From contig OZ249436.1 of the NCBI GenBank assembly GCA_965235115.1, positions 52,328,001 through 52,392,000 of the forward strand: a stretch of DNA of 64,000 nt. The letters are read 5' to 3'. Position numbers and translations under genes: made by a program. This document shows positions 1-64,000 of this stretch, piece by piece. The stretch is from Laetmonice hystrix (lineage: Eukaryota). Every line of letters starts with the position of its first letter. The first letter of the stretch is position 1. Under the pieces are notes generated by a model, which had not been told where the DNA came from, searched no databases, and was given only the letters and a program-made list of their open reading frames with translations.

Positions 1-645
1 CAGACGTCGAGCTCTCAGAGGGTATGGCTGATGAACTAAACGCTCATGAATTACAGATCGTCAGGGTGTTCTTGTTTGATTCAAAGGAGAAATGTACAAC
101 AAATGATTATTAAAACAATGAATATGAAATGTGAATGGACGTCTGTATTATTGCCTTTGTTTTACCCCACACCTGCATTCTATAACAATAGGGCCTATAA
201 TTTATATATGTCATTGACACGACACGTCACCATCACACAGACGGAAAGATACTACACTAAATGCAACTTTGTCCTGTAACTTTTATCATTTTTGAACGCG
301 GTTAACTTGATACAATGTAACTCGGTCATCTTCCTCCAGTCATTTATCACTGAACACCAGTGTCTTGAACATTGCATGTAAAATCCTGCTTGGGTCAGTT
401 CCATTGCCTTCAACGTTTAAAGGCACAGGCTTGTCGAAAATCACGTTAGGACCACCGCAAGGCCTCCATGTATACTCACCTTTCACAGTGGTGGTTCGAA
501 ATAAATGCCCCCCCCCCCCCCTCTCCAAGAAGTCATATGTCGAACATGACATCTGTGTCAATATCACGGGCCGCCATTCTGGTACTTTCCGGAAGTCCGC
601 TGACGTCACAGAGTCATTAATGTTCTGGTCTATATCTATTTGCGT
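1..645 (+). repeat. Segmental duplicate copy A (near-identical to 12036-12660; continues beyond the left window edge)
   Basis: Position 1 aligns with 12036; by eye about 8 substitutions plus a poly-C length change over ~570 bp; similarity decays by ~645/12660. Confidence 0.93.
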
Positions 646-658
646 ATGCGCATGCGCA
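571..658. promoter_or_regulatory. Cluster of housekeeping-promoter-like motifs (YY1-like CCGCCATT, ETS CCGGAAGT, CRE TGACGTCA, NRF1 TGCGCATGCGCA)
   Basis: Literal motif matches at ~571, ~589, 601-608 and 647-658, followed by a GC-rich stretch; no downstream gene identified. Confidence 0.35.
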
Positions 659-2541
659 TGCTGCTGTCTGCCAGCAACCGAGCAGACCTACCCTCAATCA
701 ATCCAGCTCGGGGTTGTCGGTATACATAGAACCTATAGGGCTAGGGTACAGGCGGCCAGGCCAGGCGGGTGATGGGGGCAGTCCCACGAGAGACTGGACA
801 AGTAGGCCTACGGACAGGGAGGCAGGGGGTTGGCCGATCCTGCGGTGCGAGTGTCCCAACGCGTGTTGACGGGTGACTGGAGCCTTTCGGCTGCCAGTAG
901 CAAGTAGGCCTACGACTCATCGCCATCCGGGTAAATTGATGTCGACCAAATCCCCCAAACAACCAAGGGATTTTCTTTGTAATATAACTATCACTATCCC
1001 TAACCAGGCTAATTCTAACTCTTTTTGAAAAGACTAACTAATAAACGCAAAACGTCTGCTCACTGCCCGGATCTGAGTGCCCGTTCGTGGCCAGGGTGGG
1101 GTCCAGCCGGGCTGCGCTCTGTCAACATCACACCTCCGAGCGTACGATAGTTATGACTTAAATGCAGGCAGCCGAAACCTACGGCAGCCTGGTATATCGA
1201 ACGGAAGGACAAATACAAGACTTGTTTAGGTGGGACCTACGTGTTCTTCCGAGTGCCAGCAAATGGCGATAAGAACAATCCTGTGACTCCCTGTAACTCT
1301 CGAAAACATTGCAAGGTTTCATGTTTCATGGACACACATAATTCTTTAATAACCTAGTTGCAGAGCCAATGAAGGATATGGTGCTACAAGGGCCCAACCC
1401 ACTCTGTTCAACATGGAGGATTCTGCAAGCTGATGCACAACCATCCGTCATACCAGCCCTCAGTCAATTCGTCGGCAGTGGGGCACTTTTTCAAAAGCTG
1501 ACGATGCGATATTGCGGGTTGATACAATCGTGACTTACCATAAAATTATCCAAAAGATTAAAAAACCAATGAACAATAAATTTTAATGACAAAAGGAGAT
1601 TTTTGATGGTGACATGGTATGGAATCAAAAATGGGGGAAACCGGCACCTTCCCTCATAGAACTAGGTCTATTGCGAGCAAGTTCCTAAAATACATCCTTG
1701 GTCGTTGTTGTGTGTTAGGGTCGTTCTACTGGTCCCGCATGTTGGTACAGACGGTCCTTCAGCCCCGAGAGTGGTTGAACAAAGTCGGCGGAGGTCTGGC
1801 AGACACGACACGTGCAATAACGTTATGAACTGATGGCCAAGACGGTATATCACATGCAATGGAAATGCACTCGCGCTGAAGATGAGTACAGTGGCATCCC
1901 TCCCGTCGAAGCAGAATACAGTTGTACCACTCGTGGTAAAGAAGAGTTTAGTATGTTGCGCTAAATAGTTTAGTACATTCCATTTTCCAACCCTCGTTCA
2001 AAGTCAGGTCCAGTGTATATACAACGCTCCCCTGCTTACCTTCTTTGGACGAAAAGAAATGTACAGAATTTGTCCTGGAAGATCGCATCCTGAAAGCTCT
2101 TTTCAACTTGTGTGAATTCTAAACTAGAAGTATCCGCCTGCGTGTCCCAGAAGAACCGGAGACATTGTTCGTTTCGACCATACCAACCATGTGGACGTCC
2201 TGACGTTGGCGTGACTGCCAAACTGTGAACCGCTCTCCCTCCATCCATATTCAAACACATCGTTACCTAAACTGCTGGGCCCTTTTAAAATGACGTTAGA
2301 GCTAGATCGCCAGCAGTTCCGAAAGAAAATATATGAATACCTTTAATCTAATATCGATGGTAATGTCTATGATGCAAATCTGCCACGCTTCTCTCGCAGA
2401 TTACAATTCGCTGCCTTCTCTGATAGCCTATTATGAATAGAACGACTAGCTAGAAATCCTATTGAGCGGTATAAATATGGAAAACACCAGTCAAATATGG
2501 ATATCCATTGAGCATGTTAAAAGCAGTTTAAGATGCTGCCC

Positions 2542-2577
2542 TATATAAAAGCCCGTTGAAGTGACCGATGTGCAGTT
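2542..2577 (+). promoter_or_regulatory. Core promoter of His/Gly-rich gene 1 (TATA box plus Inr-like)
   Basis: TATATAAAA at 2542-2550; GCAGTT about 30 bp downstream; ATG at 2630. Confidence 0.65.
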
Positions 2578-2629
2578 CCAAGCCAAACGACTGTGATCTT
2601 TAAACGAAGTCCGTGGGCGTCCGTCAGCA

Positions 2630-4744
2630 ATGAACTGGGCCTTCCTCACTCTGGTGGTACACGCCATATTCACTCAACACACAGACGGTGCATTTCAAGG
2701 TAAGCTTTTCATTCATTCTGAGTTCTTTATCTTCTTGTTTGTGCTCTTGTTCTTCGTGTACGTGTTCCTCTTCTTCTTAAAATTGTTCCAGTTGGACAGC
2801 CAATGAAATTCATCGGGCGATGAATATCATTGGCGCTTCTGCAACTGGAATGATGAATTTCATTAAATTTCCCCAGTTCTGTGGGTAAACACTAATTGAT
2901 TTATGTAGTCTAAGAGCTAATCTAACTTAACAACCCAGATCTACATACGAAAAGAGACATCGATTTCGTTTATCTATATGTGCTTGACGTTTTTCGCTGT
3001 GAAACCCCCTCGGACTTTCCTTTTGTTTCGTTTGTATATTTTGTTATTTTATTTTATATATTTTTAATGCTCACAATGTTGCACCACACAGCGAGTTGTG
3101 TTGTACAGTCGTATGTATCCGTTGGCCTACCTGAACGTCTCTTACTGCTGCTCTGTTAAAGCCTATCAGCCCAATGATGAGGGTCGGGTGAGTGTGGGCG
3201 AGTTCCGACCGGAACCTACCGTCGTCTCCAAGGAGTACCAGGCCAGGCATGAACAGTCGACGGATGTCGAGGCTAAGGAAGGTGGTTATGGTTACGGTCT
3301 CAACGGCCACGGGCACGGATACGGAAACGGTGGACGTCATGGAAACGGGAACCGGTACGGGAAGGGCGGCGACGGTGGCCACTTCGGCGGGGTACATGGC
3401 GGAAACTCTCTCGGCAAGGGATTTGGTGGTGATTCCATCAGCAAGAATACTGGCAATGTGTATGTTGGGTACAGCAGTCAATATGGGAGTGGAAGTTACG
3501 GTGGGAATGGACAGATTAGTCACTCGGCCAACAAGGGTCATGAATACAGTGAATACAACACCGACTTTGGAGGTGGTACGTACGGTGTGAGTGGACACGG
3601 AGGTGCTACGTACGGTGTGAGTGGACACGGAGGTGCTACGTACGGTGGGAGTGGACACGGAGGTACTACATACGGTGGGAGTGGACACGGAGGTGGTACG
3701 TCCGGTGTGAGTGGACACGGAGGTGCTACGTACGGTGGGAGTGGACACGGAGGTGCTACGTACGGTGGGAGTAGACACGGAGGTGCTACGTACGGTGGGA
3801 GTGGACACGGAGGTGCTACGTACGGTGGGAGTGCACACGGAGGTGGTACGTACGGTGGGAGTGCACACGGAGGTGCTACGTACGGTGGGAGTGGACACGG
3901 AGGTGGTACCTACGGTGGGAGTGGACACGGTGTGAGTGGACACGGAGGTGCTACGTACGGTGGGAGTGGACACGGAGGTGCTACGTACGGTGGGAGTGGA
4001 CGCGGAGGTGCTACGTACGGTGGGAGTGGACACGGAGGTGGTACGTACGGTGTGAGTGGACACGGAGGCGGCGGAAGTAAAGGAACCTCTACAGGAGGTG
4101 ACCGAGGAGGGAGTCACGCAGGGGGCGGTGGTCATGCTGGCCGCTATGATGGAAGTGGATATGGTAAGGGTGGACACTCAGAACGGGGTGGGCAGGGTGG
4201 TCACCTAGGGAGTGGTCACCTAGGAGGGGATGGACAGGGTGGGCACTCAGGAGGGGATACAGTGGGGACAGGCGCCTTTGTTAAAGGTTATAACTATCGG
4301 GGTTTCTCGACAGGGTCGGGTTATGGTAAAAACGACGGCGGTGCAGTCGGCGGCCATGGAGGTGCGGGTGGATACGAAGGGCGTAGCACACAAGACGGCG
4401 GGCTCATGTGGCTCGGTGGCTCCCATACCCAAGGGAAGGGCGATCATTCGGGCAAAGGCCAGTCGTCCCACGCCTGGAACGGCAAGACCAAACAGGAGTA
4501 CCAAAAGGGGGCTTCAGACACCTACAGCCATGATGGCACGAAAACGAAAAAATACAACTATGGCGGATCTGGCTGGTATAAGGAGACGAGCAAGGGAGAG
4601 GTGACGGGATTAGGGAGCGCTGGAGGCCAAGGCGCATCTAAGTTTGGTGGAGAAAAACATGGCTCCCACAAACGGGTCTTAGATATTAATCACGGCAGCA
4701 AGGACCAAACTGGAGGCCACAAGCATTACTACGGCTACAGTTAA
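2630..4744 (+). CDS. Secreted Gly/His/Tyr-rich structural protein, paralog 1 (550 aa)
   Basis: join(2630..2699,3162..4744). Exon 1 MNWAFLTLVVHAIFTQHTDGAFQ is signal-peptide-like; donor AG|GTAAGC; phase-1 acceptor ttaaag|cc; GGATYGGSGH repeats; 111-aa conserved C-terminal domain; AATAAA at 4831-4836. Confidence 0.85.
3569..4063 (+). repeat. Coding 30-bp tandem repeat (GGATYGGSGH, 16 units plus one half unit)
   Basis: Unit ggaggtgctacgtacggtgggagtggacac repeated in frame within paralog 1 exon 2. Confidence 0.95.
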
Positions 4745-4938
4745 GATAATCATAAGATAATCGGTCACCCAGGAACCTACATTTGTAATGGCATTATGAG
4801 CCGAGTGGGTAATCCTGGTTAATCATGGTTAATAAACAAAATGAAAAAAAAGATGCAACGAATCTAGCCACATTAACGTTATGACCCATGCATGGACTTG
4901 AATTAACAGGTTAGAAAATTAAAGGAACGAAACATCGA

Positions 4939-5202
4939 TGTTCTGTCCCCGACTGCACAGAAAGTATAACCCAACAACAAGCCTCCATTCCAATTGACTT
5001 CTTGGTTTATTAGATGTTTGTCGTGTAGAGGTAAAAAGACTGTACGCGAACCCTAGAGCCGCTTCTCGCCAACTCTCGCTTATTCTCCGAGATTAAAACA
5101 CCGCCATCTAGTGGCCAAAGTCAGAACCCTCAAAAACCAAATCTTCCCCTCCGCCAGAGGGCGCTAAACTAAACTTAAATATATACTAGTACTACCAGCA
5201 CA
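4939..5202 (-). repeat. 3' LTR of the BEL/Pao element
   Basis: Direct repeat of 11586-11849; abuts the polypurine tract. Confidence 0.97.
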
Positions 5203-5446
5203 CTCCCCGTCTGATATCATCACGATATCACCACATATAAAGGAAAATAATAATATGTTACCATGTTCATACAGTAAATATCCTTGTGAATCGTTCTGAC
5301 TGGAACAACAACCAAATTCTCACCTGAGCTCAAGTTACTGATACATCTGTTGATAACTTACAAGCAATAGAGACCAACCTTAATGTTAGACGTTTTGTGT
5401 TTTAAACGAACACTGCTTTTACATGGGTCTGATACAAATGATTAAT

Positions 5447-8400
5447 TTACTCCACCAGTAACACCAAATCTGTAATGGGGCGGGTGTATGTTCGCATTTC
5501 CCCATCTTTCATGATTTTGACACACGCTTTACGCACCTCACCATCGTCACTGGGTAAAGTGTTCACAACAACCGCGAGTGGCCACCAATTTCTAGGAACC
5601 GCATCGTCCTTCATGAGAACAACATCACCTTCTTTGAGGTTTTTTGAGAGTTTTAACCACTTTCGGCGCACTTGGAGTCCCTGCAGGTATCCGACCCGCC
5701 ACTTAGCCCAAAACATGTCCGACAGGACTTGAACACGTTTCCACTGTGCCCGATACATGTCTTTTAGATCATATGAGTCACACATTGGAGGCATAAAATC
5801 GACTTTGCCAGTTAAGAGCATTGATGGGCTTATAACCATGGCTGACCCAGGGTCAGACGAGATCTGACCAAGCGGTCTTGAGTTAATGATGGCAGATACT
5901 TCCGCCATGAATGTTGTCAGACTTTCGTGAGTCAAGAGTTGGTTTCCTGACTCCAGAATGAGCGAGTTTAATATCCGGCGAGTCACACCGATGAGGCGTT
6001 CCCACACTCCTCCCATGTGGGAGCAGTGAGGAGCATTAAAGATCCATTTTGTTCCTAAATCAGTGAGGAAACGTTTGACTGGTGGATCCTCAACATTAAC
6101 AGTGTCAATCTTTAACTCCTCTGCAGCCCCAACAAAGTTTGTGCCCCGATCTGACCGAAACAGTTTTACAGGGCCTCTGAGAGCGAGAAAACGCCTGAGT
6201 GCATTTATGAAGGAGGAGCTACTTAGGTCCTCCACGACCTCTATGTGTACACCCCTTGTTGTCAAGCAGGTGAACAAGATCGCCCACCTCTTACTCTGGG
6301 CGACGCCACCTCGTGTGCGGCGAGTTACAATCTCCCATGGGCCGAATGTATCGACCCCCACGGATGTGAATGGTGGTCCAGGGCTAAGCCTGTCTGTCGG
6401 AAGATCCGCCATTTTTTGATGCAGTGGTTTTCCCCTCAGTCTGCGGCACACAACACAATTTTGGATGAGTGACGTTATCATACGTCTCACACCCACAATC
6501 CAATATCCATTGCCGCGGACCGATCCTTCCGTGAAATGTCTTCCCTGATGTTTCACCAAGCTATGACAATGGCTGATGATGAGACGAGACACATGATGGC
6601 CTTTTGGTAGGATGATCGGGTTAACTTCCTTCGTGGGTTGGGAACCTTTGAGCTTGTTCAATCTCCCCCCGACCCTCAGTAATCCGTTTTCGTCTACAAA
6701 CGGATCCAGTGTCCGGAGCGAACTGTTACGTGGCAGGTCTCTCCCCGCCATGAGGCACTGGACCTCTACCCTGAAAGCATCCCTCTGCACTTCCTTCAGG
6801 ATAAGGATTTCCACATCACACTGCAACTCCTGGCTGGTCATTTTCGAACAGTCGCGCCATCCCCGTGAGGCACATGATTTTGCGGCATGAGACTGTGCAA
6901 CATGTTTTAGAACCGAGAGTGCCCTCACGGCCGCTGTCCAGGTTGAAAACCTCTGAAATCGTTGACTCCCGAGACTGACCCGAGTCTCAGATTTTTTCAC
7001 TTCCACGTGGGGGCGAATTTCCTTGTCGTCATCAGGGTTGAGCAAGGGATAGTTTCCTGGGAAACAGGCATCCTGGGTGGCCTCCTTTCCATGCTGCTTG
7101 GATCCATGCAACCATACTTCCAATTGCTCCAATGTTGAGGTCAAGCATCTCGTACCACAATCGGCTGGGTTGCGGCTGGTTGGCACAAAAAACCATTGTT
7201 CAGGAGAGGCAACCCTTACAATGCGGTCCACGCGGTTACTGACATAGGTATAAAACCGTCGGGTTCTGTTGTTGATATATCCTAAGACGACCTTACTGTC
7301 TGTGTGGTACTTCACGGCAGTGAAGTGTACATCTAGTTGATCCTGTACAGTTTCTGCGATCTCTGTCGCAAGGACTGCCCCACACAATTCCAGGCGAGGA
7401 ATCGTGTGACCTCGTTTGGGAGCTAGCTTTGCTTTTCCCATGATGAATCCCATTTTCTGTTCACCCCTGGTGTCCGTCATTCTGATATATGCCACTGCTG
7501 CTATGGCCTTTTCGGAAGCATCCGAAAACACTAAGAGTTCTATTTGTTGTGCTGTATCAAGTGATTCTGACACGTACATCCTCGGAATCGCAAGTTCCTG
7601 AAGATTTTTCAGCGACGCTTTCCACTCTTCCCATTTCGCTTGACAGGCTGCTGGAAGAGGTTCATCCCAATTTGTGCCCGGAGGCGACGCCTCCCTGAGA
7701 ATGATTTTTCCCTGGATGGTGATTGGAGCAATAAATCCCAGAGGATCGAATACACTGTTTATGGCAGATAGAATTCCACGTCGGGTACACGGCTTGACGT
7801 CTGGCTCATTCTCAAATATGAAGCAGTCAGAATTCAGGTCCCATGACAGACCAAGGCTGTGTTGCAATGGTAAATGCTCTTCACCTATGTTGACGCGTTT
7901 TAGGTCCTTCCCTAGATCCTCTGCTGGGAAAGCTTTCATGACCTGTGAGTCGTTGGATACAATTTTGTGCAACCTGATGTCACCTGATGATGCCAGGGCA
8001 TGCTGAGTGCGCTTCATCAAATCAATGGCTTCCTCACGTGTTGGAAGAGAGACCAGACCGTCATCTACGTAAAAGTTTTTGCTGACCAGCTTTCGTACTT
8101 CATCATCACAAGCTGCTACTGCTCGGCGCAGCCCATAAGTTGCAACTGCCGGCGATGGGCTATTTCCAAAAACATGCACACACATCCGATACTCTGTTAG
8201 AGGCCTATCGGGATCGTTGTTTTGATACCAAAAGAACCTGAGGTAGTCTCTGTGGGCCTCATGGACTCGGAATCGGTAGAACATTTGTTCTATGTCGGCT
8301 GTAACAGCCACGCTATTCTTCCGGAAACGCAGCATTATTCCCGTCAGATTGTTTGTGAGATCAGGCCCACTCATCAGCAAGCTATTGAGGGACACACCCT

Positions 8401-11400
8401 TCGTTGTCGCTGACGAGTCAAATACACCCCTAATCTGATCCGGTTTTCGTGGGTGATATACACCAAAGAGAGGGAGATACCAGCACAGGCCATCAGGGGG
8501 CGTGGATGCTGGCTCAGCTGCACCGCTGTCGATCACCCTACTCATGAATGCGACGAAATGTTCCCTTTTAACCTTGTTTTGCCGCAGGCTGGCATCCAAG
8601 AGTTTAGCCCGCTTCCATGCTTCAGCTTTGTTGTCTGGTAACAACTGTCTAGGCTTTCTGAGGGGTAATGGAGCTGTCCAACGACCTTTTTCATCAATTT
8701 TGAACTCCATGTCCATCAGCTCAACAAATTTCCTGTCCTCCTGAGACAATCCAACTTTCTCATCATCCTTTGTTTTTTGAAATACTGTGTCATCATCATC
8801 TTCTCTTAATGCTTGGGTGTAGATTTTAGACTCTACCTGTTCCTTTAGACTCAGACTTTTCATGCACGGTTCGAAAATAGTCTCACGATTTTCTCCCAAG
8901 ACATGTGTCTTGTTCACACTAATTGAGCTGGGACAGTGAACTTTTCCCAGGCACACTTCCCCGATAATGACCCAGCCTAAGCTCAATCTCTGTGCGAATG
9001 GCATGTTGCTGGGACCGAGTATTTGTTCATGGACATGATGTACATCAGGAATGTCTCTCCCGATTAAGAGCTCGATGTCCACCTTTGGAGCGAGTTTAGG
9101 AATATGTCCGACAAGCCGCTGTAGATGAGAGTAGTGTTCCGCTATTTCTGGAGTTGGTATCTCCGACCTATCATTGGGAATGTGGTCACATTCGATCACA
9201 ACTGGCAAGTTGATGCAAGTATTGTCATGCAGTGATCCCACAGATATCCCTTTCGCACGTCTCGCTGATGCTGTGGTGCTTCCAGCGCAGGTTGATAAGG
9301 TATACTGCACCGGCTCCGTCTGTACATTGAGTTTATCAATCAACTGAGGTGAAGCAAGCGTTCGGTTGCTTTGATCATCTAAGATGGCATACACCTTGAT
9401 TGCCTCCTGTGGCTTCCCTGTAGGGTAGACATTTACCAACACTGTTTTACCACATGACCGTCCCCCAAAGCCATCTCCACACAGTGTCACACAGTTCGAC
9501 GCTAATGTTTCATTTGGAATTTGAGGTTTATCACTATCTCCCCGTTGACTGTGTTTTTCCTCCTGACCTGGACCTGGACCTGGTTTTCCAGCGTGCATGA
9601 CAGATGCGTGACGTGTGCTGCCACAATGTTTACACTTAATGTCCACTGGGCACCTCCGCGCCATGTGTTTAGACGATACACAGCATTTGAAGCAAATGTT
9701 ATTGTCTTTCAGGATTTTGCGGCGCTCTTCTAATGACTTAGCTTCAAACGCTCTACACTCACTCAAGGCATGGTTGGATTTGTGGATGGGGCACTTGTCA
9801 CTTGCTGAACTTGCTCCTGTCTCCTCAGTTTCTGTCTTTCGGCTTACGAACGTAGTTGTCCTGGTTGTGCCCTTTGATGCATTGTTTTTATTTACAGGTG
9901 CTGTGTCATACGCGAAAGCAGGATCATTTTTAACAGCACTGATTTCCCGGATGTAGTCAACAAAGAAGGAGAAAGGAGGAAATGGTACCTTGTAATAGCG
10001 CTTGTAATTGAAGGCCGTCGATGTCCATTTTTCCTGCAACCCATATGGCAACTTGTTTACCACCGATAATATGCCTGGTGATGTATCAAACTGTGCGAGC
10101 GGAGCACCATACTGGGGGTCCTCTTTGACCGACTCGATCACCGTGAGAATGTCCAGTAAATCATACAGTTTCAGAGAATCACGATTTGTAAGTTTTGGGA
10201 AACTGTCAAGTTTTGCTGTGAGTGAGGCTAGGACCATCTCAGGTCGACCATACCGTTCATTCAGTCTTTCCCAGATCAGGAAAACACCCCTGTGAGGATT
10301 GTTCATGTTTGAAGCCTTGATGCTTTGGGCAAACCGAGATGATTCAACCCCTAACCATTTTACTAACAAGTCTATCTCTTCACTGACAGTGACATTCAGC
10401 TCTTTCACCACACTACTGAAGCTATACTTCCATGCTGAGAATGACTCGGGACAGTCATCAAATTTTGTGAGCCTGGTTAAGAGTAACTCCTTTTTGAGTA
10501 AGAACTGGGTAAAAACTGATGGGTCTTGGTATACTTGCCCTACATTTTGAGTCTCAAGTTTGAAGGTTGGTGCATTTGGGTTGAGAGTATTTTCAGCTGC
10601 AGGTGTAGCCCTACTTGTGATTTTTCCTTCAAACTTCATGCCCTGGAGATTCGCCTTATGATCCCCCAAAGCTGGTCGATGTCCCTGTCCAACGGGCGGT
10701 TGTGATTGTGGGTTGGGTTGTGGGTCCAACCCTCCTGTGGTGGAGTATGCAAGGAGGTCACTAGGTGCGACAGATGCTGCACTGGCCTGTTGAATGTGAC
10801 TGTGAGAGTCCATAGCTGCTTGCTGTTGAATGCGACTGTGAGAGTCCATAGCTCCTTGCTGTTGAATGCGACTGTGAGAGTCCATAGCTCCTTGCTGTTG
10901 AATGCGACTGTGAGAGTCCATAGCTCCTTGCTGTTGAATGCGACTGTGAGAGTCCATAGCTCCTTGCTGTTGAATGCGACTGTGAGAGTCCATAGCTCCT
11001 TGCTGTTGAATGTTACTGTTAGAGTTCATAGCTGCTTGCTGTTGAACGTAACTCTGTGTTAATTCCAATTTGTTGGCTTGTACAGACGTTTGTTCCAGTA
11101 CAGGAGGAGGAGAACTGGTTACTGAACGTGGACAGCTTAATTCCTCCAGTACTCGTACCTCTGCCTCTGCTGCAGCTAACTCTGTCTGATGTTTTAGTAG
11201 TAATATCTCAGCGTCAATTTCTGCCCCTTGCCTGTCCTTCTCAGCCTTTTGTTTTAGCAGGCCTGCTTGTTTTTCACAGAACCGAAGCCGCGCACGTTCT
11301 GCTTCTACCTTAGCACGTTTGCAAGCTAGAACCATACTACTTGCCTTCGAGCTGGTGATCGACAGTTTGGAGCAGTTTGACTTGGTTTCCTCGGCGTCTA

Positions 11401-11479
11401 GGCTTAAACCACGTCCCTTTCCCGTGTTGACGCACGTGTTGTCAGTCTCGGGGGCCGAGACAGCAGCGTGGTCCGCCAT
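5447..11479 (-). CDS. BEL/Pao Gag-Pol polyprotein (2010 aa)
   Basis: Three Cys/His knuckles (CPIHKSNHALSEC, CFKCCVSSKHMARRC, CKHCGSTRHASVMH); protease AILDDQSNRT; RT ADIEQMF and FYVDDGL; Pao-type RNase H VFSDASE, IPRLELC, NPADCGTR; integrase HHCC finger plus VDTFGP/SDRGTNF/GVWERL; C-terminal WPLAVV region. Confidence 0.97.
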   Translation of the reverse strand: MADHAAVSAPETDNTCVNTGKGRGLSLDAEETKSNCSKLSITSSKASSMVLACKRAKVEAERARLRFCEKQAGLLKQKAEKDRQGAEIDAEILLLKHQTELAAAEAEVRVLEELSCPRSVTSSPPPVLEQTSVQANKLELTQSYVQQQAAMNSNSNIQQQGAMDSHSRIQQQGAMDSHSRIQQQGAMDSHSRIQQQGAMDSHSRIQQQGAMDSHSRIQQQAAMDSHSHIQQASAASVAPSDLLAYSTTGGLDPQPNPQSQPPVGQGHRPALGDHKANLQGMKFEGKITSRATPAAENTLNPNAPTFKLETQNVGQVYQDPSVFTQFLLKKELLLTRLTKFDDCPESFSAWKYSFSSVVKELNVTVSEEIDLLVKWLGVESSRFAQSIKASNMNNPHRGVFLIWERLNERYGRPEMVLASLTAKLDSFPKLTNRDSLKLYDLLDILTVIESVKEDPQYGAPLAQFDTSPGILSVVNKLPYGLQEKWTSTAFNYKRYYKVPFPPFSFFVDYIREISAVKNDPAFAYDTAPVNKNNASKGTTRTTTFVSRKTETEETGASSASDKCPIHKSNHALSECRAFEAKSLEERRKILKDNNICFKCCVSSKHMARRCPVDIKCKHCGSTRHASVMHAGKPGPGPGQEEKHSQRGDSDKPQIPNETLASNCVTLCGDGFGGRSCGKTVLVNVYPTGKPQEAIKVYAILDDQSNRTLASPQLIDKLNVQTEPVQYTLSTCAGSTTASARRAKGISVGSLHDNTCINLPVVIECDHIPNDRSEIPTPEIAEHYSHLQRLVGHIPKLAPKVDIELLIGRDIPDVHHVHEQILGPSNMPFAQRLSLGWVIIGEVCLGKVHCPSSISVNKTHVLGENRETIFEPCMKSLSLKEQVESKIYTQALREDDDDTVFQKTKDDEKVGLSQEDRKFVELMDMEFKIDEKGRWTAPLPLRKPRQLLPDNKAEAWKRAKLLDASLRQNKVKREHFVAFMSRVIDSGAAEPASTPPDGLCWYLPLFGVYHPRKPDQIRGVFDSSATTKGVSLNSLLMSGPDLTNNLTGIMLRFRKNSVAVTADIEQMFYRFRVHEAHRDYLRFFWYQNNDPDRPLTEYRMCVHVFGNSPSPAVATYGLRRAVAACDDEVRKLVSKNFYVDDGLVSLPTREEAIDLMKRTQHALASSGDIRLHKIVSNDSQVMKAFPAEDLGKDLKRVNIGEEHLPLQHSLGLSWDLNSDCFIFENEPDVKPCTRRGILSAINSVFDPLGFIAPITIQGKIILREASPPGTNWDEPLPAACQAKWEEWKASLKNLQELAIPRMYVSESLDTAQQIELLVFSDASEKAIAAVAYIRMTDTRGEQKMGFIMGKAKLAPKRGHTIPRLELCGAVLATEIAETVQDQLDVHFTAVKYHTDSKVVLGYINNRTRRFYTYVSNRVDRIVRVASPEQWFFVPTSRNPADCGTRCLTSTLEQLEVWLHGSKQHGKEATQDACFPGNYPLLNPDDDKEIRPHVEVKKSETRVSLGSQRFQRFSTWTAAVRALSVLKHVAQSHAAKSCASRGWRDCSKMTSQELQCDVEILILKEVQRDAFRVEVQCLMAGRDLPRNSSLRTLDPFVDENGLLRVGGRLNKLKGSQPTKEVNPIILPKGHHVSRLIISHCHSLVKHQGRHFTEGSVRGNGYWIVGVRRMITSLIQNCVVCRRLRGKPLHQKMADLPTDRLSPGPPFTSVGVDTFGPWEIVTRRTRGGVAQSKRWAILFTCLTTRGVHIEVVEDLSSSSFINALRRFLALRGPVKLFRSDRGTNFVGAAEELKIDTVNVEDPPVKRFLTDLGTKWIFNAPHCSHMGGVWERLIGVTRRILNSLILESGNQLLTHESLTTFMAEVSAIINSRPLGQISSDPGSAMVISPSMLLTGKVDFMPPMCDSYDLKDMYRAQWKRVQVLSDMFWAKWRVGYLQGLQVRRKWLKLSKNLKEGDVVLMKDDAVPRNWWPLAVVVNTLPSDDGEVRKACVKIMKDGEMRTYTRPITDLVLLVE
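10788..11047 (-). repeat. Coding 36-bp tandem repeat in gag (QQQGAMDSHSRI, ~7 units)
   Basis: Seen directly in the DNA and in the ORF translation. Confidence 0.95.
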
Positions 11480-11574
11480 TGTGGTTTTCTCGACGTCTAG
11501 CTTTTTAAACCATGTCCCTTTTCCGTGTTGACGCCCGTGTTGTCAGTCTCGGGCTGAGACAGCAGCGTGTTCGT

Positions 11575-11585
11575 AGTCTTTTTAC
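11575..11585 (-). other. Non-tRNA primer-binding site GTAAAAAGACT (element sense) abutting the 5' LTR
   Basis: Lacks the TGG start of a tRNA PBS; exact reverse complement of LTR positions 11678-11688. Confidence 0.75.
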
Positions 11586-11849
11586 TGTTCTGTCCCCGAC
11601 TGCACAGAAAGTATAACCCAACAACAAGCCTCCATTCCAATTGACTTCTTGGTTTATTAGATGTTTGTCGTGTAGAGGTAAAAAGACTGTACGCGAACCC
11701 TAGAGCCGCTTCTCGCCAACTCTCGCTTATTCTCCGAGATTAAAACACCGCCATCTAGTGGCCAAAGTCAGAACCCTCAAAAACCAAATCTTCCCCTCCG
11801 CCAGAGGGCGCTAAACTAAACTTAAATATATACTAGTACTACCAGCACA
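11586..11849 (-). repeat. 5' LTR of the BEL/Pao element
   Basis: Direct repeat of 4939-5202; AATAAA in element sense at 11658-11653. Confidence 0.97.
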
Positions 11850-12035
11850 ATCGATGCACTTAATTATTAGTTTACGAGAAGAAAAGAAATTGAGTTTACT
11901 GCCGTGCATTGCTGATCGTTGCGCGACGTCGTGATGGGACGACTCCATGATATACGACTTCTCCATAGGGACGGTCTCTATCTCCGACAGAGTATTACTG
12001 GCTATATGAACTTATATTGTTAATCAGTTGGATGG

Positions 12036-12660
12036 CAGACGTCGAGCTCTCACAGGGTATGGCTGATGAACTAAACGCTCATGAATTACAGATCGTCAGG
12101 GTGTTCTTGTTTGATTCAAAGGAGAAATGTACAACAAATGATTATTAAAACAATGAATATGAAATGTGAATGGACGTCTGTATTATTGCCTTTGTTTTAC
12201 CCCACACCTGCATTCTATAACAATAGGGCCTATAATTTATATATGTCATTGACACGACACGTCACCATCACACAGACGGAAAGATACTACACTAAATGCA
12301 GCTTTGTCCTGTAACTGTTATCATTTTTGAACGCGGTTAACTTGATACAATGTAACTCGGCCATCTTCCTCCAGTCATTTATCACTGAACACCAGTGTCT
12401 TGAACATTGCATGTAAAATCCTGCTTGGGTCAGTTCCATTGCCTTCAGCGTTTTAAGGCACAGGCTTGTCGAAAATCACGTTAGAACCACCGCAAGGCCT
12501 CCATGTATACTCACCTTTCACAGTAGTGGTTCGAAATAAATGCCCCCCCCCCTCCAAGAAGTCATATGTCGAACATGACATCTGTGTCAATATCACGGGC
12601 TTCAGCAGCGCCGCCATTCATTAATGTTCCGGTCTATATCTATTTGCGCATTGATACGCA
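12036..12660 (+). repeat. Segmental duplicate copy B (of 1-645)
   Basis: Roughly 98% identical to the window start by eye over ~570 bp; lacks the ETS/CRE/NRF1 block of copy A. Confidence 0.93.
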
Positions 12661-14641
12661 TTATGTGGTTGTGTGAATGGTGTGGATTCTGCAGTGTACG
12701 GTTTGCACAAGGTTCGCAGGGTAACAGGGTCTTTGCAGGAGAGGTCCCATGGCTGAAGGGGGTTTAAACTTCTTGATCACACACTGAATATTGCTGAAAT
12801 ACTGCTGGTAAGGCGTAACACTTCTTTGATATGACTTGTTGAGGGTCGACTATTTATATTCCTGTCAACTGTTACCATGACATGGGAATTCCTGTCACCT
12901 GTTAACATGATATGGGAAGAAAGAAGGGAAAACAAAGGCAAAAAGAGAAGGAAAGAAAGTTAAATGGCGGATTGGAAATAATGACAAAGAAAAGACAGAT
13001 AACAAGTGAAAATGTGGTACAATATGCAAAGCAGAAAATAGTAAACGAAAGATTAAAATGAAGGAACGAAAATGGTGACAGTAAAAACTGGATAGACAGG
13101 GAACAACGAAAAGAAATACAGAAATCAACCCACGAAGAATGGTTCTAATACTTGTTTTCCTGCGTCTTCATCTTCACCTTCATGTTGATCACCTTCTTTG
13201 CCCCGCGTCCTGTTTCGCACCTCCTTTTATCGAACTCCGAACCCATGTATACCGAGACTATTACCCGTAGCGTCCGTGCCATCTTTAATTTGATAAGTCG
13301 ACGTTCACTTTGTAACATGTCTGGACGGCTGTCCCCGACTCTGGAAACTGGTCTTTAAATTCAAAGTGACAGTGCACTTTAAATTAAATATCGCATGGAT
13401 CCGTCGTCATTTTAAGTCGCACCTGTCCGGGGAGGTCGAACAATCAACTAGTAAGTGGCCACCTGGCTCTGTCTTACCGTAAGAGACCGTTTAGTCGCGC
13501 TTAACGCGAGACGTTATTCCCAACTTTACACAGCAACAGCCCCCTGGCTGTTGAACGAGACACACATAAGGTAACGAAGATCTGGGACGTGTTTTTCGGC
13601 ATGCATAAACGTCTTATTAAAATAAATCCATCCCATAGATCTGTCAGGAATATACATCAATCGTCATCCGATCATGCCAAGCGAACGTAATAGTTTTGAT
13701 TTGGCGTTTAAAAACTAGTCTCGTTCGATATGGCTTTACAATACGAAACGGCTGGCGTGAATGAACAAAATGAACAAACAATTGTTTAGAAGGTTAATAA
13801 CCTGGCATCAGCGTATCAGTCATGGACTTCAGGTGAATTGTGTCTCCTACAATGATATCAGGAGAACCGATTAATGGTAATGTGCTCATCGCACTGAATA
13901 CTAGAGATCTGTATGAGGGAAGTGGTCGCATTACAAATTACATCAAAGGCCATTACAGCATAGTGTTTATATCATAAAGCTAAATGACTGGTCTGAAGGG
14001 TCAAATTGATTTGTTGCCTAATGGAATGTGCCGAGCATCCTTCTAATAGCTTTGTAGACCTTGTGCCAATACCCAAATACTGCCAAATGTAAATACTCAG
14101 TGTAGGAAAAAAGGTTTTAATTTTAATAAGCAGAATATACTGGAACAATATACCACTCTCACAAAACATTGTGTAAAGCGGCTAGACGGGTTCAATATAA
14201 CTGCTCTGAAAACTGATTTTTTCGCTTTGTATACTTTTATCCGGGAAAGCACTTTTGTGATAATCATTGTTAGTCCAGACCATCACTGTACCAATTGTTC
14301 CAATCCAAGACACTCATCAGCTTGTGGAAGTACTTTTGTTATCAGTATCCAACGATGCTATTAAACGTGCTCATAATATATAGGCCTCTGTATACATAGG
14401 AATGTACATACGAACACACTGTCCTATTAATATGTATGAGTATAATCTTTTCCTGTATTCCCTATGGATCATCCTTGCCACGCCTACCACTGCGCTACTC
14501 CTTATATATGGACATCAAGAAGTGGATCCACAAATCTTGTCTTTCCGAGAGCCGCCTACCCACATTTTCTCTGTTGGCTGTCTTGAGGTCGTTTCATCCC
14601 AGACAGATCCGGTCACCGCAGACAACCGTCCGAGGGCTGCC

Positions 14642-16054
14642 ATGAAGCCGCATCCATTTCTACTGCTCGCGCTGGTGACATTCACCATAGGCGAACCTAT
14701 AGGTACATAATTCCTTTTTCCGTCACGCCATATTCACATGCAATCGTCACTTTTGGGGGAGCTGGGGCAATTTAGGAACTGAACTATAAGCTTTAATGTA
14801 CGTGAAATCGTCAAAATCCCACATGGTTAAATTGAATTTTATATTTTTGTACTGATGGGCATCTACATGGAGCGATTAATTAATCTTGCCATATTCAAAA
14901 GCGGCTACCTATACACCATGAGCAAACACCATCCACCTCTCTCAGAAACGCTTTCATGCAGTGTTGGATCCCCGCCTGGATGAAGGTGACTTGTCTAACT
15001 AGACCTCACTGCCTTGAATCGTTGTACAAACCTTAGAAACATCATCCTATGTTATCTTATTGTTACAGTGAATAACCGCGTAGACGCTGGAGGGGATGTA
15101 GCGAAGGAGGTGGAGGGCAAGAGTGGTTACGGCGGACACTATGGCGGGTACGGCCTTGGCCACGGACATGGTGGTCACTATGGCGGACACGGTGGTCACT
15201 ACGGCGGACATGGTGGTCTCTACGGCGGACACGGTGGTCACTACGGCGGACACGGTGGTCACTACGGCGGACATGGTGGTCTCTACGGCGGACATGGGGG
15301 TCACTACGGCGGACACGGTGGTCACTACGGCGGGCATGGTGGTCACTACGGCGGACACGGTGGTCACTACGGCGGACACGGTGGTCACTACGGCGGACAT
15401 GGTGGTCACTATGGCGGACATGGTGTAGGTCACGGCGGAGGGTATGGACACTATGGGCATGGCCACGGTCACGGCGGTCATGGTTACGGAAATGGTCACT
15501 ACGGTGTCGGCCATGGTGGTTACGGTTACGGACACGGTCACGGTAGTCTACACCATGGAAGTGGACATCATCACGGCGGTGGCGGCTACGATTACGGAAA
15601 CAATCAGGCTCACCACGGGGGTCACAAAGACAGCTACCACCACGACAACCATAAGGTTGGATCACATGGAGGTCATGGTTCACATCAAGGAGGTAGCAAA
15701 CATGACGGAGGGGACCAGTGGTACGGGGGAAGTCACAGTAAGGGACATGGCGGCGAGTCCGGCCATGGTCACGCCGACCAAACCTGGAACGGGAAGAGCC
15801 AAGAAGGGTATCACAAGGGGGAAGAAGACAAGTACAGCCACTATGGGACGAAGACGAAAAATTACCATTATGGAGGAGCCGGCTGGTACAAGGAGAACAG
15901 TCAAGGTCATGTAACCGGCCAGGGTCACGCGGGCAAGCACGGTACCGGACATTTCGGTGGGCACAAACACGCCAATAAATACGAGCAGGCCAACAATCAT
16001 TACGGCAACCAACAGAAGGCAAGCGGTCACAAACAGTACTACGGCTACAACTAA
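14642..16054 (+). CDS. Secreted Gly/His/Tyr-rich structural protein, paralog 2 (348 aa)
   Basis: join(14642..14702,15069..16054). Signal-like MKPHPFLLLALVTFTIGEPI; donor AG|GTACAT; phase-1 acceptor gttacag|tg; GGHYGGH repeats; 111-aa C-terminal domain; AATAAA at 16106-16111. Confidence 0.87.
15170..15421 (+). repeat. Coding 21-bp tandem repeat (GG[H/L]YGGH x12)
   Basis: Twelve in-frame units; Leu variants at units 3 and 6 suggest a 63-bp higher-order duplication. Confidence 0.95.
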
Positions 16055-17227
16055 TGTGAAGTCCTATTATGTATTGCTTTTACACAGTAGATCTAAACTT
16101 ATGAGAATAAATTAGAGGAAGCGCTCAACCCAGTGTGTCTGCCTTTTTAGTCCTAGGCCTATTCAGCATTCATCTGTTAATTCTACAGTTTAGCTCCCTG
16201 GTCGGTATCAAGGATAGGAACGATCGTAAGATATATCAGAAATTAATTTCGGAATTTTCACACATATAAGGATAACGTCGGCGTACATCTCATGTAAAAC
16301 GCGCTTCTGTAACGTCTCACCAATGTGCAGACTGGTTTCCTGCAGGTATCCTGCCCTACAGCCTGGTCCCCAGCTCTAGTATACTGACTACGTACGCCTA
16401 TAGAGCCATGGAGGCTCAATCTCCCATGATGCAGAGGGGCTCGCTCCGCTTCCCTCTCTGCCACACATAACTTTTTACGGACAAAATCGGGCCCCTACGC
16501 GTTTAATCCCGTTTTTGTAAAATCGGCCGCCCTGTATGGTATCTGTAAAATTTAACGTACTTCCAAATCCCCAAACCGAGATTATACAAAGTGGCATTCA
16601 CCGTACAAGAAAAATACCTGATGAAATATTAGGAACTACATTTCCGGAGGGAAATCAGCTAGTCGCATGTCGGTTGGTCAATTTCGGGATGATTCAAAAT
16701 ACTTCGGGTGTTTCCGACTAGGTACTTTCATTCCAACATAGCGGCTGCAGATGATTTCTCCGAAGATTTGGATTTTTGTGTGGCATCATATTCTGAGTGG
16801 CTGCGCCTTAAATGTAAATAACAAGTGTCTGCCCCCATGCAGGGTGGTGAAGGCTAACGAAGAGAGCGCTGTAATTGGCCCATCAAAAACATGGACGCAA
16901 ACGTTCTAGGTAGTTCCGTATTTCCGTATCTCCGTATTTCCCCCAACAAGATACAAATATTTTCGTGAATCCTTTTATAATAGGCCTACAAGTGTTAAAT
17001 GTCCTCACTTTTCTGGATGTAGACATAGTGTCATCGGTCCCTACGCCAGGCTACCATATGCATCACACATGGCCGTGTTCTTCTTTCCTCTTGTCGGTTT
17101 AAATCCATTGGTAGACATAGACAGGCCTACTCGGTAGAATTTTTAAACTGCTCGGATAAAACAAGAGCAAATCTAAAAGATCTGAAAAGGTCAGTTTTTA
17201 GAAAAGCTCCAGGACGCCATACTTACT

Positions 17228-17417
17228 CAGGGCCGTAGCCTGGCCCAAATGCGAGGGGGGGGGGGGCAGTAGGCCTGCCAAGTGATAGCGCGTCATTGCG
17301 CCGATCGAGCTGGCCCGGGGTGTGGGTTAAAAAAACGCAAACAAACTGGAAATCCCAGGGGGCAGCTGCCCCCCCTGCCCCCCCTGCCCCCCCCCCCCCC
17401 CGCAGGCTACGGCCCTG
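17228..17417. mobile_element. MITE with 15-bp perfect TIRs and a 6-bp flanking direct repeat (hAT6-like)
   Basis: CAGGGCCGTAGCCTG ... CAGGCTACGGCCCTG; CTTACT on both flanks. Confidence 0.75.
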
Positions 17418-18804
17418 CTTACTTATATACAACCAGTTGCTAATGTACGGAGGTATGCAAGTGGTAACCTGATAAGTAAACTACTGTCTTTGATTATCGG
17501 TGACATGTTGCATATATATGAGCACTCGCTTTCGAAACGCTGAAAAAAAACTAAAGTATTTAGGGATTATTTAAAAAGCGAAGAGTTTATATATTTGCTT
17601 GACTGCAGTCATCTGTATAGGCCTACCATATGGCTAATCTATTAAAAATACATGACGTGCTACCAATTATGCCTCCAGCACAATTTGTCATAAAATAATA
17701 TATCAGGCCGGAAGATTGTAACCCAGATACTGGAACGTACGGAGCTCTGTTCATCCCATGGGGTGAAGTTACGGAACAATATTTTATGACAGCCGCTACC
17801 TGTTTGTTTTCTACCAAATAGTCAGTGACTGATCCACCAGTACTGACATGAAAACATAATATAATATATGACCTTGTGACCTTCTTTGATTCATTGGTTT
17901 CTTTGCCCACAACCTTTGCCTAATTTGTCCGTTAGGTGCTGCTTACATCAACATGGTACATAGACTTACCACCAGGGGGTCTCAATGATCCAGTGTTGTC
18001 GATCGAAAGCCGCTCGTCCCTGGCCAACATAGTTTGAAGTATTGCCAGAGGTTTATAGTACAATAGCAAATTGACTCAGCTATGCCGTTGTCGGCATTTT
18101 TGACATGTACCCTTGACTTGACCTATACTATCGGAGTGACCCTGTGAATACGAATGGCCAGTGTCGCTGAAGAAGTTTAATTTCATTGCACTTCTTGCTA
18201 TTCTTACGTTTTCACCTTGGATTGCCTTCAGGGATAGCTACTATCAAAATACAATCCCCTGGACATCAAATGACCTAGGTTTGCGATTTTGACAGCTGCT
18301 CTAATCACTGATTTCGCCGGCACATTGATAACGACATACCCATAACGATTGTTTGTGCCGCCTGAAGGACACAAACCTTTAATATTCCATGGCACGATGA
18401 CCCGGAAATAATCGAGTGGCGTGTTACGCGAAATTGATTAGGTCGAAACTTGCAAAGCTCGACGTCCATGACAGTAAACCAATGTGCACATATACATCAA
18501 GACTGTAATTGTTTTATTGTGAACGTTTTATTAGGAGACTACCCTTTGAAAACTCATTAAAGCTGCCCAACCTGTCCATGTGGACACGCACGCACAACAA
18601 CGTGTTAGTAAATTATGACAGTTCCCAGGGCCAGGGCGGGTGGTTGTGACTGTGACGGATTGTACGAGCCGTGATAGGCCGACACTCACGCCCAAATACT
18701 TGGACACGGAAACACGTATCAAAAAACCTGACGGTTATTATAGGAGCAAGTACCGGCAAGTGGAACGCGGCCCTCTACCCTACTGGACGACGTGACGGTC
18801 CGGA

Positions 18805-18837
18805 TATAAAGAGGCGTGTCAGCTTTGCCGTCAGTCT
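18805..18837 (+). promoter_or_regulatory. Core promoter of paralog 3 (TATA box plus TCAGT initiator)
   Basis: TATAAA at 18805-18810; TCAGTC at 18831, giving canonical ~28-bp spacing; ATG at 18992. Confidence 0.7.
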
Positions 18838-18991
18838 ATTGGCAGGACATCGAGCTGTAAACACTCGGGAGGTACCAGTTTGGGAAGGATGCTACTATAG
18901 GAAGAGGGAGCCTGCATCAAGGATTAGAGAAGAGAATTAGAATCTTGGACTTAACGGTGTACGTTCGTAGTGGATCCAGGGAGTCTCCATC

Positions 18992-21532
18992 ATGAAACCA
19001 ACTAGTCTGATCGTGTTGGCTCTGGTCGTATTAACCCAGGATGTCTTCAGTCGAGAGCTTATTCGAGGTAAGTCCAATGGGCCGGTTGATTGTAAATGCT
19101 GTCATATATCATAGTTGAATGATTCTTTTTTTTGAAATATGAAAAAGATTCCACGGTCTAATTCAAGTAAATATGGTAGGTCTATACAAAGGACGGTGGG
19201 TAAATTACTTTGAGACGTTTGTTCATTATCTGCAGTAAACGGGTTGGTCTCTCCAAACGTGTATTTAAAAAAGTTCAGAAAACGAAAAAAAAGTTTGATT
19301 ATTTGTCACGTAGAAAATATAGATAGCTTTTGCCTGGGTTAGTGAAAAAAAGGTTTCTTTATTGAAACCATAGCCTCCGCCCGTATCCAATGGTCCAGCC
19401 CTTATATTTATTAGTCAATACATGAAATATTTGGCTCGATTTTACAAATTGAAATGGGCAAATCAGCAACGTTTCTTTCCGTTCGTTAACACTGACCAGA
19501 TACAGCAGGAAGACAACATACCAAATGGGATTTATCCGCACTCCAGAATATTTCTAATTGACAAAAAGGGGCACGTTTTGTATCTAACGCCACCTAATCA
19601 CATCGGGGTAGGGGGTGCCNNNNNNNNNNNNNNNNNNNNNNNNNNNNNNNNNNNNNNNNNNNNNNNNNNNNNNNNNNNNNNNNNNNNNNNNNNNNNNNNN
19701 NNNNNNNNNNNNNNNNNNNNNNNNNNNNNNNNNNNNNNNNNNNNNNNNNNNNNCTGTTGTCTCCTGGACCACTTTGGAACCTTATCGTTGAATGAGCAAG
19801 TGTTAGCTGTCCCATACTGCGTCTGCAATCTGCAAGGCGAACACCAGAGTACCGCAAAACAGACAAAGGGGCCCATTGTCCCCGGATCCCCTCGAGAAGT
19901 GAATACTTGGGAGCTGAGTCCACTGATCCCAGAACCTCTCTATTATCATCTTATACTTGGGAGCTGAGTCCACTGATCCCAGAACCTCTCTATTATCATC
20001 TTATACTTGGGAGCTGAGTCCACTGATCCCAGAACCTCTCTATTATCATCTTATACTTGGGAGCTGAGTCCACTGATCCCAGAACCTCTCTATTATCTTA
20101 TACTTGGAAGCTGAGTCCACTGATCCCAGAACCTCTCTATTATCATCTTATACTTGGGAGCTGAGTCCACTGATCCCAGAACCTCTCTATTATCATCTTA
20201 TACTTGGGAGCTGAGTCCACTGATCCCAGAACCTCTCTATTATCATCTTATACTTGGGAGCTGAGTCCACTGATCCCAGAACCTCTCTGTTATCCGCTTC
20301 ATGTTTTATATGTAAATGTTTGTCACTTACTTGCTGCAAGGTCGATGGTTTCCTCGGGTACTCGGGTTCCGCCAACTGTCAAACTGACCGCCTTGATATA
20401 TCACTGTCTGTTACGAAGGCATAACGGTATCTCCGATCCCAATTCTGATTCCAATCACACGAAATCGATCTATATGATCTAACCGGGATGAGCTGGAGTT
20501 GAGGGATAATCTGTAATTGATTGATGACCCATATAACAAAGGTCTTTGCAAGTTTCATCAGTGGTTTATGTCAGTGGTTAGGGAGGCAGTGGGGGTTAAT
20601 AGGTCTGATTACGCAAATGGCCTCAAACTTTTGGATCATTTACAAATAATTATTCCAAGTCTGTTTGGCTGGTCCATCACAGGCAGCTCAAGCTTCAGTA
20701 ATCTTGAACTTAACTTTTTAACATTGTGTAGAGGGCTCGCAAAACCAGCCCCTCATTTAATTTAGAAGCAGTTTAGAGGGGTGCACGGGTAGGCTCCCTC
20801 CCTCCCTGCCTCGCTCCCTCGCTCCCTCCCTCCCTCCCTCCCTCCCTCCCTGTTGCGACGGACTCATGTCAGTGACACTGAGCCTACTTCACGTCTTCAG
20901 AGTCTGAGTGTGCATTTCAACCACCTCTCTAACCGAAACATCGAAATCGTAGGATATGCTTACCTGTCTAGGATCCATCAGAGAACAAGCACCTCACATT
21001 GTGCAGAATTCCTTTAACGGCTGGTGCCCACTCTAGCATTATCGGTTTCCTTCCACTCCCAAGACTTTCAAACTTTGGAATCGTAACGATTCATGCAACC
21101 TCTCGAATTCTGGTGGACGTTATCGTGAGCCGTGGCCACAAAGGTTGGCGCCTGAATTATTCTATCCAAGCGCGTTGAAGGCGTCACCTAGTGGAATTAC
21201 TAGAAGGCATGTACTCCGTGCTGACAACTTGGCGTACAGGTGGCGCCACCGTCTATTATCGCTAGTTGTATTGAATATGCTAAAAGCTAGAATGTCTTAT
21301 CGGCTTCACTTAGTTTCATGTGACATCGCTTGCAGCATCTGGATATTATGTCTGTTTGAACTTAAGGGTTAAAGGGGTAATTTTACTTGATAATTCACAG
21401 TGGTCATCAATGGGCACATCAGCAGCCAGACCGCAACTGGCATAGGCTACTACTAAGACGCCATCTGTCGATACAACTTCCCCACTGACTTAGGAGTCTC
21501 CCCCTGTCTCTCTGTCTCTGTCTGTCTGTCTA

Positions 21533-21598
<66 letters not shown>

Positions 21599-22452
21599 GG
21601 GGGGGGGGGTAGGGGGTGGCGGGATTAAACCCCTTTGCCATCCTGCCATGCCCATATAACCTGAATTGGGAGAATCATATTGTGGGGGTTCTGCAAGAAC
21701 TCCTTCACAGCTCTGATGTAGTGACTTATCTAGTCCACATCACTGCATGCTAAAACAGTAAATGGTCCGTAGAGTTTACACTGATGGGTCTTTGTTGCTG
21801 TGTTCCAGGGTATGATGCCTACGACAATGGCAGGGACTACAACAGAGGATATATTGTGGGCGACACTGCCGTCAACGCGGTGAGAGAAGAGGAGGTTGAG
21901 GGAAAGGCGGGCTACGGTCACGGTTACGGTGGCCACGGCGGTGGTCATCACGGCGGTCACGGCGGTCATCATGGCGGCGGCCACTACGATCACGGTCATC
22001 AGGAATCACACCACGGCCATGATCACGGCGGACACTCCCACGGCGAACACGGCGGCGGTCATCACGGCGGCCACGGTCAACACGAAGGTGGGGAGAACTT
22101 TGACGGCGCCGTCAAGTGGCACGGATCGCATCACGGTCAGGGCAGCGGCAAGGGCGGCGGTCACGGGCACTTCGGGAAACACTGGGAGGGCAAGGACCAC
22201 GGAGGCTTCAAAAAATCCGGCCACGACCAATACCACCATCACGGACATAAGGAAAAGCATTACCACTACGGGGGCTCGGGATGGTACAAGGAGGTCTCTA
22301 AGGGCCAGGTTCATGGTCATGGAAACGCAGGAGGTCACGGTCATGGCCACTTTGGAGGTCACAAGCACGGCAAAGATCATCACCAAGGTCATGACCACCA
22401 TGGACATCATGGGCACACTGGCGGCCACAAACAGTACTACGGTTACAATTAA
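18992..22452 (+). CDS. Secreted His/Gly-rich structural protein, paralog 3 (239 aa)
   Basis: join(18992..19067,21809..22452). Signal-like MKPTSLIVLALVVLTQDVFSRELIR; consensus donor AG|GTAAGT; phase-1 acceptor ttccag|gg; 111-aa C-terminal domain. The intron spans an N gap. Confidence 0.85.
19620..19753. other. Assembly gap (N run)
   Basis: Run of n characters. Confidence 1.
19903..20294. repeat. 50-bp minisatellite, ~8 copies (one 47-bp variant)
   Basis: Unit atacttgggagctgagtccactgatcccagaacctctctattatcatctt repeated head to tail with no spacers. Confidence 0.95.
20250..20430 (+). mobile_element. Degenerate invertebrate SINE (V/Meta-domain-like body)
   Basis: gtttgtcacttacttgc...aggtcgatggtttcctcgggtactcgggttcc...aaactgaccgcc resembles the widespread mollusc-type SINE core; recognised from memory, not searched. 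Confidence 0.55.
20795..20850. repeat. (CCCT)n microsatellite
   Basis: Direct inspection. Confidence 0.9.
21505..21596. repeat. Compound (TCTG)n/(TC)n microsatellite
   Basis: Direct inspection. Confidence 0.95.
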
Positions 22453-23774
22453 TTGTACCCCTTTTTGGTTTTCTAATGTGGAAACATTTGATACAAAGTG
22501 GCGACTGACTGAAGTCTTTATTTTTATGGGACTTTTATACCATGGCAACCTGACACTTCCTTTCATTGTAGAACACCTAACACTATCAGCTTTCTTTCTC
22601 AGAATCTGCTCTCAACTTATGCTAATCTATGCTACAATCAATACAACTGACGCTTGCCGTACCAGCCCATTTCGGAAATGGCGCGGAATTTAAAAAAAGA
22701 GATATATTTTCATACTTTCAATATGGATGACATGCGCGAAATATGGGCGTGAAATACAGTAATTTATGGTTTTTTTCACTCCCATATATAGGAATCCCTG
22801 TAATTATTATTTCATTCATGAGATGAAATAAAACTATAGACAGACAGATACGTGACATGTTATTTATTTTCATGGTATGATAAAGCAAAACAGGAAAAAT
22901 AATAAATAAATAAATAAATAAATATGATTTAAAATCAAACCAATAGCTTCCCTAAAGGTCGGTGTAGTCGACAGTAAAGAAGACATAAACTACATGATGG
23001 TTATGGTGAGTAAAGCATTATATCATTCACATGATTAGAGCCAAGGCATTCTGTAAGATTGACCAGTAGGCCTATCTTCCCAAGAAAAGGTTGACTGTTA
23101 TGTGATAGTCATGCATAGATTATTATTCCGATTTCCCGGTGTCGACAGAATGTAATAATTTGTTATACTCTCCCATTGCAGCAAAGAATAACCATGGTGA
23201 ACGAAGGCCGTGCTTTCCTGCCTGGCGGGGAGGAAGGATACACCCCTGAGACCATTAATGATTCCGTCATCTTGTCAACTCCATGCACATGAATGTCAGA
23301 AGCAACATGTATTTTGCAGCGCTGTGCTTATAAATAAATGATTATGAGAAAAGGCACGTGGAAGTATTCATACCAGTTCTTGATTATAAAACGCTCTATG
23401 CGACATATATCAAATAGATATTAAATGAGAATGCAAGCATAACAATTTAAGAGCACAGTTTCCCACAGCCATTAGCAGACCTGGACAATTTATAATGTCG
23501 AGTGTTTATAGGCCTACGACTGTCGGGTGACTGGTGCGACCTTCCTGTCTATTCCCTGCCCACATTGTTCAAGGTCATCATTGCAGTAAGTTCACGATGC
23601 ATTTGACCCGTTCATGTTAGGTTACATAGCCATACGTAGTTATAAATACACCTATCTGTAAACCTGCAAACACCCAGATAGAAGTACAGAAGTAGACTCT
23701 ATGAAGTATAATTCTTATTGGCACAAAACGGACTCATATCTAGACCTATATCTAAATATAAAGATTCAGCGAGA

Positions 23775-23933
23775 NNNNNNNNNNNNNNNNNNNNNNNNNN
23801 NNNNNNNNNNNNNNNNNNNNNNNNNNNNNNNNNNNNNNNNNNNNNNNNNNNNNNNNNNNNNNNNNNNNNNNNNNNNNNNNNNNNNNNNNNNNNNNNNNNN
23901 NNNNNNNNNNNNNNNNNNNNNNNNNNNNNNNNN
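23775..23933. other. Assembly gap (N run)
   Basis: Run of n characters. Confidence 1.
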
Positions 23934-26241
23934 GTTGGCAGTAAACTTTCCCCAACTGACCAGTGCCGTAAAACTAGATGAGATGTCATCTAAACATGAC
24001 AGCACAAACATTCCATTAATTCTTGAATTAGTTCGTTGTCGCCTCCGTATAATGACCTGTAGGTGTTAGTGTAGTGTTAAAGCAGAGTGTCGAACCAGTG
24101 TGGGATTATCCCGATTTTGCTTGAAAATCCCGAATCCCGACGCAACCTTTGAATTCTAATTCGCATTGGCGTCGCTTAGAATATCGTCTGTGTGGGACCC
24201 TGTAGAGGAACGCCGGCCATCTTTGTGATTTGTCTCTGTCTAGGGTGACCTATGCCGCCCGACTCTCACGCTTTATAAAGATACACTCCTTAAAACAAAT
24301 TTAATCTTCTCCAACCTCCGGTTGCTAAAGAGAAGCATTTATATTAGAAGGGAATACTTGACCCGAACATCGTTTAACGACTTACTGCCGGTCCACATTA
24401 AACATTAACGACCTATCTGAGCTAACGGCAACAACTTTAGGCGAACGTGCAGGACATAATCAAATTCCAGTTGAAAGGTAACGTTATCAGTCTGCTCTGA
24501 AAGGTCATGTGGGGTTCAGTGTCAGACAGGTGTTGTGCGGGTAACGTACGCCGGTCAGTGACGTGCCCGTCAATCACGCGTCGCCATGTGTCAGTTTGGA
24601 AACCTTCAGTCAGGACAACGTTTCACCTCGGATCCTGTCGCTCCAATCCGAAGTACAGCAACGAGCGCAGAAATATTTACAAGCCATCAACACGCCAAAA
24701 TGGACCGTGATCGATACATAATTATATTCACGACATACATCATTTGTGTAGCCAAAATATCGCCCAACGGGTCAACTGCACGATAAAAATACTCTTGGTA
24801 AATAAAAGTGTTATGCTAAATACCGTTTTGTGAATAATTTCTTTTTTTTAAGTGTGTGCCATTATGCATAGATGCATTCCACGAGAGACGAAAGGGTTCA
24901 GTATAGATAATTAGTGGACAGAATGTAGATGATCTACATCGTGTTAAGTACTTTGGTCACTGTCCACTTTAAATTTTAGGCACGTGATGCAAGTCTTTCA
25001 GAAATGATAAAAGTGTTTGTGTTGTCTCATATCAATCTCCAAATAATGTACAGAGAGACTTCGCTGGTGAAAATAAAAACCTTGATACTGACAGCAACTG
25101 TTTGGGAGGCGTTTTATGGCTTATGGTACGAAATTTGTTGAATCGAAAAAGAGCATGGGCTCTACAGAGAAAAACTTGGCATAGTGTGTATCAAAAACGG
25201 TAGTCCCAAACGACAACTTATTATTCATGAACTTTGTACCTTCTGATTATCTTCAACCACAAAAACTATGGTGATGAAATTATTCACTTTATGGCTGTTA
25301 GTTCTCTTCAATAAGACAAAAACAAAGCAAAAAAGATGGAGATAAAAATGGTGATGGAATTATTCACTTTGTGGCTGTGAGTCCTCTTCATTAAAAAAAC
25401 ATGGAGAAACAAATATTTATTTTGTGGCTCTTAGTTTGTGGCTCCATAGAGACGAAAATATTCAAATTATTTATCGCCAAAATGTTATAGAGATGAAATT
25501 ATTCACTTTGAACCGCAATCTCTCTTTAACCTACAACACCCATGGAGATGACCTTTATTTATGTTTTCTGCTGGTAATTGCCATGATGGTGGCTGATAGT
25601 TATTGAATGTGATGTCCCATCCATTGGATCATAACCCAGACTTGTCAGCACTAAGCTTTGAACTTTATCTTAAAAAAAAACGATTCTGCAGCAGTCTTAT
25701 AACTAAGGAAACACAAACGAAAATTGCAAGCGAGCGAAAGCAGAAAGTTCAGCAGATCGTTCAAAACTTTTGTCACTAGCCCATTATATCTGGATTTCTT
25801 TGCACGTGCGATTTCAGAGCGTTCTAAGCTATATGGTCTGGTTGGAATGTTGAGTGAACCCTAAGAAAAAGATAACATAGGTACATTAATCTGATTCAAT
25901 TTGGTTTAGGCGATCTCTGGAATGATCACGTTGGTGATTATTCATAAATAGTCAGTCTATCCGCAGTACAGGGTGTTCATAAAGACGTTAAATAGGTGCT
26001 CTGTCAAATCTACTGACATTTAAATTATCATTTCAAGTGTTATACATTTGTCTGTGGTTCCCATGGGCTTGTAGGTTCCCAGATCGCTAACGGACAGTCT
26101 GACTGACCGACACTCCCTCTCAGGCTCAGTCACCAGGAAACGGCGAGACAGAAAAACACGCCCGCGTGAATCAACGTGACGAAAGGTTCCGTGTCTCCAG
26201 TTCTGATTGGACAAACCAGCCGACTGCCCATCTTATGTTCG

Positions 26242-26250
26242 TATATAAAG
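26242..26250 (+). promoter_or_regulatory. TATA box of paralog 4
   Basis: TATATAAAG about 190 bp upstream of the ATG at 26437; reverse CCAAT (ATTGG) at 26206-26210. Confidence 0.6.
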
Positions 26251-26436
26251 CAGGACGGTTGACTTCTCAAGACAACTTGGCTGAGTCCTTCCACAGTCCA
26301 CAGCAAGGAGATACACGGGACTATTTTAGTGACAGGAGGCAGTGTAGTTCAGAAGGAGAACTTACAGGAGGAAAGTTACCTGGGAGATACCGTGCTCGTT
26401 TAGTTATCAGCTCCTGGCGGGAGCAGCAAAGCCAGG

Positions 26437-28217
26437 ATGAAGGCCTTTAGTTTGATTTTGGTGGTGGCTTTCTACGGCCGCCATGTGTTTACTAGGGACC
26501 TCGGCCGGGTAGAAGGTAGGTACTCACTTGAGTATAGAAACTGTTGTCCTAATGTCCCAACCCAGACGGGGGGGGCGATACGTCCACGTCAAAATCTACC
26601 TTGCCACAAGCTTTGCTCTAACGAAATCAGAAAAAAGTTGGACCCTTCTTCTGTTATTCTCGTTATTGTGTTGTAGCTTTTTGAAGTAGGCCTACAAAGG
26701 TATTTATTTTCTGGACTGAACTGAATTGGTATGAAATTCCTGTCTTATAACTGTAGGGCCTATTGTAATTCGGATCGCTCTGGTTCAAAATGGTGCCCTA
26801 GATAGTTTTGGCAGCTACGCTTTACGTCTACTTTACTGCAAGCTCAACATTGCCCATTTTACAATCAGTCAATCAGGAGGAAATCCATATTTCAGGTCAC
26901 TCGTAACGTCATTATCATAAATGAAACTCTTAGGTTCTTGGCCATCTTAATGTCAAGATGGTCAAGGAAAGGTATAAATTTATGTTGTATGAGGGCTAAT
27001 CGTAGTCACCAAAACAATCAGCAACTTTGGAAGTCCTTAAGTTGTATAGGCAACTACGGGCATCTTCTTGGCAGATATAAAGATTTGAAAACGGAAACGT
27101 TAATTAACAGAATATAGCGTAAGTAGAATCCCAAGGGAATTGTGGTTAAAATTTGGATATGGGCTTAATTATCTCCGGGGCCCAATGTTCATTTAAAGGA
27201 AGCCATTGCGAACAATGTTGAGAAGTATCAAATGCTAATTTTCTCTCCTGAAAGGATGAAGGACCTGAAAAAAAGACACTCCTACCTTTGGCTTGCGGCC
27301 AATTGCTATCTGTTTACTCTTGTTCGTGACGGTTTCCTTTGCCTTGAAAAATATTTAACTTTGCTTACTACAAAACGTGACAATCAGTGTTGGTTTACTA
27401 GTAGAGAAAATCTTTTTTTCTATGTCCTTCACGCTATCGGGTATAGACAAACTTCAGTTGGTTTCCACAATGTATCCTTCTAATCTAAGACTTTTCCAAT
27501 CAGTTTTTCGATAAACCATCACAGAGTAATGTCACTCTGGTCAATTCAATTGCAGGCTACGAGGCTGGTGAGGTCGGAGGCCAAGCAATCTTCGACCATA
27601 GTGAAAACGCTCCCTATCGCGAAGCCGACAATCGTTTCCCAGCTGCAACGGAAGTGGAATATAAGCCAAAAGTGGAAGGCAAGGACGGGTACTCCGGTGG
27701 TTACGGGGGTCATCACGGCGGTCACGGCGGTCATCATGGCGGCGGCCACTACGATCACGGTCATCAACAATCACACCACGGCCATGATCACGGCGGACAT
27801 TCCCACGGCGAACACGGCGGCGGTCATCACGGCGGCCACGGTCAACACGAAGGTGGGGAGTCGTACGACGGCGCCGTCAAGTGGCACGGATCGAATCACG
27901 GTCAGGGCAGCGGCAAGGGCGGCGGTCACGGGCACTTCGGGAAACACTGGGAGGGCAAGAAGCATGATGGATTTAAAGCGGCCGGCCACGACCAATATCA
28001 CCATCACGGACATAAGGAAAAGCATTACCACTACGGGGGCTCGGGATGGTACAAGGAGGTCTCTAAGGGCCAGGTTCATGGTCATGGAAACGCAGGAGGT
28101 CACGGTCATGGCCACTTTGGAGGTCACAAGCACGGCAAAGATCATCACCAGTCTCATGACCACCATGGAAATCACGGGCACACTGGCGGCCACAAACAGT
28201 ACTACGGTTACAACTAG
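26437..28217 (+). CDS. Secreted His/Gly-rich structural protein, paralog 4 (246 aa)
   Basis: join(26437..26515,27556..28217). Signal-like MKAFSLILVVAFYGRHVFTRDLGRVE; donor AG|GTAGGT; phase-1 acceptor ttgcag|gc gives an open frame GYEAGEVGG... into ORF 27654-28217; about 95% DNA identity to paralog 3 over the last 507 coding nt. Confidence 0.87.
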
Positions 28218-28740
28218 GGAATACCACTGGTCTTGTCCAGCCGTAGCGGAAATATTGATGTCAAGTTCTTGGGGCAATCCTGCTGCTGTTGTCATAGACA
28301 CTTTTCCTTCTGCGTGTGCATGGCTTTTCTTTGTATTTTATTTAATGCGTCTTGTCAGGAAAAGAAAAGAGTATAATCTACGGGAGGTAGGGCTTTGACC
28401 ATACATTGACCATGCTTCACCTCATCGTTGTTCCTTCTGTTTTCTTGATTCGCAATGTTCTAACTGAGCTTGACATGCATTAGGACCTCGTGTGGTTGGG
28501 GTTGTTGGCACGTACGACGCTGCCAGACAGCTGCTCGTTGCAAGTAAATGTCCTGTGTACCTTCCTGAATCAGGATGTCTGTTTGAACTTTAATTCGACG
28601 TGATTTGTAGCTTTTTCACATTTTTTACAATCTGACGAGAGAGATATCTCTGGAATAATGGAAAATAAAATAAATATCTCATAAAATGTCGATTTGTTGT
28701 TTATATAGGCCCGGGTGAAGTAGAGGATTGTTACGGCATA

Positions 28741-30375
28741 ATTATATTGTCGCCGTGCATATTTTGTCGCCGGGGACAATATATGCCACATATATTGTCG
28801 CCGGCACATAATGTCGCCGACATATATTGTCGCCAGCGACAATATGTGGAGAGAAATACGGCACATATTGTCGCTGCGCAGTTCCAGGCTGCGCAAATTG
28901 CAAATAGGGTGTTTGTAATGGGTAGGGTGCACTAGTCCGAGGGTTCACTAGTCCGAAGTGGGCTAGAGACAACCCTAACCCTAAAACCAAATATAACTAA
29001 CCCTAAACCTAACCTTAACTCTCCCCTTTCACAATTGTTGCACGACCAGTTCCCGACCACCTGCAACGGAAAATCGCTTCCGTTGCACGACCACTCGCAT
29101 GGTGTCGTGCGAGTGATCGCCCCCGTTGCAAGGTCGCAAGCGCACGCAACCGGTCGCGGCTGGGCTTTTGACATGTCAAAAATTCAGAGGCGACTTGGTA
29201 CGACCAAAATTATCGCAGTCCGTTGCACGACCGTTGCACGACCGTTGCAGGCGGTCGTGCGATCGATCGCACGACCGTGTGCGGCTGAAAGCTCGCACAT
29301 GATCGGCCGGAGGTCGTGCAACAGTCGCACGAGTGCTAGCGACCACTGGCGATCAGTCGTGCGTCCTGGAAAATGTGTCCTGCGACCATGAGACTGTTGT
29401 GCGACCGGTCGCACATCATCGTGCAACGTTGTGCGACCATTGCGCGAGTCTATGCATGCATTGAAAGGAGAAGTCGTCGTCATGGCGGCCTGAGCGATCG
29501 CATGCTCGTGCAACAGGTCTCCCCTAAACGCGCGAGCGATCGCATGCTCGCACGACCAGTCGCACGAGCATGCGATCGGTCGCACTGGTTGGATGAGTGA
29601 CGTCAGCTCACTCGTAATGGATCGTGCAATACTCGCATGTGGACGCACGATCGATCGCACGAGCGTATGCGACTGGGTCGTGCAACACTCGCATGTGGAC
29701 GCACGAACACGATCGCATTTGTGAAAGCTACTGCGATTCAGTTGCGATTCAAAACTTTTTTGGACGATCGCACGACCGGTTTGGTCATTTCGGTCGCAAC
29801 TGATCGTGCGCCAATTGTGAAAGGGGCTTTTTCCCGGACTAGTGGGTAGTTCGTCAAGGTCCTACGGGTGCTACCTGCGCGCCCTTCGGTTAGGGTTAAG
29901 GTAAGTTTAGGGTTAGCTTTATCTGAATTAACGCTACATGTAAATGAGTACGACAATGCCACCTTCGTCCGGGTTTCTGAATGTCAATGTTTCGCAATCC
30001 ATGGGGCACATTTTTACTTATTGGTGGCCTGTTTTAGACACTTTTTCCCTACAATTATTTTGCCTGCCTGTCCCCCCCCCCCCCGCCCACCCTCCCTCTC
30101 TTCCACAAACTTCTCTTCCACAATGATCACCGACAACCCTACAGTAACCGTAACCGGCGCCGGCGACAATATATGCCAATGTCCATGGCACATATTGTCG
30201 CCGGTGCAGTCCGCTACATGTACCAACGCTACCGGCACATATTGTCGCCGGCGACAATATGTGCTAATGGGCGGCAATATATGCCATAAACGTTGTTATA
30301 TATTGTCGCCGGCGACAATATATGCACGGCGACAATATAATATATGCACGGCGACAATATATGGCGACAATATAT
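28741..30375. mobile_element. Composite/nested non-autonomous element with modular ATATTGTCGCCG inverted arms
   Basis: 44-bp inverted arms at 28741-28784 and 30298-30341 (2 mismatches); many internal ATATTGTCGCC/GGCGACAATAT modules; CCCTAA-rich segments inside. Confidence 0.65.
29023..29826. mobile_element. Palindromic MITE (PIF/Harbinger-like) nested in the composite element
   Basis: Imperfect ~30-bp TIRs CCCCTTTCACAATTG...CAATTGTGAAAGGGG; internal GTCGTGCG/CGCACGAC repeats; TSD not resolved. Confidence 0.65.
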
Positions 30376-31069
30376 GAAATATTCTGGGTGGTAAATGTCC
30401 TATGGATCAGGCAAGTAAGTTTTAGAACTATCAGAGTTATTGAGTTCCCTGTCTGTGTCCTGAGGCCGCATCCACTTCTTCGGAGCTTGCAAGAATAGAT
30501 ATTCTATTCAGATTTCAAGGAATATAATACACCAATGTAAATGTCACATGAATATTTACACAAGAATGTATGCAAGTTCAGAAGCGGAGAGCATAAATTT
30601 AATAGTTGTTGATTTGAGGTCCACACATAAATTAAAATATGGCTTGTTACTATCATACAGTATGGTATAATTTCACTTCTACGAAAATCACATTCTTTAA
30701 AACAAAACGAAAAGAGCCCCCGGGCAAATAATTAAAACTTCGGCTTTCCTAACCGGGTACACGTATATAGCACATCTGCATGTACGCGGCAGAATACACA
30801 AAATGGAAGAAAACAACGCTACAGTTACAACCCTCGGAGCACCCAGCTTCCCGCCAAGAGTAATGCGCAAACTAAATACCTATACGTTACGTAATATTTA
30901 TTAATGTTTATTAAATAGGTTTTAATTCGGCCCCAAAAAGTAGACAGTTGATTTATTCTGTGGAACTTCTTCCTGTGTTTTTCTTTTGCGAAATGAGTTA
31001 TGGACACGAATACTTCAAAACGGGATAAGATATCGGGAAATACCCCTGCTCTTTCGGCAACCACGGAAG

Positions 31070-34000
31070 TTAGGCAAGAGATTTAGGAGACAGTTGGTCA
31101 GTATTTATCATTGCCTTTTTCTTGATCTCCATGGTAACGTTTGGGTCAAGGTGAGAGGTGACCAGGTACGGGTACGTCATCGGAGGGTACACCGCCACGG
31201 CCGTGTTTCTGACCTGAAACAAAACAACATGAAGAACACTGTGAGGCACTGCTCCCCATTGGCAAACGCTTAATGAAATAACCCGTGTCCTTATTTTACC
31301 AGTAACAATTGGATTCCTATAGAGCCAAGGTTAGAGTAGAGAACTACACCCTTCAAAATACATGGCTCATGGAGCGAGGGGCCATGAGGGGAATGGCTAT
31401 TACGACGAGGAACCTCCCACGTAAAATTATTATCCTTCCTTCAACGGTTTGAAACGGTATTTGTGTTTCAACATGAGCACAGGAGGCATGCCCTCTTAGC
31501 GACTCTTTCGCCGTTATATCAGATTAGAGGCTCCATTGGTCTCTAACGGTTGTCTTCTGATTACATCCCACCCCGCCATCCCTACAATCAAAACTTGCCT
31601 CCCGGTCCTCGGGGGCGCAGCAGCAGCATACAGTGGCGCCGACTACCGAGAAGACGAGACACCCTAAAGCTGCAATCATCTGTGTGACCACCAGTCCTGG
31701 TGGTGAACGTACATAATGTACCTAGAAAATATAACACAGTAATTTACTGTACATAATACAGACTTAGAGAAGACATATCTAAAAGATGATTACTGAGACT
31801 TTCTTAAACATAATTCATCTGTCAGCCAACCTTTTTTGCGAGGTAGGGCCTACGGAGGTGCATTTGATTGAAACTTTGTGAAGCGTCCGTAAGTCACGTA
31901 GAGAACACTGTTTCTATAAGTAGACCTACAGTGCTTGACTTACCATTGACATGGTATCTTCCATGGCTCCCATCATAGTATTCGCGACCATCAGGACGGC
32001 CATCGTGGGCGCAAAGACTGACGCGTTCAGCACACACAGCACCAAGAAGCCAACTTTCTGTTTTCAGAAAAAGATTGGTCCCCTGATAGTTTATTATATC
32101 GTGGTGTGGGTTCTTTGTATGCCCCTGTGTGCTTTGTCAAGCAGATCTAAGAATGTACCCATTTAAGTTTTGTTTGTATAGCTTAAAGGAAACCTATTGC
32201 ATCTTATGTTCGACAAAAATCCAACTATTTCCGACTGGCGGTGAACAAGCGAACTATAAACAGACTTACAAGTCCCACCTGGCGGTGAATGATGGAGGTA
32301 CGAGCGGCGAGGACGCCTACGATCCCAGCCATGAGAAACTGTCGATATCAATAGTCACTTTTATCATGGTTCTGCGTTGTGTTGATTTCTCAGATTCCGG
32401 AAAAATTCTTATCCCAAATAATTAATATAGAGTTAACTATATTTTTCAAGAATTTCAATACTGTAGCCCTGCCTAACAGAATGTAGGCCTAGGGCTATCG
32501 GCTACGGCCTAGGCCTCGTCTCAGTGATCAGGCATCTAGATCTAGGCCTACTATTAAATGTGTGGGGCCTACATGTATTCCAGATTAAAGGCTCCCGTCT
32601 GGATTCCCTTTATTACACTTTCTTTGCAATATTGAATTGGGGGAAGGACCTATTAGGGATACTTTGTAGATCTACCTTTAATTTCAACCTGACTCGTTCA
32701 CCAAAATAGAGTCTTAGGGCCTAGGGCCTAGGCCTATAGGCCTAGGCCTATGCCTAGTTGCCTCTGATCGGGGTTCACATCTATTGACTAAAAAATCCTG
32801 CCCTTTAATTAAAAGTGTCAAATATACACGGGCTCACTTCTTCAGAAATACCTAATATAACAGTTATCGTGTTACCATGACACCGCACCAGACGCCAGGA
32901 GCCAGGAGTGACAGGATGTCCGGGAAACATGTTACCATGGTAACCTCCGAAGAATTGGACCATGGCGCATCGACCTCGTTCCAAGGCACGAAGCTTACGA
33001 TACCCTCTCTCTGACAGCTGCATAAAAACATTTTTTCGATAAATTTATAAATATCACGCTTAGAGGCAGATCCAGGCGGGGTAGTCTGGAGGGAGGGGCA
33101 CGCAGGCCTATCATTCGGGATTCCCTCGGGCATATGACGTCATTTCTACATACCCTCGGGTGAAATGGGCGCCATTGGCAACCAGATACATGGCGAAATC
33201 GACCTGTTTAGCGAGGCACTGAGTGAACCGTCATGTCACATCGAGCCAGGAAGTAGTGCATTATTGACACCTGCTCCTTCGGCGTTGTATGTGCAAATAT
33301 AAATTTCTGGTATGAAGGGGAACGTTTGAAGAAGAAAAATGAATCACCTAATTTACTTAAATGGGCGTAATGGATACGGTAATTTATCAAATTATGGGAA
33401 GCAATATGGCCGCGCCCATGAACGACAACACCACGACAGATGGTAGGACTACTGGTATCATGAACATGATGCTATCGTAATATTGCCCACTGACTTTGGG
33501 GAAAGCGCTGGAGGCCTATTTTAGTTGCTTCCATGCCTGATGCAGGCAAAATACTGCAAGCACTGCCATGCTGGCGACAGTCTCGGCTAAATGTAGCCTA
33601 CCCGCGATGCAATGCTCAAAATGGCGCCTATTTCACCCGAGGCTACTTTCGAAGATAATATGGTATGGCCGAGGATTCCCGAATGGTAGGCCTATTAGAC
33701 CTAGCCTATATCTAGTATAGTGTTCCTTTGTCGGCCTACTGGAAGGGCACAGCCATTTTTGGTCGGGCTCTCTCGAAAGCAAGGCTGCGGCCATGCTGCT
33801 TCCTCGCGGAACCGTAGTGCACACTGTTCCCAGACGAAACCGTTATTTTTTTTAACATCTTCGCTCACGAATTTTGTCACTGATATTTAGGGCATCATGT
33901 TACCTATGGTTAATAGCATTTTGTGGTGACAATTTTATGCAGATAGGCCAAGAACTCGTTATGTGGAAACAAACCAAACATCACATGTCGAAAAATGCAA

Positions 34001-35131
34001 TGCCGGAGAGCCATGTGTTACCCACCTATTTCAGTTAAAAAGGAAAAGGTGATCGATGTGACCCCCCCCCCCCCCATCCTAGCTGTTCACTGTTAACACA
34101 CGGCCCTGAAGCTGGATCCTCACTGGACGCGTGCGACGCGAGCAACGCGCGCGTTTTTTTTTTAGAAGAAATGGAAATGAATGGAGCCATCTGCACTGGC
34201 GACATTTTTTGTAACGCGCTCCATTTATTTTCATTAGGCCAACTTCTAAAAAAATACCGCGCGTTGACTGCATAAATAAGCCAAACATTTTTCTGTTAAA
34301 GCTCACTACGCGGCGCTTTGAACACTCACATTTCCCCAGTGGTAGGAACGCGACTCACTACGCCGCGCTTTGAACACTCACATTTCCCCAGTGGTAGGAA
34401 CGCGACTCACTACGCCGCGCTTTGAACACTCGTGAACATGTCCCTTTAAAAGACGTGAGGCTTCACGCTAATGACCCTGGTCCGGCATTGGAATTTTTGA
34501 CACGAATTTTTAGAAATGGCCCTATTTGTAGACGTTTTGACCTATTTATCTGAAATTTGTACCACAGACCCCAAATAACCACATGATATCATGTTCCAAA
34601 ATGATGACATTGGGGGTAAAAATCATAGAAGTAGGCTACAGTCAAGAAAAGAGTGTTCCAAATTTTTTTGGCCCACCCGATATATATCATCTTTATTCAC
34701 ACGTAAAAAACGGTACAAAGTAAAACTACAACAATGCTAAAAAGGCATAAAAAAAATTAAAATATATCACATGGTGCATATGCAATTGTTGACATAGGCT
34801 AGGCCTAATTAGGCCTATAATAGGCCTACTTTAACTTTCTCAGCACGGCCGCTATGCTCTTCATAGTTGGTCCAATTTCATAGCTTGGTATAACAATAGA
34901 ATTCTGTCAGAACTCGAAAATCACTATCTAGGCCTACCTGTGCAGCAAGGTGAGCGTCACGGCCAGGTCGACTAGCCCGAGGACGATGCATAGCGCACCG
35001 ACACCACAGATCGTCAACGCGAGGACGCACAGCCTCGTTCTGGGGAACCGTCGCTCCACAGCGAAATCGGACGCTGACATTGCCGTCTGGGGAGTGTTCC
35101 TCTTGTAGAGAGCACCTACCAGAGATGGCAT
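31070..35131 (-). CDS. MS4A/CD20-like four-transmembrane protein (258 aa, 6 exons)
   Basis: complement(join(34938..35131,32876..33017,32279..32338,31944..32057,31599..31721,31070..31213)). All splice phases are compatible (777 nt); four hydrophobic segments; APGVWCGVMFLMAGIVGVLAA and post-TM4 CCCC fit the MS4A-like pattern; intron 5 is GC-AG. Confidence 0.75.
34302..34431. repeat. 52-bp tandem repeat, 2.5 copies
   Basis: Unit ctcactacgccgcgctttgaacactcacatttccccagtggtaggaacgcga. Confidence 0.9.
34485..34677 (+). repeat. Old dispersed repeat fragment (homologous to 44421-44613)
   Basis: Shared blocks such as atctgaaatttgta, atgacattggg and agaaaagagtgttccaaa. Confidence 0.6.
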
Positions 35132-36874
35132 TCAATAAAGCCCAAAGATATCTTTGAAAACCTCGCTGGAGCCAGGTGCGATGGTTTTATTGAAACACTC
35201 GCTCTCTCCCCATCCAGACACTAGTCCAAAAGACATCTTTGGCAAGGGTATCTTTGGCAAAGGTATCTTTTCATATTGAAACGCACCTGGACCTATATAG
35301 GCCTACTCACAGGCAGGTAGAGTCTACACAGTCCGTTATTACAGGGGATTGTATAAAATAGTTGCGCCCTACCCATGAGATATAATTTTCTAATTGGAAA
35401 TAAAAAAATAAAAAAGGGAGGACGAGAAATCAGTATTAAAGTGCTGATTTCGTTTTCGTTATCTAAACCGGTCTTGAATAAAGAATGTCATAACAATTTA
35501 CACCAGAAAGTGAAGAAATAGTATTCAAAACGACCAGACTATAGCTGTTAACCATTATGAAAATGGAGCGGTACAGAACGCAATAATCGATGCTGCTCAG
35601 CCTGCTGTTTGTGTAGCCTACATCATTCTATTTATTTAACTTTGTATATATTCGACGGTAATGTTTAATGTCGTCATGTAGCTCCAGTGACAATTCATTC
35701 GAATCGGTAATTCACTAGAACTGTTTCATTATTAGTCAGGATTGCAAGAATGGGGGCACCTTTTGGTTGATAATCGGTGGCCCATTTTCGGGGGGGGGGG
35801 GGGGGGTTAGGGGTCTACATGTAACCCATGTAGCCTCCATGAATCCGCCATTGGCTGCACTTACTACTCCTTGCAATCCACCAGACGGGTATCCCTTTCA
35901 CAGACACCTGTTCCGGTTTGGTAAGTGTACCCAGGTGTTGTAGGCCTACTCGTATGATGAGTAATGATTCTGTGAAACACCACTTAAAAAGACTTGAAGG
36001 CTTTAAAAAACATGCCCTGTGCTAGTTTTGATGTGTATTCTACAGACCAACTCTGACATGTAGCAGATGTCCACAGGGCGGGAGATCGGGGGCGCGAACG
36101 ACACCCCCCCCCCCCCGCCTTTGGCAAACGTTTTGGTGCCCCTAAAATGTTCAAGATTCACAAGTAGCCCTATATGGGTTGCCACTTTTTCGTAATTTTT
36201 CTTCCGTTAGCTCTGTGGGTAGGACGAGGCCTAGGTGTGGTTTATTGGAATGAAATGCAGCATTAAGAATACAACAAAGGCCTCATAACCACTCCTGCAC
36301 AGTCAGGCAAAATGTTTCTTTTTTTATACCTATATAGGGGTTAATGAATTAGCAGTATAGTTTTATATATGATTATCAATAAAATGTATGAATATTAATA
36401 TTTTCTTGCTGTGTGCGCGGAAATGCGTTTTCTCTGGGCCTTGCTCTCAGAAAGGGAGCCGTGGGCCTGGAAATCCAAGGGGACCCCTGCATGGGGATAC
36501 CTAGAGGGCATTGTCTTCCTTAGCTCCACCCAGACTCCCAACAAAATGTGAAATCAGCCTACCTGTCGTAAAGAGCCTCACAGACCTGATCAGTAAGCCT
36601 AAAGGAGCGCACTACTCGATCGCGAGACTGTTCATCCCAGTTGGCTGGCTATAGGCCTCTGTGTCACTCCGGTCTACGTCACCAGTTTACCAACACCATC
36701 GGCTGAAATCATGTCATTCTAAAAATCAATAAAGTACATAAAGACTTTATTTTGCTGACGAGAGGCTCGAAAGCGCATAACTTTAGGTTTGTGATAGTAA
36801 TTGTGACCGCTATTCATAATTTAGGCCTGTTAGACATACACGAGGGAATTTCCGTGATAACGTCAACTGCCTTT

Positions 36875-37126
36875 GGCCCTGTCACACCTTGCCGGATAGC
36901 ATAAACAGAAAAACTATAAACGGATCATCTCCGTTTGCATGCGTTTCTTGTCCGTTCTCGTTCGCCAAATGCGTTCCTTGTGCAGGCGAGGTCCGTTTAA
37001 TCCGGGGAAACGCCTGAGGGCATCGAGTAGCAACGGAGACGACTTTCACCACCGGATGGTTAATTTTGACAAAGTTTCTGTCCGTCGCACGTCCGTTTAT
37101 GCTATCCGGCAAGGTGTGACAGGGCC
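36875..37126. mobile_element. MITE with 32-bp perfect TIRs (PIF/Harbinger-like GGCC ends)
   Basis: GGCCCTGTCACACCTTGCCGGATAGCATAAAC and its reverse complement; TSD unclear. Confidence 0.75.
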
Positions 37127-38160
37127 ATTAGACAGAAACAAAAGTATATCCTTCAATAACATCCAACTTCAAAATCTTGATATTAAGTCTTGTATAATTA
37201 TTTATATGATATCAGTTACAGCCGTAGCCTATATCTTTGAAGTAGGGCGTATTCACGTATGTTGACTTTTAAAGGAAAAAAACAGCATCAGAGTAGGCTG
37301 ATTGTTAGGTGAGGTATTCATTTGAATAAAGCTTTAGCGATTTGAGGACGTTATTATCTTGAATAAAAGATATAGATGTAGATATTTCAGACTTTCGATT
37401 CACACAAGTAGATCTCTAACGTTAGGCTCCACGTCCGACAGCGACCGAGGCCTACCAGATAAATTAAAGCAAACGCCAGCTATCTCTTATTTAAATGACT
37501 CCTAAATGCAGACATGGGCTTCTAGGTTAGATAAGGCCTTAGACTACATTAATAAATACATGTAAACCCACAGAAATGGAGATATCTAATGAAATTCAAC
37601 ATTCCAGTTGCCTGTTGTGGTTATGAAACGATCGGCACTGTCAGATGGAATGCGCATATCATAATAGGTTCCTTCAGGCACAGTTGAATTATTTAGGTGT
37701 AGGTAGAAACGACAGGAATTCATAGTGTTTTAACATCCGACCACCACATCATTCACCCCTGCCCCCCTAGATCCGCCTCTGGTTACAGATTAGTAACACA
37801 TTGCAGCCTGTACAGCAGAAGTTCTGCATTTAACCGTCCCGGGTAATCGGCTGTCTCCCCTGTTCTAGGTTCAATGCACATATAATGACCTCCACACTTT
37901 TTGGCCTTATAAGTATTGGCGATATTGGCTGGTTAAGTCGGTAGCGATCAAAAACCTCCACCCCAACGATCTCATGTTGGCGTTGATCCACTGATTGAGA
38001 GCGGCCAGATCAAACGCATTCCGTTTAATTCCAGCCAGTTGAATGGGAGTTACCGTGAGCCATATAAACGTTATGTTTAACCGTCTGGTTAGTTTTGATA
38101 TCATCCTCAAAGAAGACCACATCCGTTTAAAACTATTCATCACGCTGAGAATCCCTCCCC

Positions 38161-38559
38161 ACGCTCACATTCGCGCCTATTTGCTGAAATGAACGCTCAT
38201 ATATCCTGCACGGGACTCTGGGCAAACCGCAGGGGGTAACGAGGACACCGGGGCGAACTAGTTTCACCGCAGTACATGGAAGACATGGCTTCCCGCGTGA
38301 CACCAGTCAAACCGGCGGCGGTTAAGCTCAAGACAGTCAACCAGCGTAAGTTTAATTCAAGACCTGTTCAACAACATCAGCGATCTTGCCGACCGGCACG
38401 CACTACTTTGTAACCACGGTGTAGTAATTGACGAGTGTGACGAGTGAGGTGGCGCGGATGCTCCTAATCGGGCCGTGAGTGATATGTAATCTGTGAGAGT
38501 GATTTCCCCGCACGAATGAAGATTGCCGAAGATTGCCGAAAGGACTCGAGTGTGAGAAT
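38161..38559. mobile_element. ~400-bp unclassified element with a 12-bp TSD and short imperfect TIRs
   Basis: GAATCCCTCCCC flanks both sides (38149-38160, 38560-38571); removing the element and one TSD restores the frame MQRGGILSVMNS; a second, inverted copy lies at 44765-45361. Confidence 0.75.
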
Positions 38560-39053
38560 GAATCCCTCCCCTCTGCATGTTGTGGTGGCCAATATTGAGA
38601 AGAATCACGTGCCTACCTTTCCCCCATTTAGTATTGGCCTGACTCATGTCTCTGATCATAGAGTTCAGCCTGGACGTGAAGGCAGCAATACGAGGAAGCC
38701 ACAGAAAGGGATAGTGGCCGAATTCGATGTGTGCATGGATGGTCGGCTTCCATTTCTGATCAAGTCGCCCGGCATACCGCGCCATGTAATAAAACAAAAA
38801 ACGCATGTGGGAATCTCTAATAAGATGTAGAGATTCCAGCTCTTCAAGACATTTGCGGGTTCTTGCAATATCAGGTCTGGACACGATACTGTCACCGTTA
38901 TGATTGTTGGTTTTCCAAAACGTTCGTAACGATAACTAGTTGGTTGCTGTGTTGACGATGGTTTACTATTCTTCTTCGGTTCAGGTACAATATGGCAAAT
39001 GGTAGAGCACGTGGGATTCCAACGGACTCTATTCCAAGTTGCTAGCTGACTGA

Positions 39054-39247
39054 CAGTGGTTGTCCAACTGATTCCTTGCTTGCAGTGGTTCTCCAACTGA
39101 TTCTCGCTTGCAGTGGTTCTCCAACTGATTCTCGCTTGCAGTGGTTCTCCAACTTATTCTCCAACTCGCAGTGGTTCTCCAACTGATTTCTTTCCCTGCA
39201 GTGGTTCTCCAACTGTTTTTTAACTCGCAGTGGTTCTCCAACTGATT
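39054..39247. repeat. ~28-bp minisatellite, 7 copies
   Basis: Core cagtggttctccaactgatt repeated. Confidence 0.9.
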
Positions 39248-41184
39248 GCTAACTCAAACTTAACTTGACTCTTATATAGTCCAGAACATTACATAGAGAG
39301 ACAGTCCTAACAATTAAGAATACTACAATACGGATTAAAGTTAAACATAGAAAGCTGACTGTCATCATAACAAGTATGGGTGGAGCCAGAAGGCATTCAC
39401 ACCCTTGACACTTCAAAGGTGTCAGCCTGGCCAGACGTGGCCAGGGGTTGGCGGCTTTATCACAAACATTAATCCGTCCATATGGGCTCGTTAACAAACA
39501 GAAGATGACAGAACATACAATAAGAAAAGGCATGACTTATCAGAGACATGAACATACATCCTGTAGATATGAAATACATGTACAACTATGTGAGGATCTA
39601 TCCGTAACAATACAGTCTTTGTGAACCAGCCTCCAGTGGTTCTCAAAGCGAAGCAGGTGGCCATCTCGGAGGACCTCGTAGATCTTGTCTGATCAGATGA
39701 GACATTCTGAATTGGGAAGTGTTGTTCTGTTTTTGACTTTTCCCGTGCATTGTGTGATTTTCTTCACGGTGGGTGACGTTAGGTGTCGAAAGGCATCGAA
39801 AGATCGAAACATGACACCGACGTTGATAACATAGCTGTCGCCGAGGGAACGACCACATCCCGTGTAAGTGCCGTTAAAATGATCTGTGATTGGAATCGAG
39901 CTGTTTTTAGAGTGTATGTTATCGCCCAGGCTCAGAATTGCAATAGCTGTTGAACTGACCTTAAACAAAGACAGCTGTCAGTGATGAACACCTTGTTCAT
40001 TTTCTTCTTTCCTTCCTCCTTTCTTCCTTTTCTTTCTCTTTCATGCCCCTTTGCTCACTCCTTTTATCTCTTTCTCTCTTTTGGGATAGTAGATTTATAT
40101 AACACATAAATGTCGATTAGTAGATCTTACTAATGGTCTTATTTTTATATGTAGACCTACATCAAGAATATGTAGACTAATCGTGAGTTACGTTTTACGT
40201 ATACCGCCCAAACTGCAATGAGACATGGCTACAAGCTAAATTGTAATGTCCAGTATAAATAAACGACTGAAACATTTAACCTGGTATAGTTTGACTAAAA
40301 AGGCCTTAAGTGCTTAGGGACTATTTTCGGAAGTGGCGGATCCAACGGCTTTTGAAAAGAAGATTTTACCTCAAATATTTCTTAAAAGGAAGGCTAATTT
40401 AAAACCTCTTAGTTCAATTATTCCAAAATGAACATATTATTATAGATGTTAGGTTGGATGCATGTGTGATGACTGCGTGTGAATGTTTAGTCTGTGGCAA
40501 CATACATGTACTCCAAAAGTGCACCCAGGGGAAAATGGATTATGTGTTCATCTTGCGCTGGATGGTCCCAAATGGATGGAGTAAAGAAATTCCATAAGCC
40601 TACTAGGCACATAAGTGACTTACCGCTGCCATTCTGTACTTATTTTACCTGTACAATTTGCAATTTAACGGATGTGCATAACTTCATTAGGACATAGCAT
40701 ATGTAGGCCTGTTTCATGTAGCCACAATAAAATGCATTTCAGACCATAATGTTTCTCGAAGATTTATTATAAATAGCTTCAGTCTTGCAGAGATCATGGA
40801 AGATGATGCCCTAGCGGAATTAGGACATCCCATTAAAATTACATAACGGGGTGAGGACACCCGGACGGAATAAAGACACCCCATCGACGGCTTAAGGTTT
40901 CCGGTGTCCTAATTCCGTCATTTGGTGATGGTTTACAGGTTTATAGCGAAAAAGTGTATTTCATCCCTGAACAAAGAAAACCAGGGCAGCATCAATCCGT
41001 TTCAGAGCTATCAATGGATATTTGAAGAGGGTGGCGGAATTAGGGCACCCAACATGTTACATGTATTAAATAATTTTGTTTTTAAATTGATCACTTAGTG
41101 CGCGAAACATAAAAAACGGCGTACATAGGCCTATAAGAAAAATAATCTACACCTCTCATTGTCACCTTCTATGGATCTAATAGT

Positions 41185-41877
41185 TCAACTGATAGGACAA
41201 GTGTTTTGTTTCCTAAGTTTTTGCTTATCCTTTTTCGGCGTAGGCCTACCGACACTGGGGCAAGACCGTCTCCTACGTTGAACTGCGGGCGAAAGAGCGC
41301 ACGGTAGCTTTGCCTGATTCAGCAGTTCATTAAAGATGGCGACAATGTTTACGTCATCTTTGGCTGACACCTCGACATGAGCGTTGCCCCAGTCAATACT
41401 GACGGTTGATTCAGCTGTTTCTTTCAGAATAACGCGGCTCGATTCGGGTAAATCCGACTTGTTTGCCACGATAACGATAGGTTTTGATTCCGCATTGTCT
41501 TTCTCTGTCATGATTTGGTCACAGAGCCTTTGAACCTCACAAAAAGACCGTTCGTCATCGATGCTGTAGACCAGGGCAAAGGCGTCAGCCGTTGAGATCG
41601 ACAGTTTGCGCATGGCCGGGAATTGATATGTCCCCGACGTGTCCAATATGTCCAGAGTCAACTGCAAACCATCGATTTCGTATATTCCATGATGAAGCTC
41701 TTCCACTGTTTCTTTATATTCGTTCTGAAACTTTCCGTAAAGGAACTGCGAAATGATGCAACTTTTACCGACGCCAGCTGCCCCCATGACCACAATTCGA
41801 AAGCGCTCCTGTCGCGGTTCCGCACTGCGCAATGCCGGAAATCGCCGGTAGATAGACTGAAGGCGCGAATGGTTCAT
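41185..41877 (-). CDS. Intronless Ras-superfamily small GTPase, RASD/Rhes-like (230 aa)
   Basis: G1 GAAGVGKS; G3 LDILDTSG followed by FPAMRKLSI; G4 NKSD; G5 SAK; polybasic tail and CaaX motif CPIS. Confidence 0.92.
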   Translation of the reverse strand: MNHSRLQSIYRRFPALRSAEPRQERFRIVVMGAAGVGKSCIISQFLYGKFQNEYKETVEELHHGIYEIDGLQLTLDILDTSGTYQFPAMRKLSISTADAFALVYSIDDERSFCEVQRLCDQIMTEKDNAESKPIVIVANKSDLPESSRVILKETAESTVSIDWGNAHVEVSAKDDVNIVAIFNELLNQAKLPCALSPAVQRRRRSCPSVGRPTPKKDKQKLRKQNTCPIS

Positions 41878-44764
41878 TGTTGTAATTCGTCCACCACGTA
41901 TAAATCAATAACCGTCACAAGATGAAATTATCCGACCAGTTACGCTCCGCAATACTACAGGTGACACAAGGCAGCAAGGCTGTCTGGTTGTGTAGACAAT
42001 TTTACGCTGACTCTTCTGGCGTTCTCCGAATGCAGAGACCTTCTGATTTCATCCATACGTCTGCAGACTGAAGAAGTTGTATGGTATCTGCCAGACCATC
42101 GCCACACCAATTTTACTCTATATATAGGTTACCATAACAGTTGGGTCTATAGCCTATCCTATAGACTACGCCGCCGCTGCATATAGCTACATAACAAATT
42201 AACAGTGTGCCCATGTTCAGGTGCTTTGTCATTGTCGCAGTGGATTAACAGCTTGCACTGTTTGCCCGGAGATGTTAATGACCTATAGCGCATGCACCTG
42301 TTATAAGTAATTTGATATATTATCGGCCACTACCTAATATCGGCCACCTTTCTCACATTTCCTGAAGTTATATTACCCCCAGTCGTGCTACTATGTCAAT
42401 AAATGAAGGTAGATCTATTGTTTCATTATCAAGAAGTTACCAAGGCCTACATACATCAATATTTCATGGGATCCTTAATTTTATTAATAAAATATGATCC
42501 AGGGGTGTTTTAGAGGGGACAGGGGGCTCGGCCGCCCTTAGTACAAATTCTGGACTTTTAGCGTGCACGCATGGCTTGGAGGCCATTCATTATGAGCATC
42601 CCTATGCTAATATAATGTCCCACCCTATGTATGCTCATATATATTCCCCGCACATGCATTCGTCGTGTTTCTCCGGCCTGACATTATGCAATGTCTCGTG
42701 CCCTTATTATCGTTCATTCAACGCTGACAAACATCGAACTGCCAATAAAATATATAGTTGTGTCTACCAGGGTAGTCCTGCGAAGGCACCAGAACATGAA
42801 ACATATGTGTACAATTTTAGGAAAATAGGTCTTAAAAGTTAATCTCTTTTCTTTAAACTGTCCCACCGAGGGCCACGAAATTTTCTTCTGCATCGGCCTT
42901 AGTTAGTGCTGCAATAAAACACCAGGGGGGGCCTACCCCCTGCGGTTCTGGGTTTTTGTATTCCCCGTATACAGTCCATTCGAAATTCTTGTCTAATACG
43001 AATGTCACTATCTAGCAGTTCGAACCCCCCTTGGGCCCCAAATTAAGTACCTAACTGTTGCAAGCGTGGGTCCAAGGGGACGTGCAGGGTGCACGCTCCC
43101 CTTTTTTGAAGAAAGAAAATTATTATTTGAAAAACTTTTGCATTCCGTCAAAATTTATATCTCCAGATGCCGTGAAATGGTGTTGTCCCCTCATCTAAAA
43201 TCAGCAATCTTCTGGTGGAGGGCCCCCCAGACCCTCCCCCCCCCCCCCGCGCATGTTCACCTACGAACTTTTAACCGTCCGGTCAACTTAAGCGAAAAGC
43301 AGCGAGATGAGCCAAAGATGTCTACTTCCTTGTGAAATTTTTATTATGAGAATTTAGTGAACATAAACCCCCTTACGGCCATTCTAGAGAGCGCATAACA
43401 CGTGGATTTCTGAAGAACATCTGGATCGTTCTGTCCTGGCCCTGAAGCGGGTAGATGGTGACTTTTTGTGTGAAAGAGGCCAACGATACGCCCGACGCTC
43501 CTATATGTAGATCCAATGCTTGGAATCGCAACTTTTCTTTGCATGTAGGCCTATTTTATAAATCCTATCCCCTATTATATAGGTCAAAAGGGTCAGTAAA
43601 ACTTAGCCTATTTCCTGAGCTAATCGTAAGGGAAAGACCCCCCAAAACGGCCAAACTACCCTATATATTTCGATATACACCCTCGAATTTTTGGGCTATT
43701 TAAAATTCACAAAAAGTATTTTATTTAGCTGAGAGAGTGCTTTTAAGAAAAAGTGAAAAGGGTGCAAAACCGCTAAAAAGTGACGTTTTGCCAAAACGTA
43801 TGACGGATTTTTAAAACATCAATAATTCTCAAATGTGGCAATCTTTCAAAAAAAAATTTTGATTGATCCACATTCTGGAGACGATTTTCTCACATAGCCT
43901 ACATCTGGCCAAAAATTATGATTTTTGGGGCGTTATTTAAATTTGACGTATCGAAAATGAAGCATTTCGGCTTAGCATTGAAGAATCCTATCTGTCCGCG
44001 AAGCGGCGCAGCGCAGATGCCCGCCAGCCCGGCCAGCTATTATGTGGTGATTCCATCGGAAGCCGGAAGGTGGCAGCGCCCGGCCTTCAGTCCAATATTT
44101 TTGCTTCAGTGGCCAACAGCATGCACGGTGGCGTTTGCCTGCAACATCTCTGTAACCTTTATACTTAGGGATGGGATGTCTGATGTTGAAAAGGCGTACA
44201 ACCATTTCATTTGCCATTGTTAATTAAACATTTACGGCAAATTGCCATTGGGACTAGCTGACAACATGGCCGCACGCTTATATCTAAAAATACTTATAGG
44301 ATCTGTCGGCCTAGTGGACGTAGAGTACAGCGAGGCGAGACGCCCCCTCCGGGGAAGACGCTCCCCAGTGTCAACTCAGTTATTTATCCTCAAGTTGGGA
44401 TTCCATGGCGGTTATTTTATGCACTAATTTTTGACATGCAGTTTTTAAAATGTCAGGTTTTCTTTAGACGTTTTTAGGCCTATCTGAAATTTGTAGGCCT
44501 ACCACACGCCCGAATTTACCAAATGATATCAGGTCCCTAATATTATGACATTGGGATAAAAATGACAGAAGTTACAGTGTAGAAAAGAGTGTTCCAAAAT
44601 TTTTAAGGCCCACTATAGATATATTATATAGGCCTACCTGCTATATTGGACAAATTGGCGGAAACATTGTTTGAATAGTGTATTATAGCTAATTATGTAC
44701 CATAGCTCCAAACTTCCACCACTTTTCCTCTAATGGACGTGATCCATGCCACGGCTTCCGCGCC

Positions 44765-45361
44765 ATTCTCACACTCGAGTCCTTTCGGCAATCTTCGTTC
44801 GTGCGGGGAAAGCACTCTCACAGATTACGCTGGTTGACTGTCTTGAGCTTAACCGCCGCCGGTGTCGCGGTCTGTTTTCTCCGCGGTCTGAAATCTCCGG
44901 GAGGTTGGCTGCAGAGTCGCGTATATTTCTATCGTTCTCGGTAAACTATCCGAGATATCAGGCCAGGATGAAGTCTCAAGTAATAACCCTTTTCTCCTCC
45001 GTCAGTTTTGGTCCGCAATTTGCCTATCCAGGCTGTCGTTTATTACTGTTTGGAAGAAAACCCTACCGCCTATCAGCTAGCAGACGACCGGAGGTGTGAG
45101 CTCAAACTGCGACACGCGCGTGCTCACTTGGTTAAGTTTGGCCTCTAAACAATAGGAAACCCTGCACCCGGAGATTACAGACCGGCGGAGAAATCAGACC
45201 GCGACACCGGTTTGACTGGTGTCACGCGGGAAGCCATGTCTTCCATGTGCTACGGTGAAAGTAGTTCGCCCCAGTGTCCTCGTTACCCCCTGCGGCTTGC
45301 CCCGAGTCCCGTTCAGGATCTGTGAGCGTTCATTTCAGAAAATGGGCGCGAATGTGAGCGT
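44765..45361. mobile_element. Second (inverted, internally deleted) copy of the 38161-38559 element, interrupted by a Ginger-like MITE
   Basis: Colinear with the reverse complement of 38161-38559; degenerate ~11-bp flanking repeat gcttccgcgcc / gctttcgcgcg. Confidence 0.7.
44863..45206. mobile_element. Ginger-like non-autonomous DNA transposon (344 bp)
   Basis: TGTCG...CGACA ends; ~40-bp TIRs; 4-bp TSD CCGG (44859-44862, 45207-45210); the empty site cgccgccggtttgac is visible in the paralogous copy near 38310. Confidence 0.8.
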
Positions 45362-45444
45362 GCTTTCGCGCGTCTACGGTTTTTTCTCTCTCGGAAGCTT
45401 CGGAAGTAGGGCCTATACGTTAAAGTGATCGTAAGGCCCCGTAA

Positions 45445-45641
45445 AGCCGCTTTCACATGCACACGGTTTTCGGCGTGCGGCATGCGGCGTGCGTTTTTGC
45501 AAAAATGGAACAACTGAAAATAGATATAACCGTTCACATGTCTCCGGTTTGCGGCGTGCGGCGATTTACATTGGCTACATTATTAACAAAAACGCACGCC
45601 GCATGCCGCACGCCGCACACCGTATGCATGTGAAAGTGGCT
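45445..45641. mobile_element. PIF/Harbinger-like MITE
   Basis: ~55-bp TIRs AGCC(G/A)CTTTCACATGCA...; TAA on both flanks. Confidence 0.8.
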
Positions 45642-46384
45642 TAACCCGCGTAAGCACTCGTAAGAAAATTTAAACGCATAATCCACTTGTAGGGTCTCAA
45701 GAGCTCTTCCGATTGTCAGAGGACATCAAAATGGAGCCCTAAGGGAGGTCGCACTAATTGCCATCACCTTCGCCTTTTTGGCCGAAGGTGAGGAACAAGA
45801 AATGGAAGAAGTTTTTGGGTTCGCTTTAGACCTTCCTCTTCCGAGTGCTTACGAACTCTTTATGCATCTTCCGATATCTTACGCGAGGCCACGTGCACTA
45901 TGCACTCTTCCGATAATATCTAACATTTCTGATCTGCTCGTAAGGGGGTCCGAGAGCGCTCTGGCACTCGTAAGACGTCTGAAGCCCTCGGAACACTCGT
46001 GAACTCTCGTAATGCGTGATTCACTTAAAATGCTTGCGTCTATTCCCGATTTGGAATTTTTTCCGCGGAAGAATTCGTAAGACCGCGCAAGGGGTGAATC
46101 GGAAGCATCGCAAGGCAAGTGGATCACGCCCAAAACTATGGCTACCACGGATCCTTCGGTTTGGGGACTAAAAAGTACACTGTTATCAAAGTATACAGAA
46201 GCAAACAACTACGAGTAGGCATGGCACTAACCATGAACTTTATTATGATAATAACATCTGTGTCCATGTACGTCAGTGGATTTTTGCGAGAATGGATTGG
46301 ATTCGGCGACCGACGCCGACGGGATCGACATGTCCTTAGTTGTACATCATTAACACCTAGCCTGGTGGCTACCTTTACCGTCTC

Positions 46385-46777
46385 CATAGGCGCCAGAAGC
46401 GGGGGGGCAGGGGGGGGGGGGCGACCGCCCCCTCAATAATCTGGTTGGGGGGGCATCGCCCCCCCCCCCAATAATCTGTGATCATGAATGAAAAAAGGCA
46501 GGTTTTTCCACATACAGTAGGCCTGTTGAAACCATGACTTGGGTGCGTCAAAGACTGGGTCGATTGTCCTAATGATACATTGTAATTTATTCATTTACGC
46601 CTTCAAAACATAAAAAATCCTGCCTCAAAATGGCGTAAAAAAGCGTTTTAAGGTGTGTAGTTTTAAAAATTTTCTTGGGGAAGGCCTCCGATCCTGCTTT
46701 ACTAAGCATGTTGTAGCCTATGACTTTCGCTTCAGCTCTCTTGCCCCCCCAATAATAATTTGCTTCCGGCGCCCCTG
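46385..46777. mobile_element. hAT-like MITE with an 8-bp TSD
   Basis: TIRs CATAGGCGCCAGAAGC and GCTTCCGGCGCCCCTG (13/16 match); TSD ACCGTCTC at 46377-46384 and 46778-46785. Confidence 0.85.
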
Positions 46778-48383
46778 ACCGTCTCAGTTATATACACAGT
46801 AACAACACAAACTAGATCTTAAGTTACATAATTTTGTTGAAAAAACTGAGATAGCCGACTCCTTCCGATACAATTATCGCAGGCTAAAGCAATCATGCAC
46901 GCGATTCTGAAATGATGCACTAGTTTATTCCTTAAAACTTTTAAGTCACACCTCCAAATAACCTTCCATGCATAGTTGTTTATTTTACCTTCAAATACTA
47001 CTCACCATCCACAACATACAGTCAATGACATGGAATGAAATTAGTCGAAATCTCTCCAGGAGCTGACAAACCTGGTAAATACCAGCAGACTCATCTACAA
47101 AGGTCTGTCCCTTTGGCCAATGAGAAAAAAATACACAAGAGTTTGTCATTTAAATTCTTCATACAGAATAGGGTGTGGGGTCAGGTATACAAAGTTCAGG
47201 ATGATTAAACGTCAATGTTTTCGTTACCCTAAATTTTCAGGGACATCTATGAAAAAAGAAGAAGTGTGCAATGTATGATCAATGTACACTTTCCCCTGAT
47301 ATAGAAAATCACTGCTTAGATAATGAAACAAGGGTAGGTGAATATATACATGAAGGGTTATCGACGACGTCCAATAGAACCTTTAACACTAACGAGCCTG
47401 ATCGATTGCGGCGATTTTCTATGAGACGCCCTTGCAATTTCTGCCTCATTCTTTAATCCTACTACAATTTGACGAGATGAAACCCATTTTCGCACATTCA
47501 GACAAACAAACATACAGAAAAGAACAATGTGAAAAAAAGGAATCGTATATTATCGTTTATATATATTCCCGTTTTTGAATACTGATTACAAATATGAACA
47601 TTCCAAACAGCTGCCTGCAAAATAAGATAAGACAGAGAGACAGCCGAGTTTTGAAACAGGAGTTGGGAGTTGTGCTTTAGCTTACTGGTTAGTTAGACTA
47701 CGTAGTCAAATCCGTAGCTTTTTTCCTTTTTTTTTTCTTTCTTTCATCGCCAGACTAGGGTTAGGCAGTATCACGTTTTTGATGCCCTCAGTAGTGGCCC
47801 GTTGACACGACTCCTTTTTATGTAACTTCTCCATATATTCTCTATATTTATCTGTTTTGACTCATCACTTCATCAATATAACGTATTTACCCACCAGATC
47901 ACACGCTGATTTCAGTTTTTCTTAAAACATCTTAAGATCTGTTGAATCTCGTTCCCTTTAATTAAAATTGTAGATATCCACAACTTCTTGCACCGGCGGT
48001 AGTACAAGATCTCGGCCACCGTGACTGACGAATTCTAAGGTAACCAAAATGTCCCTATTGCAGACGATGCGCAGTAGACCAGAGTAAAACCACCGTAATG
48101 AGTAAGTTACAGTTACGAAAGGTCACTCATATTGTATTTTTTACATGATTTAGAACAAATGGTTATGGGTAAGTTAACCATAAAGAACTGTGCCCATTTG
48201 CCACTACTTAGTCATCTTTATTTAATATGCTAAAACAGTCTAACCCTAGTGAGCAGCGAAGCAGAAATCTGATTATGGAGAACTGACTACGTATTAGCCA
48301 GTTTAAATCTAACTAACTGGCTAGAGCTGAGTCGACAAGAACATGCACGCTTGTTGTTGAATACCTCTAAAGTGATTCATGAC

Positions 48384-51300
48384 TCATGTCTGCTTGGATT
48401 TGATGGGACCCAGCATCTTATGAAGGAGTCCCTGAACTACATTGAATTTCTGAAAAAACAAAACATTTGAATGCATACAGTACCATAACTTTTCGACTTT
48501 TCAAGGACTCAAAATACTATATCAGTTAGACTCGCCCCAGCTAGGCCAGAATATGCTACATGTTAAATTGATGACAGGCACACCCTTTTCTTTAGGAGGG
48601 CAAAGATAACGTGTAATAACAAACTATTATTTCTTAATGGACTTGGCTTGCATTATGATCAAGTGTGAAATTCACTCTTGATTCCCATCGTTTTCTTTTA
48701 AAGTTTTCGTGACACTAATTATAGTAGAGTTCATTGCATTCGTCACGATTCGTGTCACCCCAAACATTTAGGTGGAGAGTCTCAAATCGTTGGCTTACCT
48801 GACACAAAAGGTACACCACGGCTAAATAGCCCATGATAGCTACTGCTAGGAACAGATCAAATATGGCGGGTTTGACACTGGAAAAAAATAAACACAAATT
48901 TTTAAAAACCAACTTTTGGTGAATCAAGGAGACCAGCTTGTATAATGCGCAGTGTCCACTTTCCTGATTTCGGGACTGATTTGGCAATCAGATTAGATCG
49001 AATGAAGGTTGGGTCTGGTCCCGATCAGGTCAGGAAAGTGGACATGGAGATCGGAGGTAGATCGGGCAGCCCAGATTGGAAGGTGATCCGATCAGTTTCA
49101 AGGGAGGGAAAGCGGTCGGTCCTAATTGGCCAACCGTAGTACTAGGATATGCCTGTGAAGATTTGGGGATGGATCGGGCCTCAGATCAGTACAGTGGAAA
49201 TGCAAATCTGGACGGTAGGACCTACCACCGATTTAGATCGGACGAAAACGGTTGGTATAGAGTGCATACAATTTGGACCTGAGGGATCGGGGCCAATCTA
49301 ACCATTCTTAATCTGTTTTATAAGATGCGGCAAATAATAATTATAAAATATAATTCTTAATCTGGCCTGGTTCCAATCTAGATTGGGAAAGTGGACACCG
49401 CATTGAATGTCTGACCACAACATTTTGTAAATTATCCCTGCTCCTACATGGATTAAATAATATGGTGTCGAACTGGCAAATAGTAACAGCTATTATTTTA
49501 TGGCTGCCGCACTTTCCCTGTCCTGATTGGTCAGTTCCCTGTCACGTGACCACAGATAAAAAACTAATATTGCATGGAAAAAGTAATATTGACCAGTAAT
49601 ACTTTTCCCTGCCGTCAAGTGTTTTCACCCCCGCGTGTAAATAGGTTCTTCTGCATTCTTAATGTAAGCTTAATATAACAGCCTGGAGGGGTGACAGCGT
49701 ATGATAGCAAAGCGGAAACTATGCGAGGTGATGTCAGAATCTTGTATAGCCTCTAGTCTAGGCTAGCTCTAGGCCTAGCTAGATGAAGCAGTCGTGAACA
49801 CGATGGATCCCTGTTAATTGACTGATTGTTAAGATTGGCCATGGTTTTGATCATGGTAGGTATAGAATTTACTGGTAGAATTGTGATTACTGACTCACTG
49901 AGGGGTACTGGTAGGCCTAGGTCTAGATGATCTAGGTCTAATGGAGTAAAGTTAAACTGACTGTGCAGTCATTGATGGGTCCTGACAGGAAAAGTGCGGC
50001 AGTCATAAAATAAAACAAATATGGCACTTGGTTGAGTGCAATATGAAAATTTATGGCACTCTGGAAACTGATATTGCACTCCGCTTCGCGTTGTGCAATA
50101 TCAGTTGCCATCGTGCCATAAATTTTCATATTGCGCTCAACCAAGTGCCATTTGTATAATATTGACTGGTGAATATTAACTAAGTTTAAAGTTATATTCA
50201 GTGACTTGTTTTAATCAAATAGGAACAAAATTATGACTCACTTGTAGGCACTCATTGTGTATTCTGCACCATCAAAGAAGACAAACTCAGGATCCCTTGA
50301 AAAGCAAAGATATAAACAATTTATGATAAATTCATAATCACCTTAACATTTATGGCAGTGAACAGAGTCTGTAAGCTGTAGCTTGCAAACACTGTGGAAA
50401 GACAGAGAGACGATCCCTAGACACTGCCATCATATAACCAGTGCTGCTTCTAGCAAGTCTGAAAAATGGGCCAGATTCACAAATGACTGTGAAAAAGTGG
50501 GTTGGCCAGAATTTTTGCCATGAACATAATTTCATTTCTTGTTCAAGTTTTTTCTTGCTAGTCAAGATCAGAAAACACCAACCGTGTTTAATAATTTGTT
50601 GATTCAGTATTTCTAAATTGGATATAACTGCCCTTTTCCAAATTCTGAATTGCTGAAAAAAACCCACAAGAACCAGTTTGTGAAGTTGAATAGTTCCGTA
50701 TTTGTCAATCTTTCTGTTAGGATACCTATTCATAAAATTTGTGCCAGCATCAGATGAAATGCGTATCATGTGCCCCAAGGTTTATTTCCACCAGTGTTCC
50801 CAAAATTGTGAGAATCTAGCACTCTAGAAGCAGCACTGCATAACCTCTTTAAAATTATAATACAGACGTTAGGAATTAAAACTAATACATGAGAGATTCA
50901 AAAGGTCATGTGTCTTTAAATGTACAGCAATGGCCAGCGAATGTATGTTATATATAGACATATACCTGAATACTATAATGGAAAAATATGACAGCACAAT
51001 TTTGATGTTTACGATGTGAAGCTCACCGTTTGTCTGCCTTCACTGTGGTCCTCCGAACATCTTTAAGGTAGCGTGCCATGGTTTGTTCTAGGGTTTGGAT
51101 GAGAACACTATCCTTGGTCAGTAGTTGTGCTGAGCGCGGCATGGAGCTGATGTACTCATGCCATGAGGCCACGAGTCCCTCTTCTACTTTCTGTTGGATT
51201 AATTTAAGTATTCTTTAATGTTTTTATATCAGATAATTTACATAAAAGTAAACAGCTATGCTGAGAATAATGTAACCGAGGAAAACACTTTACAAGGCTT

Positions 51301-54300
51301 CTACTCCACATCCCACATGCGCTAAAAGGACAGGCTGAAAAAAAGGTGCCCGATTCACATCAATACCGACCTTCCCTACTTAAAGCCAGGCCATCAAGGC
51401 CAGCCAGAACAATCTTTGATATCACTGCCCTCTGGTGGCAAAGCCACACATCATTAAGACTGAAAAAATCCACCTGAGAGTTCAGGTATACTACAGGAAT
51501 ATACAGTAGAACCTCACAAATACGACCACCTCAGGGACTGGCCGAAAGTGGTCGTAATTCTGAGATGGTCGTAATTCTGAAATTTGACCTGGATTAGGAA
51601 GGATTTTGGGTATAGGGGGGGGGGGGGCTATCATTTAACCTGGATTAGGGATGCTCATAGGTATATCAGCATGATATCAGTAAAGGATGCCATAGACAAA
51701 GATTCATGGGCCTACATTTACATACATGTATAGTCCTCCTCTATCCTTTTATAGTGTTTATTTGCATGAAGAGAAAGACGAACTTGAAACACTCTAAAAC
51801 TTGGGAATAACTGAAAACTATGACAAGACTGAGTTGGCTGAACAGGAACAAGTGTGTGGGATACAAAAATCAGTCTCGGTTTATAGTGACTCAAGTAAGG
51901 TCTAGGTGGACTGAAACACCTCGGCCCATTAATCCAAGTCGCACCTCCCATTGTGTTCATAAAGTCTCTACAAACACTGCTGTTATTTAGGGTCAAGGTG
52001 GGCAGATGCCGGGTCTGTTAATCCAAGTCGCACCTCCCATTGTCTTACAACTACATAAACACTGCCAGCCACTCCATCTGGTCACTGACTGGTCGTTATT
52101 GTGAGGTTGAATCCAATTTGGGACTGAAATAAGCGGTCGTAAAAGTGAATTCCGAGGTGGTCGTATTTCTGAAACTTAAATGCATTGAAAATATAGGGAT
52201 AATTTTGGGACTGCTCAAAAGTGGTCGTATTTTTGAGGTGGTCTTATTTCTGAGGTGGTCGTTAGGTGAGGTTCTACTGTACTGGTTCATGTTATTCACA
52301 CAGAAAGGTGAATTTGTAGTTTTTTCCTATAATGTTTCTTGAACATAACTGATTCATCCTATTTTCTTTTTTCCATATCTGAATGCACAGGTCCCGTTTC
52401 TGTTCTGAAAGCAAATCTCTATATTCCTGACATAAATATATCTAGCTCGGGCTATAACATTTCTGAACAGTTTATCCTAATCACTTGCAACTTTCAGCTC
52501 AAAAAATATGTTTCAACAGCTTTCTTTGGGTTTTAATACCTATGGCTATGCTGTTTAATCTTTATAACCCCTGGCACATACCAAACCATCCCTGAAGACA
52601 TCTATGCCCGAGTCACTAGTGATATTGAAGATCTGTCGAGCCAAGGCCTCTGCTACCACCTTGATATTACGAGCTAGAATCCCTGCATTTTTTGTTTCTC
52701 TGAAGGAGAGAAATCAATTCAACAATCAGGATAAGTCAAAGGAATTCTGGCTTCACCAAATCTACATGCTAGACAATTACACCAATTACTAAATTTGCCC
52801 ATTTTAAAACATGTCTGAGATAATGTTAACATCAATTTTTCCCAGTTTCGTGAAAATCAATCCAGTTTTTTGTTATTATTCCTGCCGACACCATATTCAA
52901 AGATCAAAAAAGAGGCCAGCTGATGTACAGAAAGTGACTTTACCCATTATTGAACTCGAGAATCCCAGCTAAATACAAGGCCGGCTGATCTTGCCATAAC
53001 CACCCACCCAATGAGGGCGTTGATAGCTAAAGAAGTTGAAGAATAATGGTGCCACCATACTTGGAGAAACCACCTTACCTTGTATCAAGTATAGTGTTCC
53101 GTGTTGGCCGTTTGTGACTGTCTAAATGTGAAAGTGTGAAAGCTGGCAACCGTCTAATACTGAATCGTTCATGTTCCCATGCCAGAAGATCGTCAGCCAA
53201 ATTGATCTTCTTGTGGACTACACTGAAGTCTACGTTTTCAAACTTTGATGTCATGTGCTCCAGGTCCTGTGGGAAACAAGACCAACATTGAACATATTTC
53301 ACAGTGAAAATGTTTCAATTTTAATGTAATTCGTTTGGCTGTCATTGTTTTGTTTTTTTGTCAGCAAATTATTCATTGTTTTCTATGCCCCAACGAGTTA
53401 ACATTCTGGAGACTATGTTCAGTGTGTGAACATCTGTGAAAACATGCTGTAAAACATCTTATTCTGACCTTAACAAGCTGAGCCCCTGGTGATCCTTCCT
53501 TCGGGGGTTTAGACACATGTAAATGGAGTGAGTTGGATTGGCCAACACTGTCTAAACACAGAACATAGGCAGCATCAGCCAACAGTGAAGTCTCGCCCGA
53601 ATCCAGCTGGTCTTCGATCCACCGCTTCGTACCATGGTAGTTGAACTTTCCAGCACCGGCCAGTAGGAAGAGTATATTAAATCTTACTAGCAGTAAAGGT
53701 TATTTTTCTCTTTCCGAGGCAAACTGAATCTGTTTTCACTTTCCAATGCTATTCAATAGGCAATTGTTTTGACACAGAGAGCCCTTTTATAAATCAGGGC
53801 AAGGATTTACGCTCCGAAGCTTTTACTTCAAGAAATGCTGACAAAATCTATCTTGTGTGTGGAAATACCTCAGATCTGGTTTGATCCGTCCATTCAACAT
53901 CTTAAAATTATGTTTGTCTCTTCATTCTATATCTCAGACAAAAGGATACTTGGCATGTGTACGTGAACTTGTATACAACTTGTTAAACAAACGTGCCAAC
54001 TCGAGCAGTGCCACAACGCCACTACCGTTGGAATCAGCACCGACTGATAGCATCTGAAAACATTTTCACAGTAAACATAAGATTTGTCAAAAAAATTATG
54101 GGGATAAGAAGCTGAACTAATAGATTTCAAATTTATCTAGCTATGCTGAACTTGATTCGCCCTGGAAAATGGCAAAAACAACTCATGTCTGATGTGGGTG
54201 AACCAAGATACTATAACAGTACAGGGTGTAAAATTAGCGGTGCGGCATGCGGCATGCCGCATTGTTTTTGCTCCGGGCGCATCCACATGATGACCCTATG

Positions 54301-57300
54301 CGCCCGCCGGGCGCATTGGATGATTTGCCGACTTGTGCCAGCGATGACCTTCTAACTGGGCGAGCCACACGTGTATCACAGCAGTCCGCAGACTGTGTAC
54401 TCTGCCTTCCCTATTCATGGAATGGGATGATCCATCCAGAGCGCAGTGATTGATTATTCCATTCCACACTGGGGGTGGACACGGTGGACATTTTCGACCC
54501 CAGCCAAGCTGTCCGTCGCTGGCAGAAGGTTGTCACCTGCACCCCAGGTCCCGGTTTTTAGTTCATCATTTTACCAATCTTAAGACTGGAATCTTAAGGC
54601 TGACTTGTGTTATGGTCTCTCATTGGCTGACTTCATTTGAAGGACCAATAAGAAGCTCTGAAACAAGAGTTATTGTTTAGAAAAATGTGTTTTTACATGG
54701 GGGGGGGGGGGGTTCGCCACTGTCACTATGGCGCACTTTAAAATGATCTGGGCGCACTGAACTACATCCGGGCGCATTGGACAGGGGGCCTCTGCGCCCG
54801 GAGGGCGCACTCTATCTCGCCCCCAATTTTACACCCTGCAGTATAAGCCTGGCTTGCTTGTTACCCTGACTTAATGACTTACCGGAGCAATACCAAATGC
54901 ATCATAATGAGCAACTATTGCAATTGTTGGCAGCTGCTCCTCAATACCAGACCCTGTCAATTTTCCCTGCAGCACAAAAAGCAAAGAGATAATATGCACC
55001 TCTATGGTGTGTGTTAAATTCTAGCTTTGAATTTGATAAATAATGCAATAAAATTCCATACACATACGAAAGCACTAGAGTATACCAAGGTTCAGGGGCC
55101 GAAAAATCTGGTGGTCTGACACCCGTGACCAGCGTTTTTTCAGAGCTCATATCAGAGCTGTATTTTTAAATGGCCCATAACACCTAACTTTGGGCCAGTC
55201 CAAGTATGGTAAATGTATGCAAATATGCAGACTAGTTACTCATAGTGGCGACTAGCACAACTTCACACAACATTAGTCCGGGCTAGTGGCCAAAAGTTGG
55301 ATTTTTCTACCCGTTAAGGTTTTTTGTTATTGTTCATTATTCATATCATGAAAAAATGTGTACATGTTTATGTAGCATGCATGTACTTACCTGTATGTTA
55401 ACCACTTGGAAATCATTGAGGGCTTTGGCCTGAGACCCCGAGACCACCATCTGAAAGCCATTGGCTGATGCTGACCCCAGCAGAGCTGTAGTGGACAGAT
55501 GTAATTATATGTTCATTAAGTCAATATTGATCATGTTGTGAATGTGAAATGACTGACGAAGATGAGGTATAATCCTACATTAGCAAACATGCAATAACAA
55601 ACTAGGTTAGCAGCAGCTCTTCAAGTTCAACTGCAGAAATGCATACCTGCCAACATTTGGTCGACGGAATCCAGAATTATCCCAAATTGACTTTTGATAC
55701 TCTCTCTATGGGCCCCTTTCTTTTATCCATCTCTCTCTCTTCCTCTCCATTACTGACAGAAAGCACAACCCTGAACTAAAATCTAGTTATATGGCAGGGA
55801 CCATAAACGATCTTTTTGCCAGTGAAACTCTGCCATGAGCGAGAGATTTAACATGTATTTGGAGGGAATCTATACTTATTCTGTAAATTTTATGATTCCG
55901 TAATATTTAGAGAGTAATCCGGAATGCGGAATACCTCATTCAAATGCAGAAAGATTCCGCAGAATGCGGAAGGGTTGGCAGGTATGGAAATGCCTGAGTG
56001 AAGTGTGTGGCCACAAACAGGTTTTCTCCATTATTAACTGGTCAATGGCCAAAGCTAGAACTCAGCAAATTATCAGGCATGATCATTACCTTCAGCAGCT
56101 GATCCAGCATCGTCACTGTTGGTAGACACCTTCACATCCTCATAGATGTCCAGCAGTGCTGGAGTCTCGTGTGCGAAGAAGACAGGAATCTGGCTTTCTT
56201 CTTGAAGAAGATCAGACTCCAGGTCCATCAAATGCTGTAAATTTAAAAAAAAAATGTATTACCAATTAGTGAGAACCTTCATTGTGTACATTTCACATAA
56301 CAGATGGAAAGGGGGAAGAGACTGTGCACAGCAGACTGACTCTGTGGCAAAACTGTGTGCTCAGCAAGGACTTTAAAGAGCTGGGAAATTTCACGGATTC
56401 ATACATTTTTAAGAAATATACCATTGCAAGGTTTCAAATATTAGCAAATATCATCAATTTATATGTAAATGTGCACAACACACATGTTATGTGCTGCAAG
56501 CCAAAGTTGAAAGTGGTGATGGAACTGCAACATGAAGTTTGAGGTAATTGGGGGTAGTATGCCTGTCCCCAACTTGCTCCCACCCCACAAAAAAAAACCT
56601 GCTTCCCCTCATCATTTGAACAAAGCACTAGGGGTGCGAACCAGATAATTATCTTATCTTGGCCTAAGACAGCAAAAATCCTCATACCTCTTTTTCCTTG
56701 TCATTTAGACTGCTGAGATTCTGGGGTAAGAGCACAAGAAGTCCACCAGCACTCTGTGACAGCAAATCCTTGTATTTATCCACCGTGAGTTCACGCAGCT
56801 TGGCCAGAACACAACGCCTCGTTACCAGACCAGCATCCAAAGGGCGGGCCTCAACATTCATTTGAGCGTTTCTACATCCTAATAAAATACAAAAAAAAAA
56901 GACCATATTTTGATAACAAATGAACAAAAGTATGAGCCTGCTTTTTTTTTTTATAGAAATACCTCCTTTTCTTAGATTACCTCCTTGGACCCCTCCCCTT
57001 TACAAAATTTTCAATCTCCATGGGTTGTTTCTCTCATGACAACGATTCTAAAATTATGGGAATCAAAAGACCCTATTCAATATTGACCCCATGCCTCCGG
57101 GATCTCTCTACCTTTGGCGCGCTGCCACAGGTAAAATGAAAATCTGTGCACCAAATTTAATGGCCGGGAGTTGCCTCAGCCCCCCAAAACCAGAGGGATA
57201 AAGATGCTTTGACACTTAATAATTTCCTTTATTTTCCTATGGTTAAGGACCTCCTTTTTTATCCGAATTCTTACCTCGACCACCATGCCCATAAAAAAAT

Positions 57301-58716
57301 ATCGTATCTGCACAGATTTCAATCTCAGAAATGACGATCCAGGGGTGCATTCCACTTAGCCTGAAAGACGTCTTTGAAATGGTCGCTGAGGGCAAAGAGG
57401 TCTTTGCGGCGACGGGTGTTTCACTAACCGCATATTCTTTAACATTGGCCCCGCAAAGACGTCTTTCCAAAGAATCTATACTAGTATACTTATTCTGTAA
57501 TTTTATGATTCCATAATATTTAACGAGTTCCAATGCGGAATGCCTCATTCAAATGCAGAAAGATTCTGCAGAATGCGGAACGGTTGGCAGGTATGGAATG
57601 CCTAGTAAGGGTTTGAACATGATTTTCAGTGTGTGGCCCCAGATCACAGCATGAGGGCCTTGACGTTCCGTCTCGGTCCTCGTCTGTGATCTGGGGCCAC
57701 ACACTGAAAATCATGTTTAAACCCTGTTCTACCATGACAATACCATATTTTACTAATTTTAGACACTATTTTATTTAATAAATAATACCTAAAATATCAG
57801 AAGAAAGGCTTACCAAGTTTATAAGCTCTACATTACAACCATGTTTACAAGTGACAGTGCATTCCGAGCACGTTATGAAAGCCGCTACCTCAGTGGTTAA
57901 TATCAGTCTAATTGTGACGCTTTCACAATTGTTAGTAACTGTGTCGTCATCATTGTGATTGTGTCGGCATAATTAGATTCTGAACCAATCACGTTCATAG
58001 GGAGTGCACGGCTAGGAGTGGCAATACATCAAATTAACCACTGCATAAGTTTTGCTCTTAAAAAAAAAAGAGGCTTTGCCTTATACATGGAGCCCTAGAT
58101 CTATCGATTATAATAATAAGTTACAGTAGACCTCGCATATATAACGGCCTTGCATATACCAGACAATCGCCTATAACGTAGGCCTACTGAAAGTAAACTG
58201 GTCCCGTCTAGGCCTAACAATAATTCAAATTACCGTATAGATCTATGCGTATAACAGACTTCGCATATAAAAGGCAAAAAACTCTGGTCCGAATCAGTAC
58301 GTAATAATATGCGAAGTCTACCATAGAGGGTCTATATGAAAAAATACGGTAGATCTAATATTTAGCCGTTGCCGGCTAAAATATACACTGCCAAAATTAG
58401 AAAAATAAGTTTTTGCTTTTACATAATTTCAAACATCGACTTGTCTTCTATGAGACCAATAATTATTATCATCAGGGCTCGTTCTACCCTGTTTAACCGA
58501 CGCCGACATGCCCAGCCCCATCCCCACCCATTGCGATCACTCACCGTAGGCGGCGCCCTGCAGGTCGTACTGCTGCATGCGATACACGGCGAACTCGTGC
58601 GCTGCCGCGGCGGGCGCCGGTGATATCAGAATGAAGATTGGAACAAAAAACAGGAACGAATAGGGAAAACTGTTCCTAAACATCTCCACCACTTCACCGG
58701 CCTCATCAAACCACAT
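48384..58716 (-). CDS. NCLN: Nicalin (BOS complex subunit), complete 13-exon gene, 557 aa
   Basis: complement(join(58545..58716,56688..56878,56090..56234,55391..55485,54883..54966,53950..54053,53469..53682,53079..53266,52582..52699,51027..51190,50242..50295,48799..48877,48384..48449)). Recognisable nicalin motifs [76 protein letters not shown]; GT-AG sites with consistent phases. Confidence 0.96.
48944..49404. mobile_element. MITE in an NCLN intron
   Basis: Inverted ends AATGCG(CA)GTGTCCACTTTCC ... GGAAAGTGGACACCGCATT. Confidence 0.65.
51424..51441 (-). promoter_or_regulatory. CTCF-consensus motif in NCLN intron 9
   Basis: Reverse strand reads TTGCCACCAGAGGGCAGT; motif match only. Confidence 0.45.
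51504..52279. mobile_element. Tc1/mariner (pogo-like) non-autonomous element
   Basis: TIR CAGTAGAACCTCAC...GTGAGGTTCTACTG; TA on both flanks. Confidence 0.85.
54222..54838. mobile_element. MITE with 14-bp TIRs and a 5-bp flanking direct repeat (hAT5-like)
   Basis: CAGGGTGTAAAATT...AATTTTACACCCTG; CAGTA on both flanks. Confidence 0.78.
55642..55986. mobile_element. MITE with 13-bp TIRs and a 6-bp TSD (hAT6-like); truncated second copy at ~57470-57597
   Basis: CATACCTGCCAAC...GTTGGCAGGTATG; GAAATG on both flanks. Confidence 0.8.
57609..57724. repeat. 116-bp fold-back (41-bp arms, 1 mismatch) in NCLN intron 1
   Basis: Arms at 57609-57649 and 57684-57724 are reverse complements. Confidence 0.9.
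58124..58323. mobile_element. Degenerate Tc1/mariner-like MITE
   Basis: TA-CAGTAGACCTCGCATAT at the left end and an imperfect inverted ATATGCGAAGTCTAC at the right end. Confidence 0.45.
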
Positions 58717-60168
58717 CTTGGCTTACGTTTGATGGACTGTGGATTGGTTTTAATTGCAGAAACGGAGTGTTCTTGGCGCGCTGTCGTTGGGCGACAATTG
58801 AGGATTCCGGGACTATCCGACCTTGGAACCGGATGCCGCACACTGAACCGGATGTAGCTAAAATCAAGGTATCACGCGGGAAAGTGAAATATATCACATT
58901 ACAAGCTTGGCTGGCAAGCCCGCCTGGACAACAGAAGCTTTGGCTTTGTCAGATTCCCCCATGGATGCCAAAATCCTGGATTCGCACCTCCCCTGTTAGT
59001 ACGATGGTTACGATTACGGCCTAGGCCTGTAACTTAGTAAGGCTCGACCGTTCAGACTTCAGACTAAGTTCAGTAGTGACTAGTGTATTCTAAATCAGTA
59101 AATCAAATAGTATTAGTAGTAGTAGTAGAGCATTTAAATTACTTTGATCAAAGCATTTTCATAAGTTAGGTGCATTACAATCTTTTGGTCATTATTTCAA
59201 CACCCCATTTGCTATTCATACTGCAGTATTATTTAGATTGTTTAGGCATACCGTCACGTTCCCAGTTTTCATCATATTAAGACATCGTCACGTAATGGAC
59301 AAACCACATAGGCATCAAACACCAGTAAACTTGCCTCATTAAAGCAGCAGTCTCGTCCGTTAGACCATGCTCGCAACCACCTTGGCCTAGTGACCTATTT
59401 CACGTCCATCCTATGCTGTAGCATAGGAACTGACATCTATAAATAGCACATCGACCGTTAGGGTGGACCCCTTATCGCACAATGCTGAAGGACGAGACCC
59501 TCGCTTTAAATTGCTCTTTGAAGAGGGGTTGTAGGATATGCTTATCCTGTTGGAAAGTCACATGATATTCTTAAAAAATATATTGGAAAGTTTTGGCGTG
59601 TAATACTTTTAATTGTGACCATCCTCAACAGAATCCATAAAACCGCTTCAAAGTCAGAGGCTTCTCCTTTGTTCAGTGATTGGGGCTAACACTGACAGCA
59701 TACTTAAATGTGTATTTATAACTTTTTAAGAAAAATTATTACCATGACCTAGACTAGAGCGACACACTTCATACTGAGCACTACTGAAAAACTCATATCA
59801 TGGCAGTCACAGTTTACACACTTTATTGAACATACCACGATATCTGGGATACTCCGAATTTAGGTAACCTAATGGTATAGGCCTATTAAAAAGTTCTATG
59901 TGGCTCGTTGTGTTACCCATGAGCTGTGACTGCAAAAGCAGGTAACTTAATGTGGAATTGTCCCCCTTGTTTGAATGACCAAAAGTGTATTACTTTAAAA
60001 AAAAAGGGGGGGAAAAACGAACAAAAAATACATTCAGCAGTGCACAGATTTTAATTCTTATGAACATTAATTTTTTTGCCATTATCCATTTTATTTGGAT
60101 ACAGGCAGAGAGAGTCACATGATTCATCTAAACAATACAAGCATGATTTTCTTTTTCAGGTACTCTGC

Positions 60169-63100
60169 CTAGTCCAGAACAATTACGTCATCAGTTGATT
60201 CCTGCTTCTCTGTGTCCATGCTAGAACACTTCTTTTGTCCTCCTGTATCTTTTTTTGCCATTTGTCTTAAAAGAGTCAGAGGGGTGATGCGCTTTACACT
60301 TTTCTCTGAAAGATTGCTTTTGGATTTCCCTGATGTTGGGGTTAAGGAGGTGGCCGTAACTTTGGGTGTGCTCGGAGCTGGGTGGGTTTGTGGCGATATT
60401 CCAGGTACTGTAAATTTCCGAATTGAAGCATGTACGGGGGTAGAGGTGGCAGATGGCATTTCCCGGTGCACCTTCTTGGCTGGAGGTGACTTGGTGGCAT
60501 CAGGGGTTGTGATGGTGGGAACATTAGGTCGGGTGATCCATGTCCACTGGGTAGGTACGGGCAAGTCTTTGAGCCCTTGCTTCTCCAAAACTAAATCGTT
60601 AACAAACCAGCATTTATAATTATACAGAGTACGCTTTTCGTACACAGCCATGGCACGAATTTTGATGTCCACCTGTCGTTTGGAAATGCTGCAAGGTTTT
60701 TTCTCTTTGTTGAGTTGCTCATCCAGTGTTGGGCCTCCTGCAACTGATTCTGACTGACTCTGCTCTAGTGAGCTCGACTGGCTATCCACCTCCATGCTAG
60801 CATCTGCAGCATACGTCTCATCTCCATCCGTCTTTTGCTCACGTCGTCGCCAAAACTCACGAAACTCCTTGATCAACTTCTGGATGCTGGCAACATTACC
60901 ATGAACCAACTTGATCAGATGTGGGAGCGCTGAAACAATGAATTCATACATGTTAGATATTCACATCAAAGGGTACTCCACCAAAACATGGCTGTTTGTG
61001 GTTTCAGGCAACTTATAATTTTAAAAGGTTTGAGAACAGTGTCTATGGTTGTCAAATTTCGAGAAGTCCTTGCATCAGCAGAACATGACACCCCCTTTTC
61101 CCAACCCAAACACACACACCACAGGGCCTCATCTCTGGGTTCGAATCCCCATTGAGCCAGATGTAAGAAGTGTTCTCTGTTGCCTGTAAGGGCGTTGGTT
61201 TCCCCAAGACTACTAGCGTTTCCTCCACAGACTCAGTGACTGCCTTGATGACCATGGCTGTTGTGAAGGCATAAAACCCCAATCTAAATCCAAATCCATC
61301 CCCTTAAACATCAAGAATGAGAAAAAGAATCTTACCTTCTTCGGGAACACCCTGCTTTTTTTTGCCACGAGAATCCTTGCTGCCTTTGTTCGTATTCTTA
61401 GCTGAATCGTCAATTTGCTCTTTTACTGGTTTTGGCATTATGACTCCTTCTACCAGGGGCTGAACCTAGAAGCAAAACCTCAGTCAGTTAAAAAACACTG
61501 GCCGTTTGTGGGCGATAGAAGTTTTAAATCATAAACTGTACACTGTGGGGCATCATTTGTGTTTAGTAGGGGTGCTAATTGGGTGCAAAGTGACCCTATT
61601 CTTGTGTGCCCAGATTAATTTTATTGCAGTCTGAAATATGTCAGATAATAGTCAAATGCCTTGGTCAGATCCAGTGGTCCTTAGAAGGGCCTTTTGACAG
61701 CTAATAATATTTTATGCTGCAGACTTACACTCTTGTTTTACACTCTCTATACAGCTAGACATGAAGTAATATTACTCAGGCCTCTCACCTCCCTAAGCCA
61801 TTTTAATTGGCTCAATCATAAATGGTCACAAATCACGAAATGTATACAAAGACCAAAGACTGTATAAAAGGATACTCCTGTACTCCCATTTTGTATTTCT
61901 TCCCAATTTACCCGGGGGGGGGGGGGGCGTTTCTCATCATGTCGTTAGCTTGTCGTATCGGTAACTCCAATGCATTTTCAATGGGGATTTTAACGCACGA
62001 CAGGATAACGATAGATGAGAAACGCACCCCAGATTTGTACACTTTTCATGATTTTCGACTAAATCAACTAAGTGTCCTGTACCTTATAATCCTGCAGCTT
62101 GCAGATGTTTGGGTTGTTTTCAGACGTGGGCGACACAGGGTTCCACCACTGGCAGCCAATAACGAGTGCTTTCAATACTTGACACTGTTTCTTCATTTCA
62201 GCCTCCCACACCTTAGCCTTGATAAGCTGGCGTGCCTTCATAGCTTCTGGTGTAACATCCTGCTGTAAAAAGGAGAACAAAATTAGTCTGTGGTGTTTTC
62301 CACGTTAAAGATTATATCAAATATATAACTTTACAGAATGTATCACTACCATGATGCAGTTCAATCAATTAGCTGTGAGTTAGAATGGAGTCGATTGAGA
62401 TGTTGAAATGACTGCAACAAAGTAAACAATGGTTTGATGTAACGAAAAAATATCTGAAATGTTAAACATTTTGCGCGACATTTTTCATTACATCAGTGGC
62501 TTCCTACATGTCGCAACTCTAAACCATCTGGTAGCAGCAATACTCCATGTTTAAATGGCTGATTAAAGTAATAAAAGATAAAAGATGGAACAGAGTAGAG
62601 CTGTCTATAGCATGTCTGAAAGCTGACCAGTCCCAGCTTGTACCTACTTCCTCTTCAGCATCACACCCTTCACCATCTGAAAGGTAGCCATGAGGAACAA
62701 AGAAACCGTCCTCCTCCTCCTCCTCGTCTGATCCGTTTTCTTCACCTTCACCCTGCAAAGCAACAAAATAACAAAATTCATCACACAATCTCAAAAGAAT
62801 TGCAATTGCTAACTACACGGTGTGCAAGGAGTTCATACCATATTTACTGTTTTTCCTAAAATGAGATCATTTTACCGTGGTTACATTCTTCCCGCAGAGT
62901 CCTTCAAGACTGAATGACAGTTAGTGCGACAGGACAGTCGCCATCAGCAAACTAGTTTAAATCTTGATTTTTGTGTACAAACCTCACTGTGGGACAGGCT
63001 TTCTCCTGGTTCTTCTTCTTCCCATTCATCATCACTCTCAACATCATAGTCTAACAGCACCTACCAATGGAAAGGTAATCGAGTTAGCCAGGTGATCTCA

Positions 63101-63603
63101 CAGCCAAACATCAGCAACTATCACATGATTTCTTGAAACATTCCATCTCTTCAACTGTTTCACTGCTCGGCATACCATGACCAACCACTTTGTACTAGCT
63201 ACAATTACCTACAAAATAAAGTGTACAGGCATCTTCGTGTTAACAACAAGGATCCCATAGGGCAACTATCATAATGTACCTGAAGCATATGCACAACAGC
63301 TCCCAGCCTACCCATCATTTAAAGTTTGTATTTCTGACAAAAACGGATACTAACCTCATCCTTTTTAAGTGGGTTCCTGGGGTTGATGATCTTGCTCCGC
63401 TTCCTCCATGTACCATAGTAGGCTGGGCGGTAATTCTCACGGAACTGCAGTAGTTTGGCCTTCATCATTGGCGGCGATGTGCTCTCAAGTCTCCCCTCCT
63501 CAACCACAAGGACATCATTGTCTTCAGACGGATACGTCTTCCTGCTCATTCCCCGTACATAACCTCTTGACTTCAGCTCTTCGAGATATAGGCATGTTCT
63601 CTC
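60169..63603 (-). CDS. CHAF1A: Chromatin assembly factor 1 subunit A (p150), 3' six exons; 5' part lies outside the window
   Basis: complement(join(63355..63603,62983..63060,62648..62752,62083..62262,61336..61465,60169..60929)). Motifs MKAKLLQFRENYRPAYYGTW, LDYDVESDDEWEEEEPGESLS, DGFFVPHGYLSDGEG, LPHLIKLVHGN. Confidence 0.93.
61137..61299 (+). mobile_element. 5'-truncated tRNA-derived SINE in a CHAF1A intron
   Basis: B-box GTTCGAATCC at 61139, then ggtttcccc...gtttcctccac and a short repeat tail; no A-box seen. Confidence 0.5.
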
Positions 63604-64000
63604 CTGTAAAGAGACAAGATGGGAATGTTTGAATCTTAAAGGTCCCCTAGTCACTCTCCCCCCGTTCCAGTTAGTCAATTTGTACCCACATGTGAAATAT
63701 AATGTCTCACAGGCGCTGCAATGTCGAGAAAACCGTGAAAGTGTGCTCCAGCCGGGGTCCCGAGTAAACACTGTCCATGTTTTTGTTGTTGAGTTCAAAT
63801 CTGCCGCTGTCGACAAGTGGCGCTATGACTGACGTCATTGCATCAACCATCCCAAAATACCCCGCTAGGCCGCTTCCGGGGAATGCCCCACCGCCCCACG
63901 CCCCGCAACACACGCTGGGCCATTTCAGTCGATGCTCGCACCTCGGTACGTGGAGGAGCAAACTAGTACTGGTATTGGCTATAGACTATATACTAAGATA

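What the first reader, a model, noticed from the sequence alone, without database searches (positions are those of the whole stretch)
2630..28217. Tandem array of four secreted His/Gly/Tyr-rich proteins: candidate undescribed sclerotised-biomaterial system
Seen: four same-strand, two-exon genes, each with a signal-peptide exon, a phase-1 intron, a short acidic N-terminal region, a Gly/His/Tyr low-complexity block and a shared C-terminal domain; TATA boxes are clear for paralogs 1, 3 and 4. Established: His/Gly-rich secreted proteins harden non-mineral invertebrate structures through Zn/Cu-His coordination, pH-triggered coacervation and His/Tyr (DOPA) cross-linking (Nereis jaw Nvjp-1, Dosidicus beak HBPs, Glycera jaw protein, mussel byssus His domains). 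Inference: a co-regulated family for jaw, radula, chaeta, beak or cuticle. I do not recognise the exact family.
Basis: partly seen in the sequence, partly recalled or inferred. Interest (0 to 1): 0.85.

Follow-up and report, generated by a model that had tools for sequence, protein, structure and literature searches.

The report
Secreted His/Gly/Tyr-rich protein gene cluster
An annelid-like genome carries a cluster of eleven expressed genes (four in this window) for secreted, cysteine-free proteins rich in glycine, histidine and tyrosine; all end in the same unnamed 117-residue domain, and they look like building blocks of a hardened or adhesive material, although the tissue and function are untested.

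Summary
Four same-strand, two-exon genes (550, 348, 239 and 246 aa) each have a signal-peptide exon, a phase-1 GT..AG intron, an acidic linker, a Gly/His/Tyr block and a shared C-terminal domain. Both assembly gaps lie outside coding sequence: one in the intron of gene 3, one between genes 3 and 4. The array is larger than reported, with eleven copies in about 72 kb and none elsewhere in the genome. A run that behaves like RNA from the same sample carries a contig spliced exactly at the predicted intron of gene 2.

The 117-residue C-domain aligns without gaps and is under purifying selection (dN/dS 0.12-0.27). It matches nothing in Pfam or the PDB. A search of 1.84 billion protein representatives, plus two profile searches, found only four unnamed ORFs from unannotated assemblies.

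Similarity to the Nereis jaw protein family (Nvjp-1/Nai11527) stays at composition plus a weak 15-column motif (hhalign probability 3%), so membership is not shown. DUF4779 membership is rejected.

My best reading is a new family of the known kind: pH- and metal-responsive structural proteins. That function rests on composition and architecture only. No earlier scan note covers this locus.

The parts
2542..2551 (+). TATA box of P1 (TATATAAAAG), about 80 nt upstream of the ATG
   Evidence: the same motif lies upstream of the paralogues F, G and B
2630..2699 (+). P1 exon 1: signal-peptide-like MNWAFLTLVVHAIFTQHTDGAFQ, phase-1 donor GTAAGC
   Evidence: identical exon 1 in copy G and near-identical in copy F
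3162..4744 (+). P1 exon 2 (526 codons plus stop): acidic linker, about 17 decapeptide repeats (GGATYGGSGH type), C-domain
   Evidence: 30-bp in-frame tandem repeat at 3569-4068
4391..4741 (+). P1 C-terminal conserved domain (117 aa)
   Evidence: gapless alignment A2
14642..14702 (+). P2 exon 1: MKPHPFLLLALVTFTIGEPI, phase-1 donor
   Evidence: an X4 contig joins it to exon 2
15069..16054 (+). P2 exon 2: linker, 12.5 heptapeptide repeats (GGHGGHY), C-domain; AATAAA 52 nt after the stop
   Evidence: spliced junction 14702|15069 seen in run X4 only
15701..16051 (+). P2 C-terminal conserved domain
18992..19067 (+). P3 exon 1: MKPTSLIVLALVVLTQDVFSRELIR, donor GTAAGT. It is assigned to P3 because its ...VF[ST][RG][ED]L tail also occurs in exon 1 of P4 and of copy B
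   Evidence: The intron 19068-21808 holds the assembly gap 19620-19753, so the linkage is not verified
21809..22452 (+). P3 exon 2: acidic linker, His/Gly block (His 24%), C-domain at 22099-22449
26437..26515 (+). P4 exon 1: MKAFSLILVVAFYGRHVFTRDLGRVE, donor GTAGGT
27556..28217 (+). P4 exon 2: acidic linker, His/Gly block, C-domain at 27864-28214
   Evidence: dS to P3 is 0.16
19620..19753 (.). Assembly gap inside the predicted intron of P3, next to a 50-bp minisatellite (19903-20294)
23775..23933 (.). Assembly gap in the intergenic space between P3 and P4

Best explanation
What it is. The window holds the last four genes of an 11-gene, same-strand tandem family confined to about 72 kb of one chromosome. 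Each gene encodes a secreted, cysteine-free protein built on one plan:
- a signal peptide, on its own exon;
- a variable acidic linker ending in a [VI]E[GA]K-x-GYG junction motif;
- a Gly/His/Tyr low-complexity block of very variable length, which is an in-frame tandem repeat in P1 and P2;
- a conserved 117-residue C-terminal domain with three conserved Trp and the core D-x-Y-x-H-x-G-x-K-x-K-x-Y-x-YGGxGW[YFL]K[ES]-x-S-x-G, ending in GHKxYYGY[NS].

Shown: the gene models, the splicing of P2, transcription of P2 and of paralogue E, purifying selection on the C-domain, and the absence of any named relative.

Inferred mechanism. These are extracellular material proteins. They would be kept soluble while His is protonated in an acidic secretory compartment. 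On release at seawater or tissue pH, His deprotonates and they would condense. The material would then be fixed by His-metal (Zn/Cu) coordination and by oxidation of the abundant Tyr (DOPA or di-Tyr). The conserved C-domain would drive ordered assembly or docking to a scaffold. The variable repeat block would tune the properties of each paralogue.

Which structure they would build (jaw, chaeta, cuticle, tube or cement) cannot be told from sequence.
For: - Gene models, composition and zero Cys.
- Eleven copies in one cluster and none elsewhere.
- Exact GT..AG splice of P2 in run X4, which covers exons only; the three DNA runs lack the junction.
- An X4 contig runs into the 3' flank of copy E, so E is transcribed too.
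- Gapless 117-column C-domain.
- Synonymous sites are saturated between the seven lineages while pN is 0.17-0.45, giving dN/dS of 0.12-0.27.
- Homologues in other, unnamed eukaryotic assemblies cover the whole domain, one of them with an intron inside it.
- In-frame 30-bp and 21-bp repeats, with repeat number varying between near-identical paralogues (536, 645 and 550 aa).
- Composition and computed pI (6.9-9.6) resemble Nvjp-1, which is soluble at low pH, precipitates at high pH and binds Zn through His (PMC11090348, PMC9465683). They also resemble Nai11527, the His/Gly-rich protein of the Zn-rich jaw tip (PMC13120676).
Against: There is no tissue localisation, no proteomics of any hard part, and no metal-binding or phase-separation data. 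The organism is known to me only as annelid-like, from unchecked notes of other agents, so I do not know whether it has jaws, a tube or cement glands. AlphaFold gave the C-domain a mean pLDDT of 36, so no fold supports an assembly role. P1-type members have only about 8% His, which is less typical of metal-hardened materials. No cross-linking enzyme gene (tyrosinase, peroxidase) lies beside the array. Signal peptides were judged by eye, not with SignalP.
Confidence: 0.55

Rival explanations
1. The genes are divergent true homologues of the nereidid jaw proteins (the Nvjp-1/Nai11527 family). They would then be jaw-hardening proteins by descent, not by convergence.
For: Both groups are annelid-type, secreted and Gly/His-rich. 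The conserved C-module of the Nereis family aligns to the core of our C-domain (Y-x-G-x-G-x-Y-x-E-x-S against Y-x-YGGxGWYKE-x-S). Scores beat composition-preserving shuffles at p = 0.028 and 0.0045 for two modules, and column shuffles in hhalign at 5 of 200.
Against: The hhalign probability is only 3% over 15 columns. Two other modules gave p = 0.40 and 0.58. phmmer against 1.84 billion representatives and two profile searches returned no Nvjp-1-like protein. Two Nereis modules found nothing real in this genome. The Nereis proteins carry their module twice and end in His/Gly runs, not in GHKQYYGYN.
Confidence: 0.15
2. They are soluble metal-handling proteins (Zn/Cu/Ni buffering, transport or detoxification) of body fluid or mucus, not a solid material.
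For: His reaches 24% in dense HGH and HH motifs. The proteins are secreted and lack Cys. His-rich plasma proteins that bind metals are known in other invertebrates (my own knowledge).
Against: The high Gly and Tyr content, the repeat blocks of up to about 30 units and the strong length variation between paralogues are typical of structural proteins. P1-type members are His-poor (about 8%).
Confidence: 0.12
3. They are immune effectors or precursors of Gly/His-rich antimicrobial peptides.
For: Gly/His-rich cationic peptides with antimicrobial or antifungal action exist in several invertebrates (my own knowledge). Tandem expansion and fast-evolving repeats also fit immune gene families.
Against: The mature proteins are 23-59 kDa. 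They have no regular dibasic processing sites and carry a conserved 117-aa domain under purifying selection. Known Gly/His antimicrobial peptides are far shorter.
Confidence: 0.1
4. They are not real genes: long ORFs produced by chance in GC-rich low-complexity repeats.
For: The opposite strand also shows long repeat-driven ORFs, for example 3071-4177 on the minus strand.
Against: There is an exact spliced transcript. The non-repetitive C-domain is conserved with dN/dS well below 1. Signal-peptide exons with phase-1 donors are conserved in 10 of 11 copies. Homologues exist in other assemblies.
Confidence: 0.01

Closest known systems
Nvjp-1 (Alitta/Nereis virens jaw protein) and its Nereis aibuhitensis relatives, including Nai11527
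   Same: Both are secreted annelid proteins rich in Gly and His, with Tyr and with a neutral to basic pI. N. aibuhitensis has multiple paralogues (16 Nvjp-1-like transcripts, PMC13120676). The working model is also shared: pH-dependent solubility and Zn-His cross-links. A weak shared motif, Y-x-G-x-G-x-Y-x-E-x-S, is present.
   Different: No significant sequence homology was found (hhalign 3%). The Nereis proteins carry a duplicated 'GKF-x-S-x-Y-x-Y-x-G-x-D...GGYVKV' module and His/Gly-rich ends. Ours carry a single 117-aa C-terminal domain with three Trp and a GHKQYYGYN end. His content here is lower (8-24% against 27%).
Squid beak histidine-rich proteins (DgHBPs) and the Glycera jaw Gly/His protein
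   Same: Both are secreted Gly/His(/Tyr) low-complexity proteins with short tandem peptide repeats. They are thought to coacervate and then be cross-linked. This comparison rests on my own knowledge and was not tested here.
   Different: They come from other phyla or families. Neither is known to have the conserved C-domain found here, and no sequence comparison was possible with the tools.
Sabellariid tube-cement proteins (Pc-1, Pc-2, Pc-4, Pc-5; Sa-5 'H-repeat' protein)
   Same: These are annelid, secreted, basic proteins with Gly-rich peptide repeats. Their Tyr is converted to DOPA, and the members include His-rich ones (PMC12621633).
   Different: They are known from cement glands of tube builders, and the lifestyle of this organism is unknown.
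Pfam DUF4779 (PF16009), arthropod 'histidine-rich glycoprotein-like' proteins
   Same: They have a similar size (about 220-250 aa) and His/Gly-rich composition. They were the nearest clusters by language-model features, at 0.80-0.84, which is lead level only.
   Different: hmmscan found no match for any of 12 members, even at E <= 10. The family is arthropod-restricted.

Membership tests
Nvjp-1 / Nai11527 jaw protein family | Detectable sequence homology to Nvjp-1-like proteins (conserved module GKF-x-S-x-Y-x-Y-x-G-x-D ... Y-x-G-x-G-G-Y-x-K/E ... S-x-x-G) | tested here: inconclusive
   Four modules taken from the supplement of PMC13120676 were scored against our profile. The shuffle p values were 0.028, 0.0045, 0.40 and 0.58. 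hhalign gave a probability of 3% and E 0.015 over 15 columns, with 5 of 200 column shuffles as good. Large-scale searches returned no Nvjp-1-like protein.
Nvjp-1 / Nai11527 jaw protein family | Signal peptide plus Gly about 30-36% and His about 16-27% | tested here: met
   P2, P3, P4, C and E have Gly 28-38% and His 18-24%. P1-type members have only about 8% His. Composition alone does not define membership.
Nvjp-1 / Nai11527 jaw protein family | Presence in the Zn-rich jaw tip, or expression in jaw-forming tissue | not testable with these tools
   The only expression evidence is one RNA-like run of unknown tissue.
Pfam DUF4779 (PF16009) | Match to the Pfam profile at or above its gathering score | tested here: not met
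   No Pfam family was matched by any of 12 members at E <= 10.
Secreted low-complexity structural ('silk-like' or sclerotised material) proteins, as a functional kind | Signal peptide, more than 50% of residues from a few amino acids, in-frame tandem peptide repeats, no folded enzymatic domain | tested here: met
   The C-domain is predicted with a pLDDT of only 36.
Secreted low-complexity structural ('silk-like' or sclerotised material) proteins, as a functional kind | Physical presence in an extracellular material | not testable with these tools
   This needs proteomics or in situ work.
Gly/His-rich antimicrobial peptides | Short mature peptide (under about 100 aa) released from a precursor at defined processing sites | tested here: not met
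   The mature proteins are 213-620 aa. No regular dibasic sites separate repeat units.

The most novel reading that the evidence does not exclude
This is an undescribed, lineage-restricted protein family. It would have reached the Gly/His/Tyr chemistry of worm jaws and squid beaks independently and joined it to a new, conserved Trp/Tyr/Lys-containing C-terminal assembly domain. The eleven paralogues, with graded His content (8-24%) and repeat length, would together build a mechanically graded hardened or adhesive structure.
Probability: 0.4. Interest if true: 0.7.

Novelty: new variant of a known kind. Interest (0 to 1): 0.55.

Why it matters
His/Gly-rich proteins of worm jaws and squid beaks are models for hard, light, mineral-free materials and for pH-triggered coacervation. 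Only a handful of such families are known at the sequence level.

This locus adds a complete gene family with exact gene models. The paralogues form a natural series that differ mainly in His content and repeat number. They share a conserved, non-repetitive C-terminal domain that none of the known families has.

That gives concrete material for recombinant work on metal binding and phase separation. It also allows the question of whether such materials arose once or several times within annelids to be tested.

Tried and rejected
- Pfam: four proteins at E <= 1 and all 12 members at E <= 10 gave nothing.
- PDB sequence profile search: nothing.
- ESM Atlas: the whole protein gave only DUF4779 clusters at 0.80-0.84, below the level that counts. 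The C-domain alone gave no usable hit.
- AlphaFold2 on the 12-row C-domain alignment: mean pLDDT 36, so I made no fold search.
- Word-indexed search with the C-domain of P2: nothing. The profile of whole proteins gave only P0003, plus composition hits that I rejected (P0004 and P0005).
- Literature search for five peptide strings of the C-domain: no paper.
- Search for a genome note by assembly size, and for the metagenome accessions that hold P0006: nothing useful.
- Two short Nereis Nvjp-1-like modules, typed from the supplement of PMC13120676, searched against this genome: nothing, then one hit at E 0.56 that is a simple tandem repeat.
- Exon 1 of the divergent copy D was not found.
- RNA runs: none is on record as RNA. 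X4 was inferred to be RNA from its exon-only coverage and spliced contig.
- Reads were laid on P2, so splicing of P1, P3 and P4 and continuity across the gap in the P3 intron remain untested.
Full report
**Observation.** The + strand of the window holds four long ORFs that all end in ...GHK[QH]YYGY[NS].

Upstream of each ORF I found an ATG followed by a hydrophobic stretch and a phase-1 GT donor. At the start of each long ORF there is a pyrimidine-rich AG acceptor in the matching phase. The models are:

| Gene | Exon 1 | Exon 2 | Length |
|---|---|---|---|
| P1 | 2630-2699 | 3162-4744 | 550 aa |
| P2 | 14642-14702 | 15069-16054 | 348 aa |
| P3 | 18992-19067 | 21809-22452 | 239 aa |
| P4 | 26437-26515 | 27556-28217 | 246 aa |

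All four spliced CDSs are in frame and free of internal stops.

**Assembly gaps.** The two N runs are at 19620-19753 and 23775-23933. The first falls inside the predicted 2741-nt intron of P3, and the second falls between P3 and P4. No reading frame has to cross a gap.

What stays untested is whether P3 exon 1 and exon 2 are truly contiguous. Exon 1 of P3 shares its ...VF[ST][RG][ED]L tail with exon 1 of P4 and of copy B, which supports the assignment.

**Transcription and splicing.** Four runs from one sample hold the P2 sequence. Three of them cover exons, intron and flanks evenly, as DNA would. The fourth, X4 (59 Mb of contigs), covers only the exons. X4 holds a contig that joins 14702 to 15069 with GT..AG ends, exactly the predicted intron, and the DNA runs lack this junction.

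The two base differences in that contig also occur in a DNA contig of the same sample, so they look allelic. A second, deeper X4 contig over the C-domain continues into sequence that is the 3' flank of paralogue E, not of P2. At least P2 and E are therefore transcribed. No run is labelled as RNA, so the nature of X4 is an inference from its behaviour.

**Size of the family.** A six-frame search of the whole assembly (627 Mb, 35 contigs) with the C-domain found eleven copies. All are on the + strand of contig 1, between 52,284,439 and 52,356,214. A profile search added only one low-complexity hit, at E 0.03.

I fetched the 60 kb upstream of the window and modelled the seven extra copies, A to G. 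Six of them have the same two-exon, phase-1 plan. Copy D is divergent: its exon-2 part is 489 aa with a long Arg/Pro/Glu/Tyr-rich N-terminal part, and I could not find its exon 1.

The exon-2 parts of all eleven copies contain no cysteine. Gly is 26-38% (14.5% in D), His 8-24% and Tyr 6-11%, with computed pI from 6.9 to 9.6.

**Architecture.**
- After the signal peptide comes a variable, mostly acidic linker. It ends in a recurring [VI]E[GA]K-x-GYG motif.
- Next comes a Gly/His/Tyr block. In P1 this block is a 30-bp in-frame tandem repeat of about 17 units (GGATYGGSGH type). In P2 it is a 21-bp repeat of 12.5 units (GGHGGHY).
- The near-identical paralogues F, G and P1 differ mainly in repeat number (536, 645 and 550 aa).
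- The last 117 residues align without a single gap across all eleven copies and one foreign homologue. There are 21 invariant columns, including the second and third of the three Trp and the core D-x-Y-x-H-x-G-x-K-x-K-x-Y-x-YGGxGW.

**Selection and age.** Between the seven lineages of the family, synonymous sites of the C-domain are saturated (pS 0.6-0.86) while pN is 0.17-0.45. Where dS can be computed, dN/dS is 0.12-0.27. The domain is old and constrained, so it is not a by-product of low complexity. Three recent duplications lie on top of this: E/P2 (99% identical), F/G/P1 (97-98%) and P3/P4 (dS 0.16).

**Relatives elsewhere.**
- phmmer of the P2 C-domain against 1.84 billion cluster representatives gave one true hit. 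P0001 (482 aa, E 7e-9) has a D-like N-terminal part and comes from an unannotated ENA assembly.
- Profile searches added P0003, P0006 and P0007. These are unnamed ORFs called on contigs of ENA/NCBI metagenome-style assemblies.
- In locus L018 two neighbouring ORFs together cover the whole C-domain, so in that species an intron splits the domain.
- None of these proteins carries a name. The family therefore exists in at least two other eukaryotes, whose identity I could not establish.
- Notes from other agents on this genome call it an annelid, on the basis of Platynereis-type neuropeptide genes. I did not check this.

**Known families.**
- Pfam gave nothing for any member, even at E <= 10, so DUF4779 membership is rejected.
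- The PDB gave nothing. The Atlas gave only DUF4779 clusters at 0.80-0.84, a level that shuffled sequences often reach.
- AlphaFold2 on the shallow alignment predicted four weak strands at a mean pLDDT of 36, which is not usable.

The obvious comparison is with the Nereis jaw proteins. The supplement of PMC13120676 prints the Nvjp-1-like proteins of Nereis aibuhitensis, including Nai11527, the His/Gly-rich protein of the Zn-rich jaw tip. By eye, their conserved module resembles the core of our C-domain.

I tested four short modules against our profile, with composition-preserving shuffles as the control. The p values were 0.028, 0.0045, 0.40 and 0.58. Profile-profile alignment found 15 columns (Y-x-G-x-G-x-Y-x-E-x-S) at a probability of 3%, and 5 of 200 column shuffles matched that score.

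This is a hint, not homology. Two of the modules also found nothing real in this genome. That argues that the organism has no close Nvjp-1 genes.

**Mechanism.**
- Shown: eleven secreted-type, Cys-free, Gly/His/Tyr-rich proteins with a constrained C-domain, at least two of them transcribed.
- Inferred: they are extracellular material proteins that behave like Nvjp-1. That protein is soluble at low pH, precipitates at high pH and is stiffened by Zn-His bonds (PMC11090348, PMC9465683). Tyr oxidation would add covalent cross-links, as in sabellariid cement proteins (PMC12621633).
- The conserved C-domain is the likeliest assembly or docking module, and the variable block is the tunable part.
- I put this reading at about 0.55. 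The nested possibility that they are divergent Nvjp-1 relatives is at about 0.15.
- Soluble metal handling (0.12) and immune or antimicrobial roles (0.10) are not excluded.
- No cross-linking enzyme gene lies next to the array. The flanks hold glutamate-receptor-like fragments (by eye; no domain search was run), a Ras-family GTPase and CAF-1 p150 exons.

**Verdict.** The family is unnamed and has its own conserved domain, so I class it as a new variant of a known kind, of moderate interest.

Noticed in passing
window 4939-11852 (minus strand ORF 5447-11479): A full-length BEL/Pao LTR retrotransposon sits between P1 and P2. It has one open 2010-aa ORF (Pao peptidase A17, RT, integrase zinc domain, DUF5641) and two 267-nt LTRs that are 100% identical, so the insertion is very recent. 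A 36-bp tandem repeat of about 7 units lies in its 5' coding part (10787-11046).
   Followed up: partly
window 19903-20294: A 50-bp minisatellite (7.9 copies, 97% matches) lies directly after the assembly gap in the P3 intron. It probably explains why the assembly broke there.
   Followed up: no
window 21507-21596: (CTGT)n and (CT)n microsatellites followed by a G run lie about 200 nt upstream of the P3 exon 2 acceptor.
   Followed up: no
window 41185-41877 (minus): An intronless 230-aa Ras-family small GTPase ORF (Pfam Ras, E 5e-37) with a long N-terminal extension and a basic C-terminal tail.
   Followed up: partly
window 60169-60951 and 63319-63816 (minus): Exons of a chromatin assembly factor 1 p150 (CAF1A) gene, with Pfam hits to CAF1-p150_C2 and CAF1A_dimeriz.
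   Followed up: partly
L015 4076-5542 (G000:C1:52302076-52303542): The divergent family member D has about 350 residues of Arg/Pro/Glu/Tyr-rich sequence in place of most of the Gly/His block. The foreign homologue P0001 has the same layout, so this sub-type is older than the species. Its exon 1 was not found.
   Followed up: partly
L018 9450-10516: In another, unidentified eukaryote the family's C-domain is split by an intron. The downstream ORF begins with sequence that may be repeat-derived (PPPLAQNFFIFMQFSGK...; my impression only, not checked).
   Followed up: partly
L012 1016-1830 (G000:C1:52269016-52269830): ORF fragments that look like the C-terminal part of an ionotropic glutamate receptor lie upstream of the array. 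I judged this by eye and made no domain search.
   Followed up: no

What the first reader, a model, noticed from the sequence alone, without database searches (positions are those of the whole stretch)
4409..28214. Gap-free 111-residue C-terminal domain with strict two-residue periodicity: possible ultra-long beta-hairpin
Seen: from the first conserved Trp to the C-terminus, all four proteins are exactly 111 aa with no indels (4409-4741, 15719-16051, 22117-22449, 27882-28214), and contain no Pro or Cys. Invariant residues fall mostly on odd positions (W1 G3 G9 G11 G15 G17 W23 G25 D37 Y39 H41 G43 K45 K47 Y49 Y51 G53 G55 Y57 E59 S61 G63 V65 G67 G69 A71 G75 F79 G81 K83 G103 K105 Y107 G109). Folding at the YGG(S/A)GW turn (centre 54) pairs Y51/Y57, H41/G67, Y39/G69, W23/G85 (A in paralog 2) and W1/Y107, an aromatic-over-Gly pattern. 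Paralogs 3 and 4 also show a 60-aa internal repeat (GHGHFG-x4-GKDH twice). Inference: a single long beta-ribbon (~54 residues per strand, roughly 18 nm) that self-assembles into sheets or fibrils, and an unnamed domain family.
Basis: partly seen in the sequence, partly recalled or inferred. Interest (0 to 1): 0.85.

Follow-up and report, generated by a model that had tools for sequence, protein, structure and literature searches.

The report
Conserved tail of histidine-glycine worm proteins
A tandem cluster of secreted glycine/histidine/tyrosine-rich proteins in a probable annelid worm genome shares an unnamed, never-gapped tail of about 111-125 residues, conserved at every second position; this suggests beta structure around a central hairpin, but nothing supports the proposed single 18-nm hairpin.

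Summary
The four 111-residue tails translate as described, align without gaps and lack Pro and Cys. The genome holds 11 tandem paralogs, all with a tail of the same length. Relatives in at least two other genomes (P0001; L012, L016-L018) are also gap-free at 35-50% identity. Both assembly gaps lie outside coding sequence: one in the paralog 3 intron, one intergenic. The genes have two exons (signal peptide, then the rest); the paralog 2 intron is confirmed by a spliced contig.

Conservation has a period of 2.02 residues (invariant columns 16 odd, 3 even). Non-synonymous change is 2-3 times lower at odd positions. Gly and aromatics sit on odd positions, His/Gln/Asn on even ones. The signal is concentrated in residues 37-71, around the YGG(S/A/H/K)GW turn, and absent in 27-36 and 84-102.

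The single hairpin of about 54 residues per arm is not supported. Its register (i+j=108) ranks 10th of 40. AlphaFold2 is low-confidence (pLDDT 32-39) and draws only about 14 residues per arm. One lineage has Pro at position 93. There is no Pfam (including DUF4779) or PDB match, and the Nereis jaw protein (Nvjp-1) module is absent.

Best reading: a new lineage-restricted, beta-prone C-terminal assembly or anchoring module of His/Gly-rich structural proteins. Function and fold are untested.

The parts
2630..2699 (+). Paralog 1, exon 1: signal peptide (MNWAFLTLVVHAIFT...), phase-1 GTAAGC donor
   Evidence: inferred from sequence, no RNA support for this copy
3162..4744 (+). Paralog 1, exon 2: about 25 GG(A/G)TYG(G/V)SGH decapeptide repeats, then the conserved tail. 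Full protein 550 aa (G 36%, H 8%, Y 8%).
4409..4741 (+). Paralog 1, 111-residue C-terminal domain
14642..14702 (+). Paralog 2, exon 1: signal peptide (MKPHPFLLLALVTFTIG...)
   Evidence: The splice to 15069 is confirmed by a contig of run X4 that skips 366 bases with GT..AG ends.
15069..16054 (+). Paralog 2, exon 2: GGHYGGHG octapeptide repeats, then the conserved tail. Full protein 348 aa (G 38%, H 20%, Y 11%).
15719..16051 (+). Paralog 2, 111-residue C-terminal domain
15827..15931 (+). Paralog 2, domain residues 37-71: the most strongly periodic core (D-x-Y-x-H-x-G-x-K-x-K-x-Y-x-Y, the GGAGW turn, then Y-x-E-x-S-x-G-x-V-x-G-x-G-x-A). This is the proposed central hairpin.
18992..19067 (+). Paralog 3, candidate exon 1: signal peptide (MKPTSLIVLALVVLT...), phase-1 GTAAGT donor. 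It is separated from exon 2 by an intron that contains the assembly gap.
   Evidence: linkage across the gap unverified
19620..19753 (.). Assembly gap inside the putative intron of paralog 3; non-coding
21809..22452 (+). Paralog 3, exon 2. Full protein 239 aa (G 31%, H 24%).
22117..22449 (+). Paralog 3, 111-residue C-terminal domain
23775..23933 (.). Assembly gap, intergenic between paralogs 3 and 4
26437..26515 (+). Paralog 4, exon 1: signal peptide (MKAFSLILVVAFYG...), phase-1 GTAGGT donor
27643..28217 (+). Paralog 4, exon 2. Full protein 217 aa (G 30%, H 24%).
27882..28214 (+). Paralog 4, 111-residue C-terminal domain

Best explanation
The window holds four of eleven tandemly duplicated two-exon genes for secreted Gly/His/Tyr-rich, Cys-free proteins of a probable annelid. 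Each protein has three parts: a signal peptide; a repeat region whose length and repeat type differ between paralogs; and a non-repetitive C-terminal module. The module is the 111 residues from W1, plus about 14-24 conserved residues before it.

Shown: the module is under purifying selection. Its length is fixed even where its sequence is free. Constraint falls on every second residue, with one face of Gly plus Tyr/Trp/Phe/Lys and the other face of variable His/Gln/Asn/Lys.

Inferred: the core (residues 37-71) is a beta-hairpin of about 15 residues per arm, turning at YGG(S/A/H/K)GW. Aromatic side chains would lie over cross-strand glycines. The flanking Gly-rich segments and the GGHKQYYGYN end would pack against the hairpin, so that the two ends of the module meet. 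That would explain why the unconserved stretch 84-102 never changes length.

Inferred function: an ordering, assembly or anchoring module for a histidine-rich structural material. The conserved Gly/aromatic face would make the protein-protein or protein-scaffold contact. The His-rich face and the N-terminal repeats would supply pH- and metal-dependent (Zn or Cu) cross-links. By analogy this resembles the conserved terminal domains of silk proteins attached to a worm-jaw-like composition.
For: - Gene models are complete, in frame and carry signal peptides. The paralog 2 intron is confirmed by a spliced contig. A near-identical copy outside the window (L003) sits under a contig of depth 157 in a run that behaves as RNA.
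- There are 11 tandem paralogs.
- No indel in 11 paralogs plus P0001, L016 and L017. L012 and L018 have the domain split by introns and show no indel in the aligned pieces. The N-terminal parts meanwhile range from about 85 to 420 residues.
- dN/dS is 0.09-0.27 where dS can be estimated. dN at odd positions is 2-3 times lower than at even positions in every divergent pair. Gly is 37% at odd vs 14% at even positions; His is 7% vs 27%.
- Period 2.02; invariant columns 16 odd to 3 even.
- In one lineage the last exon starts 14 residues before W1, so the module is a discrete unit.
- Both AlphaFold2 runs place strands on both sides of the 52-55 turn.
- Composition (G 30-38%, H 8-24%, Y 6-11%) matches known metal-hardened worm-jaw proteins. 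Recombinant Nvjp-1 is reported to switch to beta-sheet at seawater pH and to form fibrils with Zn (PMC9999432 section 3.4.1.2).
Against: - AlphaFold2 pLDDT is only 32-39, and ESMFold2 gives 26-27, so no fold is actually predicted.
- With 25-30% Gly and almost no aliphatic residues, the module looks like a disordered protein.
- There is no tissue, proteomic or metal data. The 'structural material' role rests on composition, secretion signal and gene-family behaviour only.
- The only RNA evidence is one small run of unknown tissue.
- Covariation is underpowered with about 9 independent sequences.
Confidence: 0.45

Rival explanations
1. One reading: the whole 111 residues form one two-stranded beta-ribbon, about 54 residues per strand and about 18 nm long, folded at residue 54, which stacks into sheets or fibrils.
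For: The conserved phase is the same (odd) on both sides of the turn and at both ends, as an even i+j register requires. The unconserved stretch 84-102 keeps its length in all sequences, which fits the two ends having to meet. AlphaFold2 does draw a hairpin at this turn.
Against: The register i+j=108 is not distinguished from other even registers (rank 10 of 40, z 0.6). There is no periodic constraint in 27-36 or 84-102. Conserved GG doublets at 72-73 and 80-81 suggest further turns. One lineage has Pro at position 93. AlphaFold2 strands stop after about 14 residues and both models break the arms. The homodimer job gave no verdict. No isolated two-stranded ribbon of this length is known to me to be stable alone (own knowledge).
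Confidence: 0.07
2. The tail is intrinsically disordered. The Gly-X alternation would be a relic of an ancestral (Gly-X)n repeat. The conserved Tyr, Lys, His and Trp would be 'stickers' for coacervation and for oxidative or metal cross-linking, without a defined fold.
For: All structure predictors give very low confidence. The composition resembles Nvjp-1, Glycera MTP and squid beak proteins, which are described as disordered and phase-separating (PMC9465683; PMC6884462, listed). Gly accounts for much of the parity signal.
Against: Disordered regions normally tolerate indels. Here none occurs in more than 13 sequences at 35-50% identity, while the adjacent repeat regions vary several-fold in length. 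Non-Gly conserved columns also favour odd positions, 13 to 4. The profile does not hit other Gly/His-rich proteins among 1.84 billion, so the signature is sequence-specific and not merely compositional.
Confidence: 0.25
3. The module is a polysaccharide-binding (chitin-binding) beta-sheet. It would play the role of the Rebers-Riddiford domain of arthropod cuticle proteins, anchoring the His/Gly-rich region to chitin in chaetae, cuticle or jaws.
For: Conserved Tyr and Trp alternate with small residues on one strand face (Y39, Y49, Y51, W56/Y57, W1, W23, Y107). This is the pattern of aromatic platforms in carbohydrate-binding sheets (own knowledge). The architecture, a low-complexity Gly/His region plus one compact conserved module, parallels arthropod cuticle proteins (PMC9999432).
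Against: There is no Pfam match to Chitin_bind_4 or to any carbohydrate-binding family. There is no structural model to inspect and no localisation data.
Confidence: 0.13
4. The family is a set of Gly/His-rich immune effectors or antimicrobial proteins, not a structural material. This would compare with sea-urchin SpTransformer genes: clustered, two exons, leader in exon 1, Gly-rich and His-rich regions.
For: The genes are two-exon, tightly clustered, rapidly duplicating and vary in repeats, as described for SpTransformer (PMC5491942 abstract).
Against: The C-terminal module is strongly conserved across lineages, not diversified. There is no sequence similarity to any known antimicrobial family.
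Confidence: 0.07

Closest known systems
Nereis jaw proteins Nvjp-1 / Nai11527 family (Zn-binding histidine-rich jaw structural proteins)
   Same: Secreted annelid proteins with 30-38% Gly, up to about 25% His and many Tyr. They carry GH, GGH and GYGGH-type repeats and form a multi-gene family.
   Different: The Nereis sequences printed in the paper contain no Trp and end in GH repeats, without the YGGSGWYKE ... YYGYN tail. Their own conserved module (GKFxSHYxYKGYD...) was not found in this genome. The profile of the worm tail did not retrieve them. They share a kind of material, but homology is not shown.
Glycera jaw multi-tasking protein (MTP)
   Same: A Gly/His-dominated secreted annelid protein; metal (Cu) coordination and phase separation.
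   Different: MTP is 49% Gly and 40% His, has no Tyr and no non-repetitive terminal domain according to the review.
Spider silk spidroin C-terminal domain (functional analogy only)
   Same: A variable-length repetitive core joined to a conserved non-repetitive C-terminal module of about 100 residues that is kept across paralogs. In silk this module controls assembly (own knowledge).
   Different: The spidroin C-terminal domain is a helical bundle dimer (own knowledge). This module is Gly/aromatic-rich with beta-type periodicity and has no Pfam match.
Squid histidine-rich beak proteins (HBPs)
   Same: GHG-x-Y-type repeats resemble the GGHYGGHG repeats of paralog 2. In HBPs such repeats drive pH-dependent coacervation (PMC6884462, listed).
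   Different: I know of no conserved Trp-containing terminal domain in HBPs. They are mollusc proteins, and no sequence match was found.
Arthropod DUF4779 (PF16009), 'histidine-rich glycoprotein-like'
   Same: It is the nearest set of clusters by language-model features (score 0.78-0.82, 102-106 of 256 features). These are short secreted His/Gly-rich proteins.
   Different: No HMM match, even at E 10, for any of 14 family members. The feature score is in the range that shuffled sequences reach a third of the time.

Membership tests
Nvjp-1 / Nereis jaw protein family | Secreted, Gly- and His-rich with Tyr, GH/GGH/GYG repeats | tested here: met
   Signal peptides; G 30-38%, H 8-24%, Y 6-11%; repeats visible
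Nvjp-1 / Nereis jaw protein family | Shared conserved non-repeat module (GKF-x-SHY-x-YKGYD...YG..G.Y) seen in all printed Nereis aibuhitensis Nvjp-1-like sequences | tested here: not met
   The module is absent from the four proteins. A 62-aa query found nothing in the own genome (one query only, so 'not found with this query').
Nvjp-1 / Nereis jaw protein family | Located in Zn-rich jaw tip | not testable with these tools
   No tissue-resolved data; the one RNA-like run has unknown tissue
Pfam PF16009 DUF4779 | Match to the family HMM at or near the gathering score | tested here: not met
   No hit at E<=1 for full proteins, nor at E<=10 for 14 aligned tails
Pfam PF00379 Chitin_bind_4 (Rebers-Riddiford) | Match to the family HMM | tested here: not met
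   No Pfam hit of any kind
Pfam PF05474 Semenogelin | Match to the family HMM; 60-residue repeats | tested here: not met
   The worm profile gives a summed weak hit to a semenogelin (P0002: E 2.7e-12 with A1; only 0.016 with the broader A4, each repeat insignificant). The Semenogelin HMM does not hit the worm proteins. The 60-residue self-repeat is not significant.
   The register i+j=108 is not distinguished. AlphaFold2 draws only about 14 residues per arm at pLDDT under 50.

The most novel reading that the evidence does not exclude
The module of about 125 residues is a new fold-level unit. It would be a Gly/aromatic-faced, His-backed beta module whose ends meet, which switches on with pH or Zn/Cu and templates ordered sheets of a histidine-rich hard tissue. 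That would make it the first 'terminal control domain' found for a metal-hardened, non-mineralised animal material, comparable in role to the terminal domains of silk proteins.
Probability: 0.15. Interest if true: 0.75.

Novelty: new variant of a known kind. Interest (0 to 1): 0.45.

Why it matters
Histidine/glycine-rich proteins of worm jaws, squid beaks and arthropod tools serve as models for hard, light, metal-cross-linked polymers. They are usually treated as featureless disordered chains. Here a family of that composition carries a discrete, strongly constrained, length-invariant terminal module with a clear beta-type signature. If the module nucleates or anchors assembly, it would give a defined handle for studying, and for engineering, how such materials become ordered. 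It is also a family with no name in any library searched, limited so far to a few unannotated invertebrate sequences.

Tried and rejected
- Word-indexed protein searches with the tails of paralogs 2 and 3 found nothing. The third allowed search was not spent.
- AlphaFold2 on two targets with 14- and 12-row alignments gave pLDDT 32 and 39. No usable fold resulted.
- Foldseek against the PDB and the shape search of the ESM Atlas with the better model gave no match at E<=0.001 and only generic beta rows. These are meaningless at this confidence.
- Complex prediction on a homodimer of the 135-residue tail returned no answer: score 0.00, controls not run, and my alignment was not used. This is neither for nor against self-association.
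- The PDB sequence profile search gave nothing at E 10.
- The 60-residue internal duplication is rejected as a family-wide feature (P about 0.33 with parity-preserving shuffles).
- The specific register i+j=108 is rejected as evidence. Mutual information was highest for i+j=106 (z about 2.2 among 40 registers), which is what the maximum of 40 would give by chance.
- Hits P0002 (a semenogelin), P0003 (a phage-tail-like protein with K-x-Y-R-Y-x-G-S-x-W repeats), P0004 and P0005 are rejected as relatives. They are repeat-summed weak motif matches.
- Both run searches listed no run recorded as RNA. One small run nevertheless behaves as RNA.
- A motif search of the paper library (YGGSGWYKE and others) gave no paper.
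- Species identity could not be established with these tools. 'Annelid' rests on other agents' unchecked notes.


Full report
**1. The observation**

They align in 111 columns without a gap, at 49-51% identity between the three types; paralogs 3 and 4 are 94% identical. None has Pro or Cys.

Of the 46 columns invariant among the four, 34 are odd and 12 even.

The two assembly gaps were checked first.
- 19620-19753 lies between the candidate signal-peptide exon of paralog 3 (18992-19067) and its main exon (21809-22452). It is therefore inside an intron, and the exon linkage across it is unverified.
- 23775-23933 is intergenic.
- No coding sequence touches a gap, and nothing was filled in.

**2. 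The genes**

Each paralog is a two-exon gene. Exon 1 is short (61-79 bases) and encodes a signal peptide. It ends in phase 1 at a GT donor. Exon 2, after a pyrimidine-rich AG acceptor, encodes everything else.

All four models are in frame without stops and give proteins of 550, 348, 239 and 217 residues. Composition is 30-38% Gly, 8-24% His and 6-11% Tyr, with no Cys. All three Trp lie in the tail.

For paralog 2 the intron is confirmed directly. A contig of run X4 joins 14700 to 15067, skipping 366 bases with GT..AG ends. X4 has no depth in the intron or the flanks, so it behaves as an RNA run although its kind is not on record.

The deep X4 contig (depth 157) over the tail runs on into the 3' flank of a 99%-identical copy, L003, which lies outside the window. 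That copy, not paralog 2, is the highly represented one. The tissue is unknown.

**3. The family**

The window's genome (627 Mb, 35 contigs) has 11 copies in one head-to-tail array of about 72 kb on the + strand. Seven lie upstream of or overlap the window start.

The N-terminal parts differ greatly. They include GG(A/G)TYG(G/V)SGH decapeptides, GGHYGGHG octapeptides, short GH-rich stretches and, in L011, a charged Arg/Pro/Tyr-rich extension of about 400 residues. The last 111 residues nevertheless align without any gap.

About 20 residues before W1 are also conserved (G-x-HGG-x-G-x-HEGG-x-x-YDG), so the module is nearer 125-135 residues.

Outside this genome, an exhaustive profile search of 1.84 billion representatives found only three true relatives, all unnamed singletons.
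- P0001 (482 aa) is L011-like, and its tail is exactly 111 residues.
- P0006 and P0007 are mispredicted fragments.
- The P0007 locus (L012) has the whole domain split by an intron at about residue 40, with no indel in the two aligned pieces.

A scan of metagenome records added three more loci of that second lineage. In L016 and L017 the tail is one exon, again 111 residues without a gap at 38% identity. That exon starts 14 residues before W1. In L018 the tail is split by introns.

The module is therefore a discrete, old, length-invariant unit, present in at least three genomes.

**4. The periodicity**

On a non-redundant 9-row alignment:
- invariant columns split 16 odd to 3 even (p 0.004);
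- columns at 85% or more split 27 to 6 (p 0.0003);
- non-Gly columns alone split 13 to 4 (p 0.05).

The conservation profile has its Fourier maximum at period 2.02. Where dS can be estimated, dN/dS is 0.09-0.27. In every divergent pair, dN at odd codons is two to three times lower than at even codons.

Odd positions carry Gly (37%) and Tyr/Phe. Even positions carry His (27%), Gln and Asn.

The signal is not uniform.
- It is near-perfect in 37-71: D-x-Y-x-H-x-G-x-K-x-K-x-Y-x-Y, then GG-x-GW, then Y-x-E-x-S-x-G-x-V-x-G-x-G-x-A.
- It is weaker in 1-26, 72-83 and 103-111.
- It is absent in 27-36 and 84-102.

The stretch 84-102 is poorly conserved yet never changes length. This is most simply explained if the conserved C-terminal cap must reach a fixed partner elsewhere in the module (inference).

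**5. The proposed fold**

The aromatic-over-glycine pairs produced by folding at residue 54 are real but not diagnostic. Aromatics and Gly share the odd positions, so any even register gives such pairs. The register i+j=108 ranks 10th of 40 (z 0.6).

Mutual information cannot discriminate with so few sequences. The 60-residue self-similarity is not significant once parity is preserved.

AlphaFold2 gave pLDDT 32 for paralog 2 (135 residues) and 39 for paralog 1 (111 residues).
- The second model draws strands at 19-23, 38-51, 55-68 and 76-86.
- The first draws strands at domain positions 36-41, 45-50, 57-60, 64-68 and 74-78.

Both agree on a hairpin at the YGG-x-GW turn, but with at most about 14 residues per arm and at a confidence where nothing can be claimed. 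ESMFold2 gave pLDDT 26-27, and the homodimer job gave no verdict. Fold searches were empty.

Three further points argue against uninterrupted 54-residue strands:
- conserved GG doublets at 72-73 and 80-81;
- Pro at position 93 in the second lineage;
- the two aperiodic segments.

My reading is a central hairpin with flanking segments packing back on it. The long ribbon is not excluded, but I rate it at about 7%.

**6. Comparison with known families**

There is no Pfam family at E 1 for the proteins or at E 10 for 14 tails. This includes DUF4779 and the Rebers-Riddiford chitin-binding domain. There is no PDB sequence relative. DUF4779 clusters are the nearest by language-model features, but at scores (0.78-0.82) that shuffled sequences often reach.

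The obvious comparison is the Nereis jaw protein family. The Nvjp-1-like sequences printed in the supplement of PMC13120676 share the composition. However, they contain no Trp, end in GH repeats, and carry a different conserved module. That module was not found in this genome with one 62-residue query.

This is therefore a different family of the same kind of protein. According to the review PMC9999432, recombinant Nvjp-1 goes from coil to beta-sheet at seawater pH and forms fibrils with Zn, and Glycera MTP phase-separates with Cu. This makes a pH- or metal-triggered beta transition a reasonable expectation for these proteins too, but it is untested.

Other agents of this scan take the genome for an annelid, probably a polychaete. 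I could not check this.

**7. Verdict**

The 'unnamed domain family' claim is supported. The beta-type constraint is real, and a central hairpin is plausible. The single 18-nm hairpin and the self-assembly claim are unsupported.

I classify it as a new variant of a known kind: His/Gly-rich secreted structural proteins, here with a conserved terminal module. Interest is moderate, because both function and fold remain inference.

Noticed in passing
window 5447-11479 (-): An intact 2010-residue ORF of a BEL/Pao-type retrotransposon lies between paralogs 1 and 2. Pfam finds Pao peptidase A17 (E 7e-48), RVT_1, integrase H2C2 and DUF5641. I only describe it here.
   Followed up: partly
G000:C1:52308773-52309105 (L003), outside the window: A 99%-identical copy of the paralog 2 tail, with a different N-terminal repeat region and a different 3' flank. 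In run X4 the contig of depth 157 continues into this copy's flank, so it appears to be the strongly transcribed member.
   Followed up: partly
window 21939-22451 vs 27704-28216: Paralogs 3 and 4 are alignable at the DNA level only over 513 bases of coding sequence (94.5%). Their introns, exon 1 and flanks do not align. This fits gene conversion or selective retention confined to the coding part.
   Followed up: partly
P0002 (a semenogelin, Pfam PF05474 E 5e-186): The worm-tail profile gives a repeat-summed weak match to the 60-residue repeats of a mammalian semenogelin (HYGENGVQKDVSQS vs HYGGSGWYKEVSKG). Semenogelin is, from my own knowledge, a Zn-binding gel-forming protein. Each repeat is individually insignificant, so this is probably chance or convergence.
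   Followed up: partly
P0003 residues 380-770: A bacterial or phage tail-like protein with six repeats of D-x-K-(I/L)-Y-R-(Y/W)-x-G-S-x-W-T matches residues 45-77 of the tail. The Y-x-Y-x-G-S-x-W motif recurs in unrelated proteins.
   Followed up: no
L012 5090-7177 and 7612-7998: In the second lineage, the gene next to the tail-bearing gene encodes a 695-residue protein with a long Ser/Tyr/Pro-rich low-complexity region. A GGYGGHGGGH-rich exon lies between the two. This may be another cluster of secreted low-complexity proteins.
   Followed up: no
window 41185-41877 (-): An intronless 230-residue Ras-family small GTPase ORF (Pfam Ras, E 5e-37).
   Followed up: partly
window 60169-60951 (-): A 260-residue ORF with a CAF1-p150 C-terminal region match (PF15539, E 4e-10). 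It is probably one exon of a chromatin assembly factor 1 large-subunit gene.
   Followed up: no
window 3071-4177 (-), 15047-15541 (-), 15063-16022 (-) and other frames over the repeats: Long antisense and off-frame ORFs (Thr/Ser/Val-rich, Arg/Asp/His-rich) overlap the Gly/His repeat regions. They are by-products of the codon repeats, not genes.
   Followed up: no
window 15223-15500: Short-read contigs of runs X1-X3 break or carry alternative letters inside the GGHYGGHG repeat array of paralog 2 (depth holes at 15294-15364; 40 extra letters at a back-joint 15532->15471). The repeat number there may vary between alleles or copies, or may be imperfectly assembled.
   Followed up: no

Follow-up and report, generated by a model that had tools for sequence, protein, structure and literature searches.

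Self-priming of reverse transcription, in which an LTR retrotransposon uses a piece of its own RNA in place of a host tRNA, has been demonstrated only in Tf1. In this element the bases immediately following the 5' LTR are complementary to the start of R, and a cut by RNase H at the end of the resulting duplex generates the primer. On the basis of sequence the same mechanism has been inferred for the Tf1/sushi chromoviruses, and LTR-to-leader complementarity has led to its prediction in the Tcn1 (Ty3/gypsy) and TAR (Ty1/copia; Houba, Osr-1) lineages of plants (PMC6317226), indicating that it recurs in separate families of LTR elements. A different departure from the standard tRNA site is the copia-type priming by half-tRNAs, with 1/2 tRNA-Met and 1/2 tRNA-Ile in plants (PMC6317226), where the site likewise does not begin with TGG, but is probably constant across families and matches a host tRNA. 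In contrast, the BEL/Pao elements (Belpaoviridae) are described in the ICTV profile as possessing an 18-nt primer-binding site for tRNA-Arg or tRNA-Gly and as being primed by a host tRNA (PMC8742986), and Achilles of Bactrocera oleae is reported with an 18-nt tRNA-Tyr site (PMC4580426). The two main surveys of BEL/Pao elements do not mention primer sites at all, and no report of self-priming or of an LTR intron in this family was recovered in the literature searched, although prior description in subscription journals or Repbase notes cannot be excluded.

A BEL/Pao element without a tRNA-type site in Laetmonice hystrix

The window analysed here is a stretch of 64,000 nucleotides from Laetmonice hystrix (GCA_965235115.1, contig OZ249436.1, positions 52,328,001 to 52,392,000), and all coordinates below refer to it unless otherwise stated. 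It contains a full-length LTR retrotransposon of 6911 bp on the minus strand (4939-11849), bounded by two identical LTRs of 264 nt (5' LTR at 11849-11586 and 3' LTR at 5202-4939), which begin with TGT and end with ACA, and flanked by a 5-bp target-site duplication, TCGAT, at 11854-11850 and 4938-4934. A polypurine tract, AGACGGGGAG (5212-5203), abuts the 3' LTR, and (A/G)GACGGGGAG-like tracts occur in relatives. A single uninterrupted gag-pol frame of 2010 aa (5447-11479) recovered hits to PF05380 (Pao retrotransposon peptidase, E = 7e-48) and PF18701 (E = 1e-22), as well as to RVT_1 and Integrase_H2C2, and the best database relatives all carry PF05380, establishing it as a BEL/Pao element rather than a Ty3/gypsy chromovirus of the Tf1/sushi group. 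The gene order, TG..CA termini, 5-bp duplication and purine tract are those of canonical BEL/Pao elements, and as the 18-nt tRNA site of the ICTV profile is a descriptive feature rather than a part of the phylogenetic definition, its absence does not affect family membership. The 627-Mb genome contains about seven full copies at 96-100% identity, indicating that the family is young. The N-terminal (Gag) part of the frame contains a 36-nt tandem repeat (10751-11092; 7 or more copies, 91-98% alike) specifying a 12-aa repeat, while the leader and the start of the frame contain a direct duplication with a 97-nt period (11383-11572; 86% alike), which begins right after the primer-binding site, spans the ATG at 11479 and is present in all genomic copies. 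Outside the element, a 571-nt host segment is repeated at 97.5% identity on both sides of it (1-571 and 12036-12600, 12,035 bp apart), and host tandem repeats with periods of 30/15, 21 and 50 nt lie at 3479-4153, 15100-15519 and 19823-20366, respectively.

In the sense of the element the 5' LTR ends in GGGGACAGAACA and is immediately followed by GTAAAAAGACT (11585-11575), which lacks the TGG of a tRNA-type site. Its exact reverse complement, AGTCTTTTTAC, lies within the LTR at 11688-11678, 103 nt before the LTR end, with a further copy in the 3' LTR (5031-5041). The flanking bases do not pair on either side (C opposite A on both), and the first A of the complement precedes the AATAAA polyadenylation signal (11658-11653; copy at 5006-5011) by 30 nt. 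These observations confirm those made in the first-pass annotation. The 11-mer occurs in the window only at the three expected places, i.e. the two LTR copies and the site after the LTR, against a shuffled expectation of 0.07. Moreover, when 4000 other positions of the same element were treated as mock sites the longest complement in the LTR was 8 nt. All genomic copies retain both 11-mers, and the one variant seen next to the site, in one of the 96-97% identical copies, falls just outside the duplex; this is consistent with constraint, though copies of a single family provide no covariation.

Folding of the RNA from 11688 to 11575 predicts a structure closed by the 11-bp duplex (-29.7 kcal/mol, z = -2.09), and the same closure appears in most relatives. 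A hairpin (UUCUGU...ACAGAA, 11609-11588), which ends 2 nt before the LTR end, is also predicted next to the site, and comparable hairpins with altered arm sequences (GCUGU..ACAGC, AUUCUGAU..GUCAGAAU) occur in about nine relatives. These predicted hairpins are reminiscent of the U5-IR stem required by Tf1 and retroviruses, but the resemblance is only tentative. In the relatives from Eleginops and Ixodes, a short segment of R just after the primer sequence can instead pair locally; in Ixodes, CACCG...CGGTG forms a hairpin that includes the primer, which could represent an alternative conformation competing with the primer duplex.

Covariation and a predicted LTR intron in related elements

A protein search of the genome with the RT-RNase H region recovered many BEL/Pao families at 38-67% identity, while the closest database relatives (50-60% identity) are found in bivalves, gastropods, ticks, fish and Priapulus. 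In addition to the window element, 23 elements (those given numbers between L053 and L076 are working labels for these relatives) were examined, of which 12 are from this genome, seven are from named genomes (Pinctada, Pecten, Littorina, Ixodes, Ornithodoros and two fish), and four are from unnamed assemblies. The last were obtained in a search for transcript-derived contigs with a spliced 5' end among Logan and JGI contigs, which proved to be circularly collapsed or genomic and yielded no RNA ends. All have near-identical LTR pairs or collapsed LTRs. None of the 24 elements has a TGG-type site after the LTR, and each pairs its own post-LTR bases with its own LTR, 50-320 nt from the LTR end. 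In eleven of them the bases after the LTR are the exact complement of a contiguous LTR segment of 9-13 nt, lying 75-320 nt before the LTR end, with one of the eleven having a 3-nt spacer first. The sites differ by family: GTGAAAAAACAC in L053, GTAAAAAACC in L063, GTGAAAAACT in L064, GTCAACTCTG in L059, GTAATAACT in L054, GTACAAATCTAA in L057, GTAAAAGACGGTG in Ixodes and GTGAAAAAACG in Ornithodoros. In most relatives an AATAAA or ATTAAA lies between the complement and the LTR end, as expected if the complement marks the start of R. The element from Littorina saxatilis is given little weight because its 13-nt match is part of a near-perfect palindrome of about 150 bp per arm covering all of R-U5 and running straight into the post-LTR site (L069, the fetched sequence of this element, 1878-2372); it fits a fold-back primer but might be a rearrangement, and its 5' LTR is about 60 nt longer than its 3' LTR.

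The other 13 elements showed only 5-8 contiguous complementary bases, but in every one of them a pyrimidine tract plus YAG stood directly before the complement. A search of the upstream LTR for the reverse complement of the next bases of the post-LTR site located it in each case directly in front of a 5' splice site, indicating that the primer sequence is split by a predicted GT..AG intron of 177-569 nt and that the match of 10-15 nt exists only after splicing. The donors, with intron lengths and spliced duplexes, are ACAGT/gtgagt in Pinctada (301 nt, 13 bp), AACAGT/gtgagt in L062 (257 nt, 13 bp), CCAGTGAA/gtgagt in L055 (235 nt, 15 bp), AAGAT/gtaagt in L056 (210 nt, 12 bp), GTTATA/gtaagt in L058 (333 nt, 11 bp), TGCTT/gtaagt in Pygocentrus (177 nt, 11 bp), TGTCT/gtaagt in Eleginops (232 nt, 11 bp), GGT/gtaagt in Pecten (418 nt, 11 bp), AGT/gtaagt in L074 (443 nt, 11 bp), AGC/gtaagt in L075 (443 nt, 11 bp), AGT/gtaagt in L076 (366 nt, 11 bp), TAAAT/gtgcta in L072 (210 nt, 13 bp) and CAGAG/gtatta in L060 (569 nt, 10 bp). 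Thus, the donor conforms to GT(A/G)AGT in 11 of 13, and in three of these LTRs the matching donor is the only GT(A/G)AG site upstream of the acceptor. Even if any GT is allowed to serve as a donor, the summed log10 P for the first eleven is -15.5. One family provides a natural control: L059 and L060 have near-identical proteins, and the 342-nt LTR of L059 equals the 911-nt LTR of L060 with exactly the 569-nt GT..AG segment removed, which leaves CAGAGTTGAC contiguous. The genome holds at least five intron-bearing and two separate intron-less loci of this LTR, and such precise loss of a GT..AG segment between sibling retroelements is what splicing followed by reverse transcription produces.

After conceptual splicing all 24 elements possess an exact complement of their own site of 9-15 nt (median 11) in their own LTR, whereas pairing the site of one element with the LTR of another gives a median of 4. 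Among 22 non-redundant elements positions 1-9 of the duplex are Watson-Crick in 22 of 22, with two to four different pair types at each of positions 3-9; position 10 pairs in 21 and position 11 in 18 (plus one G-U), while positions 12-15 fall to 9, 7, 3 and 4, which is about chance. The first 6-7 bases of the site (GTAAAA or GTGAAAA) are, however, widely conserved, and part of the match in close relatives is therefore shared ancestry rather than independent covariation. The duplex has a defined length of about 11 bp, comparable to what is probably 11 nt in Tf1, and ends at the U5 edge, or 3-4 nt from it in two related families. Because the match crosses a predicted splice junction in 13 elements, it would have to act in RNA, and an inverted duplication at the DNA level cannot explain it.

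On the Pol tree the window element is nested among intron-bearing relatives (Pinctada, Pecten, L072, L074 and L062; supports 94-99), and intron presence requires at least seven changes on this tree. The position homologous to the intron of the relatives lies between 11686 and 11685, and the contiguous string ACAGTCTTTTTAC at 11690-11678 equals the spliced junction of the Pinctada element, which reads ACAGT+CTTTTTAC. Hence, the window element is best read as a derivative that has lost this intron.

Inferred mechanism of priming and its alternatives

Given the above, the element is best explained as a recently inserted BEL/Pao retrotransposon that primes minus-strand synthesis with its own RNA, a reading to which we assign a probability of roughly 0.8 and which rests on comparative sequence evidence without RNA or cDNA data. 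In the proposed mechanism an 11-nt stretch near the 5' end of the transcript (AGUCUUUUUAC, LTR 11688-11678), at the presumed start of R, folds back onto the 11 nt just after U5 (11585-11575). A cut at the 3' end of this duplex, as described for Tf1, would place the new 3'-OH exactly opposite the first base after the LTR, from where reverse transcriptase would extend it through U5 and R. Copying of the attached primer during plus-strand synthesis would re-template the site in every cycle and thereby keep the two sequences matched. The cut, the priming in cis, the position of the transcript start and the splicing in the relatives are inferences. The first-pass annotation, which proposed Tf1-style self-priming, is thus supported in its core, and the element passes a test that it had named as a possible refutation, in that related elements do show covarying complementarity. 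However, three of its points need amendment. First, it placed the transcript start at the A of CAGT (11688); CAGTCT (11689-11684) fits an initiator-like pattern, but in the relatives this point is a predicted exon-exon junction, so the start might be either there, making exon 1 a 3-8 nt micro-exon in the relatives, or further upstream, and no consistent TATA box was found upstream of the primer sequence across elements. If the transcript starts well upstream of the duplex, the primer would carry a 5' tail, and it is then unclear how plus-strand strong-stop DNA would end cleanly. Second, the feature is not peculiar to this element but is a property of a broad BEL/Pao group spanning several phyla, though not universal in the family, given the tRNA sites reported for Achilles and in the ICTV profile. 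Third, the independent origin relative to Tf1 that it proposed is no more than plausible. Relative to Tf1, the element belongs to a different family, the spacer is 0 nt in most elements but 3-4 nt in two families, and the intron splitting the primer sequence in 13 relatives has not been seen reported for Tf1/sushi elements, nor is it described for the plant lineages.

Alternatively, the LTR-to-leader duplex might be a structural element of the genomic RNA, serving circularization of the leader, packaging, dimerization or translation control, with the true primer being something else. Conserved long-range pairings that are not primers are likely to be present in retroviral and Ty leaders, and the fold z-score of -2.09 is modest. 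However, this possibility is considered unlikely because the duplex ends exactly at the first base after the LTR in 22 of 24 elements, and 3-4 nt after it in the other two; the U5 edge is where the primer 3' end defines it, and a purely structural stem has no reason to keep that register. Furthermore, no alternative TGG site exists in any of the 24 leaders. A second, somewhat less favored possibility is that the primer is supplied in trans by another element RNA, such as a short spliced LTR transcript ending at the LTR polyadenylation signal or the co-packaged partner RNA. The persistence of intron-bearing LTRs in many lineages is easier to explain if the copied genomic RNA can remain unspliced while a spliced RNA provides the primer, and the AATAAA close behind the primer sequence makes short LTR RNAs conceivable. 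Against this, the fold-back closes the minimum-energy structure in the window element, and the model for Tf1 appears to be intramolecular, but there are no data to decide either way.

Priming by a host tRNA fragment or another small RNA ending in UUUUUAC-3', comparable to the use of a tRNA-iMet half by copia, with the LTR match being coincidental or mimicry, is very unlikely. Although the GTAAAA or GTGAAAA start of the site is conserved across phyla, sites differ strongly among families within one genome (e.g. GTCAACTCTG, GTTCTATATCTT and GTACAAATTCACTGG) and each is matched by its own LTR, in 13 cases only across a predicted splice junction. A full-length tRNA is excluded by the lack of TGG. 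The 11-mer is not enriched in the genome (362 hits against 607-719 for the control), no Rfam family and no tRNA gene lies in or near the element, and the anticodon arm of the host tRNA-Lys(UUU) reads CAGACTTTTAATCTG and does not match. As an Rfam tRNA search of the genome scored only 63 of about 32,000 candidates and ARAGORN on the 30 loci returned gave just Arg, Lys and Thr genes, a tRNA-fragment primer is excluded by the covariation rather than by an exhaustive search. Large tandem arrays of tRNA-Lys(CTT), tRNA-Lys(TTT) and tRNA-Arg(TCG) genes, spaced every 2-8 kb, were noted at G000:C1:71.03-71.23 Mb and C7:27.26-27.46 Mb (working labels for a genome and its contigs). Finally, a chance inverted repeat, though favored by the A-richness of the site, is refuted by the mock-site control and by the recurrence of the same geometry in 23 other elements.

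Implications for BEL/Pao replication

It is more likely than not, though by no means certain, that a large, multi-phylum group of BEL/Pao retrotransposons replicates by self-priming with a primer assembled by splicing. In this reading a spliceosomal intron inside the LTR splits the primer sequence, so that only RNA spliced at the 5' LTR can pair with the site after U5, while retention or removal of the intron in the 3' LTR copy would decide whether the progeny keep it. If the 3' copy is also spliced, the progeny become permanently intron-less, as in L059 compared with L060 and as in the window element. This would couple host splicing to the start of reverse transcription and contradict the textbook statement that Belpaoviridae are tRNA-primed.

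Showing the geometry of Tf1 in BEL/Pao would mean that all three large families of LTR retrotransposons contain members that do without a host tRNA, and the current ICTV description of the family would need correcting. It would also explain why tRNA-based annotation tools find no primer site in these elements, and would provide a simple sequence rule for annotating them, namely that the post-LTR bases are the reverse complement of the R start, optionally across an LTR intron. The intron-split primer predicted in the relatives, which is undescribed as far as could be found, would offer a natural system in which splicing decides whether an RNA can be reverse transcribed, and it would explain the scattered presence and absence of LTR introns through a retro-processing ratchet.
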